A stretch of 64,000 nt of DNA. It comes from a virus. Of this stretch, positions 1 through 64,000 are shown piece after piece; position 1 is the first letter of the stretch, and the number at the start of each line of letters is the position of its first letter. The DNA is taken from UHGV virus genome UHGV-1378817, one strand, 5' to 3'. Under the pieces are notes generated by a model, which saw only the letters and a list, made by a program, of their open reading frames with translations, searched no databases and was not told the DNA's origin. The position numbers were made by a program, and so were the translations under genes.

Positions 1-1414
1 ATCTTTCCCCGTTGAATTTTTCAAGTTCAGTCAGAAATGCTTCCAGAGTATCAGGATGGAAACTGGATTTTACAATCCTCACCATTCCTTGTTGGGCAAG
101 ATTGGCAAAAGGTGAGAACCTTGTCAGTTTAGATTTGTTGGAAGGCATTGGGTCTTCTTCAACCCTAAACCCTTCGGCGAGCAAGGATCTAGAGGAGGTT
201 AAGAACTCACTCTTACCTGCCTGACCTGGGTCCACAGAGAAGACGATTATGCAATCATCACCATCAAACTGCGCCTGTTTCCTGATGATCACATCTCGTT
301 CACCAGCCTTTTTACAGAACTTGCCTTCCAGACCTGTGGAATACCTCCCGTCATCCACGTTCTCAGGACAATAATCACCGGACAGGTAATAAAAGCCGTC
401 GCTATCTTTACTTACCTTAACACTGGCGGTAAAGTCAGGAAACTTATTACCAGAAGTTCTCTCGGTTCCTGCCTTATCCCATGCCCTACAAGATACTGAT
501 CCAAGGGGCACTCTGTCGGCATCACGAAGGAAAGATCTTTGAAAATAGTTTGCACCCTCAGGCTTTGCAAACCAGTTACCATGGAGAAGCTGAGCTTTTT
601 CAAGCTCGGGCAGACCTTCAAGGAAAGCAAGGTATTCTGGGTTGTCTCTTAAGCAGACAGGATTATCGAATATTGTTGCGCCTATAAACGAGAATGACAA
701 CGGTCTTGGCTTGATCTCCACACCCAGTCCGTTAACCGTGGTGTATTTCTCTATCAACTCTTCTTTAGAGTCTCCCCAGATAAATTCACCGTCGCGTCGG
801 ATAAAATATCTTTTCTTACCACATTTCTCCGGATCTGGATACCCTTCATCGTCCAACCACCATCTAACCAGTTTGGCAAGCATGTGTTCTGAATCGGGGT
901 TACAGCTGATAACCATTCTTGATGGATACTTTGACTGAGATCGCAGACGAGACATCAGATAGTCTATCTGCTCCCATTCGAACTGCGTGCCCTCATCGAA
1001 GCAAACCATGGTATACTCAAGCCCTTGATGGTTAAGCTTATCTTGTACATACTCCATGTGGCAGTATTTTACAACAGCTCCCTTTTTGCTTCTATCCCAC
1101 TTGCCAGTGTTCGGATCAAACCGTGGAAAAATGAACTTATGATCCTTCTCTCTGAACTTTGGCTTAATGTTTTCAGGCAGATCACTATAAATAGCTACTG
1201 CTTTAGGCCATAGTCCACCCTCACCTTCCAACTGTGGGGTTGTTCTTCGGAACATAACCACAGAGCTGTGGGGGTCATCAATAATTTTAAGTGGCATCAA
1301 TTGCAAGAGGAACGACTTGCCAGACCCTGCGGCACCGCCGATTACCAAAATATCTGCATCGTTTTCGAGGATCATCTTCTGCTTTTCAGAACACGGTCCG
1401 TAAATCTTAGACAT
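1..1414 (-). CDS. terminase large subunit, N-terminal ~470 codons; C-terminus lies beyond the window start
   Basis: Manual minus-strand translation from ATG at 1412-1414 stays open to position 1; absent from the ORF track because there is no in-window stop. Starts MSKIYGPCSEKQKMILENDADILVIGGAAGSGKSFLL (Walker A), then MVCFDEGTQF (Walker B-like) and NPEYLAFLEGLPELEKAQLLHGNW. Confidence 0.7.
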   Translation of the reverse strand, partial: MSKIYGPCSEKQKMILENDADILVIGGAAGSGKSFLLQLMPLKIIDDPHSSVVMFRRTTPQLEGEGGLWPKAVAIYSDLPENIKPKFREKDHKFIFPRFDPNTGKWDRSKKGAVVKYCHMEYVQDKLNHQGLEYTMVCFDEGTQFEWEQIDYLMSRLRSQSKYPSRMVISCNPDSEHMLAKLVRWWLDDEGYPDPEKCGKKRYFIRRDGEFIWGDSKEELIEKYTTVNGLGVEIKPRPLSFSFIGATIFDNPVCLRDNPEYLAFLEGLPELEKAQLLHGNWFAKPEGANYFQRSFLRDADRVPLGSVSCRAWDKAGTERTSGNKFPDFTASVKVSKDSDGFYYLSGDYCPENVDDGRYSTGLEGKFCKKAGERDVIIRKQAQFDGDDCIIVFSVDPGQAGKSEFLTSSRSLLAEGFRVEEDPMPSNKSKLTRFSPFANLAQQGMVRIVKSSFHPDTLEAFLTELEKFNGER

Positions 1415-1701
1415 TAACCTCTCTCCTTTGGAAACAGTGTTCTAATATAGTCTTGCAAAATGATCAATTTAGCTCTATCATTGCTACAAGACAGATTATT
1501 ATCCCTCATAATGCCAGAATTCACTGCATCTGGAGCACCTTTCTTCAAAGGCATAGCTTTAGCAGGTGGTTTCATGGCACCTTCCGGGGGTTTAACAATC
1601 AACCTTCCTACATCCGGAGGGTCAATCTTGTATTCTCTCTCAACGCTGGTTGCACACCCACATAATAACAAGCACACAATAAACAGTGTAGCAACTCTCA
1701 T
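1414..1701 (-). CDS. o-spanin-like outer-membrane lipoprotein (Rz1-like)
   Basis: N-terminus MRVATLFIVCLLLCGC (signal plus Cys), proline-rich periplasmic region; stop overlaps terminase ATG (TAATG); start overlaps upstream gene. Confidence 0.5.
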   Translation of the reverse strand: MRVATLFIVCLLLCGCATSVEREYKIDPPDVGRLIVKPPEGAMKPPAKAMPLKKGAPDAVNSGIMRDNNLSCSNDRAKLIILQDYIRTLFPKERG

Positions 1702-2096
1702 CGATCCTCCTGATTGATACTCTCATTATAAATATCTATAAGCTGATCAGGGAGTGTTGACTTCTTGCCTTCAGGTGATTGGAGGTAGATAATCTGCTTT
1801 TCTTTACCTGCCCTCTCAGCCATATTTAATTTATCCTGCAGATCAGAAAGAGATTTTTCAAGGTTTTTAACCTCCTCTGCGTGGCCCATTTTAATTTTGT
1901 CGGCCTGCTTTTGTTGCTGATCAAGGATCCGTTCCCACTTTAACTCTGTTGCTGACACACCCTCTTGGTAGGCATCATTAAGCTTGGAGTTAAACCAATA
2001 CACGGCCCCAAGATAAGCTGTACCTATCGCAGCTGCAAAAACTAAACCTTTTATGATCCCTCTATACCTACTCAGCCATGTTAAAACTGAAATCAT
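1698..2096 (-). CDS. i-spanin-like protein (Rz-like)
   Basis: Single N-terminal TM segment (GLVFAAAIGTAYLGAVYWF) followed by a charged, coiled-coil-like region; 4-nt overlap with the downstream lipoprotein gene. Confidence 0.5.
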   Translation of the reverse strand: MISVLTWLSRYRGIIKGLVFAAAIGTAYLGAVYWFNSKLNDAYQEGVSATELKWERILDQQQKQADKIKMGHAEEVKNLEKSLSDLQDKLNMAERAGKEKQIIYLQSPEGKKSTLPDQLIDIYNESINQEDR

Positions 2097-2109
2097 TTTA
2101 AGGCTCCAG

Positions 2110-2141
2110 AAACGAAAAAACCCCGCAGCTATACAGCTAAC
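2110..2141 (-). terminator. putative rho-independent terminator (minus strand)
   Basis: GC stem (CCCCG...CGGGG) around a palindromic loop, followed on the minus strand by a T6 run; downstream of ORF 2202-2471. Confidence 0.4.
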
Positions 2142-2201
2142 GGGGCGGGTTAAAATTGAGTAACCTAAATAGATCGAAACTAACTAAAAGGAGACTAATA
2201 C

Positions 2202-2471
2202 TTATCGAGGCACTCGGTGGATGATTCTAACAGTAACTGCATTTTCATTCATCAAGTATGCATCTACATCTCTGTAAATATAAAACTTCTGCTCACTATC
2301 AACAACACAAGCTACCGCCCCTTCAGAGTTGTCTTCAAAAAAGACCACCACTGCATCGCAGCTGAGTTCATGATATGACTCTCGAAGATTTACAGCCAGA
2401 GGATTGAAATCGTCACGAAAATCTACGGTATGGGTTGGATTTACACGCTCTACAATTTTAAGTGTATACAT
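2202..2471 (-). CDS. hypothetical protein
   Basis: ORF-track ORF 2202-2561 trimmed to the internal Met (MYTLKIV...) because the longer start overlaps tRNA-Pro. Confidence 0.4.
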   Translation of the reverse strand: MYTLKIVERVNPTHTVDFRDDFNPLAVNLRESYHELSCDAVVVFFEDNSEGAVACVVDSEQKFYIYRDVDAYLMNENAVTVRIIHRVPR

Positions 2472-2517
2472 TTTAAAGGTTCCTTTTGTTTGTATATGTT
2501 TAAAGTATAACTGAAAG

Positions 2518-2594
2518 TGGTCTCCACGGAGTGATTCGAACACTCGACCTCCTGATCCCAAATCAGGCGCTCTACCAAGCTGAGCTACGCGGAG
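2518..2594 (-). tRNA. tRNA-Pro (anticodon UGG)
   Basis: Minus-strand cloverleaf: 7-bp acceptor stem, anticodon stem CCUGA/UCAGG with loop UUUGGGA, T-loop GTTCGAATC, encoded CCA. Confidence 0.7.
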
Positions 2595-2605
2595 TATTTA
2601 TTATT

Positions 2606-2680
2606 TGGTGGCCCTGGGTGGAATTGAACCACCGTCTGGCGATTATGAGTCGCTTGCTTGAACCTTCCAGCTACAGGGCC
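2606..2680 (-). tRNA. tRNA-Met (anticodon CAU; could be a lysidine-modified Ile tRNA)
   Basis: Acceptor stem GGCCCUG/CAGGGCC, anticodon loop CUCAUAA, T-loop GGTTCAATTCC, encoded CCA. Confidence 0.6.
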
Positions 2681-2681
2681 A

Positions 2682-2757
2682 TGGTGCTGATAGCAGGACT
2701 CGAACCTGCAACCTATTGATTACAAATCAATTGCACTACCAATTGTGCTACATCAGC
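2682..2757 (-). tRNA. tRNA-Thr (anticodon UGU)
   Basis: Acceptor GCUGAUG/CAUCAGC, anticodon stem AUUGA/UCAAU with loop UUUGUAA, T-loop GGTTCGAGTCC, encoded CCA. Confidence 0.65.
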
Positions 2758-2762
2758 AAAAA

Positions 2763-2861
2763 GGTGCTAGGTGATGGAATCGAACCACCTATGTATTCAA
2801 CGACTACCTCGTCTATTTTCAGGATTAAAAATCCTCGCCCTTGCCAAAGGGCTTACCTAGC
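2763..2861 (-). tRNA. type II (long variable arm) tRNA-like gene, anticodon ambiguous
   Basis: Good acceptor stem (GCUAGGU/ACCUAGC), D-arm and T-arm (GGTTCGATTCC) plus a long variable arm, but the anticodon arm only forms a 4-bp stem with loop UUUUUAA; no encoded terminal A. Confidence 0.4.
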
Positions 2862-2959
2862 TCAGTATGTTGACCATGTTGCTAGTCGGCGATGACGACT
2901 GTAACATTTGATAATCCGGTTCTGCTTCCGGCTTTCGCTTAATTACAAGGTCAACAATA

Positions 2960-3049
2960 TGGCTGAGGGTAATGGAATCGAACCATCATCGAGTCATCCT
3001 CAACGGGACGGTTTTCAAGACCGCTTGAGCACCATTGCTCCCTACCCTC
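2960..3049 (-). tRNA. tRNA-Ser (anticodon UGA)
   Basis: Acceptor GAGGGUA/UACCCUC, anticodon loop CUUGAAA, long variable arm, T-loop GGTTCGATTCC, encoded CCA. Confidence 0.6.
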
Positions 3050-3164
3050 ATTTATAAACAATACTGATAATGACACTGATTTTCGAGCAGTTAGTGACTA
3101 GTATAAACGACGATAAATATCAATGCCATTATCTGTATGATTTATGCATTTAAAACTATAAATT

Positions 3165-3251
3165 TGGTGGGGAGTGGTGGAGTCGAACCACCCGAGTCGC
3201 AATGACAATAGATTTACAGTCTACACCGCTACCTCTACGGGATAACTCCCC
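3165..3251 (-). tRNA. tRNA-Tyr (anticodon GUA)
   Basis: Acceptor GGGGAGU/ACUCCCC, anticodon loop CUGUAAA, long variable arm, T-loop GGTTCGACTCC, encoded CCA. Confidence 0.6.
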
Positions 3252-3255
3252 AATT

Positions 3256-3330
3256 TGGCACCCCGTACTGGACTCGAACCAGTGTCAACGGCTTAGAAGG
3301 CCGCTGCTTTATCCACTAAGCTAACAGGGC
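3256..3330 (-). tRNA. tRNA-Arg (anticodon UCU)
   Basis: Acceptor stem with G-U wobbles, anticodon loop CUUCUAA, T-loop GGTTCGAGTCC, encoded CCA. Confidence 0.65.
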
Positions 3331-3426
3331 ACTGGGTGGCTTTCTTTTACACCTTAGCCGCCAGAAAAGGTGGGAGACCATGTTTACAATATTACACTGT
3401 TAAGCAAAGTTTGTCAAGAAAATATT

Positions 3427-3765
3427 TTAGCTATTGCCAACAGGTTGTATTTCTGTGGTAAATGGCATAAAAGGTGCTGGTTTTTCAGCCTCTTCTACTA
3501 CCACCTCTTCCTCTTCACCAAACATCTCATCATATTCTTCCTGCATTCGGTCTGCCTTATCAAGAACATACTCTGCAATGCTTTGACGAATATTTTGTTT
3601 GGTTTTCGGGTCCAACATCAGCTCTCTTAAAACTTTGTGAGCTTCTGGAACCATCGCTATAAAAGATTCCTTCATATCAAGGATGTTCTTCTCTAGCTGA
3701 ATGGCGTTGGACTCCTCTTTCAGAGGTCTGCCTCTACGGCGACGCTTTTTAGTTGTATCCGCCAT
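3427..3765 (-). CDS. hypothetical protein, basic N-terminus and acidic C-terminus
   Basis: ORF 3427-3918 trimmed to internal Met (MADTTKKRRRRGRP...); minus-strand TTGACA-17-TAAAAT promoter and GGAGGA RBS immediately upstream. Confidence 0.45.
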   Translation of the reverse strand: MADTTKKRRRRGRPLKEESNAIQLEKNILDMKESFIAMVPEAHKVLRELMLDPKTKQNIRQSIAEYVLDKADRMQEEYDEMFGEEEEVVVEEAEKPAPFMPFTTEIQPVGNS

Positions 3766-4113
3766 GTTTCCTCCATTATCACGTGATAGGTGGATTTTAT
3801 CATAGCAAATACTGATTGTCAAGTTCGCCGCAGGGTGGTATTCCCTGCGACTTGCCCAGCGTCCTGGACCAGCAAGACCCAACAAGTGGGTTTTCCAGCT
3901 ATACCCATTACCGCACACAGGCTCGACCTTATTACAGGTTGGCTGGGGTCACATCGTCATGTGCTGGCTGCCCCTACCATTTTAAGTGTGGTGCACTATC
4001 AAGCCCTCTAAGGGGAACTCAGCCTTCTCCGAACCCTGTTTCAAAGCATCCGGAGATAAAGCCATCAAATTCATCTTTAAATTGGATATTCATCATAATA
4101 CACGAAAACAACC

Positions 4114-4356
4114 TCATTGTAAAGCACAAATAAATAAAACATACTTAATTTGTTTGTTATCAGGCTCAGGGTAGAAGTAGAAGATCTTGCTATCACCGAT
4201 CTGAACACCACCATCCCAACAGCATAGCCCATAACCCGTATTCATACAAGCTAAGTCGTTGGCAAAATCTATTGCATCATCCAGTGCACGAAATTCACCT
4301 TCATCTTCTAAATAATCCTCATTCATGGAACGAAAAACGAGCTTAACCTTAAACAT
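4114..4356 (-). CDS. hypothetical protein
   Basis: 80-aa minus-strand ORF in a gene-dense minus block. Confidence 0.35.
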   Translation of the reverse strand: MFKVKLVFRSMNEDYLEDEGEFRALDDAIDFANDLACMNTGYGLCCWDGGVQIGDSKIFYFYPEPDNKQIKYVLFICALQ

Positions 4357-4432
4357 AGCATTACCTGTAGACCTCGTAAGTTAAAATTGTATCACATCAT
4401 ATTGCAGATCTTATCAGGTAACATTATTTTTG

Positions 4433-4642
4433 TCAACAGATTCCGGCCTTATCTCGCCTGTCTGCGTATTCTTTAATCGCAACCTCCTCGGCATGGGTGA
4501 CTAAATCTTCAAAGTAACTCTCAAGCTCCTCGTCAATGTCAGGAAACCAACTCTTTTTCCTGTCAGTGTGAATCGCAGACTTGTTGAATTTATTACAGTT
4601 CTTTGCTACCGGATTGTTCATTAATCGCCCCTCAGCGTTCAT
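4433..4642 (-). CDS. hypothetical protein
   Basis: 69-aa minus-strand ORF; start region overlaps the stop of ORF 4632-5210. Confidence 0.3.
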   Translation of the reverse strand: MNAEGRLMNNPVAKNCNKFNKSAIHTDRKKSWFPDIDEELESYFEDLVTHAEEVAIKEYADRRDKAGIC

Positions 4643-5210
4643 AGTAAATCTTATTTAACATTACCTCATCCTTTGCAGAGAGAATACCGAGATATGCATC
4701 ACCGAACCTACCTGCAACAACCTCTACATGATACATAACTTCGTTAATATCGTCAAGAGTGATAACTGGATGACCGTATCTCTCTGAGTATTGTCTCAGA
4801 GTGCGATGTAGGGAATCATCATCGTAGGCAGACTTTTTAATATCACAAACACGACGAATAGCCTTGATGTCGAAAAACCCTGTGCGATACCAACCAAGAA
4901 AAAGGTTTCGTACAGTGTCAACACCTACATCAACACCGTCAAGAACCTTATCTACAAGATAGCTGTCATCCTTTGGACCTGCTTCCTTAGTTCGAATGTA
5001 GTTGCCATCTTTTCCAGGTGACAGCTCCTTCTCATCACCAACCTGAATGCCATCATTTGGCGGTGTTAACCACTTATCCGGATGCTTACGATCACGAGCG
5101 TTAGAATGATTACGCTGGAAACCTGGCTTCCACTTGAAAGTTTTCTCCATCTGTTCTTCATTCTGATAACGTTTTGCAATCTTTTCACGGTCATCTTTGC
5201 GTGGACTCAT
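4632..5210 (-). CDS. hypothetical protein
   Basis: 192-aa minus-strand ORF; no motif I recognise. Confidence 0.45.
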   Translation of the reverse strand: MSPRKDDREKIAKRYQNEEQMEKTFKWKPGFQRNHSNARDRKHPDKWLTPPNDGIQVGDEKELSPGKDGNYIRTKEAGPKDDSYLVDKVLDGVDVGVDTVRNLFLGWYRTGFFDIKAIRRVCDIKKSAYDDDSLHRTLRQYSERYGHPVITLDDINEVMYHVEVVAGRFGDAYLGILSAKDEVMLNKIYYER

Positions 5211-5713
5211 AACTACCTCCTCTTCAAGTTATAGAAAAACTCACTGTATCGCTTTGTAACGAGCTTTTCTATCAAACTGGTGCGATTGCCTTACCTGGTA
5301 TAGTTTATATAGCTGTGGAGCGATTTAGGTGCCTTCTTGTCCGTTTCCACACATAAACTTCATCCAAGCTCGCGCGGGAGACTCTCAACCGACTCCTTAC
5401 GGCGCTGGCAAGCTTTCGTCGGTGGTCCACATCAGTGCTCGGCCTTTGGCCTGCGCTATCGCTTCGCTCCCACACATGTTAACAGACCTGCATGTATGCA
5501 CTTCTGTTATTGTGTGCACCAGGGAGGCCCGGCATCTCGCCCCTCGTAGGCGAGTGCCAATGAAGGGCCGACACTACCCATAGTAAGTAATAAATTTAAA
5601 ACATGGTACTTAGGATCTAGTATATTCTACATAAGTTAAGTATATGTACTTAGTACCATAAGTACTAGATCTTTTATTTTTTATTATTTAGTTATTTTAG
5701 TTATATTCTTTAT

Positions 5714-5795
5714 GTGTCCGTATCACGGACAGTTAGTGTCCGTATTACGGGCAGATGTGTCCGCGTGACGGACAGTAGTGTCCGTATCACGGACA
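5714..5795. repeat. four tandem copies of a 17-bp palindrome TGTCCGT-N3-ACGGACA (operator- or iteron-like array)
   Basis: Copies at about 5714, 5737, 5758 and 5779; two perfect (TGTCCGTATCACGGACA), two degenerate; spacing 21-23 bp. Confidence 0.6.
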
Positions 5796-5870
5796 GTTAC
5801 TAACCTCTGTTCCATAGCGAACATAAAACATACGAATCCTTATAGTACAGATATTTAAGTTTTTACTGGT

Positions 5871-6221
5871 CTAACCAGTTGTTGACATTCGAATAACCTC
5901 TTCTGGTGGCAAAACTTTGGAAAATGTGCATCTTTTACCTCTCCCTTGTGTGGATATTTCAACCACTCCTGCACATTCTAAAGTTTTAACGCACGCTGCT
6001 GCTTTTGTTTTCTTTATCCCAACATCTGCTGCAATTTTCCTTGTGCTGGGTGTGAAGCGTGAACTTCCTCCAAGCTTATACCAGTTGTGCAGGTAGCAGT
6101 ATACGATCTTGTCATACAAGTCAAGAACAACAACCTCCCCAGTTGTGTCATTCAAAACTTTTGACATAGACAGTATTTCAAGGGGGACTTTAAGATATAG
6201 CAGCTTATCCCCATCTTTCAT
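5871..6221 (-). CDS. putative helix-turn-helix DNA-binding protein
   Basis: 116-aa ORF; C-terminal segment TPSTRKIAADVGIKKTKAAACVKTLECAGVV looks like an HTH/winged-helix; sits next to the palindrome array. Confidence 0.35.
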   Translation of the reverse strand: MKDGDKLLYLKVPLEILSMSKVLNDTTGEVVVLDLYDKIVYCYLHNWYKLGGSSRFTPSTRKIAADVGIKKTKAAACVKTLECAGVVEISTQGRGKRCTFSKVLPPEEVIRMSTTG

Positions 6222-6268
6222 ATCTCCTGATTCTCCTTGTGTGGCAATTTTCTTTAAAATAGCAGGGA

Positions 6269-6823
6269 TTACTCCCCGCTGTCAATAGCAAGACTCATTG
6301 CAATACTGTATGCCTCTTCTAATGGTAAGAGTCTACCCCACACATCCCAACCGACATCAAACTGCCTGCCAAACAACTGTTGTGTGGTTCCGTGAGCATG
6401 ACCGAACAGTTGTACTGATCCGTGAGGCTTTCTGTTCCACTTTGCAAACTGGTAATGGCTCATACAGATCAAATTCTTGTTGTGGCGAAGCTCGTAATAA
6501 TCTACAACCTCATGATAGAACTCTTTCATAATTCTGACAGTCGTCCTTGTGTCATGGTTGCCACGAACAAGAATAATATGTCCGTTCAACATATTTAGAA
6601 TATCTGGAAGTAAGTTGTTGATATTTTTATCAGTAGTGCACGCAATATCTCCCAAGTGGAACACAGTGTCTGCAGGTGACACAACAGAGTTCCACTCGGC
6701 GATGATTCCCGCATTCATACTGTCAAGATTGTGATCATACTGAGATCTGTGTTTTTGACATGAATCAAACTCCATGACCCGCTGGTGGAGAAAGTGTGTG
6801 TCGCTTGTTACAAAGTATTTCAT
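6269..6823 (-). CDS. calcineurin-like metallophosphoesterase
   Basis: Motifs SDTHF (DxH), GDI, GNHD and GHAHG in canonical order; ORF 6269-6928 trimmed to Met MKYFVTSDTHF. Confidence 0.6.
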   Translation of the reverse strand: MKYFVTSDTHFLHQRVMEFDSCQKHRSQYDHNLDSMNAGIIAEWNSVVSPADTVFHLGDIACTTDKNINNLLPDILNMLNGHIILVRGNHDTRTTVRIMKEFYHEVVDYYELRHNKNLICMSHYQFAKWNRKPHGSVQLFGHAHGTTQQLFGRQFDVGWDVWGRLLPLEEAYSIAMSLAIDSGE

Positions 6824-6830
6824 ACATTCC

Positions 6831-7241
6831 TCATTTAAGTTTAATGCAGTTTTTAAGCTGGCGTTCCATACGATCCACAACCCTGTCTGGAACATCATGA
6901 ATGCTTTTATTACCGTGTCGGTTTTCAACCACGATTACGGTATAATTATACCCATGGCTGATTGCCATGTCAACATATTCTTGCACATGTTTTTCTTTTG
7001 TAAACGTATTACTTACCACGATACGGTCGTATCCCATACGCATCATATCTTCTACGTTATCTTTGCACCATTTTGCTGCAAGTGTTACTTTACTTGCATC
7101 CCAGTTGTAATTGCCGTCATCGTCGTACCAGAACATGTCGTTCTCAAAATGTGGATACAGACCTTCTAAAGATAGCGCATTTGCCAGTGTTGATTTGCCA
7201 GACCCTGGTAGACCACGCACGATATATAGCATTTTAGACAT
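6831..7241 (-). CDS. P-loop polynucleotide 5'-kinase-like protein
   Basis: MSKMLYIVRGLPGSGKSTLANAL Walker A; overall pattern resembles the T4 Pnk kinase domain; GGAGGA RBS upstream of ATG at 7241. Confidence 0.55.
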   Translation of the reverse strand: MSKMLYIVRGLPGSGKSTLANALSLEGLYPHFENDMFWYDDDGNYNWDASKVTLAAKWCKDNVEDMMRMGYDRIVVSNTFTKEKHVQEYVDMAISHGYNYTVIVVENRHGNKSIHDVPDRVVDRMERQLKNCIKLK

Positions 7242-7341
7242 AGTAATCCTCCGTTTTAATTTCAAAGATAGTATACCTAACTGTTTTGTTAATTTCAAGT
7301 GTTGACACTAGGTTATTTGTGTGGCAGGATAGACTGACAAA

Positions 7342-8277
7342 ATGACAAATGAGGAACGTATGATGAAGTATTTTAATGCAGACGACCTAGTTGACAAAGG
7401 TCTTGTAACCAGTAGATATTACCCAGATCTTGGGTTAAAGATCTATAAATACGCCAGAAAAGTATTTTACAACAATTTATGGCATTTGTCCCCTCGTTTA
7501 CTGGAGTGCCGAGGCATTGTTGTCGGTAATGAAGGAAATGTTGTGGCATGGCCCTTCACAAAAGTGTTTAACTTGGGAGAAAACTCCACCAACCTGCCTG
7601 ACAATAAGCTTGTGACGGCGGTAGAGAAAAAGAACGGATTCCTTGGTGTGGTATCATCTCATAAAGGTGAACTATTGTTCTCAACAACCGGATCTCTTGA
7701 TTCTCCATATTGTAACCTTGCAAAGGAAACCATCCAGGAGCAATGCGGTAATTTAGATCTTATCAAGAAGGTTATGGGCAATGAAAACATGACATTCATG
7801 TTTGAAATTTGTCACCCTTCAGATCCGCATATTGTTCAGGAAGATCATGGCGCATATTTGATAGGTTGCAGGTATAATGATTCTGGAATAATGCTACCAG
7901 AGGCAGCTTTAGATGGGATTGCCAAATACCTTGGTGCAAAACGTCCTCACACTGTGCGTGAAATTCCGTTCAGCTATGCAAAAGAATTGGCTGCAGAAAC
8001 AAGAGGTGAAGGGTATATGATTCGTAAGCCTTACTATCCTTATGATCTGCAGCTGAAGATCAAGTCTCCATACTATCTGGCACGGAAGGCCGTAATGAGG
8101 GGTAAAGCTTGGAAGATTTGGGATGATGATATCTTTAAACGTGTTGACGAAGAGTTTTACGGCATGGTAAACTTCATTCGCAACAACTACACAGAGGATG
8201 TATGGAACTGCCTCCTGGAGCAGGAACGCCGTGAGATACTTGACTACTATTTCCACAACGAGGACTATATGCAATGA
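7342..8277 (+). CDS. RNA ligase (T4 Rnl1-like)
   Basis: LLECRGIVV, PFTKVFNLGEN and nucleotidyltransferase motif I lysine in VEKKNGFLGVV parallel T4 RnlA (ECRGIMF, PMEKFFNLNEN, LTKEDGSLV). True start may be ATG at 7360 (better RBS). Confidence 0.55.
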   Translation: MTNEERMMKYFNADDLVDKGLVTSRYYPDLGLKIYKYARKVFYNNLWHLSPRLLECRGIVVGNEGNVVAWPFTKVFNLGENSTNLPDNKLVTAVEKKNGFLGVVSSHKGELLFSTTGSLDSPYCNLAKETIQEQCGNLDLIKKVMGNENMTFMFEICHPSDPHIVQEDHGAYLIGCRYNDSGIMLPEAALDGIAKYLGAKRPHTVREIPFSYAKELAAETRGEGYMIRKPYYPYDLQLKIKSPYYLARKAVMRGKAWKIWDDDIFKRVDEEFYGMVNFIRNNYTEDVWNCLLEQERREILDYYFHNEDYMQ

Positions 8278-8624
8278 AGAAGTTGATTGTGTGGCTGGAT
8301 GACTTGAGAGACCCGTCAAATTATGGGCTCCCAGACGCTATTTGGCTAAAGAATTCCTCCGAGTTTATGGATTTTATTAACGATAATAGAAAGCTCTACA
8401 GACGCGTTTCTGAGTGGCATATGGACAACGACCTTGGAGAGGTATTAGAAGGGTACGATTGTCTATCTATGTTGGAGGAAAAATTTGTATTTGGTAAGCC
8501 TCCTGTAGTTGACAACGTGAAGATTTTCGTGCATACTTCTAACCCATCAGCTGCTCGTAAATTCATGCTTGCAGCTGACTCGTTTAAAAAGTTTGGAATA
8601 GAGATTAAACAAAACATCTACTGA
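8274..8624 (+). CDS. hypothetical protein
   Basis: 116-aa ORF translationally coupled to the RNA ligase gene; no motif I recognise. Confidence 0.45.
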   Translation: MKKLIVWLDDLRDPSNYGLPDAIWLKNSSEFMDFINDNRKLYRRVSEWHMDNDLGEVLEGYDCLSMLEEKFVFGKPPVVDNVKIFVHTSNPSAARKFMLAADSFKKFGIEIKQNIY

Positions 8625-8632
8625 GGACACTT

Positions 8633-9394
8633 ATGCGACGACTTATTATTATCTCCGGTGCTGGTTTGAGCGCTGAATCTGGTATTCCCACTTTCCGATC
8701 TGGTAGCACTGCAATGTGGGAGAATTTCAGCATCGATGAGGTGTGCAACATCCACACCTTTGCCAAGAACTACTATAAGGTGCATGACTTTTACAATGCA
8801 CGTCGTGTAGCTCTAGGCAGTGTTGAGCCTAACCTTGCACATCTTCGGATCGCTGAGTGGTATTCCCGCTGGTCTGGTCGTGTGATCAACCTTACCACCA
8901 ATGTAGATGATTTGCTGGAGCGTGCTGGTGTAAAACATGAAGATATTTTACATGTCCACGGGTATTTGCCAGAAATAGTCTATGAGGACGATGAAGGAAG
9001 TGACGTCATTAAGGACATTGGATACTCTGAGGTAGACGCAGGAAAGTATACCTGGGTTAAGCCTAATGTGGTGTTCTTCGGAGAAGTAGCTCCGAAGTAT
9101 ACAGACATGTATGACCTGTTGACTTCTCTTACGAGCAATGATATGGTTATCCTTGTAGGGTGCTCCAACACAGTTATCAATTTTAACTGGGAGCTATTCC
9201 CTGCCTGCAATAAGGGAACAAAACTGCTGATCGTTAACAAATACGACTCACAGCAGCTAGGGGAGAATGGCATTTCACGTAGTGATATTTACCAATATGA
9301 GGATCGCGGCATCCCAGTTTGGTTTAACGGGGCGGTTGATGCTTTCTCTGATAAAACATTCATTGAGACCGTAGAAAACTTTATGGAACTTTAA
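8633..9394 (+). CDS. Sir2 (sirtuin) family NAD-dependent protein
   Basis: N-terminal GAGLSAESGIPTFRSG matches the sirtuin NAD-binding motif GAGISAESGIPTFRG; downstream NxxD...HG pattern (TNVDDLLERAG...HVHG). Confidence 0.7.
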   Translation: MRRLIIISGAGLSAESGIPTFRSGSTAMWENFSIDEVCNIHTFAKNYYKVHDFYNARRVALGSVEPNLAHLRIAEWYSRWSGRVINLTTNVDDLLERAGVKHEDILHVHGYLPEIVYEDDEGSDVIKDIGYSEVDAGKYTWVKPNVVFFGEVAPKYTDMYDLLTSLTSNDMVILVGCSNTVINFNWELFPACNKGTKLLIVNKYDSQQLGENGISRSDIYQYEDRGIPVWFNGAVDAFSDKTFIETVENFMEL

Positions 9395-9407
9395 AAGGAG
9401 ACCTTTA

Positions 9408-10121
9408 ATGCTGAATACCAAATTAATTGACAACCTGGAAAAACTGTCCCAACCTGAAAACTACCTTTGGTCTGCCAACTGGGTGGAAAACTGGAACCGT
9501 GTGGCAGCTAAAGTGAAAAAATCATACACACCATTCGAATTACAGCTTAGCTTCATTGAGGAAGAGTTCAATGAAGTTTTGGAAGAGCTGGAGAAAGGTG
9601 ATGGCGGAGATCACCTGCTAAAAGAGGCCTGCGATCTTCACGTTGTCACAAGTTATGCCGCTTATCTTGTTAATGATAATCACGAAAAGTGGTCAAACCT
9701 GTTTGATAATCCACAGGGTCTTAAGTTCAAGATCGGTGAGTTCTATGATACACTGATCGCTGCGAAAAACACCTCTAAGCAAAAAGCGTCCGCTTACCGC
9801 TTAGCAGAGTTGTCAACAGCTTTGCTGTTCCAGCTTCGCGGCGATGTGTGCGGGATGATGCGTAAGGTTCTCAAATCGAATGACAGCAAGTTTGCACGGG
9901 TCAACCATCTACGGTATTCACACGGTGCCAGTGCAGATATGCCTGCTGAACAACTCATCGAGTTGGAGATTAAAGATCTTGAGCGACGCTTTGATGGTCG
10001 ATATGAAGGTTTTGTTGCTAAGGAAGAATTCTACAACGGTAATAAAGTTATCATATTCCTTGACAGCAAAGGTAAGATCATGAAGCCTTCGAGCTTCAAG
10101 GATGTAACAGAGTATATTTAA
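9408..10121 (+). CDS. hypothetical protein, possibly MazG-like all-alpha NTP pyrophosphohydrolase
   Basis: FIEEEFNEVLEELEKGD...LLKEACDLHVV resembles the MazG EExxE...D acidic motif; weak. Confidence 0.3.
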   Translation: MLNTKLIDNLEKLSQPENYLWSANWVENWNRVAAKVKKSYTPFELQLSFIEEEFNEVLEELEKGDGGDHLLKEACDLHVVTSYAAYLVNDNHEKWSNLFDNPQGLKFKIGEFYDTLIAAKNTSKQKASAYRLAELSTALLFQLRGDVCGMMRKVLKSNDSKFARVNHLRYSHGASADMPAEQLIELEIKDLERRFDGRYEGFVAKEEFYNGNKVIIFLDSKGKIMKPSSFKDVTEYI

Positions 10122-10128
10122 CAACATA

Positions 10129-10147
10129 GCCGGGATTACCCGGCTTT
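10129..10147 (+). terminator. putative terminator hairpin
   Basis: AGCCGGG-att-ACCCGGCT followed by TTT, directly after the stop of ORF 9408-10121. Confidence 0.4.
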
Positions 10148-10154
10148 ACTTGTT

Positions 10155-10493
10155 GTGGAAAGTATGCAAGTGAGGAAGATAGTTATGTACAAGCACTCTA
10201 GAGATCTTGAAAACGATGCTGTGTTTGGGGATCAGATGAAAGAGTTGGTTAAACTCATAGGCAGGATAGAGGATAAGTTTGACACTAAGATCTACATCGA
10301 CAGCAAAGTATTCAACCACAAAATATGGACAAATCTGTGTGTTGGACTACATGGAGATAAAGATGTGGTAAATTTAGTTGTAATTAAGTTCATAGTGTGG
10401 CAGAATAAAACTATAAATTATTACGATCCACACCTGCTTGTTTACCCGATAAAAGACCTATTAGATAAGGAGGACTGCAGTGCCGTTATTTAA
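10155..10493 (+). CDS. hypothetical protein
   Basis: 112-aa ORF in the plus-strand operon. Confidence 0.35.
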   Translation: MESMQVRKIVMYKHSRDLENDAVFGDQMKELVKLIGRIEDKFDTKIYIDSKVFNHKIWTNLCVGLHGDKDVVNLVVIKFIVWQNKTINYYDPHLLVYPIKDLLDKEDCSAVI

Positions 10494-10749
10494 TCTTGCT
10501 AAACCTGTAGAAGCACACCAGTTTGACGGAAGCTCTTCATCAGTATCTGATCTGCAACGGTGGATTGATACAGGTGTGTTTACATCGTCACCTGTTCGTA
10601 CCAGAGATCTTCGTCGCATGTGTGAGCTTGTCGAGCCGTTTGGTAACCTGGTCTTGTACCAGGGAGATTGGTTAGTTGACTTTATGGGAGACTGGTTGGT
10701 AATGAGTAAAGAAGAGATGTTTAACATTTTTAAGGAAGAGGCCGAGTAA
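10480..10749 (+). CDS. hypothetical protein
   Basis: 89-aa ORF; stop overlaps the DNA ligase start. Confidence 0.35.
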   Translation: MPLFNLAKPVEAHQFDGSSSSVSDLQRWIDTGVFTSSPVRTRDLRRMCELVEPFGNLVLYQGDWLVDFMGDWLVMSKEEMFNIFKEEAE

Positions 10750-12032
10750 TGCATCAGATCAAAACAACACTGTACGCACTGAACAAAGATGGCAGCTACC
10801 AACAGTGGAAAGTATTCACGGATGGTGATAAGGTTATCGTAGAGTTTGGCAAGCTTGATGGTAAACTGCAATACAAAGAGACGGTATGCACGCCTAAGAA
10901 CGTAGGTCGTGCCAACGAGACTACCGCTGAGCAACAGGCCGAGCTTGAGGCTATTAGCAAGTGGGAAAAACAAGTCCGTCTTGGGTATGTTGAGAATATG
11001 GAAGATTGCGAGCAGGGTGTTGACCTTTTACCCATGCTGGTGCATGACTACCTGAAGCGTGGCAAGGCTCTTAAATTACCTTGCTGGATCTTGCGTAAGT
11101 TAGATGGCCTTCGTCTACTTGTTGTTTTCCAGAATGGTGAGCCCAAATTTATTTCCCGTGGTAATAAGTCCTACCCTATTCAAGGAAAGCTTCTGGAGCA
11201 ACTTCGCTCTTTCCACCTCACCACTGGGATTAAACAGCTCGACGGAGAGCTCTATATTCATGGTCTGCCTCTGCAGAAAATAGTTTCTCTTGCTAAACGA
11301 TGGCGCACACAGGAAGAAATTCAGGCCGAGATCGATAAAGACTACAAGGCAGATAAAAAACGCCGTCAGGCTGCTATTAAGGCAGGTTTAGCAACATACA
11401 AAAACTTCAATAAGATGGACATTCCTGTTGATGTTGAGCCTGTTCGTGATGATTTGCGTTACGGAGGGTATTGCAGCTACGACTTAGAGTATCATATTTT
11501 CGATATCCCTAGCGATAAGGTGTGGTGGGATCCTGAAACAGAGTCTGGGCGCTGTAAGGATCTTATGGAGGCAAATGGTGCCATTTCTTCTTTGATGCTT
11601 GATCATATTAAGGTTGTTGATGCAGAGCTTGCATATACAGTTGATCGGTGCGAAGAGTCTGTTGGTATATTTATGTCTGAGGGATATGAAGGTACCATTA
11701 TGCGTAACTTCTGTGGTAAGTATGAGTATGGTCAGCGAACATCTGAAGCATTGAAATGGAAAAAGTTCAACGACGCAGAGGTGAAAGTTATTGACGTTGA
11801 GAAAGATAAGAATGATGAAGGTGTTCTTATCTGTGTTGACAAGGAGGGTGTTGTTGTTAAAATGAAGATGAAAGGCACGCACGAGGAGCGTAGCTATGAC
11901 AGGATGCAGGAAATGATCGGCAAGTTTGTCACCTTCAAATATCAAGCAAGGACAGAAGACAACAATTACCAATTCCCTGTCGGTATCTGCGTCCGAAATG
12001 TTAACCCGGACACTTGGGAGGTGCTGGAATGA
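10749..12032 (+). CDS. ATP-dependent DNA ligase
   Basis: Motif I KxDGxR (ILRKLDGLRLLV), motif IV-like SEGYEGTIMRN, motif V-like LKWKKF; 427 aa. Confidence 0.75.
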   Translation: MHQIKTTLYALNKDGSYQQWKVFTDGDKVIVEFGKLDGKLQYKETVCTPKNVGRANETTAEQQAELEAISKWEKQVRLGYVENMEDCEQGVDLLPMLVHDYLKRGKALKLPCWILRKLDGLRLLVVFQNGEPKFISRGNKSYPIQGKLLEQLRSFHLTTGIKQLDGELYIHGLPLQKIVSLAKRWRTQEEIQAEIDKDYKADKKRRQAAIKAGLATYKNFNKMDIPVDVEPVRDDLRYGGYCSYDLEYHIFDIPSDKVWWDPETESGRCKDLMEANGAISSLMLDHIKVVDAELAYTVDRCEESVGIFMSEGYEGTIMRNFCGKYEYGQRTSEALKWKKFNDAEVKVIDVEKDKNDEGVLICVDKEGVVVKMKMKGTHEERSYDRMQEMIGKFVTFKYQARTEDNNYQFPVGICVRNVNPDTWEVLE

Positions 12033-12156
12033 TGTAGTGAGGTTCAGTAGGTAACGGTAGCCAATTGAATGATGGTTTTTCAATTGGCACCTACATAACC
12101 ACACTATGTAGTGTTGTTGATCGGGTTAGTTATGAGTAAACTGGAGAGTATGAAAG

Positions 12157-12627
12157 ATGAAACTTGATAAAAATGTTCAACGAAAAGCTTTCTTGGATAT
12201 GATCGCATATTCGGAAGGCACAGATAATGGTAGACAACCTACCAAGGATCGGGGGTACGATGTCATAGTCGGAGGCAAGCTGTTCAGCGATTACAGCAAG
12301 CATCCCGGTGTTTACGTTAAGCTAAATGCTAAGCTTACCTCCTCCGCTGCTGGGCGTTACCAGGTTTTGGAGAAGTTTGCTAAACACTACATGAAACAGT
12401 TAGGATTACCAGATTTTGGCCCTGCCAGTCAGGACAAGATTGCGTTGCAACTGATCCGTGAGTGCAAGGCTCTCGCCGACATTGACGAAGGGCGTATCCA
12501 CGAAGCTATCCGCAAATGCCGTTCCCGCTGGGCTTCGTTACCCGGTGCCGGATATGGTCAGCATGAACAGAAGATCGAGAAGTTGATCGAGGTGTTTAAA
12601 AAGGCAGGCGGCATTGTTCTGGATTGA
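12157..12627 (+). CDS. endolysin (lambda R-like lysozyme / lytic transglycosylase)
   Basis: QRKAFLDMIAYSEGTDNGRQPTKDRGYDVIVGG closely parallels lambda R (QRKAFLDMLAWSEGTDNGRQKTRNHGYDVIVGG). Confidence 0.75.
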   Translation: MKLDKNVQRKAFLDMIAYSEGTDNGRQPTKDRGYDVIVGGKLFSDYSKHPGVYVKLNAKLTSSAAGRYQVLEKFAKHYMKQLGLPDFGPASQDKIALQLIRECKALADIDEGRIHEAIRKCRSRWASLPGAGYGQHEQKIEKLIEVFKKAGGIVLD

Positions 12628-12690
12628 TCATTGACATAACCACACGGACGTGGTATTGTTACCTCATAAGATGTTCAGGAGGGTTTAACC

Positions 12691-12897
12691 ATGAAAGATT
12701 TTCTGTTGGCAATTTTGTTCATGGCAGCATGTCTGTCCTGTGGTGTCGTGTTTGCAGGTGAAACAGCGTATCTTGTCGATGTGTATCGGGACAATGGTAA
12801 ACGTATTTGCCTTTATGAGACAAGCCAAGGTGAGCTCTACGAGCTTGTGAAACAAGGCGAGGCAGGTTCCTGCCCTCGCACCCATTTCTTTGAATAA
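12691..12897 (+). CDS. small protein with N-terminal signal or membrane anchor
   Basis: MKDFLLAILFMAACLSCGVVFA hydrophobic N-terminus; directly downstream of the endolysin gene. Confidence 0.4.
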   Translation: MKDFLLAILFMAACLSCGVVFAGETAYLVDVYRDNGKRICLYETSQGELYELVKQGEAGSCPRTHFFE

Positions 12898-12906
12898 GGG
12901 GGATAC

Positions 12907-13371
12907 GTGGAAGACGGACGTTTAATGAAGTCTGAACGCAGGCTTATTGTGCAACTGATCCCAGAAACAGCTTGGTATAATAACCTCCGAAACGCTGTGA
13001 AGAAGAGTGAGTGGGATAAGATCCGTAAGAAGTGCTACAGAGAAGCCAACTACACTTGTGAGGTGTGCGGCGGTAAAGGCAGCAAACATCCAGTGGAATG
13101 TCATGAACTTTACACTTTCGAAGAGGGAGTGATCCGGCTTGTCGGACTGATAGCGTTGTGCCCAGATTGTCACACATCTGTGCATCCTGGGTTAGCAAAT
13201 ATCCGTGGAAAGTATGCTCAGGCAGTTAGTCAGTTGGCTAAGGTGAATAAGATCACTAAGGGTATGGCAGAGGCGTATTACCGAGACTGCTTTGCAGAGT
13301 GGCGTGAGCTTAGTAAAGTTCCGGAATGGAAGACTGACTTTTCTTGGATACATCAGTATTTGGAGAGTTAA
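12907..13371 (+). CDS. HNH-family endonuclease
   Basis: Paired Cys/His motifs CEVCGG...HPVECHELY...CPDCHTSVH typical of HNH zinc-binding nucleases. Confidence 0.55.
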   Translation: MEDGRLMKSERRLIVQLIPETAWYNNLRNAVKKSEWDKIRKKCYREANYTCEVCGGKGSKHPVECHELYTFEEGVIRLVGLIALCPDCHTSVHPGLANIRGKYAQAVSQLAKVNKITKGMAEAYYRDCFAEWRELSKVPEWKTDFSWIHQYLES

Positions 13372-14228
13372 GTGTGGTATACTACAATGACAATGATAAA
13401 GATGCAGTTGCTTGGTTGAAGAATCTAATATCTTTAGGACTACTTCCTCAAGGCGAGGTGGATGATCGTTCTATTACAGAGGTTACTGTAGAAGATCTTA
13501 GAGGTTTCACTCAGTGGCACTTCTTCGCTGGCATAGGTGGATGGCCTTTGGCCTTGAAACTTGCTGGCATTCCAGAAACTTGGTCGGTATGCACAGGATC
13601 TCCGTGCTGCCAACCTTTCTCTCAGGCAGGTAAGCAACGTGGAAAATTTGACCCAAGACATCTTGCACCAACATACCTCCGGCTCGTTAAACAGCTTAAA
13701 CCTGAGTTCATGTTTGGAGAGCAGGTTGCAAAAGCGGTTGAATCTGGATGGCTCGACGATATGCAGAATGAAATGGAAAACTCTGGTTACAGCTTCGGGG
13801 CTTCCATACTTAATGCTGCAATCCTCAACGCCCCGCACCGCCGCGAACGACTTTACTTCGGGGCAGTTAGCAACGTGGTTAACCCCTACGGTAACTCAGG
13901 TAGGGTGCAGATCTCAGGAAGCGATGGAAAGGCGCAAGCAACAACGCTTAGCAACTGGCAGGAAGTCATTAAGTCCTGGGAATCTGTGGGAGCAGGTGAG
14001 GATGTATTACGGGTGTGGGAGCATACAAGACAGTATCTATGCCGAGACGGAAAATGGCGTAAACTTCCTGAACCCGGCATTCCCTTGTTGGTTGATGGGC
14101 TATCCACCCCAATGGGATTGTCTCGCCACAAAGGCTTCGGTAACGCTATAGTTCCGCAAATAGGGGCACTTTGGGTGCAAGAGTTTATGAAGTCAGTGGA
14201 TGATTGTGTAAGAGGTGAGTATGGCTAA
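13344..14228 (+). CDS. DNA (cytosine-5)-methyltransferase
   Basis: Motif I FFAGIGGW, motif IV GSPCCQPFSQAG (PCQ catalytic Cys), ENV-like FGEQVAKAV. Confidence 0.6.
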   Translation: MDTSVFGELSVVYYNDNDKDAVAWLKNLISLGLLPQGEVDDRSITEVTVEDLRGFTQWHFFAGIGGWPLALKLAGIPETWSVCTGSPCCQPFSQAGKQRGKFDPRHLAPTYLRLVKQLKPEFMFGEQVAKAVESGWLDDMQNEMENSGYSFGASILNAAILNAPHRRERLYFGAVSNVVNPYGNSGRVQISGSDGKAQATTLSNWQEVIKSWESVGAGEDVLRVWEHTRQYLCRDGKWRKLPEPGIPLLVDGLSTPMGLSRHKGFGNAIVPQIGALWVQEFMKSVDDCVRGEYG

Positions 14229-14511
14229 GAAACCTGTAAAAGAGAAATTTGATAAGACAGCTTTTGTATTCGATACACCTCTGGACGACATCATCAGAGG
14301 TATGCAATCCTTGTATCGGAAGGCTGAATCTGAGCAGTTGTCTGAATCAGAACTTTACTGGCTTGGTTGGTGGGAGTTAAACCTGCCTAAAGCTGAAAGT
14401 TCTTGTCTGAGAACTGTTAAAACGTGCGCCCAAGAAAACGCTGCACTTGGAATCTACCACAAAAGGAAAAGATCAACAAAAAGCTCTCCAAGAAAGACCA
14501 AAAAGTCTTGA
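14215..14511 (+). CDS. hypothetical protein
   Basis: 98-aa ORF with basic C-terminal tail. Confidence 0.35.
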   Translation: MSMAKKPVKEKFDKTAFVFDTPLDDIIRGMQSLYRKAESEQLSESELYWLGWWELNLPKAESSCLRTVKTCAQENAALGIYHKRKRSTKSSPRKTKKS

Positions 14512-14536
14512 CAAAAGTGTTATTAATCTGATATTA
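14508..14536 (+). promoter_or_regulatory. sigma70-like promoter
   Basis: TTGACA-17 nt-ATATTA, upstream of ORF 14571 with AGGAG RBS. Confidence 0.45.
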
Positions 14537-14570
14537 TCGGTCAGATATCTATAAACTAGGAGAACTAGAT

Positions 14571-14879
14571 ATGCTTAAAATTTTTATTGTTGAAGATAAA
14601 GATATTGTCCAGTTGTATGCAAACGAGAATCATAAAGGTATGATTCTGAAGAAGGCAAGCAACCTTCATGAAAACACAATTCAACCTGGCGATGTAATTA
14701 AGATCTGTGGTTATATGATATCAGACTCCTTGATGAAAATAACCCACCACTGGGGGTCTAATCCGTTCCTTTTTGAAAAGTATTGGGATGTTGAGTCACT
14801 TATTGCAGAGAGTGATGATGCATTCCATTACAGCATCCAACCATCTTGCAGAATAACTAACAGGAGGGTCTTTGAGTAG
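14571..14879 (+). CDS. hypothetical protein
   Basis: 102-aa ORF with its own promoter and RBS. Confidence 0.4.
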   Translation: MLKIFIVEDKDIVQLYANENHKGMILKKASNLHENTIQPGDVIKICGYMISDSLMKITHHWGSNPFLFEKYWDVESLIAESDDAFHYSIQPSCRITNRRVFE

Positions 14880-16011
14880 AGAATATCCACTTATTGAGTC
14901 CATAGATTGTCTGGCTGATCTTCTTGAACCTGACGCTATAGTTTATTATGACTTCGATCAAGTTGCATATCAAGCTGCAGCAAGTTGTGAAAAAAGGACA
15001 ATTGAGGTAACACACAAAGCCTCCGGACGTAAGAAGATGTTTAAAACACGAACAGAGTTCTGGGGGCGGCAGAAGAACACCGTTGGTGGTTGGTTAAAAG
15101 CTGAGAATACCAACCGTGAAGCTGCATGTAAAAAGGCTGGCAAGGAGTTTATTCCGTGGACACGAGAAGATTTCGATGTCTTGGATATCCAAACCCCTGA
15201 TCCTGTAGAGAACTGCTTGCACACAATTAAGTGTAAAGCTAATGCAGTCCTTAATTATCTCGGTATTCCGGAAGATCGGTGCGTGGGGGTACTTGGAGGC
15301 ACAGGTAATTTCAGACTAGATCTTCCCATGCCGGAAAGATATAAAGCCAACCGTAACAATACTCTTCGACCACTGCTGCTTGGAGATGCAAGACAGTATC
15401 TCCAAAAGCAGTATAATGCTCAAGTGATCAACGGTATCGAGGCTGACGACTGGTTAGCTATCCAGCAATTTGAAGGTTGGAACCACTACCAAAAAACAGG
15501 TAAGTTCAACAAGTTTATTATCTCTATTGATAAGGACCAAAGAACACTACCGGGGCTTGTGTTCGATCCCATGCGAAACGATAAGGGAGATTTTGTAAGA
15601 GAAACCCCTATGCTGATCGATAACGGTATGGGAAACATCTTCATGAAGCCTAATGGAGAGGTTGGTGGTTACGGAATGCTGTTCTTCGGATACCAAATGC
15701 TGTGTGGTGATTCTGCTGACAACATCAAGCCGTATCAGGGACTTATCGGTAAGGGTAAGTTCGGAGATGCCTCAGCATTCTACCTACTGTCTCAGTGCAG
15801 CACTCCAAAGGAGATGTGGATGGCTATTATTGATCAGTACAAGAAGTGGTTCCCGAAAGGTGTTGTTAAGTATACTGACTTCAATGGTATTGATCGTAGA
15901 ATTTCCGTAGGTCAATGGATGAGTATAATTTTTGACTGTTTGTATATGAAGCGAACATTCAATGATCAAACAAAACTTGTTAACGTTCTTAGAAATGTTG
16001 GAGCAATTTGA
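14872..16011 (+). CDS. 5'-3' exonuclease / flap endonuclease (FEN family)
   Basis: GIEADDWLA and LCGDSADNIKPYQGL match the 5'-nuclease motifs (EADD; GDxSDNIPG). Confidence 0.65.
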   Translation: MSREYPLIESIDCLADLLEPDAIVYYDFDQVAYQAAASCEKRTIEVTHKASGRKKMFKTRTEFWGRQKNTVGGWLKAENTNREAACKKAGKEFIPWTREDFDVLDIQTPDPVENCLHTIKCKANAVLNYLGIPEDRCVGVLGGTGNFRLDLPMPERYKANRNNTLRPLLLGDARQYLQKQYNAQVINGIEADDWLAIQQFEGWNHYQKTGKFNKFIISIDKDQRTLPGLVFDPMRNDKGDFVRETPMLIDNGMGNIFMKPNGEVGGYGMLFFGYQMLCGDSADNIKPYQGLIGKGKFGDASAFYLLSQCSTPKEMWMAIIDQYKKWFPKGVVKYTDFNGIDRRISVGQWMSIIFDCLYMKRTFNDQTKLVNVLRNVGAI

Positions 16012-16343
16012 TGACTAAAAATTCTGTAGATAACGCAATTATGGAAGCTGTTTTTGAGGATGATCACACAACAGGGACACTTAAAACAAAAAATACATTC
16101 GTTGTTGCCACAGGTATGTGGCGGTTGTATGAAGATGACACCATTTCATACATCCTGTACACGGATGATTACGCAGATGACCGTGTATGGTCTGCTGTTT
16201 TAAAAGAGGATTGTGAGCTGATTGAGGGCGAGCGGTTATGCATGTTCACCAGTGTGGAAACAGATGTTAAGCTTTGCTCTCTCGTATTGTTCAAAGATAA
16301 GGCTTATGCTCCTGATGAAGGAGAGGAGGATGAGGAAGCATGA
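16008..16343 (+). CDS. hypothetical acidic protein
   Basis: 111-aa ORF, C-terminal EGEEDEEA. Confidence 0.35.
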   Translation: MMTKNSVDNAIMEAVFEDDHTTGTLKTKNTFVVATGMWRLYEDDTISYILYTDDYADDRVWSAVLKEDCELIEGERLCMFTSVETDVKLCSLVLFKDKAYAPDEGEEDEEA

Positions 16344-16969
16344 GAGAGCGTCTATTATCCATAGACCAGTCGTTGACACACACAGCTTGCGTTGTATGGG
16401 ACGATGGAAAGCCTGTTCATAAGGTTGTGTTACGAACTCAAAGCTCATCTGCAAAAGAGAAGAAACCAGGGACGGTTTCTTTTGCAACAGCTGCTGAGCG
16501 TATTGACTGGATCTGCAAACAGGTCAGATATTATATCCACACGCACGGCGTTGACACCGTAGTTATGGAAGGGCTTTCCTTTGGATCACGCGGGGATGCC
16601 ACACGTGAACTGGCTGGGTTGTTTTACGGTCTTGAAGTTATGCTTTGGGATGCCTTAGCTGATTGTGAAAATGACGGCCTGTTTAAGGTCCACACAGTGA
16701 CACCAACAACTGCCAAAAAGTTTGCTCGTAGTCATCTTCCTGAGGAACTGGCTTTCGAGGAGAAGAAAAAGCTTGACAAAAAGACAGGTAAAGAGCATAC
16801 TGTGAAGAAACCTGTTACAATGGATAAAAAGTTGATGGTTAAGGCCTGCGAAGTATCTGAACCTGGGTTCCTAGATGGGATCAATTTGGTACAAGGTAAG
16901 GCCGATCTCGCAGATGCTTATTGGATAGGCAGGGCGCATCTGGAGGGATTATCGCAAAGCGTAAAATAA
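16340..16969 (+). CDS. putative RuvC-like (RNase H-fold) junction resolvase
   Basis: N-terminal LSIDQSLTHTACVVWD and later VVMEGLSFG resemble RuvC-type catalytic acidic residues; weak. Confidence 0.35.
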   Translation: MRERLLSIDQSLTHTACVVWDDGKPVHKVVLRTQSSSAKEKKPGTVSFATAAERIDWICKQVRYYIHTHGVDTVVMEGLSFGSRGDATRELAGLFYGLEVMLWDALADCENDGLFKVHTVTPTTAKKFARSHLPEELAFEEKKKLDKKTGKEHTVKKPVTMDKKLMVKACEVSEPGFLDGINLVQGKADLADAYWIGRAHLEGLSQSVK

Positions 16970-17526
16970 GAAAGAAAGCTGTCAAAGCCCCCGTTCATAA
17001 CGGGTGGTTAAAAGATTCTAAGGACATAGCCAACTTTCGAAAAGAATTGTCAGAGGAGCAGGATGGTCTTGATCCGATCTTGTGCGAGCCACTTCGTAAG
17101 CCTTGTTTGGATCATGACCATCTGACTGGTCGTTGCAGGGGTGTTTTGTCACAATGCACTAATACCTTTGAGGGGTATGTGCTTAAATACTGGATGAAAT
17201 ACTGTAACGAGTATACAGATTGCAGTTTATCAGAGGCGTTGCGCCGGATGGCTGACTATTTGGAGAAAGACTACAGCGACTTCCCGCTCCACAAAAACTA
17301 CAGAGATGATATGACAAAGTTCTTGAGGAGATGCTCTAAAGCTACGATCATTGCACGAGCAGAATCAGATCTCAATCTTGTCATTAATCCAGAGTGCACC
17401 AAGCATGAGGCTATTGAGTTCTACATGCAGGAGTTTATAAAGAAAACTGAGGAGAGAGATTTCTATGGGGATGAAAAAGGTATTCAATCCTTGCGACTCA
17501 GTCCTGATCAGGATGAAATACCGTAA
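16921..17526 (+). CDS. endonuclease VII-like nuclease
   Basis: CEPLRKPCLDHDHLTGRCRGVLSQCTN matches the Endonuclease_7 pattern (C...C..DHDH.TG..RG.LC..CN). Confidence 0.5.
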   Translation: MDRQGASGGIIAKRKIRKKAVKAPVHNGWLKDSKDIANFRKELSEEQDGLDPILCEPLRKPCLDHDHLTGRCRGVLSQCTNTFEGYVLKYWMKYCNEYTDCSLSEALRRMADYLEKDYSDFPLHKNYRDDMTKFLRRCSKATIIARAESDLNLVINPECTKHEAIEFYMQEFIKKTEERDFYGDEKGIQSLRLSPDQDEIP

Positions 17527-17698
17527 CTGGAAAGGTGTTGTTGCAGATCGCTGCGTTACTGAGCCTAATTTATGGTTTGGCTCTACAGAGTATCATAAAG
17601 AAGAGCAGTGGTTGATGCGTGCCTTCGATGTAGACAAGGGCGAATATCGTGACTTCGCTTTAAAAGACATTCTTCAGTTTTACTAAGGAATCTTAACG

Positions 17699-18682
17699 AT
17701 GATGACAAAGTTAACTCTTGAGCAAATTTTAACACTAAAGCAACAGGGATACACTAATAGACAAATTGCTCGTGAATTTTTAGGCCGTGAGTCACGTGAG
17801 AGCTGGATCCGACTACAGCTTAAACGTGCACAAGAGAATATGTCAGAGATTGTAGGAGAAGCAACGGAGCGCTTCCTTGAAGAGCACAAAGGTGCTAAAG
17901 TTTGGGTGTATGATACAGAGACATCTCCAACAAACGGCTGGTTCTTTGGGCACTATAAGACCAACATTCAAACCTGCGGTATTGAAATTATGCCCTACAT
18001 GCTAACTTTCGCAGGTAAGTGGTTAGACAGTCCTAGTGTGGTTGACTGCGCTCTTCCTGATTACAAAATGTGGGATGAGGATATTCACAATGATCTCGAA
18101 TTGATTCAGGATTTGTGGTATTATCTGGATACATGTGATGTCGCAGTAGCCCACAATTCAGGTTTTGACTGTGGGTGGGCCAACCAACGATTTGCATTTC
18201 ACGGATTGCCTCCAACAAGCCCCTACAAAGAGGTTGACACCCTTAAAATGATCAAGAAGGCATTCCGTTTGAATGCAAACACTTTGGAGTATGCATGCAA
18301 ATACTTCCAACTTGCCCGACAGAAACTGATTGACCACACATTTGAAATGTGGATCAAGTGTGTTCACGGTGATCTTGAGGCGTTTAAACAGATGCGGGAG
18401 TACAATGTTGGCGATATCCTATCTCTGGAAGGCCTGTATTTGCTGGCTCGCCCGTTTGCTAAGCAGCACCCCAACATGTCATTGTACTACCAGGATGAGG
18501 AGCCAAAAGTTCGTTGCCCACGCTGTGGTGGAGAACACCTTCACGAGGAAGAAGCTTTGGCGTATACTCAACTGAGTGCATTTAAAACATACCGCTGCGA
18601 AGGTTGTGGATCTGTTGTTCGTGACCGTAACAACATCCGCACCAGAGAAGAAATGAAAAATACCCTGATTCAGATAATCTAA
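17699..18682 (+). CDS. DEDD-family 3'-5' exonuclease with C-terminal zinc ribbon
   Basis: Exo I VYDTETS, Exo II AHNSGFDCG, Exo III YNVGD; C-terminal CPRCGG...CEGCG. Confidence 0.55.
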   Translation: MMTKLTLEQILTLKQQGYTNRQIAREFLGRESRESWIRLQLKRAQENMSEIVGEATERFLEEHKGAKVWVYDTETSPTNGWFFGHYKTNIQTCGIEIMPYMLTFAGKWLDSPSVVDCALPDYKMWDEDIHNDLELIQDLWYYLDTCDVAVAHNSGFDCGWANQRFAFHGLPPTSPYKEVDTLKMIKKAFRLNANTLEYACKYFQLARQKLIDHTFEMWIKCVHGDLEAFKQMREYNVGDILSLEGLYLLARPFAKQHPNMSLYYQDEEPKVRCPRCGGEHLHEEEALAYTQLSAFKTYRCEGCGSVVRDRNNIRTREEMKNTLIQII

Positions 18683-18690
18683 CAATTATA

Positions 18691-18714
18691 GGGAGGCTTG
18701 CGCCTCCCTTTTCC
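18691..18714 (+). terminator. putative rho-independent terminator
   Basis: GGGAGGC-ttgc-GCCTCCC followed by TTTTCCTTTT, directly after the stop of ORF 17699-18682. Confidence 0.5.
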
Positions 18715-18727
18715 TTTTGGAGGCACT

Positions 18728-19546
18728 TTGAGCAAGAAAGAGTCCAACGACAAATACTACACAAACCCTGAGTATGCAGAATATCTTGTTGGTAAAGTAA
18801 AAGATAAGTATGGGAATTGTGCATACGTTGAGCCTTCTGCTGGAAGGGGTTCTTTTTCAAAACTATTTTCAGAGATACTGTCGTACGATTTAGTACCAGA
18901 TCCTGAATTTGAAGGACCAACACCGTGCATTCAGGCAAACTTCTTGGAGGTGCATCCCAAGGCAGATGTCTTCATAGGTAACCCACCATTTGGCAAGAAT
19001 TCATCCTTAGCTTGCAAATTCTTTAACCATTGTGCATCATTGCTAGAGCTTGGAGGGGCTATAGCCTTCATCTTGCCACGGACATTTGAAAAAATATTTT
19101 TTGCAAACAAACTGGACATGTCGATGCACCTTGTCTACAGCGAAAGGTGCCCTAAGAATTCGTTTTTACTTAATGGCAAACCTTATGACGTGCCATGTGT
19201 TTTCCAAATTTGGGAGAAAAAGGCGTGCAATAGGGATCCTGTAGAGATTGGAGAGAATAAGTTATTTTCTTTTAGCACACCAGATGACTACGACTTCTGT
19301 GTAAGACGTGTTGGGTATAATGCTGGAAAAGTATTGGGGGATGATGACCCAAAATCTGAAGAATCAACATATTTCATAAAATCTTTAGTTAACGGTGTTG
19401 ACAGAGTGTTTGCTGAATGCTATTCTTCTTTTCAAGAAGAAGCAGGTAAGACTGCTGGAATGAAGAGTATAGGTAAGAAAGAACTACAATACATTTTGGA
19501 GACCAGGTATGATCAAAAGCATAGACTTGACCAAAGAACTTACTGA
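18728..19546 (+). CDS. DNA N6-adenine methyltransferase
   Basis: Motif I EPSAGRGSF and motif IV IGNPPFG. ORF-track start at 18698 lies inside the terminator hairpin; a TTG near 18728 with GGAGG RBS is more plausible. Confidence 0.55.
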   Translation: MSKKESNDKYYTNPEYAEYLVGKVKDKYGNCAYVEPSAGRGSFSKLFSEILSYDLVPDPEFEGPTPCIQANFLEVHPKADVFIGNPPFGKNSSLACKFFNHCASLLELGGAIAFILPRTFEKIFFANKLDMSMHLVYSERCPKNSFLLNGKPYDVPCVFQIWEKKACNRDPVEIGENKLFSFSTPDDYDFCVRRVGYNAGKVLGDDDPKSEESTYFIKSLVNGVDRVFAECYSSFQEEAGKTAGMKSIGKKELQYILETRYDQKHRLDQRTY

Positions 19547-19967
19547 TGCAAAAGCTTTTGGTGAGACAGCGGTACAAAGAGGACAGGCGATGGGACTGGC
19601 ACTACCTTTCGTCTTAAAAGAGCACTTTACAGATTTTCAACTTATCAAAGGTGATAAGGGAATGCTTATCCTGGAGCATAAGTTGAGTAAGAAACGCTAT
19701 AAAGTCGTTTTTAATTCTAAAGCTCCAACAAAACTGGGATTCAGAACTTACAATCTTAACCCTTCCTACACTAAGGGTGTTGGAAGGGTAGAACAACAGC
19801 ATTTCAGTGCCAGAGCTTCTTTAGCCCCTTTGATGCTAAATTTCTCAGGGGTGGCTTTAGGATACCTTGATAAGAAAAGGGTTCTTCATGTTCGTTTCAC
19901 AGACTTTGTAACGCTTTTAGCTAACAACGAGGTTGATGAGAAGGGACGTGTAAAAACAAACTTCTAA
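19509..19967 (+). CDS. hypothetical protein
   Basis: 152-aa ORF downstream of the methyltransferase. Confidence 0.4.
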   Translation: MIKSIDLTKELTDAKAFGETAVQRGQAMGLALPFVLKEHFTDFQLIKGDKGMLILEHKLSKKRYKVVFNSKAPTKLGFRTYNLNPSYTKGVGRVEQQHFSARASLAPLMLNFSGVALGYLDKKRVLHVRFTDFVTLLANNEVDEKGRVKTNF

Positions 19968-19982
19968 TAACGCATAGTATGA

Positions 19983-20186
19983 TTGGAGACCGAAATGACA
20001 CTAGAGTTAACAATTCCAGACAGCTTTTCAGAAAACTTTATCCCAGAAATGATGAGTAAGATGCGATCATTGCTTGATCAGATTGAGGAGGCTGTTTGGG
20101 AAGACGATGCTGTAGTGGCTAACGAGCTGGTAGATAAGTGTAAAAGTATTATTGATGCAGTTGAAGAATACCACGGAGGTTTTTAA
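19983..20186 (+). CDS. hypothetical acidic protein
   Basis: 67-aa ORF coupled to the downstream gene. Confidence 0.35.
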   Translation: METEMTLELTIPDSFSENFIPEMMSKMRSLLDQIEEAVWEDDAVVANELVDKCKSIIDAVEEYHGGF

Positions 20187-20800
20187 TGGATATTATTGTT
20201 CTTAACGCCCCACCCAGCAGTGGTAAGGATCACATTGCAGATCTCTTGTTGGAAGCTATTCCTAACTCACACCACCGTGAGGTTAAGGAAATGCTCTTCA
20301 GTGTGGCAATTAAGGCAGCTGGTGTAACTCCTCAACTCTGGAATGCACTTTATGACCGCCACTACAAAGAAGAGCCTTGCCCTTTCTTAATGATAGACGG
20401 CAAGCATGTTTCTCCGCGAGAATGGATGATCCATTGTAGTGAAAATCTGATTAAACCTATCTTTGGTGAAGATGCTTTCGGTAAAGCCGCAGTCGCATCT
20501 TTGAAGAAAGATTTCCCTGAAGGTAAAGGGGTTATTGTTTACTCCGATGGGGGATTCAAAGAGGAGCTGGCATGCCTTAGCGAGTACGCATACAGCACAG
20601 GTGGAGATCTGTTGTTGTTCCGTATTCACCGTGTAGGATATGACTGGGGAAATGATTCCAGAACCTATCTAAGTCTGGAAAAGAACGGAATAAAAGGGGT
20701 TGAGTTTGATGTTGTAAACCCTGAAGGTGCACCTTGGGAGTGTGCATCGGAGATTGTGTGCAAGTATATTGATGCTAAAGAGGCCCAAGAAGAATGTTAA
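20186..20800 (+). CDS. putative deoxynucleoside monophosphate kinase
   Basis: MDIIVLNAPPSSGKDHIADLL resembles the T4 gp1 dNMP kinase N-terminus (MKLIFLSGVKRSGKDTTADFI). Confidence 0.45.
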   Translation: MDIIVLNAPPSSGKDHIADLLLEAIPNSHHREVKEMLFSVAIKAAGVTPQLWNALYDRHYKEEPCPFLMIDGKHVSPREWMIHCSENLIKPIFGEDAFGKAAVASLKKDFPEGKGVIVYSDGGFKEELACLSEYAYSTGGDLLLFRIHRVGYDWGNDSRTYLSLEKNGIKGVEFDVVNPEGAPWECASEIVCKYIDAKEAQEEC

Positions 20801-21387
20801 TCGGAATTGATGTAGATCTGACACTGGTAGATTCAGGAACAGCATGGTGGGAGTGGTTGGAGCGTTTGTATGGTCCAGCCAGTAAGACAGTAGCTAAACC
20901 TTCTAATGGGCTAATGTATTACGATTTGTCAAAGTATTGGCCTGATCGTCCCAAAGAAAACATCATAGGACCTTTTGATTTCTGGAGTGATCCGTTCCTC
21001 TACGACTTCCTTAAGCCTGAAGAGGGGGCTATTGAGGTTATGAAAGATTTGGTGGCTCGTGGTCACAAGCTTGCATTTATCTCGGTATGCAAGAAAGGTC
21101 ACCTTGCATCTAAATCAAGGTTCTTAAAGCGTTGGACCAGTGATTTTATGGACCTGGACGATCACACCCAGGGCCACGGCTTCTACGCCACACATTTCAA
21201 AGGGAATGTGGCTGTAGATGTTATAATTGACGACAGGCATGAATACCTGAACCAATTCGCTTCACGACCTGAAGTTATTAAAATCCTAAAAGATACGCCT
21301 TATGAGCAATTCGAGGAGTTAAAGGTCAGTGTTGACTATACCGCTAATAGCTGGTATAAAATAGGAAAATTTTTAGAAGGTATTTGA
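20794..21387 (+). CDS. HAD-superfamily phosphatase, possibly a deoxyribonucleotidase
   Basis: N-terminal IGIDVDLTL carries the HAD DxDxT motif. Confidence 0.4.
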   Translation: MLIGIDVDLTLVDSGTAWWEWLERLYGPASKTVAKPSNGLMYYDLSKYWPDRPKENIIGPFDFWSDPFLYDFLKPEEGAIEVMKDLVARGHKLAFISVCKKGHLASKSRFLKRWTSDFMDLDDHTQGHGFYATHFKGNVAVDVIIDDRHEYLNQFASRPEVIKILKDTPYEQFEELKVSVDYTANSWYKIGKFLEGI

Positions 21388-21388
21388 A

Positions 21389-21589
21389 ATGGGCAGATGT
21401 TCTAAAGGTGGCGATCCTGTAGTCAGATACGGTGACTGGCTAGAGGTGTATGATCTAGGAGGTAAGCTAGTGTATGCCTCTAGGATCACCCAAGATATGT
21501 GCTCTGACATGTTCAACAGATACCTTGCATTTAAGGCCAACATAAACCCAGACGAAATTTCCAAAATTAAAACAAGGAGAGCTAAATAA
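21389..21589 (+). CDS. hypothetical protein
   Basis: 66-aa ORF between the HAD and thyX genes. Confidence 0.3.
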   Translation: MGRCSKGGDPVVRYGDWLEVYDLGGKLVYASRITQDMCSDMFNRYLAFKANINPDEISKIKTRRAK

Positions 21590-22572
21590 TGCTAAAACTG
21601 TGCACTGCAAAGATTATTGCTGACAGCATTTCCGAGAAAGGTAAGCGTATCACCACTTTTGAACTAGAGTATCCTCGAATTATTCACTCAGAGCTTATGA
21701 CGCACCGAGTGTTCAGCCGAAACGCCATGTCTTCCCGTGCAGTACCTGTCGGCAAGATGCTGCAACAGATTGTGGAGAATCCGGCAATGCCAGTTCGCTT
21801 CGGTGTAAATAAGCGAGGAATGGAAGATGGTGGGGAACACGATCAAAAGATCCGTGTAGAGTACACTGACATGGAGCTAACTCCTGAAGAGTTTTGGAAA
21901 GAAGCTGCAAAAAACGCCGCTTGGCATGCAGAGAAGTTCGCCCTTGCTGGTTACCATAAGCAAGTATGTAACCGCTTAGTGGAGCCGTTCCAGCGCATGA
22001 AAACAGTTGTAACAAGCACCGAGTGGAATAATTTTTTCCACCTCCGTTGCTGGCACGATGCGGATCCTACGATTCAGATGTTAGCTAATTGTATGTGGGA
22101 GGCTCTTGAGAATAGCACTCCTGAAATCCTTAAACCGGGTCAATGGCACACCCCATATGTAGAGCACGTTTATTTGGACGGAGAGTTTAACTACGCTGTA
22201 CGTGACACAGAAGGAAAGCTCTGCATTCTCGATACTAAAGAAGCTCTGTCTATCAGTGCTAGTTGCTGTGCACAAGTATCTTATCGAAATATTGACAGCA
22301 CGTTTGAAAAGGCAGATAGTGTGGCTAAAAAATTGATTGGTGGGGATCGTATTCATGCAAGCCCTTACGAGCACCAGGCAACACCTATGGATCACGATAA
22401 CGCAATGGAACGTTTAAACTACTACCTGTCTTCATGTGAAATCACACAAGACATCAGTACTTGGCAGGAAGGTGTAACCCATCAAGACCGTGATGGTAAA
22501 TTCTGGTCTGCCAACTTTTGTGGGTGGGTTCAGCACAGACAACTGCTTAATAACCACTTCGTGAAAGGTTAA
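21589..22572 (+). CDS. thyX: flavin-dependent thymidylate synthase
   Basis: ThyX signature RHRxxSxxxxSxR present as THRVFSRNAMSSRA. Confidence 0.8.
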   Translation: MLKLCTAKIIADSISEKGKRITTFELEYPRIIHSELMTHRVFSRNAMSSRAVPVGKMLQQIVENPAMPVRFGVNKRGMEDGGEHDQKIRVEYTDMELTPEEFWKEAAKNAAWHAEKFALAGYHKQVCNRLVEPFQRMKTVVTSTEWNNFFHLRCWHDADPTIQMLANCMWEALENSTPEILKPGQWHTPYVEHVYLDGEFNYAVRDTEGKLCILDTKEALSISASCCAQVSYRNIDSTFEKADSVAKKLIGGDRIHASPYEHQATPMDHDNAMERLNYYLSSCEITQDISTWQEGVTHQDRDGKFWSANFCGWVQHRQLLNNHFVKG

Positions 22573-22601
22573 TCCTATCACAGTGATAGGTAACTTTTGT
22601 G

Positions 22602-22630
22602 TTGACTAATAGTATTAGATAATCTATAAT
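22602..22630 (+). promoter_or_regulatory. sigma70-like promoter with an adjacent perfect palindrome
   Basis: TTGACT-17 nt-TATAAT; immediately upstream is the palindrome CCTATCAC-ag-GTGATAGG at about 22573-22589. Confidence 0.5.
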
Positions 22631-22631
22631 A

Positions 22632-23132
22632 ATGGCTCACTTTGTTGGTGAGCCAGAAATGGAGACAGATATGAGTAATGTTATGATTCCTAAAAAGACA
22701 TTTATTTCAGTTACTTTAGATTTTCTATCTACCGTCCCCGGGTTTAACGTTCGCACACGAAACGGTCTCCGAGCTGCACTCTTTGCCGTAGGGTTTGATT
22801 TAAAAAGTATTGATGTTCTTCGTGGAAAAAACGTTCGATGCAAAAATAAGCCAACACATTATCGAAAGGCAGATGTATTTGCTGGTGTCATGCGTGCAGA
22901 CTTTAGATACCCACAAATGTATAACGGTGTAGATATTTTAGATGTAGATAAAGCACCTGGTGAGGCAATGCTTGTTCAAGATCTCCCGTATGATATCCCC
23001 GTAGAGGATCGTGTTAATGTAAGAAAGTATACAAAACAATCTGAAAAGGCTGAAGATATTCATATTGTTGATGAACCTTTCAATTTTGAAGATCTGCATC
23101 GCCTGGAAAAATTATTCGGTATTGAAAGCTAA
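22632..23132 (+). CDS. hypothetical protein
   Basis: 166-aa ORF downstream of the promoter. Confidence 0.4.
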   Translation: MAHFVGEPEMETDMSNVMIPKKTFISVTLDFLSTVPGFNVRTRNGLRAALFAVGFDLKSIDVLRGKNVRCKNKPTHYRKADVFAGVMRADFRYPQMYNGVDILDVDKAPGEAMLVQDLPYDIPVEDRVNVRKYTKQSEKAEDIHIVDEPFNFEDLHRLEKLFGIES

Positions 23133-23373
23133 GGTGGTGAAGATGAATCATAACTCCAAGTGGAAGGATCTTGGTTTTGCAAGTCGGGCAGAATATGTTG
23201 GTTGGCTTTGGTTCAACGGCCTGACAAACGATATTAAAATGTATGATGATGTTTATTATGACGAGTATACAGGTAAAATTATAAATATCTCTGTAGAAGA
23301 GGATACCTTTATCCAGCAAGATACTGATACCTGCCTTGATAAATACGTTAATGAAGTGGAGGAAGCAAATTGA
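23065..23373 (+). CDS. hypothetical protein
   Basis: 102-aa ORF; start likely at a later Met; GGAGGA near its 3' end serves as RBS for nrdA. Confidence 0.3.
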   Translation: MLMNLSILKICIAWKNYSVLKAKVVKMNHNSKWKDLGFASRAEYVGWLWFNGLTNDIKMYDDVYYDEYTGKIINISVEEDTFIQQDTDTCLDKYVNEVEEAN

Positions 23374-25685
23374 TCACCAAGGTAATTAAAAGCAACGGAT
23401 GTGAAGTGGCATTCGATCCAGAACGTTTAAATAAGGCAGCTATTTTCGGTGACGACGGTAACGGCAATTGGTCACACATTGCACTGGATGCATACAAACG
23501 ACTGTATGATGGATGTACAACCAAAGAAGTTAACCAAGCTATCATAGACTCCTGTGTTAGCCGTAAAGACGAAGCACATTCCCGTATGGCTGGTCGTGTT
23601 CTTATTGGTCAGATTTATAAAGAGGCTTTTGGAGGGTTTACAAAGATCCCTTCCTTACCATCATTTTACAATGACATGGTTGAGAAAGGTTATTGGGAGG
23701 ATATGGGTTATAGCTTTACCGAGCTAAACACTTTAGACGCTGTTATTGACCACAGTAAAGATCTCGGTTATGGCTATGCAGTCCTTAAACAGTTTCGCGA
23801 CAAATACGGGATCAAGGATACTCTTAAAGACACCTTGTTTGAATCTCCCCAGATGATGTTTATGGGGATAGCAATGGCTGTCATGAAGAATATGCCGAAA
23901 GAACGTCGTATCAACGATGTTGTAAAATTATACACTTATCTGTCCGACTTAAAGATCAATGCCCCGACACCGTACTTAAACGGGCTACGCACAGGTAAGA
24001 CAGGGTATGCATCTTGTTGTGTAATAAAAGCTGACGATACAGCAAAATCTATCGGTGTGGCACGTGAAGTTGCGTACACAATGACGGTTAACCAAGCAGG
24101 TATCGGCTACTATTTATCATCAAGATCTGCAGGCGATGGTGTTCGTGGTAACACTATTAAACATATGGGTAAGATTCCATATTATCGAGGTATTGATGCT
24201 GGGGTTAAGGAGAACAGACAACAATCACGTGGCGGTTCTGCAACAGTATCATTCCTTGCACTGGACCCGCAGATTGATGAGCTAATCCGTTTGAGAAACC
24301 CTATGACTGTTGCTTCAAAAAGAATCAACACCATGGACTACTCCATCGGTATTAATAGGTCGTTTATCAACCGTGTGGCTAAGAATTTAGATTGGATGCT
24401 TGTTTCTTATAAGCACGCGCCTCAACTGCATGAGGGTATCTTCACCATGTCTATGGAGGAGTTTGATGCAGAGGTTGATCGTATTGCTAAAGATGACAGT
24501 ATTCCTAAAACATGGATCCGAGCTAGAGATCTTGCTGTTGAACTGATCACGCAGCGCACTGAGGTGGGAAGGCTGTACGTATACTGGACAGATGAGATGA
24601 ATAGACATACACCTTTTAAAGATGTGATCTATTCAAGCAACCTGTGTGCAGAAATAGCCCTCCCGACAAAAGGCTATTCAGATATGCGTAATATCTTCAA
24701 GTACGATGCTGATGATGGAGAGGTTGCATTGTGCTTCCTGTCATCTCTTGTAGCTGGGAGGGTTACTCCAGAGGAGTATGAGGATGTTGCATACTATACG
24801 GTGCTTATGATTGACAATGTTATGGAAATCATGACATATCCGTATGAAAATATGGAAAGCACAGTTAAAAAACGCAGATCCATCGGGGTTGGCCTTACCA
24901 ATGTTGCACATTTTATTGCCAGCCACAAGGTTACTTACGGGTCTCCTGAAAGTAAACAGCTCGTTCACGATCTTGCAGAACTTCACAGCTATAGCTTGCA
25001 TAAGGCAAGTTTACGGTTGGCAAAAGAGCGTGGTGTCTGCGAGTGGATGCATAAAACAAAATATCCAGAAGGTTGGTTACCAATCGACACCTATAACAAA
25101 GAGGTCGATAGCGTGGTGAAAGATCCTTCTCTTAAACAGAATTGGGAAGGGTTACGTAAAGAAATCATTGAGAATGGTGGGCTACGTAATAGCGTTCTTG
25201 AAGCATATATGCCTAATGAAAGCTCTTCGCTGGCAACAAACACCACTAACGGGGTTTATCCTGTCCGTGAGCACATTATCTTTAAAAAGTCGCCACAAGG
25301 GCAGGTGCTGTTTATCGTTCCTGACTATGATGAGTTGAAAGAGTATTACACCTCGGCTTGGGACGTTGATACTAACGACATGATCGATATGTATGCCGTG
25401 ATTCAAAAATTCACAGGTCAGGCAATCAGCGCGGATTTATACATAGACTACACCAAGTTGAAAGATGGTAAAATTTCAATGAAGGAGCAGTTAGGGTACC
25501 TTATCCGTGCCACTAAATTCGGGATGAAGACATGGTATTATTTAAACTCTAGGGTTGGTGCTGGTGACTCCTTGGCAGAGGAACTTCATGCCAAGAAACA
25601 GGCTGAAGATGAAACCAGAAAGAACTATCCTTTGATTGCAGATAGTTCAGTTGAAGATCCGTATTGCGAAAGCTGTGCACTATAA
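23370..25685 (+). CDS. nrdA: ribonucleotide reductase class I large subunit
   Basis: 771 aa; ATP-cone-like N-terminus; active-site region NLCAEIALPT; TTG start with GGAGGA RBS. Confidence 0.85.
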   Translation: MITKVIKSNGCEVAFDPERLNKAAIFGDDGNGNWSHIALDAYKRLYDGCTTKEVNQAIIDSCVSRKDEAHSRMAGRVLIGQIYKEAFGGFTKIPSLPSFYNDMVEKGYWEDMGYSFTELNTLDAVIDHSKDLGYGYAVLKQFRDKYGIKDTLKDTLFESPQMMFMGIAMAVMKNMPKERRINDVVKLYTYLSDLKINAPTPYLNGLRTGKTGYASCCVIKADDTAKSIGVAREVAYTMTVNQAGIGYYLSSRSAGDGVRGNTIKHMGKIPYYRGIDAGVKENRQQSRGGSATVSFLALDPQIDELIRLRNPMTVASKRINTMDYSIGINRSFINRVAKNLDWMLVSYKHAPQLHEGIFTMSMEEFDAEVDRIAKDDSIPKTWIRARDLAVELITQRTEVGRLYVYWTDEMNRHTPFKDVIYSSNLCAEIALPTKGYSDMRNIFKYDADDGEVALCFLSSLVAGRVTPEEYEDVAYYTVLMIDNVMEIMTYPYENMESTVKKRRSIGVGLTNVAHFIASHKVTYGSPESKQLVHDLAELHSYSLHKASLRLAKERGVCEWMHKTKYPEGWLPIDTYNKEVDSVVKDPSLKQNWEGLRKEIIENGGLRNSVLEAYMPNESSSLATNTTNGVYPVREHIIFKKSPQGQVLFIVPDYDELKEYYTSAWDVDTNDMIDMYAVIQKFTGQAISADLYIDYTKLKDGKISMKEQLGYLIRATKFGMKTWYYLNSRVGAGDSLAEELHAKKQAEDETRKNYPLIADSSVEDPYCESCAL

Positions 25686-25690
25686 TTTTA

Positions 25691-25711
25691 AAGGGGCTTC
25701 GGCCCCATTTT
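25691..25711 (+). other. GC hairpin between nrdA and nrdB
   Basis: GGGGC-ttcg-GCCCC followed by ATTTT, between the nrdA stop and the nrdB RBS. Confidence 0.35.
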
Positions 25712-25723
25712 AGAGGTAGAATA

Positions 25724-26812
25724 ATGGCTGTATTTAATGCTGAGAACACCGCTCATAAAACTGGTGACTATCCGCTGTTTCTGGGACAGCAAATGGGTAT
25801 GTACGATTCTATCAACAAAAAATATCCACAACTGTTTGAACTATACAAAAAACAAAAAGAGCAAGATTGGGCAGAGGATGAAGTGGATTTGTCGCAATCT
25901 ATTTCAGATTTTGTAACATGCTCAAAGTCAACTTATGACGTGATGGTGCAGACCTTGATGTGGCAATGGGAGGCTGATAGCGTTGCGGCAAGATCGATCA
26001 TCTGCCTCTTTTCACCATTCATCACTAATAGTGAGCTTTTCACTCTATTGATGAAACAGTCGGAGATTGAAGTTCTTCACGCACTAACTTACTCAGAGAT
26101 TGTTAGACAATGCCTCCCCAATGCCCGTGAGATTATAGAAGAGATTCAGGAAAACCAAAACGTTCTGAGCAGATCCGGCGTTATTGTCAAATACATGCAA
26201 GAGCTTGAGGTTATTGGTGCAAAATACCGACTGGATCCTTCTAGTGTTGAAGAAGATGTTGTGCGGAAATGCATTCTTAGAGCGCTTTTTGCACTTTTAG
26301 CTCTGGAAAGTATTGAGTTTATTGCAAGTTTTGCATGCACTTTTGCAGTAGCTGAACAGGGTATCTTTGTTCAGGTGGCGCAGCTTGTTCAAAAAATCAT
26401 GCTTGACGAAATGCTACATTCGAAAGGGGATTTTGCCATCATTGATATCCTGCTTAATGATCCCGCATGGGAGAAAAGCTTCCTTGAGATAAAGGGGGAG
26501 TTAAAAGAGATTCTTGATGAAGTACGAACCAAAGAGTACGGTTGGAGTGACTATATTTTCAGCGAAGGAAGAGCGATTATAGGTCTTAACTCCCCGTTGC
26601 TTAAAGAGTGGGTTGACTATAACTGCTCACCGATTTATGATTACTACGACATCGACAAAGACTTTGTGCCGCCAACAAAGGACCCGCTACCGTTTATGCA
26701 GGTGTGGATGAAACCTTCATTGCAACAGACGGCGAACCAAGAAATGTCGAACACTGACTACCGCGTCAACACAACTGTTAACGACGCTGAAGAAGAAATT
26801 TGGGAGTTTTAA
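25724..26812 (+). CDS. nrdB: ribonucleotide reductase class I small subunit
   Basis: ORF 25664-26812 trimmed to Met MAVFNAENTAHK with RBS; position and size fit a di-iron R2 subunit. Confidence 0.7.
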   Translation: MAVFNAENTAHKTGDYPLFLGQQMGMYDSINKKYPQLFELYKKQKEQDWAEDEVDLSQSISDFVTCSKSTYDVMVQTLMWQWEADSVAARSIICLFSPFITNSELFTLLMKQSEIEVLHALTYSEIVRQCLPNAREIIEEIQENQNVLSRSGVIVKYMQELEVIGAKYRLDPSSVEEDVVRKCILRALFALLALESIEFIASFACTFAVAEQGIFVQVAQLVQKIMLDEMLHSKGDFAIIDILLNDPAWEKSFLEIKGELKEILDEVRTKEYGWSDYIFSEGRAIIGLNSPLLKEWVDYNCSPIYDYYDIDKDFVPPTKDPLPFMQVWMKPSLQQTANQEMSNTDYRVNTTVNDAEEEIWEF

Positions 26813-26815
26813 TAT

Positions 26816-27094
26816 ATGAGCTGCGAAAAATCTTTTTTCATCATCATTTACGGTAAGGATAACTGCCCACATTGTGTCAGAGCAAAAGAATTTGCAATCA
26901 GCAAAGGTCTGCCTTTTGTATATAAGACACTTGGCGAGGGCTACACAAAAGAAGAGCTTATTGAGAAGTGCAGTCCAATTGTCCCTAGAACGTTGCCGCA
27001 GATCTTCTTAGAAAGCGATCTTGACAGTGTCCATATAGGCGGTGCCGACGATTTCATCTCTTTTGTTAAGAATGGTTTTGGAGAGAAAAAGTGA
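26816..27094 (+). CDS. glutaredoxin / NrdH-like redoxin
   Basis: 92 aa with CPHC active-site motif (GKDNCPHCVRAKEF). Confidence 0.55.
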   Translation: MSCEKSFFIIIYGKDNCPHCVRAKEFAISKGLPFVYKTLGEGYTKEELIEKCSPIVPRTLPQIFLESDLDSVHIGGADDFISFVKNGFGEKK

Positions 27095-29214
27095 AAGTTG
27101 TAAAACGGGACGGTAGAGAAGAGTTCTATAACGGAATTAAGGTGATCAAGGCGGCAGAGTCCGCCTTACTTGAGTCTGGGCATACTGAAGAAGAAGCTTA
27201 CCGGATCGCCTGCGCGGTTAATGAAGTTGTTGCTAACAATCTACCAACCGACCAGTGCACGATCTCTGTAAAAAATATCCATATCCTTGTTGAAGATGCT
27301 CTTATGGATATGGGTTTAAAATGTGCAGCCAGAGAATACATCCAGTATAGACAGACAAGAGATAATAACAGAGAGGCAGGTGGAAAACTGCTTGCAGATA
27401 TTAGTGGCTTCTTGGATCGAACTTGTGATGAATTTACAAAAGAAAACGCAAATAAGCCTACTAATCATGTACACACTCATCGCGACCTGCTTGCGGGTAT
27501 TCTTAGCAAACACCTTGCATCAACACAGATCCTGCCAGACCGTGTCTCCGAAGAGCACAATAAGGGCTTCATCCATGTGCATGATCTTGACTACTTGATC
27601 AGTCCGTTAACAAACTGTTGTTTGGTAAACTATCCAGATATGTTGGAAAACGGATTCAACATTGGTAACGCCCATGTCAGTAAGCCGAAGTCAATAGGGG
27701 TTGCAACAACAATCCTTAGCCAAATCTCTAGTGCGGTAGCTAGTGCTCAATATGGTGGTCAGACTATGAGCCATATTGATCATTATCTGGCACAGTATGC
27801 TGAAGCAACCTATGAGAAGAACCTTAAATTTTGCCAGGAACATTGGTTGCCAGATGCTGAGAGTGTTGCAATGCAAATGACAGATAAAGACGTATTTGAC
27901 AGCATGCAGACTTTGCTCTATCAAATCAATACGTTAACTTCTGTCAACGGGCAAACTCCATTCATCACATTGAGTTTAGGACTGGATACCTCGGTCTTTG
28001 GTAGAATGATTACCAAAAACTACCTGAAAGTCCACAAAATGGGTCTTGGTGAAGAACGTATTACACCTGTGTTTCCTAAAGTGCTGTTCTTCCTAGAAGA
28101 GGGTGTCAACATGAACCCTGGGGATCCTAACTATGATTTGAAACGATTAGCTCTGGAATGCTGTGCAGAACGTATCTACCCTGACTTCGTGTCTGTACCA
28201 CTAAATAGAAAAGTGACAGGCTCGACAGATGGCAAAGTAACGAGCATGGGTTGCCGGAGTTTTCTTAGCAAATACAATGACTTGGAAACAGGCGAGGAGA
28301 AATATCTTGGCAGATTTAACTTAGGCGTTGTTAGCCTTAACCTGCCAATGATTGCGGCAAAAGCTAAGACGGAAGGTGTTGATTTCTTTGCAGTTCTTGA
28401 CGAATACTTGGATCTTGCATACGAGGCTCACCTTGTAAGGGTTAATCGTCTAAAAGGAACAAAGGCAGGGCAGAACCCCATCATGTGGTGTGAAGGCGCT
28501 CTTGCTCGCCTGGATCCTGAAGAGAGTATTGATAAACTCTTCTATGACGGGTACGCTTCCATCAGTATTGGGTATATCGGTGTGTATGAAACCTGTCAGA
28601 TTTTGGGTAGAGAGGGTGACAAGGCTTTAGCTCTTGGAATCCTTCAGCACATGAGAGATGCTTGTGAGCGATACAAGAAGGAAAGTAGACTAGCATTTAG
28701 CTTGTACGGCACTCCTTCTGAGAGTCTATGCTATAAAGCTGCAACCTGTCTGGATCGTGAATATCCGGAAGTGTTAAAGCACGATCATGAATATCTCACC
28801 AACAGTTTCCATCAGCCAGTATGGATAAATAGCTCTCCTTTTGATAAGTGGGAGTATGAGGAAGGTTTTGCTATGATCTCCTCTGGTGGCAACATCGGAT
28901 ACGTAGAGACACCTAACCTGAAAAACAACCTGGATGCTTTAGAGGCTCTTGTTGACTTCGGGTATAAACACATTATGTATTTTGGTATTAACCAACCTGT
29001 GGATAAATGTCTCAAGTGCGGTTTCTCTGGTGAGTTCAGTGCAACAGCTAAAGGCTTTGTATGCCCAGAGTGTGGAAACCATGAAGAGGGAACGATCAGT
29101 GTAATTCGACGTGTGTCTGGATACCTTTCCAGTCCTAACTCCCGTCCTTACAATAAAGGTAAGCAAGCGGAAGTTATCGAGCGAGTTAAGCACTACGGAA
29201 GTTGTGGTTGCTGA
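27091..29214 (+). CDS. nrdD: anaerobic ribonucleoside-triphosphate reductase
   Basis: 707 aa, GTG start; C-terminal glycyl-radical motif RVSGYL and Cys cluster CLKCG...CPECG. Confidence 0.85.
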   Translation: MKVVKRDGREEFYNGIKVIKAAESALLESGHTEEEAYRIACAVNEVVANNLPTDQCTISVKNIHILVEDALMDMGLKCAAREYIQYRQTRDNNREAGGKLLADISGFLDRTCDEFTKENANKPTNHVHTHRDLLAGILSKHLASTQILPDRVSEEHNKGFIHVHDLDYLISPLTNCCLVNYPDMLENGFNIGNAHVSKPKSIGVATTILSQISSAVASAQYGGQTMSHIDHYLAQYAEATYEKNLKFCQEHWLPDAESVAMQMTDKDVFDSMQTLLYQINTLTSVNGQTPFITLSLGLDTSVFGRMITKNYLKVHKMGLGEERITPVFPKVLFFLEEGVNMNPGDPNYDLKRLALECCAERIYPDFVSVPLNRKVTGSTDGKVTSMGCRSFLSKYNDLETGEEKYLGRFNLGVVSLNLPMIAAKAKTEGVDFFAVLDEYLDLAYEAHLVRVNRLKGTKAGQNPIMWCEGALARLDPEESIDKLFYDGYASISIGYIGVYETCQILGREGDKALALGILQHMRDACERYKKESRLAFSLYGTPSESLCYKAATCLDREYPEVLKHDHEYLTNSFHQPVWINSSPFDKWEYEEGFAMISSGGNIGYVETPNLKNNLDALEALVDFGYKHIMYFGINQPVDKCLKCGFSGEFSATAKGFVCPECGNHEEGTISVIRRVSGYLSSPNSRPYNKGKQAEVIERVKHYGSCGC

Positions 29215-29217
29215 TTC

Positions 29218-29247
29218 TTGACAAAAGCCACAAGGATGTGGCATATT
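29218..29247 (+). promoter_or_regulatory. sigma70-like promoter
   Basis: TTGACA-18 nt-CATATT just after nrdD; a second TTGACA follows. Confidence 0.35.
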
Positions 29248-29277
29248 ATTGACACACAGTGAGCTAGGAGGTGCAGT

Positions 29278-29391
29278 ATGTCATCAGGTATTTATAAAAT
29301 TTGCAAGTGCGGCTGTAGTTGCAATCTTCGTTGGTGCAAGGCACTAGACGATTTTATTTGGCATTGCCCTAAATGTGATGCGGAGTATCTA
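29278..29391 (+). CDS. small Cys-rich zinc-ribbon-like peptide (~37 aa)
   Basis: MSSGIYKICKCGCSCNLRWCKALDDFIWHCPKCDAEYL; AGGAGG RBS; stop overlaps the nrdG ATG (ATGA); below the ORF-track size cutoff. Confidence 0.4.
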
Positions 29392-29864
29392 TGAACATTG
29401 TCGGATACACAGAAATATCTTACACCGAAGGGCCAGGTATTAGAACTGCCTTGTGGGTATCTGGGTGCCCACACGCTTGCCCTGGTTGCTTTAATCAGGC
29501 ATTTTGGTCAAAAGATAAGGGGAGGGAGTTCACTGAAGAAGACTTGCAAAAAATCTTGTCAGATTTAGATAACCCGTCTGTGTGCGGTATCTCTCTACTG
29601 GGTGGAGAACCCTTAGCATACTATAATGAGCCAGATATTATTAGCCTGATGGAGAAAATTAAGGAAAAATTTGGTGACAAGAAAACTATTCTTGTATATA
29701 CTGGGTTCACATTTGACCATATCTCTAGTGATGTTCTTAAACTGGCTGATATCATCATTGACGGTAAGTATGTAAAAGATTTACCAACCAAGAAACCGTT
29801 CAGAGGCAGTGATAACCAAAGAATGTTTAAAAAAGTATCAGGCGGTTGGGTTCAGGTAGACTAG
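29391..29864 (+). CDS. nrdG: anaerobic ribonucleotide reductase activating protein (radical SAM)
   Basis: CPHACPGCFN radical-SAM CxxxCxxC cluster; directly follows nrdD. Confidence 0.8.
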   Translation: MNIVGYTEISYTEGPGIRTALWVSGCPHACPGCFNQAFWSKDKGREFTEEDLQKILSDLDNPSVCGISLLGGEPLAYYNEPDIISLMEKIKEKFGDKKTILVYTGFTFDHISSDVLKLADIIIDGKYVKDLPTKKPFRGSDNQRMFKKVSGGWVQVD

Positions 29865-29867
29865 TTG

Positions 29868-29897
29868 TTGACAAAGCTTTGTTGAGTTGGTTATAAT
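29868..29897 (+). promoter_or_regulatory. strong sigma70 consensus promoter
   Basis: TTGACA-18 nt-TATAAT, then GAGGAGG RBS and ATG at 29927. Confidence 0.55.
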
Positions 29898-29926
29898 TGC
29901 CGTAATGAAAGCAGAGGAGGTGCAAA

Positions 29927-30040
29927 ATGGCTAAAAAAGCCTTGAAGAAGGCGTACAAGAAAGAGATTGCGCTTGAGCTTAAGAAAAAACACAAGCGTGA
30001 AAAGAAACATCATGAAGATGAAGAGGGGGTGCAACAGTGA
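29927..30040 (+). CDS. small lysine-rich basic protein (~37 aa)
   Basis: MAKKALKKAYKKEIALELKKKHKREKKHHEDEEGVQQ; stop overlaps the GTG start of ORF 30037 (GTGA). Confidence 0.4.
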   Translation: MAKKALKKAYKKEIALELKKKHKREKKHHEDEEGVQQ

Positions 30041-30387
30041 CACAAGAACGTATCGATTTGGCTAATAAGTTTGTAGACCTCATTTTGCCACGGTTAGTTA
30101 CTCAACATGCAGATGCTATTTCTACTAATCTTGATGGCTTACGCCTAATGCTGAATCGCACAGATGACCCTCGTATTCGGGCTGATTTAGAAGCCTCTGC
30201 CAACAAACTGGAAAAGTTCTTGCAAGTAGACACGCAAGAAGCCTTGCACAAGATTATGGTGGAAGGTTTCTCTAAAGAATTTACCATTAAAGAGCTTAAG
30301 GAGCTGATCCACCAAGAAGAGATGAATATCCGAGTTCAGGCTGTTGCAAGCAGCATGGAAGCGGCTATTGAAAAACTGTTGCAGTAA
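30037..30387 (+). CDS. hypothetical protein
   Basis: 116-aa ORF coupled to the upstream small ORF. Confidence 0.4.
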   Translation: MTQERIDLANKFVDLILPRLVTQHADAISTNLDGLRLMLNRTDDPRIRADLEASANKLEKFLQVDTQEALHKIMVEGFSKEFTIKELKELIHQEEMNIRVQAVASSMEAAIEKLLQ

Positions 30388-30425
30388 AAGTACTTGGCAC
30401 ATCTCAATCTGAAAGGAGTCCCAAC

Positions 30426-31214
30426 ATGGGTCGAGCTAAAGAAACAAAACGCATGCGTGATGAAGCTAGAGAGGCTCGCAAATCTGATCGCCTGCGTAAG
30501 GCTGCTGAGAAATTTGCTGACGAACGAGAGCACACTGCTCCAGCTCTCCGACCAATGAATAAGAAGCAGCAAAAGTATCTTGATTATCTAGGGTCACGTA
30601 AGATTATTATTGTAAACGGTGTGTTTGGATCCGGTAAGACATTCATGGCATCTGCATATGCAGGTGATCTTCTGCGTAAGAACGAGATTGATAAGATCAT
30701 TGTTGCACGTCCTTACGTTCAGACAGGAAAGACTTCAGGATTTAAACCTGGAAATGCAATGCAGAAATTGTGGCCCTATCTTCGAAGCATGATGGACACG
30801 ATTTGTCGTCGTGTTGGCAAAGGTGCTTTTGCCGCAATGCTGGGAGACGGTCAGAACAGCCGTATCGAGATTTGTGAAGTTGAAAGCATTCGTGGTCGTA
30901 GTTTCGATGAGCGATGCTTTGTCCTGATTGACGAGGCACAGCAAACTAACCCTGAAGAAATGTTGTCAATTATCACAAGGATCTCTGATCAAGCCACCCT
31001 TGTAATTATGGGTGATAATAGCCAACGTGACATCCCTGGTAAATCTGGCCTTGCATGGGTGACGGATTTCTTTACTCGTCATCCAGATCCTGAGGTTGGA
31101 ATGATCAGCTTTGATAGTCCAGACGATGTCGTTCGTTCCGGGTTGGGTCGTCAGATCGCACTCAATCTTATTGAGGATCGTGCAAATCATATTTGGACCC
31201 CTGTTTCCGAGTAA
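30426..31214 (+). CDS. phoH: PhoH-like ATPase
   Basis: Walker A GVFGSGKTF, Walker B-like VLIDEAQ, overall PhoH layout. Confidence 0.75.
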   Translation: MGRAKETKRMRDEAREARKSDRLRKAAEKFADEREHTAPALRPMNKKQQKYLDYLGSRKIIIVNGVFGSGKTFMASAYAGDLLRKNEIDKIIVARPYVQTGKTSGFKPGNAMQKLWPYLRSMMDTICRRVGKGAFAAMLGDGQNSRIEICEVESIRGRSFDERCFVLIDEAQQTNPEEMLSIITRISDQATLVIMGDNSQRDIPGKSGLAWVTDFFTRHPDPEVGMISFDSPDDVVRSGLGRQIALNLIEDRANHIWTPVSE

Positions 31215-31219
31215 TACAG

Positions 31220-31240
31220 AAGGGTGGTTATTCCACCCTT
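31220..31240 (+). terminator. putative terminator hairpin
   Basis: AAGGGTGG-ttatt-CCACCCTT followed by AAAAT, after phoH. Confidence 0.35.
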
Positions 31241-31259
31241 AAAATGTCTAAAACGGTTG

Positions 31260-31288
31260 TTGACAAATAGGTAAGCTTTAGATATTAT
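31260..31288 (+). promoter_or_regulatory. sigma70-like promoter
   Basis: TTGACA-17 nt-TATTAT upstream of ORF 31317. Confidence 0.5.
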
Positions 31289-31316
31289 TATCGGACAAAA
31301 CAGAGAGAAGGACAGT

Positions 31317-31628
31317 ATGGCTACAATACAAGAGAAACTGAATAAAATATACTGCCTGTTTGTCTATAACGGCGAGACAATTTTGGCAAATAAAGGATCC
31401 AAGAATGTGTGGATCAAGGACAGCGGTGGTAACATAATTAACTTAGCGTTGCTACGTGAGCGCCGACACAGATTCTTTATCGAGTCTCGAATTATTGAAA
31501 GCAGCACTTGCTACAGAACAGGCGATAAAGTAATTGTTGACAATGATACGTGGTATGTGGTAGACTGGCAATCATTGAGTTGTGATGCTTCTGACAATCG
31601 TAAGTATTCCATAGTGATTGCTAAATAA
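31317..31628 (+). CDS. hypothetical protein
   Basis: 103-aa ORF. Confidence 0.4.
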   Translation: MATIQEKLNKIYCLFVYNGETILANKGSKNVWIKDSGGNIINLALLRERRHRFFIESRIIESSTCYRTGDKVIVDNDTWYVVDWQSLSCDASDNRKYSIVIAK

Positions 31629-31688
31629 AGGTAAATGTGAATCAGGTTTAAATAAATAGCTTTCAACTTCCAATATTAAGGATTTCTC

Positions 31689-32738
31689 ATGAATTTAACA
31701 CCTCGCAGCACCATGGTACACGGCATGAAAGAAAAACAGAACGGTTTCGAACCTATGAGTAATAAAATGTTTGGTATGCCGGGCGGTATTATGGAAACAT
31801 ACAGCTACCCAACACCTGTTGTTGACCACGTTCTTTATATCGACGATTTGGAGGACCTGCAGGATCATATGTCTCGTCTGCAGACGATTCGTATGGCTCA
31901 GCCGGAAGAAAGCATTCGCGTGATCATCAATAGCCCCGGGGGTTGCGTGCACATTGCAATGGCTTATCTGCAGGCATTCCGCGAGTCTCAGGCAAGCGTT
32001 GTTGCACATGCTGAAGGGATGTGCTGCTCTGCTGGAACAATCTTATGGCTTGGTTGCAAAGAACGTACTGTGGCTCCGGACACAGAATTTATGTTCCACT
32101 ACTATCAAGGTGGCACTTATGGTAACGGTGTTAACATGAATATTCAGGTCAGCTACTGGAAAAAACGTTTTGAACACCTGATCGAAAAATACTACGGTGG
32201 GGTGCTGACAGAAGATGAGATCGCATCCATCACAGCTGGTGGCGAAGTGTGGTTGGACGGAGAAGAGTTGGCAGCACGTACTGGAGCTATTATTCTGGAT
32301 GAAGGTAACATACAACGCATCCAGAATGGACAAAAACCGAAAAAGCTTCTGGCAAAAGGGGATGAAGAAGGCGTGTTAGGTGAAGCAGGTCTTCCGGAGA
32401 TTCACCAGTGCACCTCTTTAGATGAGTTAGTTCATGCTGTTGAATCTGCAAAAGCGGGTGGTTCGAAAGGTGATGTTCACACTGTGTTCCTGAACCTGCA
32501 GATGGAAAGTGGTGAGACCGTTAAGATTGCCTTAGGTGAGATCACCTCAGAAGATTTGCAGCGATTCTCTGTTGTTGAACTTCAAGACATTCTGTCCCAA
32601 TTGAAGACAACCCTGAACGGCGGTGAAGAGGTTAAGGTAAAAGATAAGACTCGTAAGCGTCTGGTGGACAATATTATTAAAACAGCAAAAGAGCTTAATG
32701 AAAAAATCCTGGGTGCAGGAATTGTCGAAGAAGCTTAA
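31689..32738 (+). CDS. ClpP/S14-family serine protease homolog with long C-terminal extension
   Basis: VIINSPGG and GMCCSAGT match ClpP-type motifs; about 150 extra C-terminal residues. Confidence 0.5.
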   Translation: MNLTPRSTMVHGMKEKQNGFEPMSNKMFGMPGGIMETYSYPTPVVDHVLYIDDLEDLQDHMSRLQTIRMAQPEESIRVIINSPGGCVHIAMAYLQAFRESQASVVAHAEGMCCSAGTILWLGCKERTVAPDTEFMFHYYQGGTYGNGVNMNIQVSYWKKRFEHLIEKYYGGVLTEDEIASITAGGEVWLDGEELAARTGAIILDEGNIQRIQNGQKPKKLLAKGDEEGVLGEAGLPEIHQCTSLDELVHAVESAKAGGSKGDVHTVFLNLQMESGETVKIALGEITSEDLQRFSVVELQDILSQLKTTLNGGEEVKVKDKTRKRLVDNIIKTAKELNEKILGAGIVEEA

Positions 32739-32750
32739 ACATTAATTCTA

Positions 32751-32772
32751 AAGCCCTCTTCGGAGGGCTTTT
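32751..32772 (+). terminator. putative rho-independent terminator
   Basis: GCCCTC-ttcg-GAGGGC followed by TTTT. Confidence 0.5.
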
Positions 32773-32789
32773 ATGATCTGGAGATTTGC

Positions 32790-33323
32790 ATGACTTGTGC
32801 TAGAAAACCTGATGAACAACGTAACGCCTACGACGAGTATGTGACACCGGAGTGGTGTGCAGAAGGGCTGTATGACCTTATTCCGTTCCCAGAAGACTGG
32901 ACCTACTTAGAGCCTTGCAGGAATAGTGCCTCAGGTGTGTTTTACTCCCGTATGCCGTTAGGATCTGCATGGGGAGAAATCCAAGAAGGTGTTGACTATC
33001 TGAATACAGAATACAACCATGTTGACTGTATTATCACCAACCCACCATACAGCCTAGCTCGTGAGTTTGTAGACAAGGCGTTGAAAGATGCTGACGTAGT
33101 TATTATGCTTTTGCGTCTTAATTTTCTGGAAAGCAAAGCCAGATTTGAATGGTGGCTTGATAATGCACCCACTACTGTGATCACAATATCTAAGCGTCCA
33201 TCATTTCAATCAAATGGTAGAACTGACGGGCAAGCATATGCGTATTTTGTGTGGGATAAGAAAAACCGTTTAGGCTTGCCGCCATTTATGTGGTTGGCAC
33301 CACCAGAGGTGGACCTGAAATGA
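32790..33323 (+). CDS. DNA N6-adenine methyltransferase (small)
   Basis: Catalytic motif ITNPPYS; 177 aa. Confidence 0.55.
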   Translation: MTCARKPDEQRNAYDEYVTPEWCAEGLYDLIPFPEDWTYLEPCRNSASGVFYSRMPLGSAWGEIQEGVDYLNTEYNHVDCIITNPPYSLAREFVDKALKDADVVIMLLRLNFLESKARFEWWLDNAPTTVITISKRPSFQSNGRTDGQAYAYFVWDKKNRLGLPPFMWLAPPEVDLK

Positions 33324-33604
33324 AAATGAGTGCTAAGGACAAATTACACCAGTTAGCGCTAAAACGTCCTGTAACGCTCCCTGACGAGCTTAACTCCATT
33401 TATGATGCGATTGTAGGGGAGATACAAAATAAAGCGTTAGCAGGCTTTCTGGGATGCGGATTTTCGATAAATCTACCCTCGCATCTCTCAGACTACTTCC
33501 CGCACATTGTTGGAGATTTAAGGGCAGGAGGTCTGCAGGTAGATGTTGTTGGCATCTCCCCAGAGAAAAATAATACGGTTGCCTACTTGACAGTAACCTG
33601 GTAG
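33320..33604 (+). CDS. hypothetical protein
   Basis: ORF 33290-33604 trimmed to Met MKMSAKD, coupled to the methyltransferase stop. Confidence 0.35.
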   Translation: MKMSAKDKLHQLALKRPVTLPDELNSIYDAIVGEIQNKALAGFLGCGFSINLPSHLSDYFPHIVGDLRAGGLQVDVVGISPEKNNTVAYLTVTW

Positions 33605-33880
33605 TTGTGTATTGTTGTTTTCAACAAGAGGGGGTCATTTATGTACAAGTCATTTTCAATCTACTCAAGACAGGCGAAACACTACACAGAGATCCTGATC
33701 ACTCAGAAAAAATCTGTGGAAGGTGAGTGGGAATATCACCATAAAATGTTGCGTCCAGACTGGGTTTTTGATAGACTTATTGCTATGATCCCTCTCGGAG
33801 AAGTATACCCTCTGACAGCCCATCGCGATGCTTGGGATTTAATTGATTACATAGATTCATTTAAGGAGCCTAGATTATGA
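33605..33880 (+). CDS. hypothetical protein
   Basis: 91-aa ORF. Confidence 0.35.
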   Translation: MCIVVFNKRGSFMYKSFSIYSRQAKHYTEILITQKKSVEGEWEYHHKMLRPDWVFDRLIAMIPLGEVYPLTAHRDAWDLIDYIDSFKEPRL

Positions 33881-34275
33881 AGATTGAGATTACTAAAGAA
33901 GGTAATAAAGTGTCCGGCAACTATGCAACAGTAATTCGGGATTTAATGTTTGAAGCCACCAAGATCGGTACATCTAAAGTTGGTCAAACTGTTAGTGTGA
34001 AAAGTAATATCGCCACAGGAGAGAAGGTATTCATTGTGGTCAAAGGGCAGGATCCCGTGGAAGGAACAGTGGGCCGAGGTGGCTACCTGTGCATTTCTGA
34101 AGAGCCGCGTATGTTAGTGGCTGACGCTACTATGGGTGGGAAACGTGTGTGCGAGGCGGATGAGGTAATGATTATCCAACCTGTTGATCCAGATGACCCA
34201 GCAACTTGGGTGGTAGGAAATGAAATCTTCTCTTTAGAAGAGTTATCCTTCCCAGCACCGCGCTCTGTTCAGTAA
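33877..34275 (+). CDS. hypothetical protein
   Basis: 132-aa ORF, MKIEIT N-terminus. Confidence 0.4.
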   Translation: MKIEITKEGNKVSGNYATVIRDLMFEATKIGTSKVGQTVSVKSNIATGEKVFIVVKGQDPVEGTVGRGGYLCISEEPRMLVADATMGGKRVCEADEVMIIQPVDPDDPATWVVGNEIFSLEELSFPAPRSVQ

Positions 34276-34312
34276 TAATTTATCTTACCAGGGACGGTAG
34301 GTAGGAGGTAGC

Positions 34313-34546
34313 ATGAAAGTTAAATTTCTTACAGATTTAGGGTACCCTTCCTTGGTTGACTGTGTTGGTAAAATTGTGGAAGCAAAACGGCTATCTGCAA
34401 ACGAGAATGTTGTCCTGGTTAAAGGGAAGGATTTACTAGCTGCAGGTGCAGAGTCTGGCAGGATCTCTCCTGATTATATGTATTACCTATCTTTAAGTAA
34501 TCTGCCAGAGCGAGGCGGTAAAGGCCTTGAAGTTGTGGAGGAGTGA
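34313..34546 (+). CDS. small acidic protein, paralog family member
   Basis: MKVKFLTD...KGKDLLAAGAESG...EVVEE; shares N-terminal MKVK-L-D and the (D/K)L(L/I)(A/T)AGA motif with ORFs 37968 and 38185. Confidence 0.45.
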   Translation: MKVKFLTDLGYPSLVDCVGKIVEAKRLSANENVVLVKGKDLLAAGAESGRISPDYMYYLSLSNLPERGGKGLEVVEE

Positions 34547-35076
34547 CAGGTATGCTTCTGATTAACTGGGAAGACCTCTATGGGGACAAAGACCCTGTTG
34601 CGTTTGTTGATCGTAGGTGGAGATACACTGAAGAACAACTGGCGGCAAAAAATTTAACTGCAAAACGCAGAAAGATCATCCAGTGCAAGTACAAATACGC
34701 ACAGTTTGCTGCAAAAGTGTCTCCACAAATCGAGAGCTTTGTGCTTAAATTGTATGACGAGTACCTCAAATTCCAATTGGATTTTGTGCAGGTGTACCGT
34801 GCACAGGTACGACCAGATACCAACATATGTAGATGGAAGGTTGTTTGTGAAGGTAAAGATTTGCCGCTCAGCTTGACAATTGAGTGGCGTTATGGGTATC
34901 ATGAGTGTGGTCTGTATGATATTTGGGATGTCATTGTAGATCCTGCTAAGCATCTGAACACAGAGGAGCTGGAATATATCAATAAGGTTATTCTCGATAT
35001 GTTTTTCAGCTACACACATGAAAACTCTGAGAAAGAACGGGATAATTTTCTTGACACCCTCAGCGACCATTTGTAG
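34543..35076 (+). CDS. hypothetical protein
   Basis: 177-aa ORF. Confidence 0.4.
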   Translation: MTGMLLINWEDLYGDKDPVAFVDRRWRYTEEQLAAKNLTAKRRKIIQCKYKYAQFAAKVSPQIESFVLKLYDEYLKFQLDFVQVYRAQVRPDTNICRWKVVCEGKDLPLSLTIEWRYGYHECGLYDIWDVIVDPAKHLNTEELEYINKVILDMFFSYTHENSEKERDNFLDTLSDHL

Positions 35077-35106
35077 TATACAATTTAACCTACAAAGGGA
35101 GGACCA

Positions 35107-35334
35107 ATGAGTATAAATGTTGTGCTAATAGGTTACCTGGTAATGTCCGTTATAACAGCGGTATTCTTGACAGGTGTATGCATCGTGTCCAGACGAAGGG
35201 TGAAGTTTGATGATTTTATCACCATCATCACTGCTGCACCTTTTTGGCCTGTTGTTATCTTCATCGTAATAATGTGCCTAGTTGATTACTACAAGAATAT
35301 CAGGAAGGAGAGTAGGGATGGAGGCCGCACCTAA
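35107..35334 (+). CDS. small membrane protein
   Basis: 75 aa with two hydrophobic segments. Confidence 0.4.
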   Translation: MSINVVLIGYLVMSVITAVFLTGVCIVSRRRVKFDDFITIITAAPFWPVVIFIVIMCLVDYYKNIRKESRDGGRT

Positions 35335-35535
35335 AACTATCTATACTGTTCTTAAAGAGATTGCGTTCTACGCAGATCTTAGCCAGGCACCTTTATGGGA
35401 AAAGAGCATGTATTTAAAATGGTGCGTTAATTTAGGGAGACCTTCCAGTGTTTCAAGCCATGTTTATTGAGATGCTATCTGGGATATTGTTACTGGTAGC
35501 CATCTTAGGTGGTGCAGTTCTGATGTATAACTATC

Positions 35536-35739
35536 TTGAAAAAGGAGACAGCAATGGTAAAAAATAAATCTTTAGAGCAGGCTGAAAACCTTCTCCACGA
35601 GCTGGTAAAGGAGTGGAAAGTTGAATACTCAGATTTTAATGCACGAGAGGGTGAAGATTATTGGCCTACGGAGCGCTCAGAGGGCGAATGGTATCAAGAT
35701 TTTATAGAGTGGTTATATCAGACGTGCGATGAGGGGTGA
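35536..35739 (+). CDS. hypothetical protein
   Basis: 67-aa ORF with RBS. Confidence 0.35.
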   Translation: MKKETAMVKNKSLEQAENLLHELVKEWKVEYSDFNAREGEDYWPTERSEGEWYQDFIEWLYQTCDEG

Positions 35740-36206
35740 CGATGTTTGTTAAATATGTAAAAACGTGCCTCAACAGTCTTGGCAGAGAGCATTGGTACAC
35801 CTTGCTTGAAAAAGGGGAAATTTTAACAAAATCTGGAAAGATAACTTTGATACCTCTTGATAGTAAAGGTAAAGACCCGTCACGACTTGTTATAGATGAT
35901 TACGTTACAGGTGTGACGTTCGAGGTCTCTGTGGAGAGGTTAATACGCAGAGCTGGCGGCCCTTATGACCGAAGAGAGTATGTTTTCGATTCCGTTACAG
36001 AGATGGGGGAGCATCCGTCTTTAATGTTCAGGATGGTAATCAGAGATATGAGGTCATCTATAGATAGGATCGTAAAGGACATTAAGGAACCTTTTAGAGT
36101 AAAAGTTAAGAAGTTTTTCGATTCTAAGATTAACATACTCGCCGTTGCACTAGGTGTAGTTCAACTTCTGTTAATTTTGCACTATTTTGAACTACTATTT
36201 AAGTAG
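35736..36206 (+). CDS. hypothetical protein with C-terminal TM segment
   Basis: 156 aa; C-terminal ILAVALGVVQLLLILHYF. Confidence 0.4.
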   Translation: MTMFVKYVKTCLNSLGREHWYTLLEKGEILTKSGKITLIPLDSKGKDPSRLVIDDYVTGVTFEVSVERLIRRAGGPYDRREYVFDSVTEMGEHPSLMFRMVIRDMRSSIDRIVKDIKEPFRVKVKKFFDSKINILAVALGVVQLLLILHYFELLFK

Positions 36207-36268
36207 TAGTTGAGATATGGCACAAAGGATGTGCCATAGTGAAATAAACTAAGAAAGAGGTAGAGAGA

Positions 36269-36616
36269 ATGCCAAAGATTAAAACGTTATTACTGTGGGT
36301 AGCTGTTTTAGCTTTTATAGGGTACTGGACTTGGGAAACTGAATTAAAAGATATCGGATATACCAGTCTTGAGAGCAAGGCGTGCATTGGCATAACCGAT
36401 GCGTTCAGGCAAAATGCTATGGATCACGAATGTGTTGATGCAGATATAGATGAGAAACTGTCTAAGGACAAAGATTTTTACCATGGGCATGCTTTACTTG
36501 ATAGTGGTGACACTGTAGAGTTCTGGTCGTGGTTTCGTGAAGATGGAACAATAAAAACAGCAGTAAAGATCTCTAACAAAGAGTTAATGCTGTTGCAGCA
36601 AAAGGAGGCTCAATGA
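36269..36616 (+). CDS. hypothetical protein with N-terminal signal/TM
   Basis: MPKIKTLLLWVAVLAFIGYWTW hydrophobic N-terminus. Confidence 0.4.
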   Translation: MPKIKTLLLWVAVLAFIGYWTWETELKDIGYTSLESKACIGITDAFRQNAMDHECVDADIDEKLSKDKDFYHGHALLDSGDTVEFWSWFREDGTIKTAVKISNKELMLLQQKEAQ

Positions 36617-36900
36617 TCTGGATATCCTATGCTGATGGCACCATGCTGTATACTGCAGGTACCAGATATGAAGTTCAGGAGAACGATAAAAAATTTATCG
36701 TAAAAACATTTGACAAGGACGACAACCTTTTGCTAGAATTGACTTACAAGGTTGGAGAGGTATCCAATATCCAATTGGATTGTGGTCATAAAGATAATCC
36801 ACTCAAAAAACCTGGAATAGGCAAGGCTTCAGAAGAACGTTTGTCTCGTATTGCAGAAAGCGTTTCTACACAAAAATCTAAGAAGGGGACTAGAAAATGA
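36613..36900 (+). CDS. hypothetical protein
   Basis: 95-aa ORF coupled to neighbours. Confidence 0.35.
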   Translation: MIWISYADGTMLYTAGTRYEVQENDKKFIVKTFDKDDNLLLELTYKVGEVSNIQLDCGHKDNPLKKPGIGKASEERLSRIAESVSTQKSKKGTRK

Positions 36901-37390
36901 AAAACTTACGTTTTAACACTTATTACTACAACACATTAAATGATTTGTACTATATTGTTCGAAGTAAAAGTCCTGAAACAGTCCTATTCTGCCGTGAACC
37001 CTTCAAAGGGGAGGAAGTAGAGTCTGAGATGAATGTTAGCCAAATCACCTCTTTGTTGCTCTCAGGCGCAATGGAAGAAGTAATATTCTAAACCAGGCGG
37101 GAGGGTTTTATGAAGCACTATTGCCTGTCTGGTAGAATGGGTGCAGATTGTGATTGGGTTTTCTTAAAACTTGTCAGCATTCGAGAGTTCATCCCAGAGG
37201 AAGAGCAAGAAAGTGAGCTGATGTCATGGATCAACCATTACGGTAACACTTTTCGACATGTTAAGGTAGAAGAGTTGCCAAGCGAGGCTGATTGACTATG
37301 ATTGCATCAATATTAACGTTTATGGGTGGCGTGGCATTCGGATTCATTGTTTGCCTGTTTATAGTGATTATGTCTATGCGAGGCTGAATT

Positions 37391-37687
37391 ATGAAACTTT
37401 TTGAGTGGTTTAAAAAGTTTAAATATAAAGCTGTAGCCATCGTGCCGTGGTCAATTCAGTGGGTTGATGAAGGTGGTCTACCAATACCTGGTGACAAAGA
37501 TACTGGGTACTGGATTATGATGGAGAACGGGTTTGGAAAGCGAAAGTATACGTGCACAAACTCTACTCGATCTGCACTTAATAGAGTGCCTGGTTACAAA
37601 CTTATGGTTGTGTGGAAAATGTCAGGCGTCCCTCCAGCCAATGCTCAATTTCTTACTGACAATCCTACCACGGTAGAGGGAGATTGA
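37391..37687 (+). CDS. hypothetical protein
   Basis: 98-aa ORF. Confidence 0.35.
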   Translation: MKLFEWFKKFKYKAVAIVPWSIQWVDEGGLPIPGDKDTGYWIMMENGFGKRKYTCTNSTRSALNRVPGYKLMVVWKMSGVPPANAQFLTDNPTTVEGD

Positions 37688-37971
37688 TAATGAAAAAGAT
37701 TAACAGTAGTGAAGTCGAGTTTAAACTTGTCGGAAAAGGCACTTACTGGGAAGTTCGTCAAAAGGTATATTTGTTCGGTCTTATTCCTTACTGGTCTAAA
37801 TTCTACTGGGGAGCTAACGAGTGGGGAAGATACGCCACCAAATCAATGGCACTTATTGGTATAGCAGAGTACATTGCAGCCAGAGATAGGGTTGGAGACA
37901 CTTATTACTATACTGCGGACGATATTCGTAACAGTGTTTACGTCCCACAACCACCTGATGGAGACCGTTGA
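37684..37971 (+). CDS. hypothetical protein
   Basis: 95-aa ORF. Confidence 0.35.
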   Translation: MIMKKINSSEVEFKLVGKGTYWEVRQKVYLFGLIPYWSKFYWGANEWGRYATKSMALIGIAEYIAARDRVGDTYYYTADDIRNSVYVPQPPDGDR

Positions 37972-38195
37972 TGAAAGTTAAAGTTTTAGATTCAAGCTTC
38001 TATATTGGTCAGGAGCCCTTAGTGGGGAAAGTGTTTACTGCTGTCCCTAACGAAGATTACCCCGACCTTTTAAAAATAAAAGGGGCAGATCTTATTGCCG
38101 CTGGTGCATCTCAGGAATGCTTTGACAGTCAGTGGACCTACAACTTTGCCCTAGGTGAGGATGTAGAGATAGTGGAGGACAATCATGAAGGTTAA
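37968..38195 (+). CDS. small acidic protein, paralog family member
   Basis: MMKVKVLDSSFYIGQEPLVGKVFTAVP...KGADLIAAGASQE...EDVEIVED. Confidence 0.45.
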   Translation: MMKVKVLDSSFYIGQEPLVGKVFTAVPNEDYPDLLKIKGADLIAAGASQECFDSQWTYNFALGEDVEIVEDNHEG

Positions 38196-38439
38196 AATTC
38201 TTGATTCTAACGTCTACTTGGGACAATCCTTCCTGAAGGGAAAAGTCGTTCCTGCGGTATACTTTGAAGGGTTGCCGTGGGATGATCCTGTTCGGCAACA
38301 TCACAGTTATGTAGGCCACAACGTAGTGTTTATCTTAGGAGCAGACCTGATCACCGCTGGTGCACCTGAATATTATTTCGGGGAAGAGTCCTATTATGCC
38401 TTTGGGGTAGGGTCAGATGCAGATATTGTAGAGCTGTGA
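38185..38439 (+). CDS. small acidic protein, paralog family member
   Basis: MKVKILDSNVYLGQSFLKGKVVPAV...GADLITAGAPEY...DADIVEL; adjacent to paralog 37968. Confidence 0.45.
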   Translation: MKVKILDSNVYLGQSFLKGKVVPAVYFEGLPWDDPVRQHHSYVGHNVVFILGADLITAGAPEYYFGEESYYAFGVGSDADIVEL

Positions 38440-38451
38440 TGGGTAACCGTT

Positions 38452-38850
38452 GTGAAAAATAAACTGTTCAAAGTTACAATGAAAATTCGCGGAGCTTGGA
38501 GCGTAAAGCAAGGGCGTATTCCAGAATTTGAGAAAGACTTCTACGTAGTCTCCACCTCGGAGGAGGCTGCATGCTGGCAAGCTGGCTATGCCTATGCAAG
38601 AACCTGGTACGAAGGATACCAGACTGGGGGCTATGACGGAGAAATTATCAGCAAGAGTGTAGAAGAAATTAATGTGTTGACAAGTGAAAAAGTTTTTGTT
38701 ATAGTGCATCCAGATTCCAGAGTGAAGCATTACTGGAATGCCAGAACAAAAACTTGGACACCGTTTGCAGATTCTGCTACGCCACTTTTAAACCAGAAAG
38801 CTCTTGACTCTGCCCCAAGTTATGGGGTTGTTGAAGAAAAGCTAAACTGA
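38452..38850 (+). CDS. hypothetical protein (paralog of ORF 40661)
   Basis: Shares HP-S...YW......WTP pattern with ORF 40661-41056. Confidence 0.4.
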   Translation: MKNKLFKVTMKIRGAWSVKQGRIPEFEKDFYVVSTSEEAACWQAGYAYARTWYEGYQTGGYDGEIISKSVEEINVLTSEKVFVIVHPDSRVKHYWNARTKTWTPFADSATPLLNQKALDSAPSYGVVEEKLN

Positions 38851-38867
38851 AACAGTGAGGTGCCACT

Positions 38868-39158
38868 ATGATGGATTTAGTTCTGAATATTGATAACGCA
38901 GGAGAGCTTAAAGACGATGGTGTAACAAGTATGGACAAACCCTGCTCTGCCGAGGTTGACTCAAAATGGACCTACAAGTTTGACGGAGAGATCTTCGCAA
39001 ATGATGAGAAGGTTGTAGATGCTGCAGCCATTTTGAACGCTTTAGGGTACGACCCTGTGAATTCTTTGATCAAGGATCCTGTTGAGTTTGCAGAGTATGT
39101 TCGAAAAATGGCAGATCTTGCTGTAGATATTTTAAGAACTATCGACAACAAGCTATAA
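38868..39158 (+). CDS. hypothetical acidic protein
   Basis: 96-aa ORF. Confidence 0.35.
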   Translation: MMDLVLNIDNAGELKDDGVTSMDKPCSAEVDSKWTYKFDGEIFANDEKVVDAAAILNALGYDPVNSLIKDPVEFAEYVRKMADLAVDILRTIDNKL

Positions 39159-39163
39159 AACTG

Positions 39164-39192
39164 TTGACACAACGCTTCGGCTATAGTATTAT
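39164..39192 (+). promoter_or_regulatory. sigma70-like promoter upstream of the HPF-like gene
   Basis: TTGACA-17 nt-TATTAT. Confidence 0.5.
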
Positions 39193-39241
39193 TGTTTTCA
39201 AAGAGAGATAGTTATTCCCTCTTCCTTAAAAGGAACACGTT

Positions 39242-39562
39242 ATGCAAATTGAAATCACTGGCAACAATGTAGAAATCACAGAAGGTATGGTATCTTTTAT
39301 TTCCCGCAAAATGTCCAAGCTGGAGCGTTTACATCCCTCTGTTAACTATGCACGTGTGAGTGTAAAAGTTGAAAATGATCACCAGGAAGTTATGGCGTTC
39401 ATTTTTGACAATTCTGGAAAAGAAGTTATTGCCAAGGCTAAAGGCAGTGATGCTTACGAGGCAACTGACCGTATGGTAGATGTTGCAGCACGTCAGCTGG
39501 CTAAATGCGGTGGAAAGAAAGGTAAGGGGAAAGGCAAAGTAAAGATTGACTTTGGAGAATGA
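39242..39562 (+). CDS. ribosome hibernation-promoting factor homolog (HPF/YfiA/RaiA family)
   Basis: MQIEITGNNVEITEGMVSFISRKMSKLERL... closely parallels E. coli HPF MQLNITGNNVEITEALREFVTAKFAKLEQY...; similar length, basic C-terminus. Confidence 0.7.
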   Translation: MQIEITGNNVEITEGMVSFISRKMSKLERLHPSVNYARVSVKVENDHQEVMAFIFDNSGKEVIAKAKGSDAYEATDRMVDVAARQLAKCGGKKGKGKGKVKIDFGE

Positions 39563-39699
39563 GGTGCTACAATGGGTGTGATTAAGAAATTAGTCCCAAA
39601 TGTAGAGATTGCATGCTTTGAAATTATGTTTGCAATCGCAGTTGTAGTTAATGTGTTAGGTTACGGCTATTAATATCAAATAATTGAGGAGACCTCTAA

Positions 39700-39969
39700 A
39701 TGAAAATTAAATTATTCAAAACTGAGCTGGCAGACAAAAACTGTGGACTGGTTGAAGGCATGATTGTTGAAGCACAACCAGTGGACTATATGAAGGTGGT
39801 TCGTGATGCCCTGGGTGAAGGTTTTGATCTGATGGAGCCAGCTCTGCGAGAAGATGTTATCGAGATGGCTAAAAAGCACACACCTGAAGGTTTGGTGGTG
39901 TTTGTTGCACCGGGTAACGGAGAAGAGTTGATTGTAACTCCTGATGTGTATGAGATTGTAGAGGAATAA
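39700..39969 (+). CDS. small acidic protein (possible distant family member)
   Basis: MKIKLFKTE...YEIVEE. Confidence 0.4.
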   Translation: MKIKLFKTELADKNCGLVEGMIVEAQPVDYMKVVRDALGEGFDLMEPALREDVIEMAKKHTPEGLVVFVAPGNGEELIVTPDVYEIVEE

Positions 39970-40060
39970 TCCTACTTGGATTAGCATACTTCCTCGATAA
40001 GGAAGATCTGTAATTATTTGTGGGAAAGGAATCCCAATCTCTTACCAGAGGTGATACTAT

Positions 40061-40324
40061 ATGATTGTTTATTTTAAAACTTCAGGTGGATACCCTGATT
40101 CTCAAAGTTTGATCGGAAAAACGTGCACAGCATACTCACCTCTTGATGAGGAGGTAAGCGATATTCTACGAAATATGTATCGGATTGACCCACAAGAAGC
40201 CTTTGATCAAAACCTTGTATTTGTCAAGGGCTCAGACATGAAGTCTTTGGGAGCATTCCCTGAAGCAGATGATGATGCCGTTTATTCGTTCATGACCCCT
40301 TTTGAAGCTATGGTTGTTGGGTGA
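40061..40324 (+). CDS. small acidic protein, paralog family member
   Basis: YPDSQSLIGKTCTAYSP and VFVKGSDMKSLGAFPE parallel motifs in ORFs 37968 and 38185. Confidence 0.4.
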   Translation: MIVYFKTSGGYPDSQSLIGKTCTAYSPLDEEVSDILRNMYRIDPQEAFDQNLVFVKGSDMKSLGAFPEADDDAVYSFMTPFEAMVVG

Positions 40325-40328
40325 TAAT

Positions 40329-40661
40329 ATGAAAGTACGCTTTATTGGTGAAACAATTCCTGTGCATCTCCGGTCTCCTGAGGATTCTGCAGATCTTGCA
40401 TCTCAAAAGGCGAGAGGTTATGATAAGAAAGTAACCTCAACCGATGTAGTGCTTGAGGCTACCAGTCTACCTGACCCTGCTGCATTCTTTAATCATTATG
40501 GGTACTATTTCAGCAATCTGATGAATATCGGTGAGCTTGTGTTTATCAGTGGTGGAGAGATTGTTAGCAAGCTTGGCGGCGATCCGGATGTCTTTCATGA
40601 AACCTGTCCTTTTGCATTTGTGGTAGGTTCAGATGTGGAAGTTATTGAGGAGGTGCGGTAA
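40329..40661 (+). CDS. small acidic protein (possible family member)
   Basis: ORF 40302-40661 trimmed to Met MKVRFIGE; ends VVGSDVEVIEEVR. Confidence 0.4.
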   Translation: MKVRFIGETIPVHLRSPEDSADLASQKARGYDKKVTSTDVVLEATSLPDPAAFFNHYGYYFSNLMNIGELVFISGGEIVSKLGGDPDVFHETCPFAFVVGSDVEVIEEVR

Positions 40662-41056
40662 TGGTAAGCCTATACCGTGTTGAGTATAGCTCAGATACTG
40701 TATACAACGTAAGAAGCAAAGATCGCAGCGACAGAGTGCAAGAAATGTATGTTCTTGCCGACAGTCCGTTATCTGCAGCGTTCAAGGCAGGGGCTCTTGC
40801 ATCTCGTTGGAAATTCGAAGGTGGATCTTTCTATGAAGAAACCCTTGAAGATTCTGTTGTTATTTCTTCTGTAGAGGTTTCAGATGACTACGAAGGGAAA
40901 AAGTTCGTAATGCGGCACCCACACAGCAACATTGCGTACTACTGGGATGTTCTGAACAACGAGTGGACCCCAGATCTTCAGAAGGCTACTGTGCTAACAC
41001 CGTTTTTGGCAGATAAGTTCCCACCAGAAGGTAATTTATCCGCACTGTTTCAGTAA
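40661..41056 (+). CDS. hypothetical protein (paralog of ORF 38452)
   Basis: Shares HPHSNIAYYWDVLNNEWTP pattern with ORF 38452. Confidence 0.4.
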   Translation: MVSLYRVEYSSDTVYNVRSKDRSDRVQEMYVLADSPLSAAFKAGALASRWKFEGGSFYEETLEDSVVISSVEVSDDYEGKKFVMRHPHSNIAYYWDVLNNEWTPDLQKATVLTPFLADKFPPEGNLSALFQ

Positions 41057-41074
41057 TTTTCTTGCACACAGGTG

Positions 41075-41103
41075 TTGACAACGCCAACCCTGTGTGAAAT
41101 AAT
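41075..41103 (+). promoter_or_regulatory. sigma70-like promoter
   Basis: TTGACA-17 nt-AATAAT upstream of ORF 41133. Confidence 0.4.
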
Positions 41104-41132
41104 ACCTTCATCTTAACAAGACAGGAGACCGA

Positions 41133-41393
41133 TTGATGAAGATTAAATTGAAAAACCTTGAAACGGCAGAGATTCAGGACGGTGTTGATTTCCGTTCTAA
41201 AGATGGTGACATCTTAGAGGTAAATATTCCAACCTACGAGCTGATTAAAGGTTTTGGCAACGTCCCAGAGGAAGGTATCGCAGACGTTCTTCTAATGTTA
41301 ATCGTTAGTGGGACAGTGTTCTTGGGTGAAGGTGAGAACGCTATTGCAATCCCAAGCCATTTTTATGAAGTAGTTGACGAAGAGGTGCTGTAA
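41133..41393 (+). CDS. small acidic protein
   Basis: MMKIKLKNLE...YEVVDEEVL. Confidence 0.4.
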   Translation: MMKIKLKNLETAEIQDGVDFRSKDGDILEVNIPTYELIKGFGNVPEEGIADVLLMLIVSGTVFLGEGENAIAIPSHFYEVVDEEVL

Positions 41394-41744
41394 ATGAAAG
41401 TAGAAATTACCGGTTTTGATATTAATATGGTTCCGGAAGATATTTTAGCTAAATTGCCGGAAGGTTTTGGTAACGGTGTTGTGGTGGATGCTGTTCCTCC
41501 TACCAAAGACATTCTGCTGCAGTATGGTGTAGCAGAGGAAGATGTCGATAAAGTTCTTACAATGATGGCAATCGATCGTGTTGTCGTTGTTAAAGGTCTC
41601 GATAATTTTGAGAGTGATCCCCTGATTATTCGTGGAGATGACTACAAAATCATCGATAATGAAGGCCAAGAGTTCTATGAGCCTTGTGCAGAAGATATTC
41701 TTAACTTATTACTGGAAGCAGGTACCGAAGAGGAGGACGAATAA
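41394..41744 (+). CDS. small acidic protein
   Basis: MKVEITGFD...; coupled to neighbours. Confidence 0.4.
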   Translation: MKVEITGFDINMVPEDILAKLPEGFGNGVVVDAVPPTKDILLQYGVAEEDVDKVLTMMAIDRVVVVKGLDNFESDPLIIRGDDYKIIDNEGQEFYEPCAEDILNLLLEAGTEEEDE

Positions 41745-42073
41745 TGAAGATTGACCCGTTACTGAAGGCTCGTGCAGAAAAAGCGTACACCATTAAGCTG
41801 ACCAACCTGGTTCCTACTTGTCATCCAGATGTAGGTTGGCCTGAAGGTCTGGTAGAGGGGACTGTAACAGCTGCATACCTCCCTAACATCAAATACCTCA
41901 TGGAGATCTTAGAGATGGATGAGGAAACTGCAGAACAGTTCCAGTTGGACATGAAACAAAGTGGGACTCTGGTTATTCACGGGTGGTACAATACTAAAGA
42001 TGCAGAAGACCCTCTTGTAACTTCTAATCTGGCATATGAAATCTTAGGACCTTTGAACCTGGGGGAAGACTAA
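41744..42073 (+). CDS. small acidic protein
   Basis: 109-aa ORF. Confidence 0.4.
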   Translation: MKIDPLLKARAEKAYTIKLTNLVPTCHPDVGWPEGLVEGTVTAAYLPNIKYLMEILEMDEETAEQFQLDMKQSGTLVIHGWYNTKDAEDPLVTSNLAYEILGPLNLGED

Positions 42074-42360
42074 TGAAAGATCTGGTTAAGATTAAGATTA
42101 AAGATACCAACGGCGAACTCAGCCATTTTGGAATTAATGATGGTGACGAGCTGATCGCACACCTACCTACCAAGGAAGTTGTAAGCAAAGCAGTTGCCGG
42201 AGAAGAAGATGCAATGCAGGCTGCAGGTGTGGATGAAAACTATGTAGCCATGTGTATGTGCCGAGATCAGGTTGTTCTGTATAAAGCGTATCGACCAAAC
42301 GGAGCCACGGAGTGGCTTGTATTCCGACCTGAAGGATATGAAATCCTAGAGGCACTATGA
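42073..42360 (+). CDS. small acidic protein
   Basis: MKDLVKIKIKD...YEILEAL. Confidence 0.4.
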   Translation: MKDLVKIKIKDTNGELSHFGINDGDELIAHLPTKEVVSKAVAGEEDAMQAAGVDENYVAMCMCRDQVVLYKAYRPNGATEWLVFRPEGYEILEAL

Positions 42361-42449
42361 TAAATCTTGCCAAGGTTGCAATGGTCCTGCTAATTATTTG
42401 CTGGTCAGTAACCTTAACACTGTGTCTTGTATTTCAGTAAGGTGCTTAT

Positions 42450-42713
42450 ATGAACATCCTGATGTGGGTTGTAGCAGTGGCGTTTGTTGCATGTTTTTGC
42501 TGCTGGGTTGCGGTGAGGATTTCTGTAGCTACCCTTCGGAAGTTGGGGTTCTCAGAGTGGGATATTAATATTCTTTCTTTTCGCAATGAAACAATCTCAG
42601 CCGCCCTGCTCTGTAAGAAATTCAAGTGGGAACCTTGTGAGGTCATGAGCTATCTAAGAACAGGTGATATCCCTGAAAGATTTAAAAAAGTTCTTGACGG
42701 CGATGATAAATGA
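42450..42713 (+). CDS. small membrane protein
   Basis: MNILMWVVAVAFVACFCCWVAV hydrophobic N-terminus. Confidence 0.35.
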   Translation: MNILMWVVAVAFVACFCCWVAVRISVATLRKLGFSEWDINILSFRNETISAALLCKKFKWEPCEVMSYLRTGDIPERFKKVLDGDDK

Positions 42714-42868
42714 CAGTATAGTGACTAACAAGAGGTGGTGAGTGATTGATTTTACTGAAGCTTTAATGATGGCCTTGTCTGTTTTAGCGCTATCGGTGTG
42801 TTTTGGGGCGTTATTCACATCTCTGGTTAAAGTTTTACATACAGTATTATTACCCAAGGAGCGCAGTA

Positions 42869-43120
42869 ATGACGAAGATTGACTTGAATGCTGGCGACCA
42901 TGTTGTTGTCAAATGCATTGGAGATTATCTTGGATTCACAATCGGCAATACTTACGAAGCGGTAGTGGCGAAGGTTTATCATGATAAAGTCCTCAGTCTT
43001 GTATTTGACTGCGATGATGATGGGGATGACCGATACGTCTGTGAGGTGCTGGCACGAGACGATAGTGAAGACCAGAAATTCCTGGTTATTGAACTGAACG
43101 GTATTTTTGTAGAACGTTAA
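42869..43120 (+). CDS. hypothetical protein
   Basis: ORF 42803-43120 trimmed to Met MTKIDLNAG with AAGGAG RBS. Confidence 0.4.
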   Translation: MTKIDLNAGDHVVVKCIGDYLGFTIGNTYEAVVAKVYHDKVLSLVFDCDDDGDDRYVCEVLARDDSEDQKFLVIELNGIFVER

Positions 43121-43148
43121 TTTAAAACAACATAAGGAGACTCTTACT

Positions 43149-43454
43149 ATGGCTAAATCTAAAGTTGAACTGTTCACCTCTCTTCCTTCTGACACTGCAG
43201 AACGTGATCGCCTTCGCAAAACAATCGAAGAGCTGGTGGAACTCCAGCTTCAGATTAAAGATCTGAAAGATGCCATCAAGGATATCATTCTCGTTGAGAA
43301 GCAGGATCATCTGTATTCTCCTAAATTCATCAAATCTCTGGTGGCTACAGAGTTCGATATTCGCTATGAGGCTGAAAAACGTCGCGCTAAAATCGAAGAA
43401 GAGGTTGAGCACATGTCTGAGGCAGACATTCTGTTCAAACGCTCTGTAGAATAA
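43149..43454 (+). CDS. hypothetical coiled-coil protein
   Basis: 101-aa charged ORF with AAGGAG RBS. Confidence 0.4.
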   Translation: MAKSKVELFTSLPSDTAERDRLRKTIEELVELQLQIKDLKDAIKDIILVEKQDHLYSPKFIKSLVATEFDIRYEAEKRRAKIEEEVEHMSEADILFKRSVE

Positions 43455-43458
43455 TGAC

Positions 43459-43490
43459 AAAGAGAGGGGCCTGGGCCCCTCTTTCACTAT
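43459..43490 (+). terminator. rho-independent terminator
   Basis: AGAGGGGCC-tgg-GCCCCTCT followed by a T-rich stretch, immediately after the stop of ORF 43149-43454. Confidence 0.55.
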
Positions 43491-43835
43491 TTGCAAAAGG
43501 AACCAGCTATGAGAATGCCAATCACTGTGAAAGAGCTAAATGAACGTGATGCAGGTGGTCTATGGCCTGCACGAAAAATCCGCTGCGTCTATATGAAAGA
43601 GAATCTTGAACATCTTGATCAACAGATCAAGGTCGGTGATATTTTTGAGGTCTTCTATTCCAATCGTCGTAACTGGGAAACCATTCAGCCTTCTGGTTTT
43701 GTTCTTGCCAAACTTGACACTGGAGAAGTGATTATCCCTGGGTTGGATATTGTCTTCGAAATTATCCAGGAGTGGGATCCGGATAAGATTAGATACGAAG
43801 AATTATTCGGTAAAGGTATTATCAAACCTGTGTGA
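43491..43835 (+). CDS. hypothetical protein
   Basis: 114-aa ORF. Confidence 0.4.
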   Translation: MQKEPAMRMPITVKELNERDAGGLWPARKIRCVYMKENLEHLDQQIKVGDIFEVFYSNRRNWETIQPSGFVLAKLDTGEVIIPGLDIVFEIIQEWDPDKIRYEELFGKGIIKPV

Positions 43836-44143
43836 GGTGGATTATGTCTACAAAGGCGGCTAAATACTCCTACATGCCATCAACCTCTGCAGAGGTAGAC
43901 TTTAGTTTCGATGTGTTTCCACTGTTTGAGGCGGTTCTGGCATACCCAACAATACTATCTACTCCTGAATCACTTGTGCCTGTTAAGTTGCAGAACGCTA
44001 TGCATTCTATGCACTACAACAATAAATGTAGGCACAGATGGTGTCAGGACGAGGAAAAAGATTTGGACAGTTTGAGAGATTTTGACAGTCACCTTTTGAC
44101 ACCTTTCAGCTACTCCAACCTTGATAAGCCCTCATGGGTATAG
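43832..44143 (+). CDS. hypothetical protein
   Basis: 103-aa ORF. Confidence 0.35.
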   Translation: MRWIMSTKAAKYSYMPSTSAEVDFSFDVFPLFEAVLAYPTILSTPESLVPVKLQNAMHSMHYNNKCRHRWCQDEEKDLDSLRDFDSHLLTPFSYSNLDKPSWV

Positions 44144-44298
44144 CAAAATATCAAATTTAAGACACCTAGGACGCTCTGTGGCGTCCTTTTCTTTATCTGG
44201 TGCACGATTGCATACCTTGGACAGGTAATCTCATTATAGAGCGCTTTAGAAAGAATTTGACTGTTTTCCTAAACCACCAACATCTTGAGGTATCATTT

Positions 44299-44520
44299 AT
44301 GAAAATTGTTCTATACGACGATAACGATATTGCTCTCAGTACTGTATATTTTGAAGATGATGATCTGCCAGATTTTCTACGTGTCTCCACATTTGCTGCA
44401 GAATACGGTGTGAGCCGTCAGGCAATGCATAAGTACCGAGAGTATCAGAATTGCTCATGGGCTGAGACCTTTATGCACTTTATCCAACGTAAGCAGGCTC
44501 TGGACCGCAAAAAGCTTTAA
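44299..44520 (+). CDS. small putative DNA-binding protein
   Basis: ORF 44200-44520 trimmed to Met MKIVLYDDND; FAAEYGVSRQAMHKY looks HTH-like. Confidence 0.35.
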   Translation: MKIVLYDDNDIALSTVYFEDDDLPDFLRVSTFAAEYGVSRQAMHKYREYQNCSWAETFMHFIQRKQALDRKKL

Positions 44521-44620
44521 GTGTATATACTTTTTATTTCGAGCGTAGCGAGAACGCACGTCCGTTTTGACCCAAATCACCATACGCTCGGATTTTAACC
44601 AAACCCTCGCGGCGTTTCTG

Positions 44621-44649
44621 TTGACACATTACCGCTCTCGTGATAGTAT
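44621..44649 (+). promoter_or_regulatory. sigma70-like promoter
   Basis: TTGACA-17 nt-TAGTAT; GGAGAA RBS and ATG at about 44682 downstream. Confidence 0.45.
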
Positions 44650-44681
44650 CCACACATCGTTTGGAGAATATGGGATACACA

Positions 44682-44771
44682 ATGAGAACATTGTCCGAAG
44701 TTTTAGTGGTGATCCTGATGATCATTACGTCCATAGCGGCTGTTGCCGGAATACTCACGGGTGGAACATGA
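44682..44771 (+). CDS. candidate small hydrophobic peptide (~29 aa)
   Basis: MRTLSEVLVVILMIITSIAAVAGILTGGT, single TM-like helix, own promoter and RBS; overlaps two featureless longer ORFs (44567-44980 plus, 44534-44953 minus) so the coding frame here is unresolved. Confidence 0.3.
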   Translation: MRTLSEVLVVILMIITSIAAVAGILTGGT

Positions 44772-45101
44772 TCAACACGCATGCATCTGAAGAGACATCT
44801 GAAGGAGTGACCATATGTCCATTGGCTGATCCAGTGAAAGGGGAAAACTTCGATTCTGAAGATTCTCCATCTTCGCTCCAGATAGATCCTGAGGCTGATG
44901 ACTTGACGTGGGGAGACATCGTAGATATCTGGTTCTCTATTATGCCTGAGCACGAAGAGTTCAGAGGTGGTAGACTATGAAGCACCGAGCCCACACAGGT
45001 TCCTCATGCTAAAGCATGGCCTGAAGAGGCAAACGTGCATAATTCCCGTGCATTGGAACGTATAAAACCCTGTTCACACTCTCATTTCCAGAGGAGATTT
45101 C

Positions 45102-45317
45102 ATGAAGATAGAAATATTTGGTGGGGCTGACAACACTCGTGGCCTGATTTACCTTGAATTTGATGAATCATACCTGCCAGAGGTGTTAAATATAGACTCT
45201 GTTGCTGAGGCTTTGGGAGTAAACCCTAAAGAACTCCACTCTTGTGCTGAGATCGATGGTTGGGAAGAGACCATGAACATTGATTTCAGTGAAGTAGAGG
45301 ACGAACCGCTGGACTGA
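45102..45317 (+). CDS. small acidic protein
   Basis: MKIEIFGG... 71 aa with GGAG RBS; last gene of the plus-strand block. Confidence 0.4.
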   Translation: MKIEIFGGADNTRGLIYLEFDESYLPEVLNIDSVAEALGVNPKELHSCAEIDGWEETMNIDFSEVEDEPLD

Positions 45318-45446
45318 CACACAATTAGCTGCCCGGCTAAAGTGCTGGAAGCGCACCTATAACACATCTTTCAACTAAATTTCCTACCACCACAATCACT
45401 TACCTCCAACACATGACTGTTTGCTTGTTTAGTGAGCAGTCATGCC

Positions 45447-45474
45447 TTGACATTCTTGCCTATCCTGATAAAAT
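45447..45474 (+). promoter_or_regulatory. sigma70-like promoter reading into a GC-rich non-coding segment
   Basis: TTGACA-16 nt-TAAAAT with no ORF downstream; followed by about 270 nt of unusually GC-rich sequence ending in a G-run and T-rich stretch near 45730-45760. Confidence 0.4.
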
Positions 45475-47725
45475 TAAGTTCTTCTCTTTTCTTTTACCGA
45501 GTAATTCGGGTTTTCTGTTCTCTTCGGTTTGAAGGGGTATGGAGATACACCTGAGTGAACAGGGTGAACAACCGAACCATTGGCTATGGCATTAGCATGG
45601 CGAAGCGGACGGGTGACGAAAGAGGGGCCGGAGGACACCAGTCACTGCCATATGATATATGGGTGATAACCTGAAGAGTCTGAATAAGTGTTTAAGTACC
45701 AGTCAGAGGAAAAGGTGAATGGTAGCCGAAGGGGGAGGGGGGTTTCTTGTATCTTTAATTTGTATATTATGTATACACTTGTAAACCAATATCATCTAGA
45801 TCTGTTTACCACACAAAGTGGATAGAGACAAATATTACCTATTAAACTTGAATTATTTATAGAAAATACCACAACACCACTTAAGTCTTTGATTTTACAC
45901 ACAAATCTTACAGATATTCAACCTCCATATTTAACATACCTGTAACATATTCCATACTCTACCTGCCTGATCAATTTCCCCAACTACATCCCTCATATTT
46001 CCCCTGTCTGTACTACCCTGCCCCACCGGGAGTCCCGTCATATCTGGCTTTCCAGCAAATATCACACCCACAAATATCATGCCTGAAGAGGGTTTCATCC
46101 CATAATACCTGCCTTGCCTGAAGAGCGCTTCATACACCACGTAAATTTTTTAATTGACCTCCCCTGCCCCGCCGGAGAGGTTGGCTTTTCCCACACAGAC
46201 CTGAAGAGTCAGCCAGAAATATCTGAATAGGCCCAGTTCTACCACGATTTTGACCTGACCTACAGGAGCGCTGCCAGGCGGACGAAATGGGAATACTTCT
46301 CATTCTTATAACAATTCTCAAATATCGAGGCAGTGAGGCAAATTAATAGGCCAGGCCGTTCACACAGTGGCACAACATTTGCAACCTATCTTGTGGGGGT
46401 GAATGAGAATACCTATCATTGTGAGAACCATTATCATTACGGGCAATTTAACATAATACCCATTATGCGCACCACTGGTGATACATACAGGGATTGATAA
46501 CACGAGTTACAGTTTACGCATATAACAATCATATTTCTTACTATTTGTGTGGGATATAGTTAGCAGCCGATAGATTAGATATTGACCTGTGGACTTCCAA
46601 CCGTCTAGACGTCTAAGCGCCCACACAACAAGGCTTATACATACATTACTGAATGTAAACAGGGCCGCAAAAATGCTACCATACCAGTTTGTAAATTTTC
46701 ATGCAGCACTTGACAAAGAGGAGGAAAACTTGTCTGACACAATGTCACACAATATGACACAATAACGGCTGTTACCATTCCATATCTCACTGTTTACGCA
46801 TAGACTGTTTACGCCTGGATAGTTTACACCTTGACAGTTTACACAGATATGATAAGCCATGACATTCGTTTGCATGAAAACAATTAGCAAGTTAACAATT
46901 AACAAGTTAATAATATATGACATAATATAAAAGCAGGGCAACTATTAGAAGATCTATAGTTGCCTTGCTTGTTATGTCATGATTAACTAAATACAAGGCA
47001 ACTATGATCTGATTAATAGTTTGCAGACAAACTATCACGGGGGTGATGGTTACTGCTTTTATATTATGTCGCGACTCCGTCGCGCCATGCCATTCGTTTG
47101 CATAGTTGCCTTATTGTTACAGATAAAATAATTGTATTGTTAATTATTTCTTATCTTTCTATTAGTCATCTAATGATTCCGGTTAGTATAGTAACGTACA
47201 GTAAACATTAGACGACTAAATATTTCTATGTTTATGATAACCTATCGTGACAATTCCGGACTGTTTACGAAAAATGTTGACACCTGAGCTGATTTATGTT
47301 ATGCAATTTAAACGAATAATTATTTTATGCAGGTATTGACTATTCCGTTATTCTATGGTTGGAATAAATACTTAGCAAGCTATAGAATGGTGAGCGTACG
47401 TAAATTCTGAGATTTGTCGGCTATAGTTATACTCGATTTTTCACGTAGAACACGCTTTTTGGTTTGTGTAAGTGTATGACTTATAAAGATTTTTAGTTGT
47501 TGACAAGATATTGAAGATGTGCATCAGGTTAAATTTTGTGCAATAGCTGCATTACGTGCAATTTTGGAAGGAAAACTGGTAAAAATAGCACCGATACCAC
47601 ACAATGAAAGGTTATGCAATAGCTATTTTATATGTATATTTGTACAGTGTGCAGGATTGATGGCTCGTCAATTATTCCACTTGCCAGGTAGGGCCGTTTA
47701 TGGTAGGGGAAGAGCAGACAAAAAG

Positions 47726-47744
47726 AAAGGGGCCTAAGCCCCTT
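47726..47744 (-). terminator. rho-independent terminator (minus strand)
   Basis: On the minus strand AAGGGGC-ttag-GCCCCTT followed by TCTTTTT, immediately downstream of the stop of ORF 47763-48182. Confidence 0.5.
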
Positions 47745-47762
47745 GATAATTCAGTTAAAAAA

Positions 47763-48182
47763 TTATAATGATTCGTATATTTCAAAAATCCGATTTGCCA
47801 GGTCGTTACGGTAGCGGAATTTTTCCTCACGTTTGATCATCAGATCTTTAAAGCCGTATTCTTTAAGCACTTCATTAACTTTATGGCGGCATACCTTCAT
47901 ATTATCTTGAGCGTCACCAATAAACTTGTTGCTGTGGTGCATTGCTTTAATTTCTTCTTCCAGGACCAGGGCAACTACCCGTACCGGATCAAGCTGGTAG
48001 GCGGTAACATCGATGCGGCATTGTAGACGGCTTTTAACGTCTGCCACCGGATATACTGCAACCTCTTCCCCGTCAACATTGACAATAATTAGTTTACCAT
48101 CGATTTCGAATCCTTTCGCCGCCGGACCGTGACAAAAAGCGTTATCAAAGCTATATGCCGGATTATTAGATTTAATGTTCAT
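47763..48182 (-). CDS. hypothetical protein
   Basis: 139-aa ORF. Confidence 0.45.
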   Translation of the reverse strand: MNIKSNNPAYSFDNAFCHGPAAKGFEIDGKLIIVNVDGEEVAVYPVADVKSRLQCRIDVTAYQLDPVRVVALVLEEEIKAMHHSNKFIGDAQDNMKVCRHKVNEVLKEYGFKDLMIKREEKFRYRNDLANRIFEIYESL

Positions 48183-48326
48183 GGTGTTTTTACCTCTTAG
48201 TTAATTTTCTTACAACTTCCCTTCAAAAAAGAATATAGCAAAACTGCCGATCCCTGTCAACCAAGGATGGCATAATTTTTATGTGATCAAGGGGCTTTAT
48301 TGCCCCTGACCATGTAACTTGTTGTA

Positions 48327-48590
48327 TTATTTGTTATTCATCCAGTTTTCCCAAGCTGCCTGATAATCTGCCTCACTGCGGCGGATCTCTTCTTGCTCTT
48401 CAAGCCGGATCTCTTCTTCTAGGTACCCCAAGATATCGGCTTTTTTGGTCTGGCGTAACATCCAATCATCTTTTTTACGGGTAAAGATCTTATATGCTTT
48501 CTCGCAAACCTCTTTTTTGCTACCTTTTTGGACTTCAAGAACTTTGTAGGCCATGTACTGAACTAGTTTGAGCTGATCAAGACGTTTCAT
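48327..48590 (-). CDS. hypothetical protein
   Basis: 87-aa charged ORF. Confidence 0.4.
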   Translation of the reverse strand: MKRLDQLKLVQYMAYKVLEVQKGSKKEVCEKAYKIFTRKKDDWMLRQTKKADILGYLEEEIRLEEQEEIRRSEADYQAAWENWMNNK

Positions 48591-48653
48591 GATGTTTACC
48601 TCTTTATGGGGTTCTGGTTTGGTGTGGGCCTTTTGGCCCGTGTCATTATCTTA

Positions 48654-48926
48654 TTACTTACGGCGGCAAAATTCAAGTGTTTTTAATTGATAATCTTCCT
48701 CAGCTTGGAGTACAACCGCCTCGATCATTTCGTTGGCATTGGTGAAGCCATACCCTTGAGCGAACTCATCCGCGCCACCTTCGTGATCATGTTCTGCGTT
48801 CATCGCTTCCACAAAATGGAATTCAAGATTATTGAGGTAAGGGCTTGATGTTCCGTCCTCTTTTTCGATGAGATCCCAGATAGCATTAAAACGTGATTCG
48901 ACTTCTTGATTAATCCAGCTTGACAT
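48654..48926 (-). CDS. hypothetical acidic protein
   Basis: 90-aa ORF. Confidence 0.4.
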   Translation of the reverse strand: MSSWINQEVESRFNAIWDLIEKEDGTSSPYLNNLEFHFVEAMNAEHDHEGGADEFAQGYGFTNANEMIEAVVLQAEEDYQLKTLEFCRRK

Positions 48927-49139
48927 AATGTTTTCCTCTCTTCTGGTTGTTGTGTGGGCACTTTTGCCCCTTCAAGATAAATGATACCCCCACCACCTGG
49001 CAGATGTCAACGGTTTTTATAGTTTTTTATATAACAGGCACCCCCGGTGATTGTCTCCCCCCGTCGCCAGGTGCCTGCCGTGAAACAAGTATAACAAAAA
49101 ACAGGACCATTGCAAGCCCTGTTTTGTAGTTTATAAATA

Positions 49140-49331
49140 TTATATTTTTTCGCCTATGTAGTCCGGTCGGTTTTTCTCTGTCATGCGCTTTAGCAATTCT
49201 TGCATGTTGCTTATGGCTTGTAGTGTATCCCCTTCCAGGCTTGAATCGACATAATCAGGATCGTCTATGACCTTTCTATGATTATGATAACGCAGTACCG
49301 CCAATACCTTTCTAACTTGTTCGATATTCAT
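49140..49331 (-). CDS. hypothetical protein
   Basis: 63-aa ORF. Confidence 0.35.
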   Translation of the reverse strand: MNIEQVRKVLAVLRYHNHRKVIDDPDYVDSSLEGDTLQAISNMQELLKRMTEKNRPDYIGEKI

Positions 49332-49480
49332 TTTTACCGCTCTTTAAAACAAGGTGCCAACCGTTTCCAATAGATCACTAACTATCAGGACAATACTGAT
49401 CAGCACATATCTAACCATAAGGGGAAAGAGCGCCAGCGATCCCGCCACAATCCCCAAGGTGATGATTATCTTTCTCATGG

Positions 49481-49765
49481 TTAACGGTTTACGTAAGTTT
49501 TCCCGTTCACGGTTATGGGCAGATCCTCCAGGTCTGGATCTTCCTTAAGGTCGCGAGCAAGCTCACCGCACCGGATACCCTCGAATCCGTAGTACTCTGT
49601 CGTGCCGTCCTTAAAAGTTTTAGCGGCAAGGCATAAGCGATAAGTAACCCCGATTCGATTGACGGCATGAATATCCGTTAGATTAACCTCTTTTGCCAGC
49701 TCTTTAGCCATTACAGGCGCATTAAGTCCAACAACCAGGGCAACCACTGCGATCATCTTTTTCAT
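49481..49765 (-). CDS. small secreted protein
   Basis: MKKMIAVVALVVGLNAPVMAKE signal-peptide-like N-terminus. Confidence 0.45.
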   Translation of the reverse strand: MKKMIAVVALVVGLNAPVMAKELAKEVNLTDIHAVNRIGVTYRLCLAAKTFKDGTTEYYGFEGIRCGELARDLKEDPDLEDLPITVNGKTYVNR

Positions 49766-49856
49766 TGTGTCTATCCTCTTTCTGCTACGTTTAAGGCGGA
49801 GGTAACCGCCTGTTTATGCTTTGTTGGTTAATTTTCGGGTATCGGTATAAATTAAA

Positions 49857-50072
49857 CTATGCTGTACGTTCAACTATAACAACGGTTTGGGGGATCTCAC
49901 CTTCCACCACTAATAAGGCCTTTTTCTGCGTGATGGATATCTTTACCCGTTGCAGCGTGGCGGTGAAGTCTTTCATTTCGTCACGTGGTGTTTTAGTGCA
50001 ATACCAGATCTCAGGCTTGCCGATCTGTAAGTTGCGTAAAAATTCCGTTTTGCCTGTTTTGTTAGTGATCAT
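49857..50072 (-). CDS. hypothetical protein
   Basis: 71-aa ORF. Confidence 0.35.
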   Translation of the reverse strand: MITNKTGKTEFLRNLQIGKPEIWYCTKTPRDEMKDFTATLQRVKISITQKKALLVVEGEIPQTVVIVERTA

Positions 50073-50263
50073 TTGCCAACCTCACCCGATACCGTTGGAA
50101 GACAAGATCACATTAGCCATGGTTGCAATCAGGCCAATACCCAGGGCAATAACCAGGATCACCGCATCAATTAATTTCTGTTTCATGGTGTTTATTCTCT
50201 TCTGTTAGTAACCTTATTCATGGGGCCGCTACTACAGCCCCAGGGTAAGGCGGCTATGTGCTT

Positions 50264-50551
50264 TTAGTGTTTCATTCCAACCATCGCGGCACGGATCGCC
50301 GTAGTGCTGTACTTGAAGCCGTCCGGGGTCTTATCTTGTCCGGTTAGCTCCAGAAAAAGCATCATATCCCGCGCCGCATCATTACGATTAGCATTAGCGT
50401 TAATAAAGCCTTGGGCCAACCGGTACAATGACTCATCGTTATTAATCCAAAGGCTTACATTCCAATGAGTTTTGTTTTTGTAACCGTTATAACCTTTATT
50501 GCTTTTCATGGTGTTTACCTCTTCTTTGTTCCAGGTGGCGGACCATTCCAC
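50264..50551 (-). CDS. hypothetical protein
   Basis: 95-aa ORF. Confidence 0.4.
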   Translation of the reverse strand: MEWSATWNKEEVNTMKSNKGYNGYKNKTHWNVSLWINNDESLYRLAQGFINANANRNDAARDMMLFLELTGQDKTPDGFKYSTTAIRAAMVGMKH

Positions 50552-50602
50552 CGCCTTATGTATTATGCTTTGTTAGATGGTTGTTTGTTGTCAAACTATT
50601 TT

Positions 50603-50782
50603 AACGATAATCATCGTACGCTTTATTAACCTGGCGAATATAACATTCAAAAGCCAGATCAATAGATTTATATTCACGGATATATTCACCATAGGAAACC
50701 ACATACATTTCTATAGCTTCCTCATATGCGAGGAGAATAGAATCTAAGCCTACGATCTCAGTCTTTGCAATAATAGCCATGA
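50603..50782 (-). CDS. hypothetical protein (~59 aa)
   Basis: Manual translation MAIIAKTEIVGLDSILLAYEEAIEMYVVSYGEYIREYKSIDLAFECYIRQVNKAYDDYR; preceded on the minus strand by TTGACA-16-TAGTAT promoter, GC hairpin and AGAGGA RBS. Confidence 0.35.
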
Positions 50783-50855
50783 TTTTTATCCTCTTTGTGG
50801 TTGGTGGGGCTTGTTGCCCCCTTTGATTTATATACTACAGTCTTATATGGTCATG

Positions 50856-51089
50856 TCAACTATTTTCAAAAAATTTTTCTGCTGTAATATTTTTCCCGGT
50901 AGGGTTCGCTACTTTCAAAATTTTATCATGCACTGGACGCCCAAAAGAATAAGCGCCGTACACAGTGCACCAATAATCGCCGTCAGGCTGTACTATTACC
51001 GCCGCATAGGGTACGCCTTTTTCGTTTTTGCTGACAAAATAGATCACGTTGCCATTAATAGCCTCGGCGCGTTTAATTTGTTCCATCAT
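50856..51089 (-). CDS. hypothetical protein
   Basis: 77-aa ORF. Confidence 0.4.
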   Translation of the reverse strand: MMEQIKRAEAINGNVIYFVSKNEKGVPYAAVIVQPDGDYWCTVYGAYSFGRPVHDKILKVANPTGKNITAEKFFENS

Positions 51090-51145
51090 GATGATTTGCC
51101 TCTCTTTATTTTCATAATTGGGGGGCCTTTTCGGCCCAGCCAGGT

Positions 51146-51430
51146 TTATTTATTGATAGCGTGCAGCGGGAAAGGTACGCCAGGTTGATAGATAACTTTT
51201 ACAACCTCATCAGGACAAAAGAAGTTGCAGAACTCACCGCAATAGGCCTCATCCTCTTTCAACTCTTCATCAATATACTCAAAAAAGTAGTCGATGCTTG
51301 GATAATCTTGCCCTGGGTTATAGTCAACCATTGTCAGGACCAGTTCAAGATCGTTGCGTAGGATATGCATACCCGCTTTTAAGTATTTTGCTTCCATTTC
51401 TACTACATCGCCAGCGGTAACAATAGCCAT
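51146..51430 (-). CDS. hypothetical acidic protein
   Basis: 94-aa ORF. Confidence 0.4.
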   Translation of the reverse strand: MAIVTAGDVVEMEAKYLKAGMHILRNDLELVLTMVDYNPGQDYPSIDYFFEYIDEELKEDEAYCGEFCNFFCPDEVVKVIYQPGVPFPLHAINK

Positions 51431-51657
51431 GGTTTTAACTCCTATCTATCCGGTTAATGATTGGGGGCCGCCCCCCTGATGAGTCCTATTATCCATATTG
51501 TAGGGCTTGATGCAAGTACTTATTTAAAAAATTTTTTAAGCGCTCCGTATGCCGTTGTAACGCCAAAATAATAAAGGCCATGCAACCGCATAGCCTTTAT
51601 GTGATTATATCGCTGCAGGCCCTGCCAGGGGCCTTATTTTGCATCATTTTACCGGAA

Positions 51658-51957
51658 CTATACAGAGAAAACATCGTTCACAATAGCGATCACAATGCCG
51701 CCCACCTTGTCACGGTCAACAATGCACAAATCACCATAAATCATGTGGTAGTCTGGATGATCTTTCACGGAATAGTCAATGAGTGTTTTCTTGTCGTCCA
51801 GCTTTGTAACTTCCATTCTCATAACGATATGAGAATCATCAAAGGCATTATTCCGAAAAGTCATAGCCTGACCACCAGGGCACCCAGTGATCTCAACTTC
51901 CACACCGTCTACGATCTGACCATCAAAGAAATAAAGATTATTAGCCGGGATAAACAT
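51658..51957 (-). CDS. hypothetical protein
   Basis: ORF 51658-51966 trimmed to ATG (MFIPANN) with AAGGAG RBS; downstream of palindromic promoter copy 1. Confidence 0.4.
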   Translation of the reverse strand: MFIPANNLYFFDGQIVDGVEVEITGCPGGQAMTFRNNAFDDSHIVMRMEVTKLDDKKTLIDYSVKDHPDYHMIYGDLCIVDRDKVGGIVIAIVNDVFSV

Positions 51958-52001
51958 GTTTATCACTCCTTGTTAACTGCGTGTTATTTTACCACGATTA
52001 A

Positions 52002-52047
52002 AATTTACTTTACCGATGGCCCTGAAGTCAAGGCCATCTAAAAATAA
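52002..52047 (-). promoter_or_regulatory. conserved palindrome-embedded promoter element, copy 1
   Basis: About 46 bp, near-identical to copies at 55714 and 56335; on the minus strand a TTGAC -35 sits inside the inverted repeat GATGGCC...GGCCATC. Confidence 0.55.
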
Positions 52048-52049
52048 AT

Positions 52050-52250
52050 TTACAGGCCTACAATCTCTTTGATTCGTTTTACTGCTGCCTCAGCGCCTTG
52101 GGGGTAGAAATTATGGTAACCGATCACGCGAGTGATACTAATCGCCGTTTGATGATCTTCATAATCGCCCTTGAAGATTTCTTGACCGTCAATCAGCACG
52201 GCAATTTTTTCTTCTTTTTTGAAGTTAATAACGCGGATATTGTTGCTCAT
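52050..52250 (-). CDS. hypothetical protein
   Basis: 66-aa ORF. Confidence 0.4.
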   Translation of the reverse strand: MSNNIRVINFKKEEKIAVLIDGQEIFKGDYEDHQTAISITRVIGYHNFYPQGAEAAVKRIKEIVGL

Positions 52251-52727
52251 TTTGTTTCTCCTTTCTGGTTTTTGTGTTGGTGGGGATTAGCTCCCCGTTG
52301 ATTGTCATTATCCACATTCTGGACCGGATTGCAACACCCCGGAAGAAAAATTTTTTAAAAAGATAGGCCCCATGATCGGGGGCTGTTCTTAGTTACTTAC
52401 TGCGATAAAGTACATCCCTACGCCTAGCAATATTTCAAGGGCGATGATCTCAAGCCATACCATAACCCGGCGCGCCTTATCGGTGCGGGGCTTATCCTTG
52501 GTTGTCATCGTCTCCCCCTTTCCTCCTGGTAGTAGTGACGCGATCTACAATGACCCCCAGGAGTCCTATCACGACACACATCACGAGAAAAATTATCTCC
52601 GCTGTTGTTCGGTCCATTATTATAAAAGTCCTCAAGATCAGGCCTGAAAATAAAGCTTTCGTTATTGAATCCATCACGCCAGGCGGCTGGCTTCAAATCT
52701 TCATTAAAGGGATTAATTAACGTGGTA

Positions 52728-53099
52728 TTATTTAAACGGCTGGCCCACATATTTTCTATTCCTCTCAAATAGGCGATCCGCCTCAGTTAAACATATCTCA
52801 TGGGCTTGATCTCTGGTTTTAGCTTCATCAAAAACCTGTTGCGCCAGGCTGCAACGTAGGGAGACTGGAAGATCACTATAATAGGCGTTGACAAACGTTT
52901 GAGCGTCGTACAGGTCTGAAAATACTTTACCCTTTCTATTATCGCCTTTGTCAACAATTGCAAGGATAACAAGTACAATAGTTGCAACCACCCCCAGGAA
53001 AATAGATATAATAAACCATAAAAAGGCGGATCTACCTATCTTGCCAGCGATCCAGGCGTTGAACAAGGCAACTACTACAGCCAAAATAATAAATTCCAT
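52728..53099 (-). CDS. membrane protein
   Basis: ORF 52728-53132 trimmed to Met MEFIILAVVVALFNAWIAG; two hydrophobic helices; AGAGG RBS. Confidence 0.45.
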   Translation of the reverse strand: MEFIILAVVVALFNAWIAGKIGRSAFLWFIISIFLGVVATIVLVILAIVDKGDNRKGKVFSDLYDAQTFVNAYYSDLPVSLRCSLAQQVFDEAKTRDQAHEICLTEADRLFERNRKYVGQPFK

Positions 53100-53163
53100 T
53101 CTATGTACCTCTTTTGTAGTTCTGTTTAACAATAAGGCGGCAAATATGCCGCCTGTTACCTGA

Positions 53164-53544
53164 TTAAAAATTATCGCCGTAAATCTTTCCGCTTTCTACC
53201 CATACCACCACGCGAGGCATACTATCCCACACGTCTTGTTTTAGATTGAGCGCGTGCAATTCTTCGGTGGTGCTCATACCGGGCACGGGCTGATTGTATA
53301 CTGCAAAACGACCGCCTGCATAATCATAGGCCAGGGTTAAATCACACTGGATCATCTTTTTGATCATGGCATTAAGCATGGCGTTAGCCGCATATTGATC
53401 ACGTTTTAAAGGCAACTCTTTGATTAGTTTGCGATAGTTTTCGATATGGTCGCACACTGTTTCACGAGGAAGATCTTTCATATCTTCACGGAATGTAACC
53501 AGGTTAAACATAACGGTGTCAATAGCCTTGGTAGTGTTTTTCAT
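53164..53544 (-). CDS. hypothetical protein
   Basis: 126-aa ORF. Confidence 0.4.
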   Translation of the reverse strand: MKNTTKAIDTVMFNLVTFREDMKDLPRETVCDHIENYRKLIKELPLKRDQYAANAMLNAMIKKMIQCDLTLAYDYAGGRFAVYNQPVPGMSTTEELHALNLKQDVWDSMPRVVVWVESGKIYGDNF

Positions 53545-53634
53545 GATGTTATCCTCTTTGTTTTGTGTTGGGGCAAACGTCTTGCCCCCTTGAGTTTTAA
53601 TATAGCAGGTTTTTAGGTTATTGCAACACTTTAT

Positions 53635-54258
53635 TTATGAAAAAGTCATCTCACCATATTCATCGACATCAAACCGCCAATCATTGGCCTCGATAAGGCC
53701 GATCAGGTTTTCTGCGGTGAACTGTTCTAGATAGGCCTCCTTCAGGTCTACGTAAACCTTGCGGGATAGCTCCCGTACCGTCTCGGTGATCAGTTCTTCC
53801 AGGTCTTCCACTTTGTTTTCTTGTTTGGCGGTCAGATCTAGCCAAGTGGTATCAATGTACCCGCTTACAGTGTTTTCATGGCTGTAATGGCTGTACTTGT
53901 CGCGTTCAACACTGGCTGATAACTCGCCATCGTGCATTGTGCCGAACAAGTGACGAATTGATCGGAACTTGGTCAGGGCCTTTACTTTACGCAAAAATTT
54001 TTCTAAATCCACGTTTTCAGCACTGATTGACGCGCCGTCACCCTGGCACCAAAAGCCGGACCAATGTACTTCGGTATCTTCAAGGCCGTACTCTGGAAAG
54101 ATATATTCTTTGTAGTGTTCAATTACACTTTCTGCAAAAAAGTTATCCCCGCTGTGTTCTTCTCTTTCGCGGACCATTTCAATAGCTTTTTCTTTTTGTT
54201 CGTCGGTCAGCACGTCGAAAGATAAATTGTAACCTGTGGTAATGTTAACGGTGGTCAT
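53635..54258 (-). CDS. hypothetical protein
   Basis: 207-aa ORF; contains FWCQGDGASIS; no family assignable by eye. Confidence 0.45.
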   Translation of the reverse strand: MTTVNITTGYNLSFDVLTDEQKEKAIEMVREREEHSGDNFFAESVIEHYKEYIFPEYGLEDTEVHWSGFWCQGDGASISAENVDLEKFLRKVKALTKFRSIRHLFGTMHDGELSASVERDKYSHYSHENTVSGYIDTTWLDLTAKQENKVEDLEELITETVRELSRKVYVDLKEAYLEQFTAENLIGLIEANDWRFDVDEYGEMTFS

Positions 54259-54332
54259 GATATTTTCTCCTATTTTCTTTGTTAGTGGCGGGAAAACTTC
54301 CCGCCTGTGTGCTTAAGTATACTTATTGAGAT

Positions 54333-54593
54333 TTACTTGTCAACACTATTTTTTAAATTATTGTGGCGTAAAATATTCAAGATCTCTTCAACGTCATCAA
54401 CACGGCGGCAATTTTTAAACGCTACCAATTGCCCCAGGATTTTAATCACTGGACGGCCTTGCCAGTGCCCTTGGAGAAAGCGCGCTTTAACTTTATCGGT
54501 GGAACTATCACGCCACCAAATAGCCTTGTTGTTGCAGTAGTAAAAATTATTCAGGATAACATCAACTTTATCAAAATTTTTTAATTTACGCAT
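54333..54593 (-). CDS. hypothetical protein
   Basis: 86-aa ORF preceded by a minus-strand TTGACA-16-TATACT promoter. Confidence 0.4.
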   Translation of the reverse strand: MRKLKNFDKVDVILNNFYYCNNKAIWWRDSSTDKVKARFLQGHWQGRPVIKILGQLVAFKNCRRVDDVEEILNILRHNNLKNSVDK

Positions 54594-54997
54594 GGCGTTT
54601 ACTCCTTTCTCTCTTTGATGTGGTTAGTATAGCTAACCTGTTGACGATGTCAATGATATTTTTAACGCCATGAAACGGCCCTGGGCGATGTTTTCAGGTT
54701 AAAGGGGGCGATTGCATAGGTGGGGCCTTTTTGGCGCTTACAGGGCCAACCAGGGGCGCTATTCGTAGGATAGAAATAAAAAGCCCCGCACAATGGCGGG
54801 GCGTTGGTTGTTATTTGCCTTTGTGGCGGTATCGTTCCGCCTGTCGTTCACGTTCCAAAAGCAGGCCCGGTAATTTGCGATCATAATGATTCCGCCAGAT
54901 CTTCCCAAATCTTTTTGGCTTATTCAGTTTATTGTTGCGCTGGCGGCGTTCCGGCAGCTCTTCGGAAGCATGAGATCGCTTTACAATCTTCTCAAAA

Positions 54998-55351
54998 TTA
55001 ATCTTCATATATTCCCCCCTTGCTAACTTCAATATTGGCCTGAATAGCCCGGATACGGCGCTTTATAACTTCCTGATCTGTGTGATCGTATCCCCAAAAG
55101 TCTACGATTTTTGCGCCTCCAGCCTTTAGGCGGTATAGTGTTTCTTGCATCTTGTAAGCCGGGATCGGTCGCGGTGTTACCTGGTCGCCCTTCTCATTCT
55201 TGTACTTGATAATGTAGTCTTCATTGTCGTTGAATACCCAAAATGGGTATTCTGTGAGCGCGTTGCTCTCTTTTTCGTTTTTAGATTGGATCTTGTTTAC
55301 AATTAAAGCCGTAGCAATAGCGCCAATAATAAAACTTGCCCCGCTGATCAT
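54998..55351 (-). CDS. membrane-anchored protein
   Basis: ORF 54998-55414 trimmed to Met MISGASFIIGAIATALIV; AAGGAG RBS. Confidence 0.4.
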   Translation of the reverse strand: MISGASFIIGAIATALIVNKIQSKNEKESNALTEYPFWVFNDNEDYIIKYKNEKGDQVTPRPIPAYKMQETLYRLKAGGAKIVDFWGYDHTDQEVIKRRIRAIQANIEVSKGGIYED

Positions 55352-55426
55352 GTACTTTCTCCTTTCATTGTGTTGATAAACTGTCTTTATAGATGGCCCT
55401 GCTACCAGGACCACCGAAAAAACAGC

Positions 55427-55672
55427 TTATTTGACGATACCGACAAAACAGATCCCGCCTTCCCCTATATAGGCAATATCGGTAATTTTATAATTTGTCA
55501 AGATCCGCGTGTTCAGATCATTAATAAAATCGGTCATCGCGTTGGTGTAGTTGTCTTCCGTGTCTAAGGCATAATCCCAGGTGTAAACCTTTTTACGTCC
55601 GAAGCCTTTTACCATGATACGGGCGCTTTTGGTGTTGGTAGGGGCATAATATTTAGTGATTAGTGCTGCCAT
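55427..55672 (-). CDS. hypothetical protein
   Basis: 81-aa ORF with AGGAG RBS; downstream of palindromic promoter copy 2. Confidence 0.45.
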   Translation of the reverse strand: MAALITKYYAPTNTKSARIMVKGFGRKKVYTWDYALDTEDNYTNAMTDFINDLNTRILTNYKITDIAYIGEGGICFVGIVK

Positions 55673-55713
55673 GGTTTTAACTCCTATGCATTAGTTCAGT
55701 GTTAACAGTATAA

Positions 55714-55759
55714 AGTTTACTTTATTGATGGCCCTAAAGTCAAGGCCATCTAAAAATAA
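55714..55759 (-). promoter_or_regulatory. conserved palindrome-embedded promoter element, copy 2
   Basis: AGTTTACTTTATTGATGGCCCTAAAGTCAAGGCCATCTAAAAATAA on the plus strand; same element as copies 1 and 3. Confidence 0.55.
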
Positions 55760-55761
55760 TC

Positions 55762-56103
55762 TTACTCGTTTTCTTCCAGCTCCGCAAGCTCTTCTTTTGC
55801 TTCTTCCAACCCTGTCTGTAATTCCTGGTATTCTTCATCGTCCTCAATATCCAGGCTGTCGATGTAGTCGCTAAATCCGCAGCGGTAAGCGATAGGATCT
55901 AGCTCCTTGAGGATACGCGACGGAAGAAAAGAAATGTTTCCGATCATAATTTCGCCGTAGATCTCGTCTAACCATTCATCATAGTTTTCGTCGTACTTGT
56001 CCTCGTCGATTTCAAAGTTATCGATCTTATTCTCAAGGTCTGCGATCTGTTTTTTCAGCGCGGCGATCTGCATAGCTTTTTCTGCGGCGGTCATAGTAGT
56101 CAT
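55762..56103 (-). CDS. hypothetical acidic coiled-coil protein
   Basis: 113-aa ORF, highly acidic C-terminus. Confidence 0.4.
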   Translation of the reverse strand: MTTMTAAEKAMQIAALKKQIADLENKIDNFEIDEDKYDENYDEWLDEIYGEIMIGNISFLPSRILKELDPIAYRCGFSDYIDSLDIEDDEEYQELQTGLEEAKEELAELEENE

Positions 56104-56179
56104 GGTGTTTTTCTCCTTTTGTGTGTTCTGGGAAGTTTTCCCGTTTATGTGCTTATTATATCGATTTAAGTTAGCTTGT

Positions 56180-56302
56180 CAATTAAAAGTTTAAGAAAAA
56201 TTTTGCGACACCGTTGGCGCTACCCATCAACATTTGCGCCAGGATGTACCCAATGATGCAAACGATGATGGTTACCTTTGTGTGCTGGCGTGTAGTACTC
56301 AT
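56180..56302 (-). CDS. small hydrophobic membrane peptide (~40 aa)
   Basis: Manual translation MSTTRQHTKVTIIVCIIGYILAQMLMGSANGVAKFFLNF; G-rich RBS; downstream of palindromic promoter copy 3; below the ORF-track cutoff. Confidence 0.35.
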
Positions 56303-56334
56303 CTTTAAGCCCCCTTTTCCGCTCAACTGTGGTT

Positions 56335-56380
56335 AGTTTACTTTATTGATGGCCCTGGTGTCAAGGCCATCTAAAAATAA
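56335..56380 (-). promoter_or_regulatory. conserved palindrome-embedded promoter element, copy 3
   Basis: AGTTTACTTTATTGATGGCCCTGGTGTCAAGGCCATCTAAAAATAA; differs from the other copies mainly in the 3-nt palindrome centre. Confidence 0.55.
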
Positions 56381-56382
56381 GC

Positions 56383-56787
56383 TTAATAAGTTTTCAGTAC
56401 TTTCCCGTCCAATCTGTCAAGCTGGATCTCGATAGCTGCAGAAAACCTATTGTAAACCACATCACCCATAGAATCCAACCAGTCTATGACATTATACACT
56501 TGCTCTTTGTTCTTGCAGGTCCGGATCCGTTTCATGATGTAAGCCGGATCAATATTGGTACTCTCGTTGGTGTTCCCCTGTACCTTGTTTGCCGTATTAG
56601 TTACATCTTTAATGGCCTTTACCACCACCTGGAATGGCTTTAAGGTGCCTTTTGCGTTCATCTCACGCGCTTTTGCGGCGCGGTTGTTATATGTTACACA
56701 ACGGCGGCAAATGTTGATCAAATGCATGTCAATAATTTTTTCATCGTTTGCCAACTCGTTCATGATGCGGCGTACGTTCTTATTCAT
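56383..56787 (-). CDS. hypothetical protein
   Basis: 134-aa ORF; minus-strand TTGACA promoter, GC hairpin and RBS upstream. Confidence 0.45.
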   Translation of the reverse strand: MNKNVRRIMNELANDEKIIDMHLINICRRCVTYNNRAAKAREMNAKGTLKPFQVVVKAIKDVTNTANKVQGNTNESTNIDPAYIMKRIRTCKNKEQVYNVIDWLDSMGDVVYNRFSAAIEIQLDRLDGKVLKTY

Positions 56788-56869
56788 GATCTTTTTCCTT
56801 TGTGCTGGCGGGAAACATTCCCGCCTTTTGTGTCTAGTTTATTTAAATTTTGCAGCGTGTCAATGATTT

Positions 56870-57268
56870 TTATTCGTGGGCGCATGTTACAATGTGCTTT
56901 TTATAGCCCAGGTGGTCAGCAAGTGCCGACAAAAACTCTTCTTCGTAGATCCAGCCGTCGGCAGTGATCCCCATAGCATTTAATGCGCTCTCAAGTGCTG
57001 CGTTAGCTTTATCGTAACCGTGACCGCTCGCCTTGCCGCCAGTATAACCGTACTTATTGTTCTTGTTGTCGTGAATCCAAAACACGCAGTAGTGAGTGTT
57101 ACCACTGGCGGCGGCATAATACCGGATCTCAGCTACTTCGTGCAAATTATTGTCATCGTCCAGGCCCACCAGATTATAAGCCTTGTAAAATCCACGATCA
57201 CGGCGGCAGTTCTTGACATCAGAAAAAGAAAAGTCCGCATTATCAAAATTAAAGGTAGTGGTTTTCAT
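56870..57268 (-). CDS. hypothetical protein
   Basis: 132-aa ORF. Confidence 0.45.
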   Translation of the reverse strand: MKTTTFNFDNADFSFSDVKNCRRDRGFYKAYNLVGLDDDNNLHEVAEIRYYAAASGNTHYCVFWIHDNKNNKYGYTGGKASGHGYDKANAALESALNAMGITADGWIYEEEFLSALADHLGYKKHIVTCAHE

Positions 57269-57332
57269 GATTTTATCCTCTTAGTGTCTTTTGTGCTTTT
57301 AGTGTATTTGGTGTCGGACTATATGTCAATAC

Positions 57333-57530
57333 TTATTTTTTATTAAACCAGTGGTTGATCTGTCCTTTTGTCAGGGCGCAACGATTAAGCTGTTGCCGGG
57401 TATAGCTCTGACCGCGACGGAATTTATAAAGGCCTTGCCCGTTGTTGATGGTTACGTCCACCTGGCAAACCATTTGATCGGTGACCACCTGGCGAGTGTT
57501 GCGACGTACTTTGATCCCGTATGCGTTCAT
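57333..57530 (-). CDS. small basic protein
   Basis: ORF 57333-57608 trimmed to Met MNAYGIKVRRNTRQ with AGAGGA RBS; minus-strand TTGACA-16-TATTAT promoter near 57590-57620. Confidence 0.4.
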   Translation of the reverse strand: MNAYGIKVRRNTRQVVTDQMVCQVDVTINNGQGLYKFRRGQSYTRQQLNRCALTKGQINHWFNKK

Positions 57531-57611
57531 AAATTTATCCTCTTTACTGGTTAGTGCGGTGTTGTTCACCTTGTAGGGTAATAATACCATGATTAACCTT
57601 GTTGTCAACGA

Positions 57612-57752
57612 TTATTTTAAATTATTTTTATGATAGAATCCACCTGCCGCCCCCGCCAGGTTAACCACCATTTTTTCGTACTCTTCTTTATGTTCTCGCG
57701 CTTCTGTATCATTAATCACTACATTTCCCAGGTGAGTAGCATTACCTTTCAT
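57612..57752 (-). CDS. hypothetical small protein (~46 aa)
   Basis: Manual translation MKGNATHLGNVVINDTEAREHKEEYEKMVVNLAGAAGGFYHKNNLK with GGAGGT RBS. Confidence 0.3.
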   Translation of the reverse strand: MKGNATHLGNVVINDTEAREHKEEYEKMVVNLAGAAGGFYHKNNLK

Positions 57753-58766
57753 TTTTGTACCTCCTCTTCAATTGTTTTCCCTACAGCATGGGCCTACCAG
57801 GTTTGCAAGATTTCACCCTCTCCCACCTGGTCAGTTAGGTCCTGCCAGGCTGGCCCCGCCAGGTTGCAACGGTTAGCGCATCAGGTTAGAAAAATTTTTT
57901 GAAAAGGTGTTGACAGCGGCCCCGCCAGGTGGCACAATATACCTATCGAAAGGACGGCAGGCACCGGTGACGGGGGAGACAACCACCGGGGATGGGCGCT
58001 GCATAAAATGAGAACGGTTATCATTATCATTTAAAAATTTATGCAAAAAATCCTTGCCTTCTTTGTCCTGTGTGATACTATAATAACAAGCCGGGGCAAC
58101 AGGGGCCGGGAGACAATCACCGGGCCTGCCCGTTATTCTGCAAACGAGAATGATTATCATTCAAAATTCTAAATGAGAACTCCTCGCATTTAATAAATTT
58201 AATTAGCACGCTAATTACCCTCCGTAACAATTTCCTATAAAATAGTATCCACTAAAATATTCCCATATAGAAATTTTAAAAATCCATTTCTGAAAACGAA
58301 AAATCGATTTCGTCCCCAAAAATTTCAGGTCGAGAGCTGGAACGATTTCCAGAAAATCCGATTCAGAAAACGAAAAACAGATCGAGTACTGAGAAATTTA
58401 TCGAGAAAAATTTTCAGAAAATTCAATCTTTGAAACGAAAAACAGATCGAGTACTTGGAAAGCTGTACCGCAACTTCAAGATAGTGGCTGGATTATTGCC
58501 ATAAAAGGCCAAGGGCGAGTGGGAAAGTTCTGGTAGAAGGGTGTGAGCATACGCGGAAAATCTGGAATGGTAGCCCGGAATATGACGCAAACGATAGGAT
58601 GAGTGGTTCAGCTCATCGTGTCTACCCTGAAAAATCCATTTTAGTTTTCGATCCGTTTTCTGATTTTCTAAGAATTTTAAAATATCTGGCCTGGTGAAAT
58701 ATCAAAAAGGAGGAAATCCATTTTAGAAATCCCCCTTATACTTGATATGCCAGAAATTTTCAAGTA
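57753..58766. repeat. 1-kb ORF-free, repeat-rich intergenic region
   Basis: No credible ORF; GCCCCGCCAGGT(T/G) repeats, two tandem paralogous units, 68-bp-spaced direct repeats, AAATCCATTT motifs; itemised in findings. Confidence 0.55.
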
Positions 58767-59096
58767 TCAGCTATCTTTGTTTTTAGGTTTATACATGCGG
58801 AGAGGTATAGTCTTTGTAACATTCCACTTCCTCAACCCTTCCCAGCTCCAATTGTGGGCGTGGTATCCGGTTATGCATGCACTGCTAGAGTGATCGTAAG
58901 CATAAGAGAACGCTAAGCGCACCAGGTGAGGCCAGTCCTTCCACGGTTGTGGCCCGTAAGCTTTTCTCCAACACCGACACAAACTAAATGTCTCAAGGAT
59001 AGGAAGGATAACAAACCCATACACTGTAACCAAAATAGTCAGTGCAATGATTGTCAGGAACACATACCCTGCAGTTGAAATGATGATCTCTGTCAT
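58767..59096 (-). CDS. membrane protein
   Basis: N-terminal hydrophobic segments (IISTAGYVFLTIIALTILVTVYGFVILPIL). Confidence 0.4.
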   Translation of the reverse strand: MTEIIISTAGYVFLTIIALTILVTVYGFVILPILETFSLCRCWRKAYGPQPWKDWPHLVRLAFSYAYDHSSSACITGYHAHNWSWEGLRKWNVTKTIPLRMYKPKNKDS

Positions 59097-59356
59097 TTGT
59101 CGTCCCCTTTCTTACGGATATAAATGTGAGAACCTGCCTGTATATAAATTTCTCGACCATCTTCTGCAAAGATGTGGAATACACGATCACCTTCGTACTC
59201 GATACGAGATATCTTCATAATTGTCTTTCCGCCTGGGATGCGGATCTCGTCTCCCACAGCGATGTTCCATGCAGATTTAAGCTTAAACATCCGCACCCTC
59301 CTTTGGGAACTCGAATTCTGGCATAGCCATATACGCCACAACAGGGTTGTAATCAA
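59093..59356 (-). CDS. hypothetical protein
   Basis: 87-aa ORF coupled to the downstream gene. Confidence 0.4.
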   Translation of the reverse strand: MITTLLWRIWLCQNSSSQRRVRMFKLKSAWNIAVGDEIRIPGGKTIMKISRIEYEGDRVFHIFAEDGREIYIQAGSHIYIRKKGDDK

Positions 59357-59528
59357 AGTAGAAATGACCGTTAATTATCCCAGTTTTGTGCACATGGTCA
59401 CCAGATCCTGCAAGAACAATCTCGCAAGCTCCGAAATCTACCTTACCATTCTCATCTGCCATGGCTACAATATACTTTCCTAGAGGCATGTTTTCAACGC
59501 CGTCTACAAATGTCCACCCTTTGTTCAT
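59283..59528 (-). CDS. hypothetical protein
   Basis: 81-aa ORF. Confidence 0.4.
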   Translation of the reverse strand: MNKGWTFVDGVENMPLGKYIVAMADENGKVDFGACEIVLAGSGDHVHKTGIINGHFYFDYNPVVAYMAMPEFEFPKEGADV

Positions 59529-59548
59529 ACTTTATCTCCTGCACTTTC

Positions 59549-59884
59549 TTAAGGTAACCAGTAAACAATCTCGCCTTTCAGCTTCATGTCATTTCCAACA
59601 TAAATTTGCCAGCCATCCATCGTTTTGGCAACTGCAGGCCCAAAGTCATCCGCACCCCTTACCTCTTTCCAGGTCCCGTAGTCAGGTTGCCAGATATAAA
59701 ATCCACCTTCTTTGTCCCATGCTCCATACACCACGTTTGACAGGTTTCCCATTGCAACAATAGTGGGCCGTGGGAATAATGCATCTACAGATGCGCCACA
59801 ATATCGGGTATCTTTTAAATTGCAATCCCAAAAGATGTCTGCCAGTGTGGCGGCGATAGCTTTACGTCTTTCCAATGTTACCAT
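59549..59884 (-). CDS. hypothetical protein
   Basis: 111-aa ORF. Confidence 0.4.
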   Translation of the reverse strand: MVTLERRKAIAATLADIFWDCNLKDTRYCGASVDALFPRPTIVAMGNLSNVVYGAWDKEGGFYIWQPDYGTWKEVRGADDFGPAVAKTMDGWQIYVGNDMKLKGEIVYWLP

Positions 59885-59891
59885 ATCATAC

Positions 59892-60083
59892 TCACTTGTT
59901 GTTAAGAAGTTCTAAAACTTTCTGTCTTACTTTGTCAAGGTCTGTGGATTCAAAAACTGTACGGTATCCCCAACTTTGCCCATAGGAGTGACTGCAATCC
60001 CCGTAGCACCATTGCTCAATTTGATAGTATTCAAGGAACGGGTGCTGTCTAACTATGATACCATCTCGGTTAAAAATTACCAT
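59892..60083 (-). CDS. hypothetical protein
   Basis: 63-aa ORF. Confidence 0.35.
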   Translation of the reverse strand: MVIFNRDGIIVRQHPFLEYYQIEQWCYGDCSHSYGQSWGYRTVFESTDLDKVRQKVLELLNNK

Positions 60084-60146
60084 AATACATCGCTCTCTGT
60101 TAGTTTATGCGTATATTATACACTGCAGTTTTCAGATGTCAACCTC

Positions 60147-60398
60147 TTACAGATTGCTCCAGTACAATCGGCATTTACATTTTGGGCAATGAGGTTCTTT
60201 TATATAATAACCATCAGTCTTTGGAACACTTTTTGGTGCAGTTTTAAGATTGTACCTGGTAAAACATCGGAAGCAGGTTACCTCTCCCACCTGTTGATCG
60301 TTGATCCACTCACCAGAGTAAAGTTCTTTCTTGTTTCTCATAATTCTCTCCCAAATCATCTGCAATCTTATACCAAAATCTCCAGCCAGAAAGCACAC
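60147..60398 (-). CDS. small zinc-ribbon protein
   Basis: CFRC...CPKCKC Cys pairs. Confidence 0.35.
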   Translation of the reverse strand: MCFLAGDFGIRLQMIWERIMRNKKELYSGEWINDQQVGEVTCFRCFTRYNLKTAPKSVPKTDGYYIKEPHCPKCKCRLYWSNL

Positions 60399-60592
60399 GG
60401 GAACACTTTGAGGATTGAATCTTTACTTGGCTCGGAAGTTCTTTTTCCGTATGGTAGGTAGAAATACCCTCCTGCAGATTCGAATATAGCTCCTTCGGTT
60501 GTATCTACCACAGCAAGAATTAAGATTTTAGTCTCCACAGTGCTCTCCTCTCTTAGTTGTTGTGGAAACTATATCACCTCAGAAGATGGTCG

Positions 60593-61090
60593 TCAACACT
60601 TTTTGTACTCTACTACAACCACATCAATATCTGTGGTTGCAAGATTAATTACATCTTCTACATGTTTCCACTTTAGACCTCCAATACCGCATCCGATTTT
60701 AGGAATGTAGAACGGCAATGACATACCTTTGAATACCTCGTTGACTCGCTCAAAACCTTTCATGATTGAGAAGTATTCAGCATTGGGCCCTGGGTAGAAC
60801 TGGGTATATAGGTTGATTCCATATACGACCCTGGCCTTGGCAAAATGCTCCCAACAAGAAAACATACCCAGCTTGTCTAGATTACCATAAGCAGTCTCTT
60901 TGTCGGCTGCCAGTGCTTGAGGGAACTCACGGGCAATATCTTTCGCTATACCTGCACCCATTGTGTGAAAGCAGTTACAACCGTGGATCATGTGGCCTGA
61001 CCCTTTCTTGAAAATGGAGATTAGATCTCCCTTTACAGTATCAATAATCACGGTATTCCAGCTCCTCTTCTGCAATTTCCAAAAACTCAT
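60593..61090 (-). CDS. macro-domain protein (ADP-ribose binding/processing)
   Basis: VIIDTVKGDLISIF...HGCNCFHTMGAGIAKDI fits the macro-domain N-terminal pattern. Start uncertain: the longest ORF reaches 61150 and overlaps the upstream gene by about 110 nt; Met at 61090 still overlaps by about 50 nt. Confidence 0.45.
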   Translation of the reverse strand: MSFWKLQKRSWNTVIIDTVKGDLISIFKKGSGHMIHGCNCFHTMGAGIAKDIAREFPQALAADKETAYGNLDKLGMFSCWEHFAKARVVYGINLYTQFYPGPNAEYFSIMKGFERVNEVFKGMSLPFYIPKIGCGIGGLKWKHVEDVINLATTDIDVVVVEYKKC

Positions 61091-61466
61091 CCCAACCCTG
61101 TGGCATATTTGAGTTGCCGAAGTGGCTTTCGTAGTAGAGATTTTTACCACTTGGAAGGTAGAAATCTGTTACCTCATAGAATCCACAATCGTCGCACTCA
61201 CCTTCTTCAAACTTGGCCTCGACCTTAATACCGAGGAAGGTGAAAAGTTTATGGATATCTTCAGTTTCGAACTCCCAGTGAATGTTGTTTTCCGCATCGG
61301 TGTAGAACTGGATCAGCAGACCATTGTCCAGTTTACCAAAATACTCTGTGAAGTAACTTCCTTCCCAGAAATCTTTATGACAAATAATATCCATACGTTT
61401 GCCCATAATAATGGTGTGAGCGTTTTGGGCATCATCACGAATCAGTTTTGGCATTTCATAGATCAT
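61041..61466 (-). CDS. hypothetical acidic protein
   Basis: 141-aa ORF; CDDCG motif. Confidence 0.4.
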   Translation of the reverse strand: MIYEMPKLIRDDAQNAHTIIMGKRMDIICHKDFWEGSYFTEYFGKLDNGLLIQFYTDAENNIHWEFETEDIHKLFTFLGIKVEAKFEEGECDDCGFYEVTDFYLPSGKNLYYESHFGNSNMPQGWDEFLEIAEEELEYRDY

Positions 61467-61534
61467 CTTAGTTCTCCGGGTTCAACAGGTGGTGGTGCTA
61501 CAGGAAGATCATAAAACATGGCTATCACAGTCTC

Positions 61535-61732
61535 TTACACAGGAATTGCTTCAAATAGACCGTTATCTATACCGTCCTTCAGATAGAGATTATATTCTAT
61601 GTCGGTATCTGTATAAAGGGCAGCATCCAGCATTCTATCTGTGAGTCCATCCATCGGGTGGAGAAACCACCACCCACGCCAGTCAAAGTAACAGCCTGGT
61701 GCATCTTCTCTTACACGGATTCGATAAATCAT
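61535..61732 (-). CDS. hypothetical protein
   Basis: 65-aa ORF. Confidence 0.35.
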   Translation of the reverse strand: MIYRIRVREDAPGCYFDWRGWWFLHPMDGLTDRMLDAALYTDTDIEYNLYLKDGIDNGLFEAIPV

Positions 61733-61828
61733 GGGCAGTGGCCTCCTGTTAGTTATACATCCCAGTTTTCTTCGTTCATCACGTCCTCCCGTTCTATGAA
61801 GTTATAATTGCACACCTTTCAACCTGTG

Positions 61829-62245
61829 TCAACAGAAAACTTCAACAAATTCTTCCACAGTTTTAATGTCGTGGGAAAAAGGTTTACGGCTATAACGGGC
61901 AATAGCACTGTCAACCACAGCGCGATACTCTAAATCTTCAGAATATTTCATGAAGCATTGCAGCGTCTCTGGGCAGATAGCTAAATAGCTCCACCACCCC
62001 TCTTCAGATTGGTAGTCGAATCCCATACTCTCCAACCATGAAGCATATACGCCTGCACCCTCAAGCCAGTGAGTATTTTCATCCAGAAACTTGTTAATAG
62101 ACATGTGAGCTTCTAAGCATTTATCCAGCTCTTTTCCGTTAACCAGCCACGCACTGACCGTGGCGCATCCAAAGTCTACAGATTGAGTTGACAGGTTGTA
62201 TTGGTCATAGTTCTCAGGTTTAACAATGATATCTTCTAATGTCAT
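61829..62245 (-). CDS. hypothetical protein
   Basis: 138-aa ORF. Confidence 0.4.
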   Translation of the reverse strand: MTLEDIIVKPENYDQYNLSTQSVDFGCATVSAWLVNGKELDKCLEAHMSINKFLDENTHWLEGAGVYASWLESMGFDYQSEEGWWSYLAICPETLQCFMKYSEDLEYRAVVDSAIARYSRKPFSHDIKTVEEFVEVFC

Positions 62246-62307
62246 TTTTCAGATCTCCTTATACAAAAATGCCCCACCCTTTCGGGCAGGGCTATGTTAA
62301 CTAATTG

Positions 62308-63534
62308 TTAAAAAGGGATGTCATCATCAAAGGCGTACTGTGCTGGATTCTGATCCATTGGGTCATCTTCCTCATCATTTACAGGAGGAGCGTCTACAGT
62401 GTTTTGCTGTGGAGCTGCTTCCTGTTTGGCAGCCTGAGGTTCTTGATGGTCAGTTGACCCAGCACCGTTCTTGATCCAATCGTACAACGGCTCAGCCAGA
62501 TTAGTCAAGACATCTTTTGCTTCTGCAGTAATTGCCGCTGCAAAATCATCAACTTTCGTTTTCTTGTCAATACGGCGACAAGCGTTCAACACCGCATTAC
62601 CGACACTGGCACCTACTTCATCCTCAGTTCGGTTGGTGGCTTGAGCATACTCTTTCTTAAGCTCAATGGTGACTACGTGCAGTGTTTTAGCCACGCTTAG
62701 TGGGTCGTCCACCTTAAACCCGCGATCTAGGATGATTTGCAACGCATTGATGCTATGTCCCGTCTCCACACCAATAGGGTCGTAAGAGGATTTACGCTTG
62801 CCACCAGAGCCTTGGGTGCCGTTCTCTGCCTTAGGTGGATAGGCTTTGAAACCACTGATAATGTTTCCGGTGTCTTTGTCAACAATGGCTGCAACACGAC
62901 CACCTACCACCAGGTCTTTAAGCTGCTCATCAGTGACAACCATGGCACCTTCGCCAATCTTGTGGTCATTAACAGTAACCACGTTGCCAACAATCTGAGT
63001 CACATCGCCATAGATGCGTAAAACGTCCTGATTGGCATTCTGCTGAGGTTTCTGCTTCTGGCCTTGTGATTGTGCACCTTGTTGCTGTTTTTGCTGCTGA
63101 GTCGCTGCTGGAGCCTCTCCTGCACCCAGCTTGACCATCTTAGCTAGTGAGCCTTTGTAATAGGTCTTACCGTTATGCTCGTTTGCCTTCAAAGGGATAT
63201 TTACGATCCATCCCGGCGTTACGGTTTCCCACTTGTCATCAATTTTAACAGAGACAGAGTCTTGATGACCAGGTTTAAGCAGCTTATCACCCATACTGAT
63301 CCAAACTTCTTCACCACCTTGAAGCAGGTTATCAGAGGAATCCAGTTCAGAAATCAGTAAAGAGATGGTGTGGCTGGATTCAATTTTCTTACCTTGCCAC
63401 ACAGTGGTTTTAATACCTGTTGTAGGATCAGCACCTTTGATAGGTTTGATGCTGACACGTTTAATCATGCCGTGAGCCAGTAAAACAGTTTCACGCGGAT
63501 TCATCGGGTTAGCGAATTGTTGAATAACGCTCAT
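62308..63534 (-). CDS. single-stranded DNA-binding protein-like
   Basis: 408 aa ending in DDDIPF, the canonical acidic SSB C-terminal tip; Gln/Gly-rich low-complexity linker before the tail. Confidence 0.5.
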   Translation of the reverse strand: MSVIQQFANPMNPRETVLLAHGMIKRVSIKPIKGADPTTGIKTTVWQGKKIESSHTISLLISELDSSDNLLQGGEEVWISMGDKLLKPGHQDSVSVKIDDKWETVTPGWIVNIPLKANEHNGKTYYKGSLAKMVKLGAGEAPAATQQQKQQQGAQSQGQKQKPQQNANQDVLRIYGDVTQIVGNVVTVNDHKIGEGAMVVTDEQLKDLVVGGRVAAIVDKDTGNIISGFKAYPPKAENGTQGSGGKRKSSYDPIGVETGHSINALQIILDRGFKVDDPLSVAKTLHVVTIELKKEYAQATNRTEDEVGASVGNAVLNACRRIDKKTKVDDFAAAITAEAKDVLTNLAEPLYDWIKNGAGSTDHQEPQAAKQEAAPQQNTVDAPPVNDEEDDPMDQNPAQYAFDDDIPF

Positions 63535-63899
63535 TATTTGTCTCCTTGTTCTTCGTTAGTGTTTGCTGTGTGTGCAAACCCTGCTTGAATTAATTTGTCC
63601 TGAACTTGAGCCAACAGGCCCATTGCAAAACTTGTAGTCCCAGAGAGGGCCATTAGCATATCTCGTTGTTGAGCTACCCAACCTAAGGCATAGTCCAAAC
63701 GACGATATTTTTCTTCTTCACGCAGAGCCTGAAATAATTGTTCAGCCTCCGGTTGTTGTGTGAGCTCCTGAAGTCTTCCCATGAAAGAAGAAAGCACTAG
63801 CAAAAGAGACACTTGATCTTTACTTAACCCTAAGAAAAATTCTTGAGGTTGTTCTTGCTCGTTCATCGCAACCGACGCTTGATCGTTCATTTGTTCCAT
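63534..63899 (-). CDS. hypothetical protein
   Basis: 121-aa ORF whose stop overlaps the SSB-like gene start. Confidence 0.4.
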   Translation of the reverse strand: MEQMNDQASVAMNEQEQPQEFFLGLSKDQVSLLLVLSSFMGRLQELTQQPEAEQLFQALREEEKYRRLDYALGWVAQQRDMLMALSGTTSFAMGLLAQVQDKLIQAGFAHTANTNEEQGDK

Positions 63900-64000
63900 T
63901 ATGGAATCTCCGATTTTATTTGAACAACATAGAAGGAGACACTATTTTAGCATCCCTTCTGTAAATTACAATAGATATTTGTTAGCCAATCACTTCAAAA

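Follow-up and report, generated by a model that had tools for sequence, protein, structure and literature searches.

Why does one phage carry three methyltransferase genes of two chemistries, and is the HNH nuclease gene adjoining one of them its partner? The window analyzed here comprises 64,000 nucleotides of UHGV virus genome UHGV-1378817. Its phage origin is borne out: it is 97.8% identical across 8 kb to CarlMeissner and pangalan, where the same genes are annotated, which makes the window a Vequintavirus (an rV5-like E. coli myophage). The four ORFs described from its letters alone (HNH, C5, and proteins of 272 and 177 amino acids) are real. All lie on the + strand, have family matches far beyond chance, and are 98-100% identical to annotated Vequintavirus genes (rV5, CarlMeissner, and pangalan). 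One C5-type and two amino-type (NPPF and NPPY) methyltransferases are indeed encoded, with a cognate restriction gene beside none of them, and scanning all six frames for motifs yielded no other methyltransferase-like ORF in the window. The preliminary description read the motifs FAGIGG, NPPF, and NPPY correctly, but what it gave as PCQ is S-P-C-C-Q; likewise, its coordinates hold for 18728-19546 and 32790-33323 and fail at the starts of HNH and C5. Taken together, the region is probably the genome arm that serves replication and nucleotide metabolism in a Vequintavirus, with three independent solitary methyltransferase genes, each with its own evolutionary history, and a predicted HNH nuclease that belongs to the conserved core amid recombination genes (5' exonuclease and EndoVII). 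The activity, product, and target sequence of all three methyltransferases are putative throughout.

HNH and C5 lie in a small operon (orf68-HNH-C5-orf96) on the + strand, downstream of a sigma-70-like promoter match at 12631..12659 (TTGACA-17-TATTGT with TG; a pattern match from a consensus scan). The first gene, orf68 (12691..12897; phrog_4641, E 2.1e-28), is a conserved hypothetical gene, also hypothetical in CarlMeissner. The predicted HNH-family nuclease follows (12925..13371, 148 aa; phrog_5200, E 2.2e-71); ATG 12925 is its most likely start, from the annotation of relatives, and not GTG 12907. The protein has the motifs CxxC...CHE...CxxCH, no Pfam match, and weak matches to ZorE and IscB HNH domains. 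It was detected by tblastn in 240 phage records, with an identity of 95-98% among members of the genus that falls to 45-51% for other genera, and is syntenic with the exonuclease and EndoVII block. On this distribution, HNH is a single-copy core gene of Vequintavirinae. The C5-cytosine methyltransferase-family gene most likely starts not at TTG 13344 but at GTG 13374 (13374..14228, 284 aa), which has GGAG 8 nt upstream; relatives are annotated with the same start, and an 80%-identical orthologue has ATG at exactly this codon. The HNH stop at 13371 thus leaves a 2 nt gap, so the two genes are probably co-translated; the overlap reported earlier arose because the longest ORF was taken. The last gene, orf96 (14221..14511, +; phrog_6208, E 1.1e-45), is a conserved hypothetical gene placed by relatives' annotation and junction alignment. 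Here the start of orf96, ATGGCTAA, overlaps the stop of C5; in insert-free genomes it overlaps that of HNH.

The C5 protein matches PF00145 (E 4.7e-20, 72.7 bits, cutoff 22) and phrog_363 (E 1.8e-59), and its best solved relatives, by sequence and fold, are HhaI and HaeIII. Motifs II-III (aa 3-37) precede motif I (FFAGIGG, aa 50-56) and motif IV (SPCCQ, aa 76-80), followed by GEQV (aa 115-118), HRRER (aa 155-159), and GNAIVP (aa 256-261); its variable region is short. At least 4969 homologues were found, and the order II-III-I-IV is seen in 105 of 120 family members. When aa 1-41 and aa 42-67 were exchanged in silico, the PF00145 score rose from 72.5 to 98.4 bits and the HhaI alignment became contiguous. 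Cys replaces Pro before the catalytic Cys in the window (PCCQ, not PPCQ), a change shared by only 2 of 120 family representatives, while 116 have PPCQ. The AF2 model has a pLDDT of 67.8. The near-invariant Pro to Cys change and the non-canonical motif order could reduce activity.

We find that the C5 gene resides in an accessory insert. Most Vequintavirus genomes carry an "empty" allele here; junction alignment against JohannBauhin places the insert, of ~870 bp, at 13351..14220 (+). The final 13 nt ahead of the original HNH stop region are replaced by the insert, which brings a new HNH tail (IHQYLES-stop) together with C5 and restores ATGGCTAA at its right end; both junctions are clean. Of 123 related genome records, just 4 phage records contain the C5 gene, at 98.9% identity; 117 records match the query, most as two pieces covering 89%. 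Its GC content is 0.484, against 0.428 for the window. A second lineage carries C5 at the same HNH 3' end, with the HNH tail alongside. There, C5 is 79% identical to the first lineage, whereas flanking core genes are only 42-58% identical; among 96%-identical genomes of this lineage, some carry it and others do not. By sequence comparison, C5 is the only one of the three methyltransferases that is a rare add-on moving between phages. The cassette would have inserted a few codons ahead of the HNH stop, to be co-transcribed with HNH, and recombination would spread it among phage lineages. Methylation-dependent nucleases, McrBC and McrA among them, threaten DNA that contains 5-methylcytosine; C5 is probably rare because this modification would expose the phage to them.

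The lateral movement of C5 to the same HNH 3' end, with the HNH tail, makes a homing-like link possible. The homing idea raised earlier thus survives in a weak form, that in each of two divergent lineages C5 adjoins the 3' end of HNH and has travelled with an HNH tail. In the full form, HNH tail and C5 would be a homing-type mobile unit, with the nuclease, either itself or through a break it makes close to the 3' end of its own gene, driving the copying of C5 into C5-less co-infecting relatives. C5 does sit exactly at this site in lineages whose flanking proteins differ by 42-58%, is polymorphic among near-identical genomes in both, and extra genes also occupy the HNH-exonuclease junction in other genera. 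Furthermore, in L013 the HNH gene follows the local TH18 allele (about 96% nt) to about nt 380; beyond this point its tail, encoding KEWKTDFSW, is of the Vequintavirus type, a pattern resembling a co-conversion tract. However, donors and recipients both have HNH, and a cutter of empty sites would cleave its own genome in the 97% without C5. HNH is also a fixed core gene and not sporadic, the cassette is rare (about 3-6%), unlike a driving element, and more distant C5 homologues are located elsewhere, with no HNH next to them. A single ancestral insertion followed by ordinary recombination gives the same pattern, and we regard homing as unlikely.

The second methyltransferase (18728..19546, +, 272 aa) is a solitary gamma-class-type amino-methyltransferase. 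The PADLOC Type II model MTase_II PDLC03255 matches it (E 3.3e-34) over nearly its full length. A terminator-like hairpin at 18690..18709 (+; 8-bp stem, 6 GC pairs, T-rich tail) separates it from a DnaQ-like exonuclease gene and excludes TTG 18698 as an upstream start. The protein contains YYTNP (aa 10-14), EPSAGRGSF (aa 35-43), NPPF (aa 85-88), and a conserved C-terminal domain (~aa 165-272). It had no above-threshold match in Pfam or NCBIfam and none among PDB sequences; its AF2 model (pLDDT 92.9) resembles TrmN (top), M.TaqI, StySJI M, M.BseCI, and CamA. Besides Vequintavirus, Phapecoctavirus has the gene, at 54% identity. Directly after two bacterial homologues (P0239 and P0216) lie small ORFs that are homologous to each other (pairwise E 4e-5) and weakly match the PADLOC Type II restriction-enzyme model (E 1e-5 and 6e-4); these neighbors may tentatively be called candidate restriction enzymes. 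The ORF downstream of the phage gene is unrelated to them, and a restriction-enzyme homologue is absent at the phage locus. The family of the 272-aa enzyme would thus comprise small Type II methyltransferases, the phage copy having lost its partner or never had one.

The third methyltransferase (32790..33323, +, 177 aa; phrog_799 "DNA methyltransferase," E 5.5e-67) lies directly 3' of a ClpP-like protease gene. It is 100% identical in rV5 and 59-66% identical in Seunavirus and Certrevirus, always beside the protease gene. Its motifs are YVTP (aa 17-20), a degenerate glycine loop, EPCRNSASG (aa 41-49), and NPPY (aa 84-87), without a recognizable target-recognition domain. Matches to Pfam Dam (PF05869), EcoRI_methylase, and TIGR01712 fell below threshold. 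Homologues occur in phage replication modules, without a restriction partner. This enzyme appears to come from a phage-specific family and to be inherited vertically, as a core gene throughout the subfamily Vequintavirinae.

The 272-aa and 177-aa enzymes would act on DNA adenine. A different reading is that one or both have RNA (tRNA or rRNA) as substrate or play a non-defence role (replication, packaging, or gene timing) instead of protecting against restriction. For the 272-aa enzyme, the family profile has its best matches among PDB sequences in Ta1320 and METTL5 (METTL5-like RNA methyltransferases), TrmN tops the fold search, and some sources label homologues "predicted RNA methylase." For the 177-aa enzyme, the best PDB match of the family profile is M.TaqI (2.9e-5), with Erm rRNA methyltransferases almost equal (5e-5), and one record annotates a homologue as TrmN6. 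Both genes are conserved despite the restriction sensitivity of these phages, and the phage carries tRNA genes of its own. Against this stand the full-length match of the 272-aa enzyme to a REBASE-derived Type II DNA methyltransferase model (E 3e-34), the candidate restriction-enzyme neighbors of its bacterial homologues, the gamma-class "YxTP" N-terminal motif that both proteins share with M.TaqI, and the place of the 177-aa family in DNA replication modules. An RNA or other role is therefore a minority possibility, and DNA remains our preferred substrate.

The preliminary description also proposed that several orphan methyltransferases confer broad self-methylation, shielding the phage from host restriction generally. 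The presence of three methyltransferase-type genes that span two chemistries and lack cognate nucleases would suit such a role, but plating data largely refute it for the systems tested. CarlMeissner has all three genes at 98-99% identity to the window. Nevertheless, it plates at 4e-4 to 1e-3 on EcoRI and 0.02-0.09 on EcoCFT_II, and forms no plaques on EcoRV (BASEL raw data, PMC8594841), a 1e3-fold and a complete restriction by EcoRI and EcoRV, respectively. EmilHeitz, which lacks the C5 gene, has the same EcoRI and EcoRV values (PMC8594841); any protection would therefore be narrow, not broad. The window contains 8 GAATTC and 19 GATATC sites. The BASEL authors likewise found Vequintavirinae "exceptionally susceptible" to restriction-modification (RM) systems and the group without effective anti-RM protection (PMC8594841). 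General shielding is thus very improbable. Most likely, each methyltransferase would methylate one short specific sequence on replicating phage DNA, guarding against host Type II systems of matching specificity and not providing blanket protection.

Least credible is the suggestion that HNH and C5 form a restriction-like or toxin-antidote pair, in which HNH cuts unmethylated DNA and C5 protects the phage: the genes are adjacent, 2 nt apart, and HNH of one relative is annotated as a methylcytosine-specific restriction endonuclease, but 119 of 123 close relatives (about 97%) and all other genera are viable with HNH and without C5, HNH is core across Vequintavirinae (240 records), and C5 homologues exist without HNH, the distant ones with none adjacent; therefore, this is no restriction-modification pair, and HNH is probably not a methyltransferase partner.

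How do these genes compare with known systems? The free-standing homing endonucleases Seg and Mob of T-even phages co-convert flanking markers. Here too, a nuclease gene adjoins a variable gene, and a short donor-type flank moves with the insert; however, HNH is fixed in all relatives and not sporadic, and the variable element is the neighboring C5, not the nuclease. Solitary phage DNA methyltransferases include T4 Dam, T1 Dam, and P1 Dmt. Like the T4 Dam-type orphans, the genes in the window stand alone in the replication region of a lytic phage, but relatives of this phage are still restriction-sensitive. Phages HP1 and VT-2 have small Dam enzymes, which have no known target-recognition domain and belong to PF05869; the 177-aa enzyme is similar to these in size and has NPPY, but it scores under the PF05869 and TIGR01712 thresholds. 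Compared with Type II RM systems whose methyltransferase is small and gamma-class (MTase_II PDLC03255 and REase_II PDLC03460), the 272-aa enzyme aligns along the whole model; in bacteria, the gene immediately after its homologues encodes a candidate restriction enzyme, whereas the phage locus has no homologue of it.

The window C5 shares recognizable motifs I, IV (Cys-Gln), VI (Glu), VIII (Arg-x-Arg), and X with M.HhaI and M.HaeIII (PF00145). It differs in having motifs II-III ahead of motif I, GEQV for ENV, HxRxR for QxRxR, PCCQ for PPCQ/PCQ, a very short variable region, and no partner restriction enzyme. Non-canonical motif order is also known from M.BssHII, M.Alw26I, M2.Eco31I, M.Esp3I, and M2.BsaI, whose permutation is circular, with IX-X before I-VIII, and is said to be the sole natural type in REBASE (PMC5944983). 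In contrast, the window C5 family shows a local, non-circular swap (II-III-I-IV).

Finally, rV5 (NC_011041), CarlMeissner/Bas48 (MZ501054), pangalan, HdK5, and Alma have the same genes in the same order at 97.8-100% identity. In CarlMeissner/Bas48, these are bas48_0208 (HNH), _0207 (C5), and _0198 and _0176 (N6A), and published Vequintavirus annotations read "putative homing endonuclease," "putative C5-cytosine-methyltransferase," and, twice, "putative N6 adenine methyltransferase." With all four genes previously annotated in close relatives, the finding is ordinary apart from two modest curiosities. The window shows no material difference from published C5-positive Vequintavirus genomes and represents another isolate or assembly of this small clade.

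A megablast search with bases 12000-20000 of the window gave 123 matching phage records. Those that matched best, at 97.8% identity across the whole query, were the Escherichia phages pangalan, CarlMeissner, HdK5, and Alma, all of which belong to Vequintavirus (rV5-like myophages). CarlMeissner is colinear with the window over a stretch that begins at a DNA ligase gene, includes the nucleotide reductase genes, and ends at a ClpP-like protease gene. Its copies of the four genes are labeled “putative homing endonuclease,” “putative C5-cytosine-methyltransferase,” and, twice, “putative N6 adenine methyltransferase.” The genes are therefore already in public records; methyltransferase and HNH genes are annotated across dozens of public rV5-like genomes. 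Adenine and cytosine methylases have also been noted in Certrevirus and Septuagintavirus (PMC7344957, PMC11370258), and one of these two papers, that on Certrevirus, reports that the cytosine enzyme is variably present. The rV5 genome paper makes no mention of methylases. Orphan methyltransferases are a familiar kind of gene in large lytic phages. Among the records, ~20 named “Campylobacter phage” (e.g., C15, A142, D1, and A138) are ~98% identical to E. coli Vequintavirus genomes, which suggests host mislabeling or contamination. In addition, one of the tRNAs called by ARAGORN is 99 nt long and has four anticodon bases (atcc); it lies at 2763-2861 on the minus strand, among six normal tRNAs in a cluster at 2518-3330. 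The corresponding cluster of CarlMeissner has an annotated 97-nt “tRNA-Lys.” The 99-nt tRNA could be intron-bearing or otherwise atypical.

The four gene calls of the preliminary description were essentially right. All of the open reading frames (ORFs) are real, with family matches far beyond chance: those of the C5-cytosine methyltransferase (C5), the 177-aa amino-methyltransferase, and the HNH nuclease match phrog_363, phrog_799, and phrog_5200 at E values of 1e-59 to 1e-71 (2e-71 for HNH against phrog_5200). The FAGIGG, NPPF, and NPPY motifs reported there were all found, and a motif scan of the window detected no further methyltransferase-like ORF. Two gene starts required correction. Annotations of relatives begin HNH at ATG 12925 and C5 at GTG 13374, 8 nt past a GGAG, and an 80%-identical C5 orthologue (P0002) has an ATG at exactly the codon matching this GTG. 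HNH stops at 13371, so the two genes lie 2 nt apart without overlap. The overlap described earlier was a start-codon artifact, which also rules it out as a sign of coupling. The start of the 272-aa amino-methyltransferase gene at ATG 18728 is upheld because the upstream TTG falls inside a terminator-like hairpin (18690-18709).

Adenine methylation inside the recognition site blocks EcoRI and EcoRV alike. The BASEL study, which tested CarlMeissner (carrying all three methyltransferase genes) and several relatives, found Vequintavirinae to be “exceptionally susceptible” to restriction-modification systems (PMC8594841). The raw plating values for CarlMeissner are 4e-4 to 1e-3 against EcoRI, no plaques against EcoRV, 0.02-0.09 against EcoCFT_II, and 0.09-0.56 against EcoPI (PMC8594841). 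EmilHeitz, a phage without the C5 gene, shows the same EcoRI and EcoRV values (PMC8594841). The EcoRI and EcoRV platings of CarlMeissner contradict the broad self-methylation that had been proposed. Since this phage is restricted by two enzymes that adenine methylation blocks, its adenine enzymes are not promiscuous. The C5 gene has no effect against the systems tested.

Narrow, sequence-specific methylation would fit these observations best, with a benefit that would depend on the Type II systems of the host. That the C5 gene is rare may be due to a cost of 5-methylcytosine on McrBC or McrA hosts; the BASEL isolation host has no restriction-modification systems. We found no methylome or restriction-digest data on rV5-like phages, or on any Vequintavirus, in the literature. 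That several methyltransferase genes do not predict restriction resistance is a useful correction, and the position of rV5-like phages among the most restriction-sensitive coliphages tested bears on the choice of phages for therapy. The BASEL collection also holds near-isogenic C5-positive and C5-negative phages, which provide a natural comparison of the benefit and cost of this gene.

Relative to Markov expectation, GTAC (125 observed/197 expected), CTAG (67/120), ACGT (141/190), and GAGCTC (3/11.7) are under-represented in the whole window; GATC and CCWGG are not. These deficits may have been left by restriction avoidance and not by methylation. We rejected site avoidance as a clue to enzyme specificity because it is too indirect.

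The HNH gene (148 aa; 12925-13371, plus strand) is a core gene of Vequintavirinae. In a tblastn search, 240 phage records each had a single copy. Its identity is 95-98% within Vequintavirus and 45-51% in Seunavirus, Certrevirus, and allies, akin to that of other core genes. In Seunavirus and phage TH18, it heads a conserved block of HNH, 5' exonuclease, two ORFs, and EndoVII. Four HNH orthologues share invariant C45xxC48, H60 (in CHE), and C79xxC82-H83, that is, zinc-binding pairs and catalytic histidines with the spacing of an HNH nuclease. The central Asn position appears, by eye, to be taken by Gly74, and Pfam HNH models gave no match to the protein.

The C5 gene (284 aa; 13374-14228, plus strand) is a rare insert. 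Most relatives match an 8-kb query as two pieces that cover 89% of it. The absent piece is the C5 gene, which is held by only four phage records at 98.9% identity. In JohannBauhin, a relative without it, the next gene comes directly after HNH with the overlap ATGGCTAA. Junction alignment places the left breakpoint at ~13350/13351, inside the last HNH codons, and the right one immediately ahead of 14221. There, ATGGCTAA is regenerated, which leaves the downstream gene its own start. The HNH tail is altered by the insert from IEGYLDG-stop to IHQYLES-stop. The GC content of the C5 gene is 0.484 versus 0.428 for the window, and a small operon (orf68-HNH-C5-orf96; orf68 and orf96 are conserved hypothetical genes) lies between promoter-like sites at 12631 and 14508. 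C5 genes with ~68% DNA identity occur elsewhere without an adjoining HNH: a Krischvirus has its copy between nrdA and nrdB, and the Seunavirus copy neighbors a phosphoesterase gene.

Gene gain appears to have a local hotspot at the junction of HNH with the 5' exonuclease gene. In a comparison that covered loci L021-L023 and window positions 13371-14872, the junction was tight in Seunavirus and TH18. In Vequintavirus it contains orf96 and orf102 as additional genes, plus C5 in some genomes, and in Certrevirus PcCB7V it contains additional HNH genes.

A second Vequintavirinae lineage exhibits the same presence/absence polymorphism of C5 at the HNH 3' end. On metagenomic contigs (L013-L015), the 80%-identical C5 orthologue directly follows an HNH orthologue with 59% identity. 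The database phages nearest to these contigs (TH18 and three others, 96% nucleotide identity) lack just that ~860 bp, and in them HNH directly adjoins the exonuclease gene. The C5 proteins of the window and L013 are 79% identical and the flanking proteins 42-58% identical; thus, the C5 gene has moved laterally. The HNH gene of L013 is itself chimeric (L013 3566-4864 compared with 4069-4506 of the TH18 locus, L017): it is TH18-like to ~nt 380 and then continues with a tail encoding KEWKTDFSW, which is of the Vequintavirus type, and not the QEWELDVSY of TH18. The transferred unit is therefore the HNH tail plus C5; that is, the cassette NEVERTHELESS travels together with the HNH 3' end.

The simplest account would be a single ancestral insertion that then spread via recombination, with HNH as the left homology arm. 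The same transfer data would also fit a homing-like process driven by the HNH nuclease, in which the HNH 3' tail and C5 form a homing-type mobile cassette and the core nuclease promotes the spread of anti-restriction cargo between divergent Vequintavirinae lineages. We consider this unlikely, as the nuclease would need to spare the empty site of its own genome. The homing link suggested earlier thus has a low probability: the cassette is joined to the HNH 3' end in two lineages, but HNH itself is present in every relative and does not show the sporadic occurrence typical of a free-standing homing endonuclease. A restriction-like pairing of HNH and C5, also suggested earlier, is excluded: the joint occurrence expected of a Type II restriction-modification pair is not seen, and HNH, found without the methyltransferase in 119 of the 123 close relatives (~97%) and in other genera, is therefore not a restriction partner.

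The 272-aa protein (18728-19546, plus strand) has the motif order of gamma-class, M.TaqI-like methyltransferases, X-I-IV (YYTNP, EPSAGRGSF, and NPPF), followed by a conserved domain of ~100 aa. About 121 Vequintavirus records have it, and it is conserved in Phapecoctavirus at 54% identity; it was not seen in Seunavirus or Certrevirus. Its NPPF motif is compatible with N6-methyladenine, N4-methylcytosine, and RNA m6A alike. Its AF2 model (pLDDT 92.9) matches known folds in the catalytic domain only, namely TrmN, M.TaqI, a Type I M subunit, M.BseCI, and CamA; query TM-scores are 0.39-0.49 for M.TaqI, M.BseCI, and CamA, which are among the top matches. An RNA methyltransferase would be consistent with the lack of significant results in Pfam (Eco57I, E 0.013; N6_Mtase), NCBIfam, and PDB sequence searches, with the name “predicted RNA methylase” given to homologues in some sources, and with weak matches of the family profile to Ta1320 and METTL5, which, like the fold match TrmN, are RNA methyltransferases. 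Nevertheless, the balance tips toward DNA as the predicted substrate because the protein matches a REBASE-derived PADLOC Type II methyltransferase model over its full length (MTase_II PDLC03255; E 3.3e-34, aa 8-253 against model positions 2-249 of 269). Given this match and the candidate restriction-enzyme neighbors of bacterial homologues, the RNA reading was down-weighted.

These neighbors were found at two unrelated bacterial loci, where a small ORF lies within 10 nt after the 272-aa homologue (L008 5001-6471 and L010 4001-5404; 227 and 199 aa). The two ORFs are mutually homologous (E 4e-5), both start with M-x-x-x-QSHG-x-x-FE, and both weakly match the PADLOC Type II restriction-enzyme model and phrog_6892; PDB sequence searches with them gave no match. 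Homologue and small ORF together look like a compact Type II restriction-modification family without Pfam coverage. The ORF downstream of the phage gene (19509-19967) was considered as a decayed restriction enzyme and rejected, as it has only a 14-residue match and belongs to a different PHROG. It is unrelated to the bacterial small ORFs, which makes the phage copy a standalone derivative of the methyltransferase from a Type II system. Separately, a DnaQ-like 3'-5' exonuclease (17699-18682) has a C-terminal zinc-ribbon-like segment (aa ~265-312) with sub-threshold Pfam matches only.

The 177-aa protein (32790-33323, plus strand) has 100% identity to its rV5 counterpart and 59-66% to those of other genera, always with an adjoining ClpP-like protease gene. 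Its homologues are located within phage replication modules and have no restriction partner. The protein has a gamma-type YxTP, NPPY, and a degenerate glycine loop, with no room for a recognition domain. It is like the small phage Dam family in size and NPPY, but does not reach the family thresholds (PF05869, 19.2 bits versus 28.1; TIGR01712, 16.1 versus 97.05) and should be kept outside it. With the profile of the 177-aa protein, the matches to M.TaqI (2.9e-5) and to Erm rRNA methyltransferases (5e-5) are of similar strength. DNA adenine methylation is predicted as its most likely activity.

The C5 protein scores 72.7 bits against PF00145 (cutoff 22), with only profile positions 62-163 of 324 aligned, and 54.8 against TIGR00675, below the cutoff of 100.65. 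Motif I, for AdoMet binding (FFAGIGG), is at aa 50-56, where G53 and G56 are invariant in 41 homologues. For motif IV, the PCQ claimed previously is correct in its conserved Cys-Gln pair (Cys79-Gln80), which is preceded by Cys78 instead of Pro, so that the actual reading is S-P-C-C-Q. SPPCQ is present in 116 of 120 family representatives, and SPCCQ only in the window protein and its 80%-identical orthologue; this second occurrence suggests that the variant is tolerated. Motifs VI, VIII, and X are represented by GEQV (E116 invariant), HRRER (R157 and R159 invariant), and GNAIVP, with N-to-Q (ENV) and Q-to-H (QxRxR) substitutions that are family-wide. The family comprises at least 4969 homologues, many of them on phage-sized contigs or in enterobacterial prophages.

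We find that the motifs of this family are permuted. In alignment, an N-terminal block (YYNEWDK...VDERSITEV) resembles motifs II-III of M.HhaI (YSNEWDK...GDITQV); motifs I (FFAGIGGW) and IV come next, in that sequence. The order is thus II-III-I-IV-VI-VIII-X, and not the canonical I to X. All seven motifs occur in this order in 105 of 120 homologues, and no homologue has another order. We reversed the permutation in silico by swapping residues 1-41 and 42-67, with deletion of residues 1-41 as a control. The swap raised the PF00145 score from 72.5 to 98.4 bits (+26), extending the aligned profile range from 63-163 to 5-163, and raised the M.HhaI match from 52.4 to 73.3 bits (+21) in a single contiguous alignment. 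The deletion gave no gain. The AF2 model has a pLDDT of 67.8 overall and 79-90 for residues 1-50. In this model, a strand-helix-strand unit precedes the motif I strand, and the top fold matches are M.HhaI and M.HaeIII.

The swap that puts II-III before motif I is local and non-circular (aa 1-67; 13374-13580). A 2018 survey found all natural permuted C5 methyltransferases in REBASE to be of the IX-X-first type (PMC5944983); its search criterion would miss a local II-III-I-IV swap. We found no description of the II-III-I-IV order in the literature, and one may exist elsewhere. The unusual order of this large C5 family bears on the ways in which the Rossmann-fold AdoMet site can be rewired.

Follow-up and report, generated by a model that had tools for sequence, protein, structure and literature searches.

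Ten small genes of an rV5-like (Vequintavirus) E. coli phage encode, according to structure models, one kind of protein, an acidic SH3-like barrel of 74-116 residues, in two sequence families which we call A and B. The copies arose, as sequence comparison indicates, by repeated tandem and segmental duplication, including that of a three-gene A-A-C cassette. The explanation that we are inclined to accept, with considerable reserve, is that these ten duplicated genes of one fold and two families provide host-specific accessory or counter-defence binders.

Organisation of the array

About 36 small genes on the plus strand make up the array (33877-45317) in the window, by which we mean the whole 64-kb stretch of DNA analysed. 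We take these genes to be an accessory part of the long rightward transcription unit of the phage. The paralogues of the array comprise the five-member families A and B and two pairs, C and D (Table 1; genes are named by their first position). Profile searches across the whole window returned exactly five members of A and five of B. All the ORFs listed in an earlier note on this DNA are present on the plus strand, with three start codons corrected (37971 and not 37968, 40329 and not 40302, 41136 and not 41133). Of the 465 ORFs of 40 aa or more, each read from its longest start, eight begin with the motif MK[IV][KERD][ILVF], all eight inside the array, and 40329 read from its annotated ATG provides a ninth such start, likewise within the array. 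The statement that most of these genes are translationally coupled was too strong, as 15 of the 35 junctions overlap or are at most 5 nt long, but seven of the 12 A, B and C genes start no more than 5 nt from the upstream stop.

The array also has genes outside its families. Among them are 39242, encoding a homologue of the ribosome hibernation promoting factor (HPF), and 43844, the orthologue of bas54_0140, a protein with no sequence kinship to A, B or C.

Sigma-70 matches at 11 of 12 positions fall in intergenic gaps of the array, and one of them (41075..41103) precedes the operon of four family B genes. The array is probably transcribed by host RNA polymerase from several such consensus promoters; the rV5 genome paper reported promoters of host type only. 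From these consensus matches we infer early expression of the A and B genes.

Table 1. Paralogues, neighbouring genes and candidate promoters of the array
Feature	Coordinates	Strand	Remarks
Family A member 1, 77 aa, pI 5.4	34313..34546	+	PHROG 5009 E 8e-36; leave-one-out HMM E 1.5e-8
Family A member 2, 74 aa, net charge -9	37971..38195	+	First gene of A-A-C module 1; PHROG 5009 E 3e-38
Family A member 3, 84 aa	38185..38439	+	11-nt overlap with 37971; PHROG 5009 E 4e-32
Family C member 1, 132 aa (GTG start) or 123 aa (ATG at 38479)	38452..38850	+	Third gene of module 1; PHROG 7379 E 4e-74
Sigma-70-like promoter, TTGACA-17-TATTAT	39164..39192	+	Gap before HPF gene; 11/12 matches, consensus match only
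HPF/RaiA homologue	39242..39562	+	So annotated in relatives; L006 orthologue has PF02482
Family B member 1, 89 aa, net charge -10	39700..39969	+	Leave-one-out HMM E 1.5e-4, top of 465 ORFs; hhalign vs 42073 P 1.1e-4, 84 columns
Family A member 4, 87 aa	40061..40324	+	First gene of A-A-C module 2; leave-one-out HMM E 1.6e-6; PHROG 5009 E 1.2e-4
Family A member 5, 110 aa	40329..40661	+	Long insert between strands 2 and 3; hhalign vs 38185 P 7.7e-7
Family C member 2, 131 aa	40661..41056	+	Start overlaps 40329 stop; PHROG 7379 E 2e-66
Sigma-70-like promoter, TTGACA-17-AATAAT, extended -10 TG	41075..41103	+	79-nt gap; 11/12 matches, consensus match only
Family B member 2, 85 aa, net charge -11	41136..41393	+	hhalign vs 41394 P 1.2e-5
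Family B member 3, 116 aa, net charge -21, acidic tail	41394..41744	+	Leave-one-out HMM E 1.9e-7; hhalign vs 41744 P 5.6e-6
Family B member 4, 109 aa, N-terminal extension	41744..42073	+	Leave-one-out HMM E 5e-6
Family B member 5, 95 aa	42073..42360	+	Leave-one-out HMM E 9e-6
bas54_0140 orthologue, 98% identical	43844..44143	+	BLASTP mapping
Pair D member 1, 73 aa	44299..44520	+	BLASTP vs 45102 E 1e-5; hhalign P 1e-6
Pair D member 2, 71 aa, net charge -16	45102..45317	+	Last array gene; PHROG 12108

Paralogous families

The earlier note had recognised at least four related ORFs (34313, 37968, 38185 and 40061), and all of them belong to family A by BLASTP, PHROG, hhalign and HMM comparison. Gene products 37971 and 38185 are 42% identical (BLASTP E 3e-15) and 37971 matches 34313 with an E of 1e-6, the lowest identity between members being about 21-30%. 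A family A HMM built without 40329 retrieves this protein with an E of 2.7e-6 among the 465 window ORFs, the next match having an E of 0.46, and 40329 is thus a fifth true member. The PHROG 5009 HMM does not match 40329, which aligns with a broad family A profile at an hhalign P of 7e-16. Conserved in the family are a G-x-D-L-I-x-A-G-A turn and a short helix after strand 3.

Kinship had also been proposed for a number of further small acidic ORFs. This holds for 40329, but 39700, 41136, 41394, 41744 and 42073 form a separate family B and 45102 falls in neither, since neither the profile of family A (P 0.13) nor that of family B (P 0.0057) recovers it. Within family B the hhalign P values range from 5.6e-6 to 3e-3 over 62-84 columns, and each omitted member ranks first among the 465 ORFs when searched with an HMM of the other four (E 1.5e-4 to 2e-7), non-members all having an E above 0.7. 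No PHROG unites this family, PHROGs 11868, 12359, 12155, 12457 and 12794 each containing one member. All-against-all profile alignment, which the earlier note had proposed as a check, gives significant kinship within each family by hhalign and leave-one-out HMMs. Sequence similarity between A and B is not significant (P 0.019; best local P 4.7e-4 with broader profiles); their profiles score higher on each other than on other array ORFs (Mann-Whitney p 0.01 and 0.003).

The second pair that had been noticed, 38452 and 40661 (family C), is confirmed by BLASTP (E 2.6e-10) and by PHROG 7379, common to both. The gene order A-A-C is present twice, as 37971-38185-38452 and as 40061-40329-40661. In pair D, gene 44299 is found within an insertion (about 44251-44536) that is missing by blastn from the six related phages or contigs compared. 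The protein encoded by 44299 has no tblastn match among 50,697 phage records and falls in a six-member protein cluster.

Predicted fold and charge

AlphaFold models of families A and B (pLDDT 92 and 90.7) are alike and not unrelated folds, both being SH3-like five-stranded barrels that superpose on SH3, KOW or PsaE-type domains. The structure matches of both models are almost exclusively SH3-like small beta-barrels. The family A model shows the barrel alone; that of family B carries an additional insert of two helices between its strands 2 and 3. Nine of the ten proteins have a net charge of -6 to -21 and a pI of 4.05-4.7, the exception being 34313 (net charge -1). Pfam searches at E up to 1 gave only three chance-level matches to unrelated families for the A and B members, and no KOW (NusG/Spt5) profile was matched.

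Relatives, copy number and selection

A full HMMER search found about 30 further relatives of family A, of 63-136 aa (253 aa at most), which cover the whole profile and match the same PHROGs 5009, 13367 and 7345. Family A belongs with these PHROGs, whose consensus is MKVKLLNDGGY ... G-x-E-L-I-x-A-G-A ... Y-x-F ... E-x-E-I-V-E-E and for whose members we found no Pfam family, solved structure or function. There are five copies in rV5-like phages versus one or two in the other phages examined. The wider family A (PHROGs 5009 and 13367) spans virulent phages and the moron region of lambdoid-type prophages.

Gene content varies among close relatives. The tandem pair 37971/38185 is one chimeric fused gene in two independent metagenome contigs, phage L006 is devoid of the first C copy and phage Bas54 of six array genes. 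Judged from these comparisons, together with the insertion in the window itself and a prophage homologue (see below), the array genes are accessory. Repeated duplication and divergence, as the earlier note had suggested, is borne out by the two five-member families, the two pairs, the duplicated A-A-C order and the chimera. The orthologous sets are kept in a divergent phage, and the dN/dS versus phage Aya is 0.04-0.13, from which it follows that the A and B genes are real. These values reflect plain purifying selection with no gene-wide signature of an arms race.

Transposon data for Bas54

Phage Bas54, whose proteins are 98-100% identical to those of the window, the range being 89-100% for the A, B and C orthologues taken together, is the published transposon-sequencing reference. 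In the HIDEN-SEQ preprint (doi 10.1101/2025.11.20.689424) genes bas54_0135 to 0168 fall into the non-essential or the intermediate class on E. coli K-12, bas54_0138 having too few TA sites to be classed. Seven of the ten A and B orthologues are non-essential on this host, with a saturation of 0.81-1.0, and bas54_0151 to 0153 are "intermediate".

The same preprint reports a second host, the clinical, uropathogenic E. coli isolate CFE311, identified as such only by the command line in a supplement in which sheets S6 and S7 are numerically identical. On this strain insertions in bas54_0152, bas54_0151 and bas54_0150 fall to 0 reads (log2FC -7.16, -6.17 and -6.77, respectively). These genes correspond to 40061 (100% identical), 40329 (99%) and 40661 (99%), that is, to the second A-A-C module. 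Gene bas54_0157 (38452) is down 4-fold (log2FC -2.14, adjusted p shown as 0), and eight of the ten A and B orthologues are undepleted on CFE311, the one strain on record. Moreover bas54_0140 (43844), which K-12 does not require, is needed on CFE311 (log2FC -5.48) and counters the defence system DS-28. Only bas54_0063 and bas54_0140 were paired with DS-28, and no A, B or C gene with any defence system (doi 10.1101/2025.11.20.689424).

Possible function of the barrels

The earlier note had linked families of this type to host takeover or anti-defence, and the transposon data for Bas54 lend this indirect support, the need for 40061, 40329 and 40661 on one clinical strain only being what host-specific or counter-defence factors would show. 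As such factors, the A and B products, which carry no catalytic motif, would bind host proteins stoichiometrically. The paralogues would each be directed at a different target and would neutralise strain-specific barriers such as defence systems, and the A-A-C trio may act together. The strong negative charge of nine of the ten is a trait of DNA-mimic inhibitors, mimicry itself being putative here. A more specific version, which is tentative and rather doubtful, is that A-A-C constitutes a three-part counter-defence module, with 40061-40329-40661 directed against a barrier of CFE311, that the wider family A would then form a new and widespread class of immune antagonists, small and barrel-shaped, and that family B would be a helix-decorated offshoot with other targets.

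The phenotype on CFE311 could also be due to the C gene 40661 alone, in which case the barrel families would have no demonstrated role. Genes 40061, 40329 and 40661 are adjacent, spaced by 4 and -1 nt behind a 91-nt gap, and polarity onto 40661 could therefore explain both family A signals; in addition there is depletion of the C paralogue 38452 without depletion of the family A genes immediately before it. However, this last observation also shows an absence of polarity for insertions in 38185 and 37971, which lie 12-39 nt upstream of 38452, and the HIDEN-SEQ authors consider widespread polar effects unlikely, having found that the phage usually tolerates insertions upstream of essential genes (doi 10.1101/2025.11.20.689424). 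We regard this possibility as somewhat unlikely, if the most serious competitor.

It is unlikely that A and B are general takeover proteins that shut off or redirect transcription, translation or division in every host. Their small size, acidity and probably early expression would suit such a role, as would the ribosome hibernation factor gene lying among them and the intermediate class of bas54_0151 to 0153 on K-12, but most of the orthologues are non-essential on that host, the strongest phenotype is strain-specific and the gene content differs among close relatives. A further reading makes them KOW, Tudor or Sm-type binders of nucleic acid, ribosome or RNA polymerase that tune the phage's own expression. 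We consider this quite improbable, given that neither a KOW nor any other Pfam domain was matched, that the charge of nine of the ten proteins is ill-suited to nucleic-acid binding and that the genes are non-essential on K-12. Chance resemblance, for which the shortness and biased composition of the proteins and the low identity between some A members might be invoked, can be dismissed, being refuted by the HMM, hhalign and leave-one-out tests, in which the omitted member ranked first among 465 ORFs in ten out of ten cases and the next match was worse by three orders of magnitude or more, as well as by the independent PHROG assignments and the orthologous sets conserved in a divergent phage.

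Phages like rV5 are often put forward for therapy and biocontrol, and no function is known for some two thirds of their genes. Here ten "hypothetical proteins" are reduced to one predicted fold and two families, and family A is shown to extend far beyond the genus without a Pfam entry. The transposon data combined with the families provide a testable lead, tying 40061, 40329 and 40661 to growth on one clinical strain. The target of this trio, once found, would add a new host barrier, a counter-measure or both, and could aid the prediction or engineering of host range. If the proteins are ordinary accessory products without a defined target, the result is a useful annotation and not a discovery.

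Comparison with known systems

Small acidic inhibitors that bind host enzymes one-to-one include T7 Ocr and Gp2, PBS2 Ugi, phi29 p56, T4 Arn and AcrIIA4. The A and B proteins resemble these in being small and strongly acidic, in having no catalytic motif and in being encoded by early or accessory genes that are often dispensable on laboratory hosts. The five-stranded barrel topology of the models is that of SH3, the KOW domains of Spt5/NusG, PsaE and the retroviral integrase C-terminal domain.

Among temperate phages, a full-length identity of 48% with 34313 is found in P0031, a 75-aa protein of an E. coli prophage; mEp021_40 is 41% identical, length and motifs being common to the three. In contrast to the array, mEp021_40 and P0031 are single-copy genes, located among small ORFs between the Q antiterminator and the holin, and no other array gene is common to mEp021-like prophages. 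Within the array the closest functional precedent is bas54_0140, which lies with the A, B and C genes and, unlike them, has an identified cognate defence system, DS-28.

Paralogue expansions at viral host-interaction loci are known from the T4 internal proteins IPI-III and the poxvirus gene "accordions". With these the array has in common tandem duplication, divergence and copy-number change by recombination between copies. Unlike recent amplifications, the copies of the array are old (21-50% identity) and stable across the genus under purifying selection.

Setting of the array

The region 33877-45317 is a dense run of about 36 small genes on the + strand, with genes for PhoH-like, ClpP-like and methyltransferase proteins upstream and a 2.4-kb non-coding stretch downstream, where the GC skew changes sign. 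Many rV5-like E. coli myophages (genus Vequintavirus) match the region at 97-98% identity across 97% of its extent, among them rV5_ev168, Murica and the BASEL phages Bas48 to Bas58. In the annotations of Murica, Bas54, Bas57 and Bas58 nearly all of these genes are described as 'hypothetical', the exceptions being the gene for the ribosome hibernation promoting factor (HPF, 39242-39562), one labelled 'transcriptional regulator' (43149) and one labelled, doubtfully, 'virion structural protein'. Neighbouring genes overlap or lie within 5 nt of each other at 15 of the 35 junctions of the whole array. The rV5 genome paper reported host-type promoters only and placed the array in one long transcription unit, with no mention of paralogues. 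A search for a syntenic array in other genera of the Vequintavirinae yielded no more than 224 bp of 43149, kept in Mydovirus and related phages in a different context.

Eighteen public GenBank entries named 'Campylobacter phage' (MG0656xx) share 96-98% identity with this region of an E. coli phage; their host label looks doubtful.

Two families of small acidic proteins

Genes are named here by their start. Four ORFs (34313, 37971, 38185 and 40061) had been considered related in the earlier note, and BLASTP among 37 ORFs of the array (see table), profile-profile alignment and leave-one-out HMMs agree in placing them in one family, here called A. A fifth member is 40329, retrieved from the 465 window ORFs at E 2.7e-6 by a family A HMM built without it. 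The profiles, which drew on phage Aya and on L006, a syntenic but divergent phage contig whose orthologues are 29-87% identical, were compared all against all with hhalign (34 ORF profiles, 561 pairs). Family A was confirmed with P 1e-17 to 3e-5. The pair 38452/40661 (pair C), also proposed earlier, was upheld (P 1.7e-10; both in PHROG 7379), and 44299/45102 constitutes a further pair, D (P 1e-6). A second network, family B, comprises 39700, 41136, 41394, 41744 and 42073, with P 5.6e-6 to 3e-3 and alignments that mostly span 62-84 columns.

When each member in turn was left out of its family HMM, it was the best non-seed match in all ten cases (465 ORFs), with E between 1e-4 and 2e-15 for A and between 1.5e-4 and 2e-7 for B; the next matches had E of at least 0.17. 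By HMM the 64 kb hold exactly five A and five B genes. The further acidic ORFs listed in the earlier note sort as follows: 40329 joins A, the five genes of B form a family of their own, and 45102 is in neither. An MKIEI start is shared by 45102 and 33877, and both were ruled out as members of A or B (family-profile P 0.13 and 0.0057 for the former, 0.081 and 0.032 for the latter). PHROGs had brought together no more than three of the five genes of A (34313, 37971 and 38185, in PHROG 5009), plus the C pair. No significant match for A, B, C or D was found in Pfam, NCBIfam or the sequences of the PDB, and nothing in 33000-49000 matched Rfam. Nine of the ten A and B proteins have a net charge of -6 to -21.

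Related pairs of array genes, Bas54 counterparts assigned by BLASTP, and chimeric genes
Feature	Position	Partner, counterpart or contig	Identity	BLASTP E
Family A pair	37971	38185	42%	3e-15
Pair C	38452	40661		2.6e-10
Family A pair	37971	34313		1e-6
Pair D	45102	44299		1e-5
Family A pair	38185	40329		5e-4
Family A pair	34313	40061		2e-3
Bas54 counterpart	40061	bas54_0152	100%	
Bas54 counterpart	40329	bas54_0151	99%	
Bas54 counterpart	40661	bas54_0150	99%	
Bas54 counterpart	38452	bas54_0157	99%	
Bas54 counterpart	43844-44143	bas54_0140	98%	
Chimeric 37971/38185 gene	3001-3213	metagenome contig L009		
Chimeric 37971/38185 gene	3001-3213	metagenome contig L010		

A single sequence family of ten members was rejected, since A and B show no significant similarity when compared by profile (P 0.019; median P 0.19 for the 25 A x B pairs), and a much broader A profile aligned to B with a best local P of 4.7e-4 in strands 1-2 only. 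The P values between A and B are nevertheless lower than the ones they reach with other ORFs of the array (Mann-Whitney p 0.01 and 0.003), also when the comparison is restricted to acidic controls (p 0.03 and 0.01). For 37971, AlphaFold2 (alignment of 32 sequences; pLDDT 92, pTM 0.79) predicts strands at 2-5, 21-23, 33-37, 56-61 and 65-69, with a short helix (38-43) over the conserved motif G-x-D-L-I-x-A-G-A. The model of 41136 (41 sequences; pLDDT 90.7, pTM 0.78) begins with two strands (2-5 and 26-28), continues with two helices (34-40 and 45-58) and ends with three strands (61-63, 70-72 and 77-80), and this helical insert of B sits at the same place as insertions in the A members 38185, 40061 and 40329. 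Unrelated folds, which the earlier note would have taken as evidence against kinship, were not what the models gave: both are SH3-like barrels. As this barrel is very common, having it in both families says little for shared ancestry, and A and B likely form one superfamily, as yet unproven.

Modules and promoters

The order of two A genes followed by one C gene occurs twice (37971-38185-38452 and 40061-40329-40661), the first two genes of each module overlapping or sitting 4 nt apart. By hhalign the closest A relative of 40329 is 38185, which has the same position in the other module. This arrangement would fit a segmental duplication, of which it is not proof. Four B genes (41136 to 42360) follow one another at distances of 0, -1 and -1 nt, a block preceded by a promoter match TTGACA-17-AATAAT with an extended -10. 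Further sigma-70 matches at 10 or 11 of 12 positions lie in the intergenic gaps at 39164, 39546, 42694, 37275 and 35051.

Selection and gene-content variation

All ten A and B genes have a dN/dS of 0.04-0.13 against Aya, and are thus real genes under purifying selection. Against the same phage, dS is 0.8-1.4 for 34313, 37971 and 38185 and 0.07-0.4 for flanking genes, which suggests that these three alleles were replaced by recombination from a more distant lineage. Gene content also varies: Bas54 is without six array genes (window 35742 to 37687), and L006 has other genes in place of the first C copy. Two independent metagenome contigs have, in place of the tandem pair 37971/38185, one chimeric gene for 70 aa, in which the N-terminus of 37971 passes into the C-terminus of 38185 inside the AGA motif common to both. 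Private to the window is an insertion of about 286 bp (44251-44536), which carries 44299-44520 and is missing from Murica, Bas54, Bas57, Bas58, Aya and L006.

The 73-aa ORF 44299-44520, distantly paralogous to 45102, has a C-terminal half that, judging from AEYGVSRQAMHKY, reads like a helix-turn-helix. It had no tblastn match among 50,697 phage records; its product is found in a six-member protein cluster and is called a 'regulatory protein' by one source.

Distribution outside the genus

A 75-aa homologue, 48% identical to 34313, is encoded between the Q antiterminator and the holin in mEp021-like E. coli prophages; besides this family A gene, no other small mEp021 ORF is common to the array. 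A full HMMER search for family A (1.84 billion representatives) added about 30 relatives that match over the full length and clearly share a consensus, some of them with two domains or C-terminal extensions, in unrelated phage contigs and at times in two copies. These match PHROGs 5009, 13367 and 7345 and no Pfam family. Distant homologues of B and C were not found beyond rV5-like contigs. Foldseek against predicted viral structures matched small proteins of Vequintavirus CM1, RB49, Merlin, Sf20, CS01 and others; nearly all of those with a name in the table are 'uncharacterised'. The paralogue families as such appear undescribed.

Other genes and elements

The HPF/RaiA gene 39242-39562 is preceded by a consensus sigma-70 promoter match of its own (39164) and followed by a hydrophobic ORF of 33 aa that is annotated in relatives; the HPF gene is non-essential in Bas54 (doi 10.1101/2025.11.20.689424). 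The product of 33877-34275 (132 aa) starts MKIEITKEGNKV, resembling the HPF N-terminus MQIEITGNNVEI. As a diverged HPF paralogue it gave hhalign P 4.9e-4 over 64 columns, which fails correction for 561 comparisons; a very diverged HPF-like paralogue is possible.

Gene 43149-43454 is the sole part of the array kept at DNA level in other genera, at about 69% identity (Proteus phage Mydo, Raoultella Ro1, Klebsiella phages). Its match in PHROGs is 639, 'transcriptional regulator', alongside a weak GapR-like DNA-binding match (E 0.04), and a bidirectional hairpin terminator follows at 43463-43482.

The 2.4 kb from the end of the + strand array to the end of the - strand genes (45318-47762) are without credible ORFs and without Rfam or tRNA matches. 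An iteron-like 15-mer, ACTGTTTACGCATAG, occurs there five times, and there are several inverted repeats, for example GGCAACTAT / ATAGTTGCC and an 18-nt perfect pair. This stretch is equivalent to the 'non-coding' box of the rV5 genome paper, and its Bas54 counterpart of about 2 kb (about 2.5 kb per the Bas54 record) had zero transposon insertions (doi 10.1101/2025.11.20.689424). It may serve as a replication origin or as some other essential cis element.

Elsewhere in the window, a cluster of seven tRNA genes lies at 2518-3330, in which ARAGORN identified a 99-nt tRNA-like gene (2763-2861) with a four-base anticodon (atcc).

Conditional essentiality and function

To the families, fold, selection and variability found in our analysis, the literature adds conditional essentiality. 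The HIDEN-SEQ preprint (doi 10.1101/2025.11.20.689424) reports transposon-insertion sequencing of Bas54 (phage MaxBurger, MZ501093). The A and B genes not listed in the table are 89-100% identical to their Bas54 orthologues. On K-12, bas54_0135 to 0168 are 'non-essential' or 'intermediate', bas54_0138 having too few TA sites to be classed. The sheet 'Data S6' of Extended Data Table 8 is labelled K-12 vs CFE303, while its command line gives the CFE311 library, and 'Data S7' holds the same numbers, so that the stored file is without the CFE303 comparison.

On CFE311, a clinical (uropathogenic) E. coli isolate, insertions in bas54_0150, 0151 and 0152, the second A-A-C module, fall from 71-142 mean reads to 0 (log2FC -6.2 to -7.2, adjusted p shown as 0). 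In the same preprint bas54_0157, the other C gene, is down 4-fold and bas54_0140 45-fold; all other A and B orthologues are unchanged. Its follow-up was limited to two genes, bas54_0140 and one for a MoxR ATPase, each of them required against DS-28, a predicted defence system of CFE311, and bas54_0150-0152 are not discussed there. The counterpart of 43844-44143 in L006 is only 34% identical.

Polar effects of the insertions could account for both family A signals (40061 and 40329) on CFE311. Against this, insertions in the A genes that immediately precede bas54_0157 show no depletion, and the authors found little polarity overall (doi 10.1101/2025.11.20.689424).

Beyond the non-coding region, almost every one of the small - strand genes from bas54_0123 to 0134 is depleted on CFE311, mostly 4- to 36-fold, and together they constitute a second cluster of host-specific genes; the correspondence with window 47763-49800 is regional, not gene by gene.

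Sequence alone assigns no function to the A, B, C or D proteins. The array is most likely an accessory locus, and is probably expressed early. We hypothesize that the A and B proteins, which are small acidic barrels, would bind host components one-to-one and would matter only on particular strains, and that the members of an A-A-C trio may cooperate. The result for A, B and C gives a clear experimental lead, and the most likely reading of the strain-limited behaviour is that it is that of counter-defence or host-range factors.

Follow-up and report, generated by a model that had tools for sequence, protein, structure and literature searches.

The window analysed here, the whole 64,000-nucleotide stretch of the viral genome UHGV-1378817, belongs to an rV5-like E. 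coli phage of the genus Vequintavirus: the 1.2 kb around the gene under study matches 118 phage records at 80–99% identity, all of them from rV5-like Vequintavirus myoviruses. This gene, hpf, encodes a homologue of the ribosome hibernation factors HPF and YfiA. Whereas the E. coli hpf gene adjoins rpoN, the phage gene stands in a block of small genes that forms a co-directional array. The ORF coordinates and the promoter string (TTGACA-17-TATTAT) of the initial annotation proved exact, and the features of the locus are as follows:

39164–39169, plus strand: −35 element TTGACA of the predicted promoter, part of the conserved block AAACTGTTGACAC (39158–39170); matches the annotated P144
39187–39192, plus strand: −10 element TATTAT, after a 17-nt spacer
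39201–39223, plus strand: 5′-leader hairpin AAGAGAG ... CCCTCTT, a weak feature
39230–39234, plus strand: Shine-Dalgarno sequence AAGGA of hpf, 7 nt 5′ of the ATG, read from the sequence
39242–39562, plus strand: hpf ORF, ATG start, 106 aa, TGA stop
39242–39511, plus strand: HPF domain, supported by PF02482, TIGR00741, 2rql, AlphaFold and Foldseek
39512–39559, plus strand: lineage-specific C-terminal tail GKKGKGKGKVKIDFGE, residues 91–106, net charge +4, predicted disordered
39560–39562, plus strand: TGA stop codon of hpf
39572–39673, plus strand: 33-aa hydrophobic ORF (rV5 ORF145), 9 nt 3′ of hpf, annotated in rV5 and relatives

That the gene is the Vequintavirus (rV5) hpf, ORF144, is practically certain. 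The rV5 reference (DQ832317) labels ORF144 a “sigma 54 modulation factor” and places a “Sigma70-type promoter; P144” at the equivalent of 39164–39192, and the names hpf, ribosome hibernation factor and RaiA are used for it in other records. Its product gp144 (ABI79209) has 97% amino acid identity to the window protein, and the two genes share the same neighbours and the same annotated promoter; the window allele differs by one extra Asn (GNNVEIT, as in E. coli HPF), which makes it 106 rather than 105 aa long, and by two substitutions, H22R and A34V (rV5 to window). The product name RaiA used in RefSeq is generic and not a subfamily assignment. The gene, its promoter, its family assignment and the hibernation idea are already in GenBank and the literature, so that the finding as such is not new; the distribution, a deeper relative, the selection acting on the gene and the lineage-specific residues and tail are the modest new details added here.

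Labels at this locus are uneven across the deposited genomes. In several records (e.g., MT884009 and OR062525) hpf is mislabelled “ATP-dependent protease La type I”, and 18 rV5-like genomes are deposited as “Campylobacter phage”. A second HPF-like gene, the ORF at 39700–39969 that carries the name “sigma 54 modulation factor” in, e.g., MN850646 and KR698074, was considered and rejected: since its comparison with HPF by BLASTP reaches only E = 0.17 and Pfam has no match to it, the label is an annotation-propagation error. Pfam searches likewise returned no domain for the neighbouring ORFs of hpf that were covered, among them those of 132 and 131 aa, and no match for the 33-aa ORF. Among these neighbours, the ORFs at 37968–38439, 38452–38850 and 40661–41056 resemble paralogue pairs (MKVKVLDSSFYIGQ... 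/ MKVKILDSNVYLGQ...), the 132-aa and 131-aa ORFs have a similar C-terminal “...HP.S....YW.....W.P” region, and several end in an acidic “...VE(I/E)VEE”.

Family membership and predicted fold

The initial annotation had proposed a comparison with profiles of the HPF/RaiA family, and the matches lie above the curated cut-offs: Pfam PF02482 (Ribosomal_S30AE) reaches 56.7 bits, where the gathering cut-off is 23.7 (E = 4.2e-15, residues 3–89), and TIGR00741 (HPF/YfiA family) scores 56.8 bits against 40.9. A phmmer comparison with E. coli HPF (2rql) aligns residues 1–90 to 1–89 of the latter, also at E = 4.2e-15. The similarity had been described as running along the N-terminal half of the protein; the homology is indeed strong, but its extent was understated, as the whole HPF domain (residues 1–90 of 106) is matched. 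Neither subfamily model is reached: the short-HPF equivalog (NF007780 / PRK10470) scores 65.2 bits, below its cut-off of 125, and the RaiA/YfiA equivalog (NF007654 / PRK10324) 22.8 bits, below 158. The identity is 43% to the solved E. coli HPF as against 21–23% to YfiA chains.

The AlphaFold model, with a mean pLDDT of 85 and values above 90 over most of residues 1–80, has the elements E2–8, H14–30, E34–44, E47–56, E61–68 and H71–90, followed by a tail with a pLDDT of about 46–52. When this predicted model was used as a Foldseek query against the PDB, all 38 matches at E ≤ 1e-3 were to HPF, YfiA, pY and related hibernation factors, the best being V. cholerae and E. coli HPF (rmsd 1.1–1.6 Å, TM 0.8–0.9, 34–43% identity); weaker fold matches include dsRBDs. 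By these sequence and structure comparisons the product of ORF 39242–39562 is a genuine member of the HPF/YfiA family, nearer to the short HPFs than to YfiA, and an outlier of both. With E. coli YfiA (RaiA, protein Y) it shares the family, the fold and a C-terminal extension beyond helix alpha-2.

Distribution, origin and selection

The gene is essentially universal in Vequintavirus and a core gene of the genus, being present in 118–119 of about 120 records (119 by tblastn, as against the 120 that a control query taken from another part of the window detects). Among 5.8 billion proteins there is only one further close homologue, P0004, at 64–66% identity. Its gene holds the syntenic position, among co-directional small ORFs, on contigs of about 126–137 kb from a distant relative that has no representative in the phage collection and to which the Logan contigs L002, L003 and L004, of up to 126 kb, belong; at most 19% of the 8.3-kb locus around P0004 aligns to any Vequintavirus record by megablast, at 81–88% identity. 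P0004 is listed as an E. coli protein at NCBI, presumably from phage DNA within a bacterial assembly. In the distant relative L002 no gene is called at the position of the 33-aa ORF. A word-indexed protein search with phage HPF recovers five proteins, all from the phage clade, and an exhaustive search of 1.8 billion cluster representatives finds the best cellular HPF at 44% identity.

From the syntenic copy in the divergent relative it follows that hpf predates the split of the two phage lineages. Synonymous sites are saturated between the window gene and that of P0004. A “relatively recent” transfer from the host has been suggested (PMC6375957); the 43% identity to E. coli HPF and the retained synteny at 64% identity do not support it, and the next best representative at 44% together with the saturated synonymous divergence from P0004 argues against it. 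Among rV5-like alleles, dN/dS is 0.04–0.08 with dS up to 0.7 (Nei-Gojobori). The phage protein is under strongly purifying selection and is therefore functional. An HPF homologue under such selection in a very common and therapeutically used coliphage group must do something useful.

Promoter, leader and transcription

The hpf promoter matches 11 of the 12 sigma-70 consensus positions. The rV5 gene has TATCAT as −10 element where the window has TATTAT; the A at position 2 and the T at position 6 are common to all relatives. Ten rV5-like phages and the distant relative, whose HPF is 64% identical, all have the −35 block AAACTGTTGACAC unchanged, whereas the surrounding intergenic sequence has diverged; the −35 element AAACTGTTGACA is also found in the relative that carries P0004. 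Counting sites with at least 11 of 12 consensus positions and a spacer of 16–18 nt, we found 20 in the window against 1.6 expected from 100 first-order Markov simulations (sd 1.4, maximum 6). Those on the plus strand extend from 11836 to 45447, and seven of the nine on the minus strand lie at 48260–60142, the other two being at 3822 and 6973, at the left end of the window. An extended −35 element, xTGTTGACA, is common to many of the window promoters (42 one-mismatch matches to CTGTTGACA against 19.6 expected), and promoters similar to that of hpf lie at 36710, 38677 and 41075. The genome paper of rV5 lists 33 predicted sigma-70-like promoters. Because such sites are enriched in the window and the −35 block is invariant in relatives, the hpf promoter is unlikely to be a chance match.

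Consensus, enrichment and conservation together bear out the claim that hpf has a promoter of its own, in the sense of a predicted sigma-70 promoter; the implied transcriptional independence is doubtful. A sequence scan found no convincing terminator 5′ or 3′ of hpf, so that read-through from upstream and co-transcription with the downstream ORFs are likely. Upstream promoters probably read into hpf, and transcripts from P144 probably continue into the 33-aa ORF, which would then be co-transcribed with hpf, and beyond. A second promoter-like site at 39546–39573 (TTGACT-16-TACAAT with an upstream TG, 10 of 12 positions) falls within the terminal codons of hpf and extends over the start codon of the 33-aa ORF; an active promoter here would drive the ORF at 39700, not the 33-aa ORF.

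The AAGGA Shine-Dalgarno sequence is kept across the aligned rV5-like phages. The leader hairpin has a perfect 7-bp stem in rV5 (AAGAGGG-N7-CCCTCTT), has one mismatch in the window allele and is absent from the distant relative, where the Shine-Dalgarno sequence directly follows the promoter. It might stabilise the mRNA, a suggestion without statistical support, as its folding energy is indistinguishable from that of shuffled sequences (z = −0.34). An Rfam E-value scan of 38800–40000 gave no match to any family, the raiA motif included. With no such match and a fold no better than shuffles, a regulatory RNA in the leader is not claimed.

Residues at the ribosome interface and the C-terminal tail

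We placed the phage proteins in an alignment with 85 short cellular homologues; residue numbers of the window protein are one higher than those of E. coli HPF after residue 55. Of the E. coli HPF and YfiA sequences used for the residue and tail comparison, that of HPF agrees with the PDB alignment over residues 1–89. Most of the columns conserved in the family are kept in the phage: G7, T13, K23, K26, L27, R29, E44, G59, A64, D70, Y72, D76, D80, R84, Q85, K88 and K92. Three columns that are Lys or Arg in 85–91% of the 85 cellular homologues are non-basic in the phage lineage:

window residue 17: E. coli R17; V in the rV5 clade, V in P0004
window residue 81: E. coli K80; V in the rV5 clade, T in P0004
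window residue 90: E. coli K89; G in the rV5 clade, S in P0004

Only one of the 85 cellular homologues lacks all three basic residues. Compared with the E. coli short HPF (YhbH; 2RQL, 6H4N, 4V8H), the phage protein keeps the equivalents of K26, D75, R83, Q84 and K87 and replaces R17, K80 and K89 by V, V and G. Phage K26, R29, R84, K88 and K92 would retain the contacts of E. coli positions 26, 29, 83, 87 and 91; the K91 equivalent is retained in the clade of the window and is Ser in the distant relative. The E. coli-type contacts Y30, T53, H55, H62 and N86 differ in the phage, and several of them differ between the two phage lineages. If Q29, an Arg in the phage, is included, about seven of the 16 E. 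coli-type contact positions given in a 2025 preprint on hibernating ribosomes of Gram-negative bacteria are retained, no better than the overall identity of 43%. As judged from these alignments, the ribosome interface of phage HPF does not look specially preserved.

The same preprint describes K80, R83, K87, K89 and K91 of helix alpha-2 as strictly conserved basic rRNA contacts, assigns positions 80, 83, 87, 89, 91 and 93 to an extended positive surface and shows the YfiA tail running towards the RMF site. The consequences of losing part of this surface have been studied in S. aureus HPF, whose basic patches on the two helices comprise K27, R30, K84 and R87: the K84A/R87A mutant (the equivalents of K80/R83) keeps 70S binding and loses dimerisation, and binding is lost only when the alpha-1 patch is mutated too. 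The N-terminal domain of this long HPF, which has conserved basic patches on both helices, is homologous to the phage protein, whereas the phage protein has neither the C-terminal dimerisation domain nor an equivalent of K84.

After residue 90 the phage protein carries a tail of 16 residues, as against six in E. coli HPF (95 aa). It is a basic, Gly-rich Lys/Gly tail with a net charge of +4, in contrast to the 24-residue tail of YfiA, which is acidic at its end (net −4). The tail varies among deposited genomes: in phage YN3 (L007, 401–712) it has a 6-nt in-frame deletion, in APCEc02 (L012, 401–706) an extra G in a G-run causes a +1 frameshift of the last ~15 codons, and the tblastn match in Murica also stops at residue 89. 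The changes in APCEc02, Murica and YN3 are either sequencing errors or real tolerance. Together with the lineage-specific residue losses, the Lys/Gly tail offers a concrete handle on the function of phage HPF.

Published work on the phage protein

Virus-encoded HPFs were catalogued by Mizuno et al. 2019 (Nat Commun 10:752, PMC6375957), who listed rV5 (ABI79209), the closely related coliphage entries FV3, 2 JES-2013, O157 typing phage 14 and FFH2, and Cronobacter phage GAP32, in one class of translation genes with HPFs of uncultivated viral contigs and with phage bS21, bL12 and bL9. The GAP32 copy belongs to the same class as a separate and more divergent acquisition (PMC6375957), and tblastn with the phage protein did not recover it at E ≤ 1e-5. 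[quoted passage not shown] In this the rV5 protein differs from viral bS21 and bL12, which are incorporated into ribosomes, and from E. coli HPF. The same study proposed that viral HPF may compete with the cellular homologues and prevent ribosome dimerisation (PMC6375957). Mathieu et al. 2020 (Nature Communications) mention hpf in rV5-like isolates “as already described”, and our literature search found no later functional study of rV5 HPF. The suggestion of the initial annotation that a phage copy could park or protect host ribosomes is partly challenged by the published absence from purified 70S and 100S. More broadly, translation factors encoded by phages illustrate viral manipulation of the host ribosome.

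Possible function

We tentatively favour, at well short of firm belief, a reading in which phage HPF is a monomer-type (YfiA-like), weak and salt-labile occupant of the 30S decoding site that gives no support to RMF-dependent 100S dimers. The protein is a divergent short form within the HPF/YfiA family; its gene would stem from an ancient acquisition of an HPF of enterobacterial type and has remained in the core set of the genus. It is probably transcribed by unmodified host sigma-70 RNA polymerase from the near-consensus promoter soon after infection, such early expression being suggested by promoter type and gene neighbourhood only. Like HPF and YfiA, the product would bind vacant host ribosomes reversibly, in the tRNA/mRNA channel of their 30S subunit, through the retained contacts (E. 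coli K26, Q29, which is Arg in the phage, D75, R83, K87 and K91). Without equivalents of R17, K80 and K89, and with the flexible 16-residue tail after helix alpha-2, binding would be weaker and salt-labile and RMF-dependent 100S dimers would not be supported; weaker, non-dimerising binding is expected because the K80/K89-type contacts are lost and a flexible basic tail stands where the YfiA tail heads to the RMF pocket. The phage protein may thereby behave as YfiA does, a monomer-type factor that blocks 100S formation. As a net effect, ribosomes released from host mRNAs would be held as protected 70S monomers that are quickly reusable, and hibernation driven by host RMF and HPF would be pre-empted. 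We infer the ribosome binding, its site, the monomer-type behaviour and the benefit to the phage alike.

High salt strips hibernation factors from ribosomes. In vitro work with HPF, as in the S. aureus mutagenesis study, starts from “salt-washed ribosomes”. A monomer-type occupant fits the unchanged 100S levels upon expression of rV5 HPF (PMC6375957) and is not contradicted by the absence of the protein from salt-washed ribosomes. Nevertheless, absence from purified 70S and 100S speaks against any form of stable binding, though not decisively, since the ribosomes had been isolated from uninfected, arabinose-induced cells with high-stringency salt (PMC6375957). It also counts against this model that the contact positions are not specially preserved and that the tail, which varies and is even out of frame in some deposited genomes, may not be critical.

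Other readings of the same evidence differ in what the protein does to the ribosome, or whether it acts there at all. If phage HPF worked as its cellular counterpart does, it would join host RMF in converting 70S ribosomes to 100S dimers, by which host ribosomes would be silenced and stored during takeover. The sequence and predicted structure, which are closest to the short HPFs of Enterobacteria and Vibrio, and the retention of most family-conserved residues speak for such a role. We nonetheless hold it improbable, given that expression left 100S unaffected and the protein was absent from 100S fractions (PMC6375957), that the equivalent of E. coli K80 (S. aureus K84, one of the two residues altered in the mutant that no longer dimerises ribosomes) is replaced by Val or Thr in the phage lineage, and that an early shutdown of ribosomes would seem counterproductive for a 137-kb lytic phage. 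A somewhat less unlikely proposal, though still one that we doubt, is that the protein acts as a counter-defence that competes with or displaces host HPF, YfiA and RMF, so that ribosomes of starved, stationary-phase or defence-dormant cells are kept or made available for phage mRNAs. This corresponds to the hypothesis of Mizuno et al. (PMC6375957); the missing dimerisation-linked basic residues and the extended basic tail are in keeping with an occupant that does not promote dimers, a review reports a rise of RMF in DRT2-mediated defence with dormancy suggested to stop phage propagation, and rV5-like phages are common gut coliphages (Mathieu et al. 2020). A competitor must, however, bind at least as well as the host factors, whereas no ribosome association was detected (PMC6375957), and the A and P sites would be blocked by the protein itself for as long as it remained bound. 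The proposal overlaps with the monomer-type occupant that we favour and differs mainly in the claimed benefit. Its most specific form is unlikely: here the Vequintavirus protein would be a weakened HPF mimic without K80/K89-type contacts, made immediately on infection, whose tail occludes the RMF site and which blocks host 100S dormancy, whether caused by infection stress, starvation or an RMF-inducing defence. Growth of gut hosts is probably slow, and such a mimic, if real, could allow the phage to replicate in slow-growing gut E. coli.

The published lack of ribosome association (PMC6375957) might also mean that the HPF fold, which is dsRNA-binding-domain-like, has been kept while its target is no longer the ribosome but, for example, a phage or host transcript, an RNase or the sigma-54 machinery, the last of which might be suggested by the old gene name. 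It accords with such a change of target that conservation at the contact residues does not exceed that of the protein elsewhere, that these residues differ between the two phage lineages, that identity to the host HPF is only 43% although the same ribosome would be targeted, and that dsRBDs appear among the weaker fold matches. Yet A-R-Q-L-x-K, the most conserved ribosome-contact motif, is intact, as are D75 and K26, all under strong purifying selection, and the neighbouring genes, devoid of Pfam matches, suggest no other partner; we therefore regard exaptation, too, as improbable. As for a decaying passenger gene or an annotation artefact with no function, the tail frameshift or indel in a few deposited genomes could be read in that way, but a dN/dS of 0.04–0.08, the near-universal presence in Vequintavirus, the synteny in a divergent relative and the conserved promoter and ribosome-binding site leave it hardly any probability; the dN/dS and the near-universal presence in the genus effectively refute it.

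Other features of the window

Two further regions of the window are of note. At ~45,000–47,750 there are about 2.7 kb without an ORF of more than 80 aa, in which most short ORFs have non-ATG starts; by offset from the position of hpf this block corresponds to the “non-coding” block 104013–106618 of rV5. It had no Rfam match at gathering thresholds and lies between the last near-consensus promoter of the plus strand (45447) and those of the minus strand from 48260 on. On the minus strand, 2518–3330 contains seven clustered tRNA genes (Pro, Met, Thr, Ser, Tyr, Arg), one of them an odd 99-nt call at 2763–2861 with a four-base “anticodon”, atcc, and a weak Rfam tRNA score (35.5 bits).
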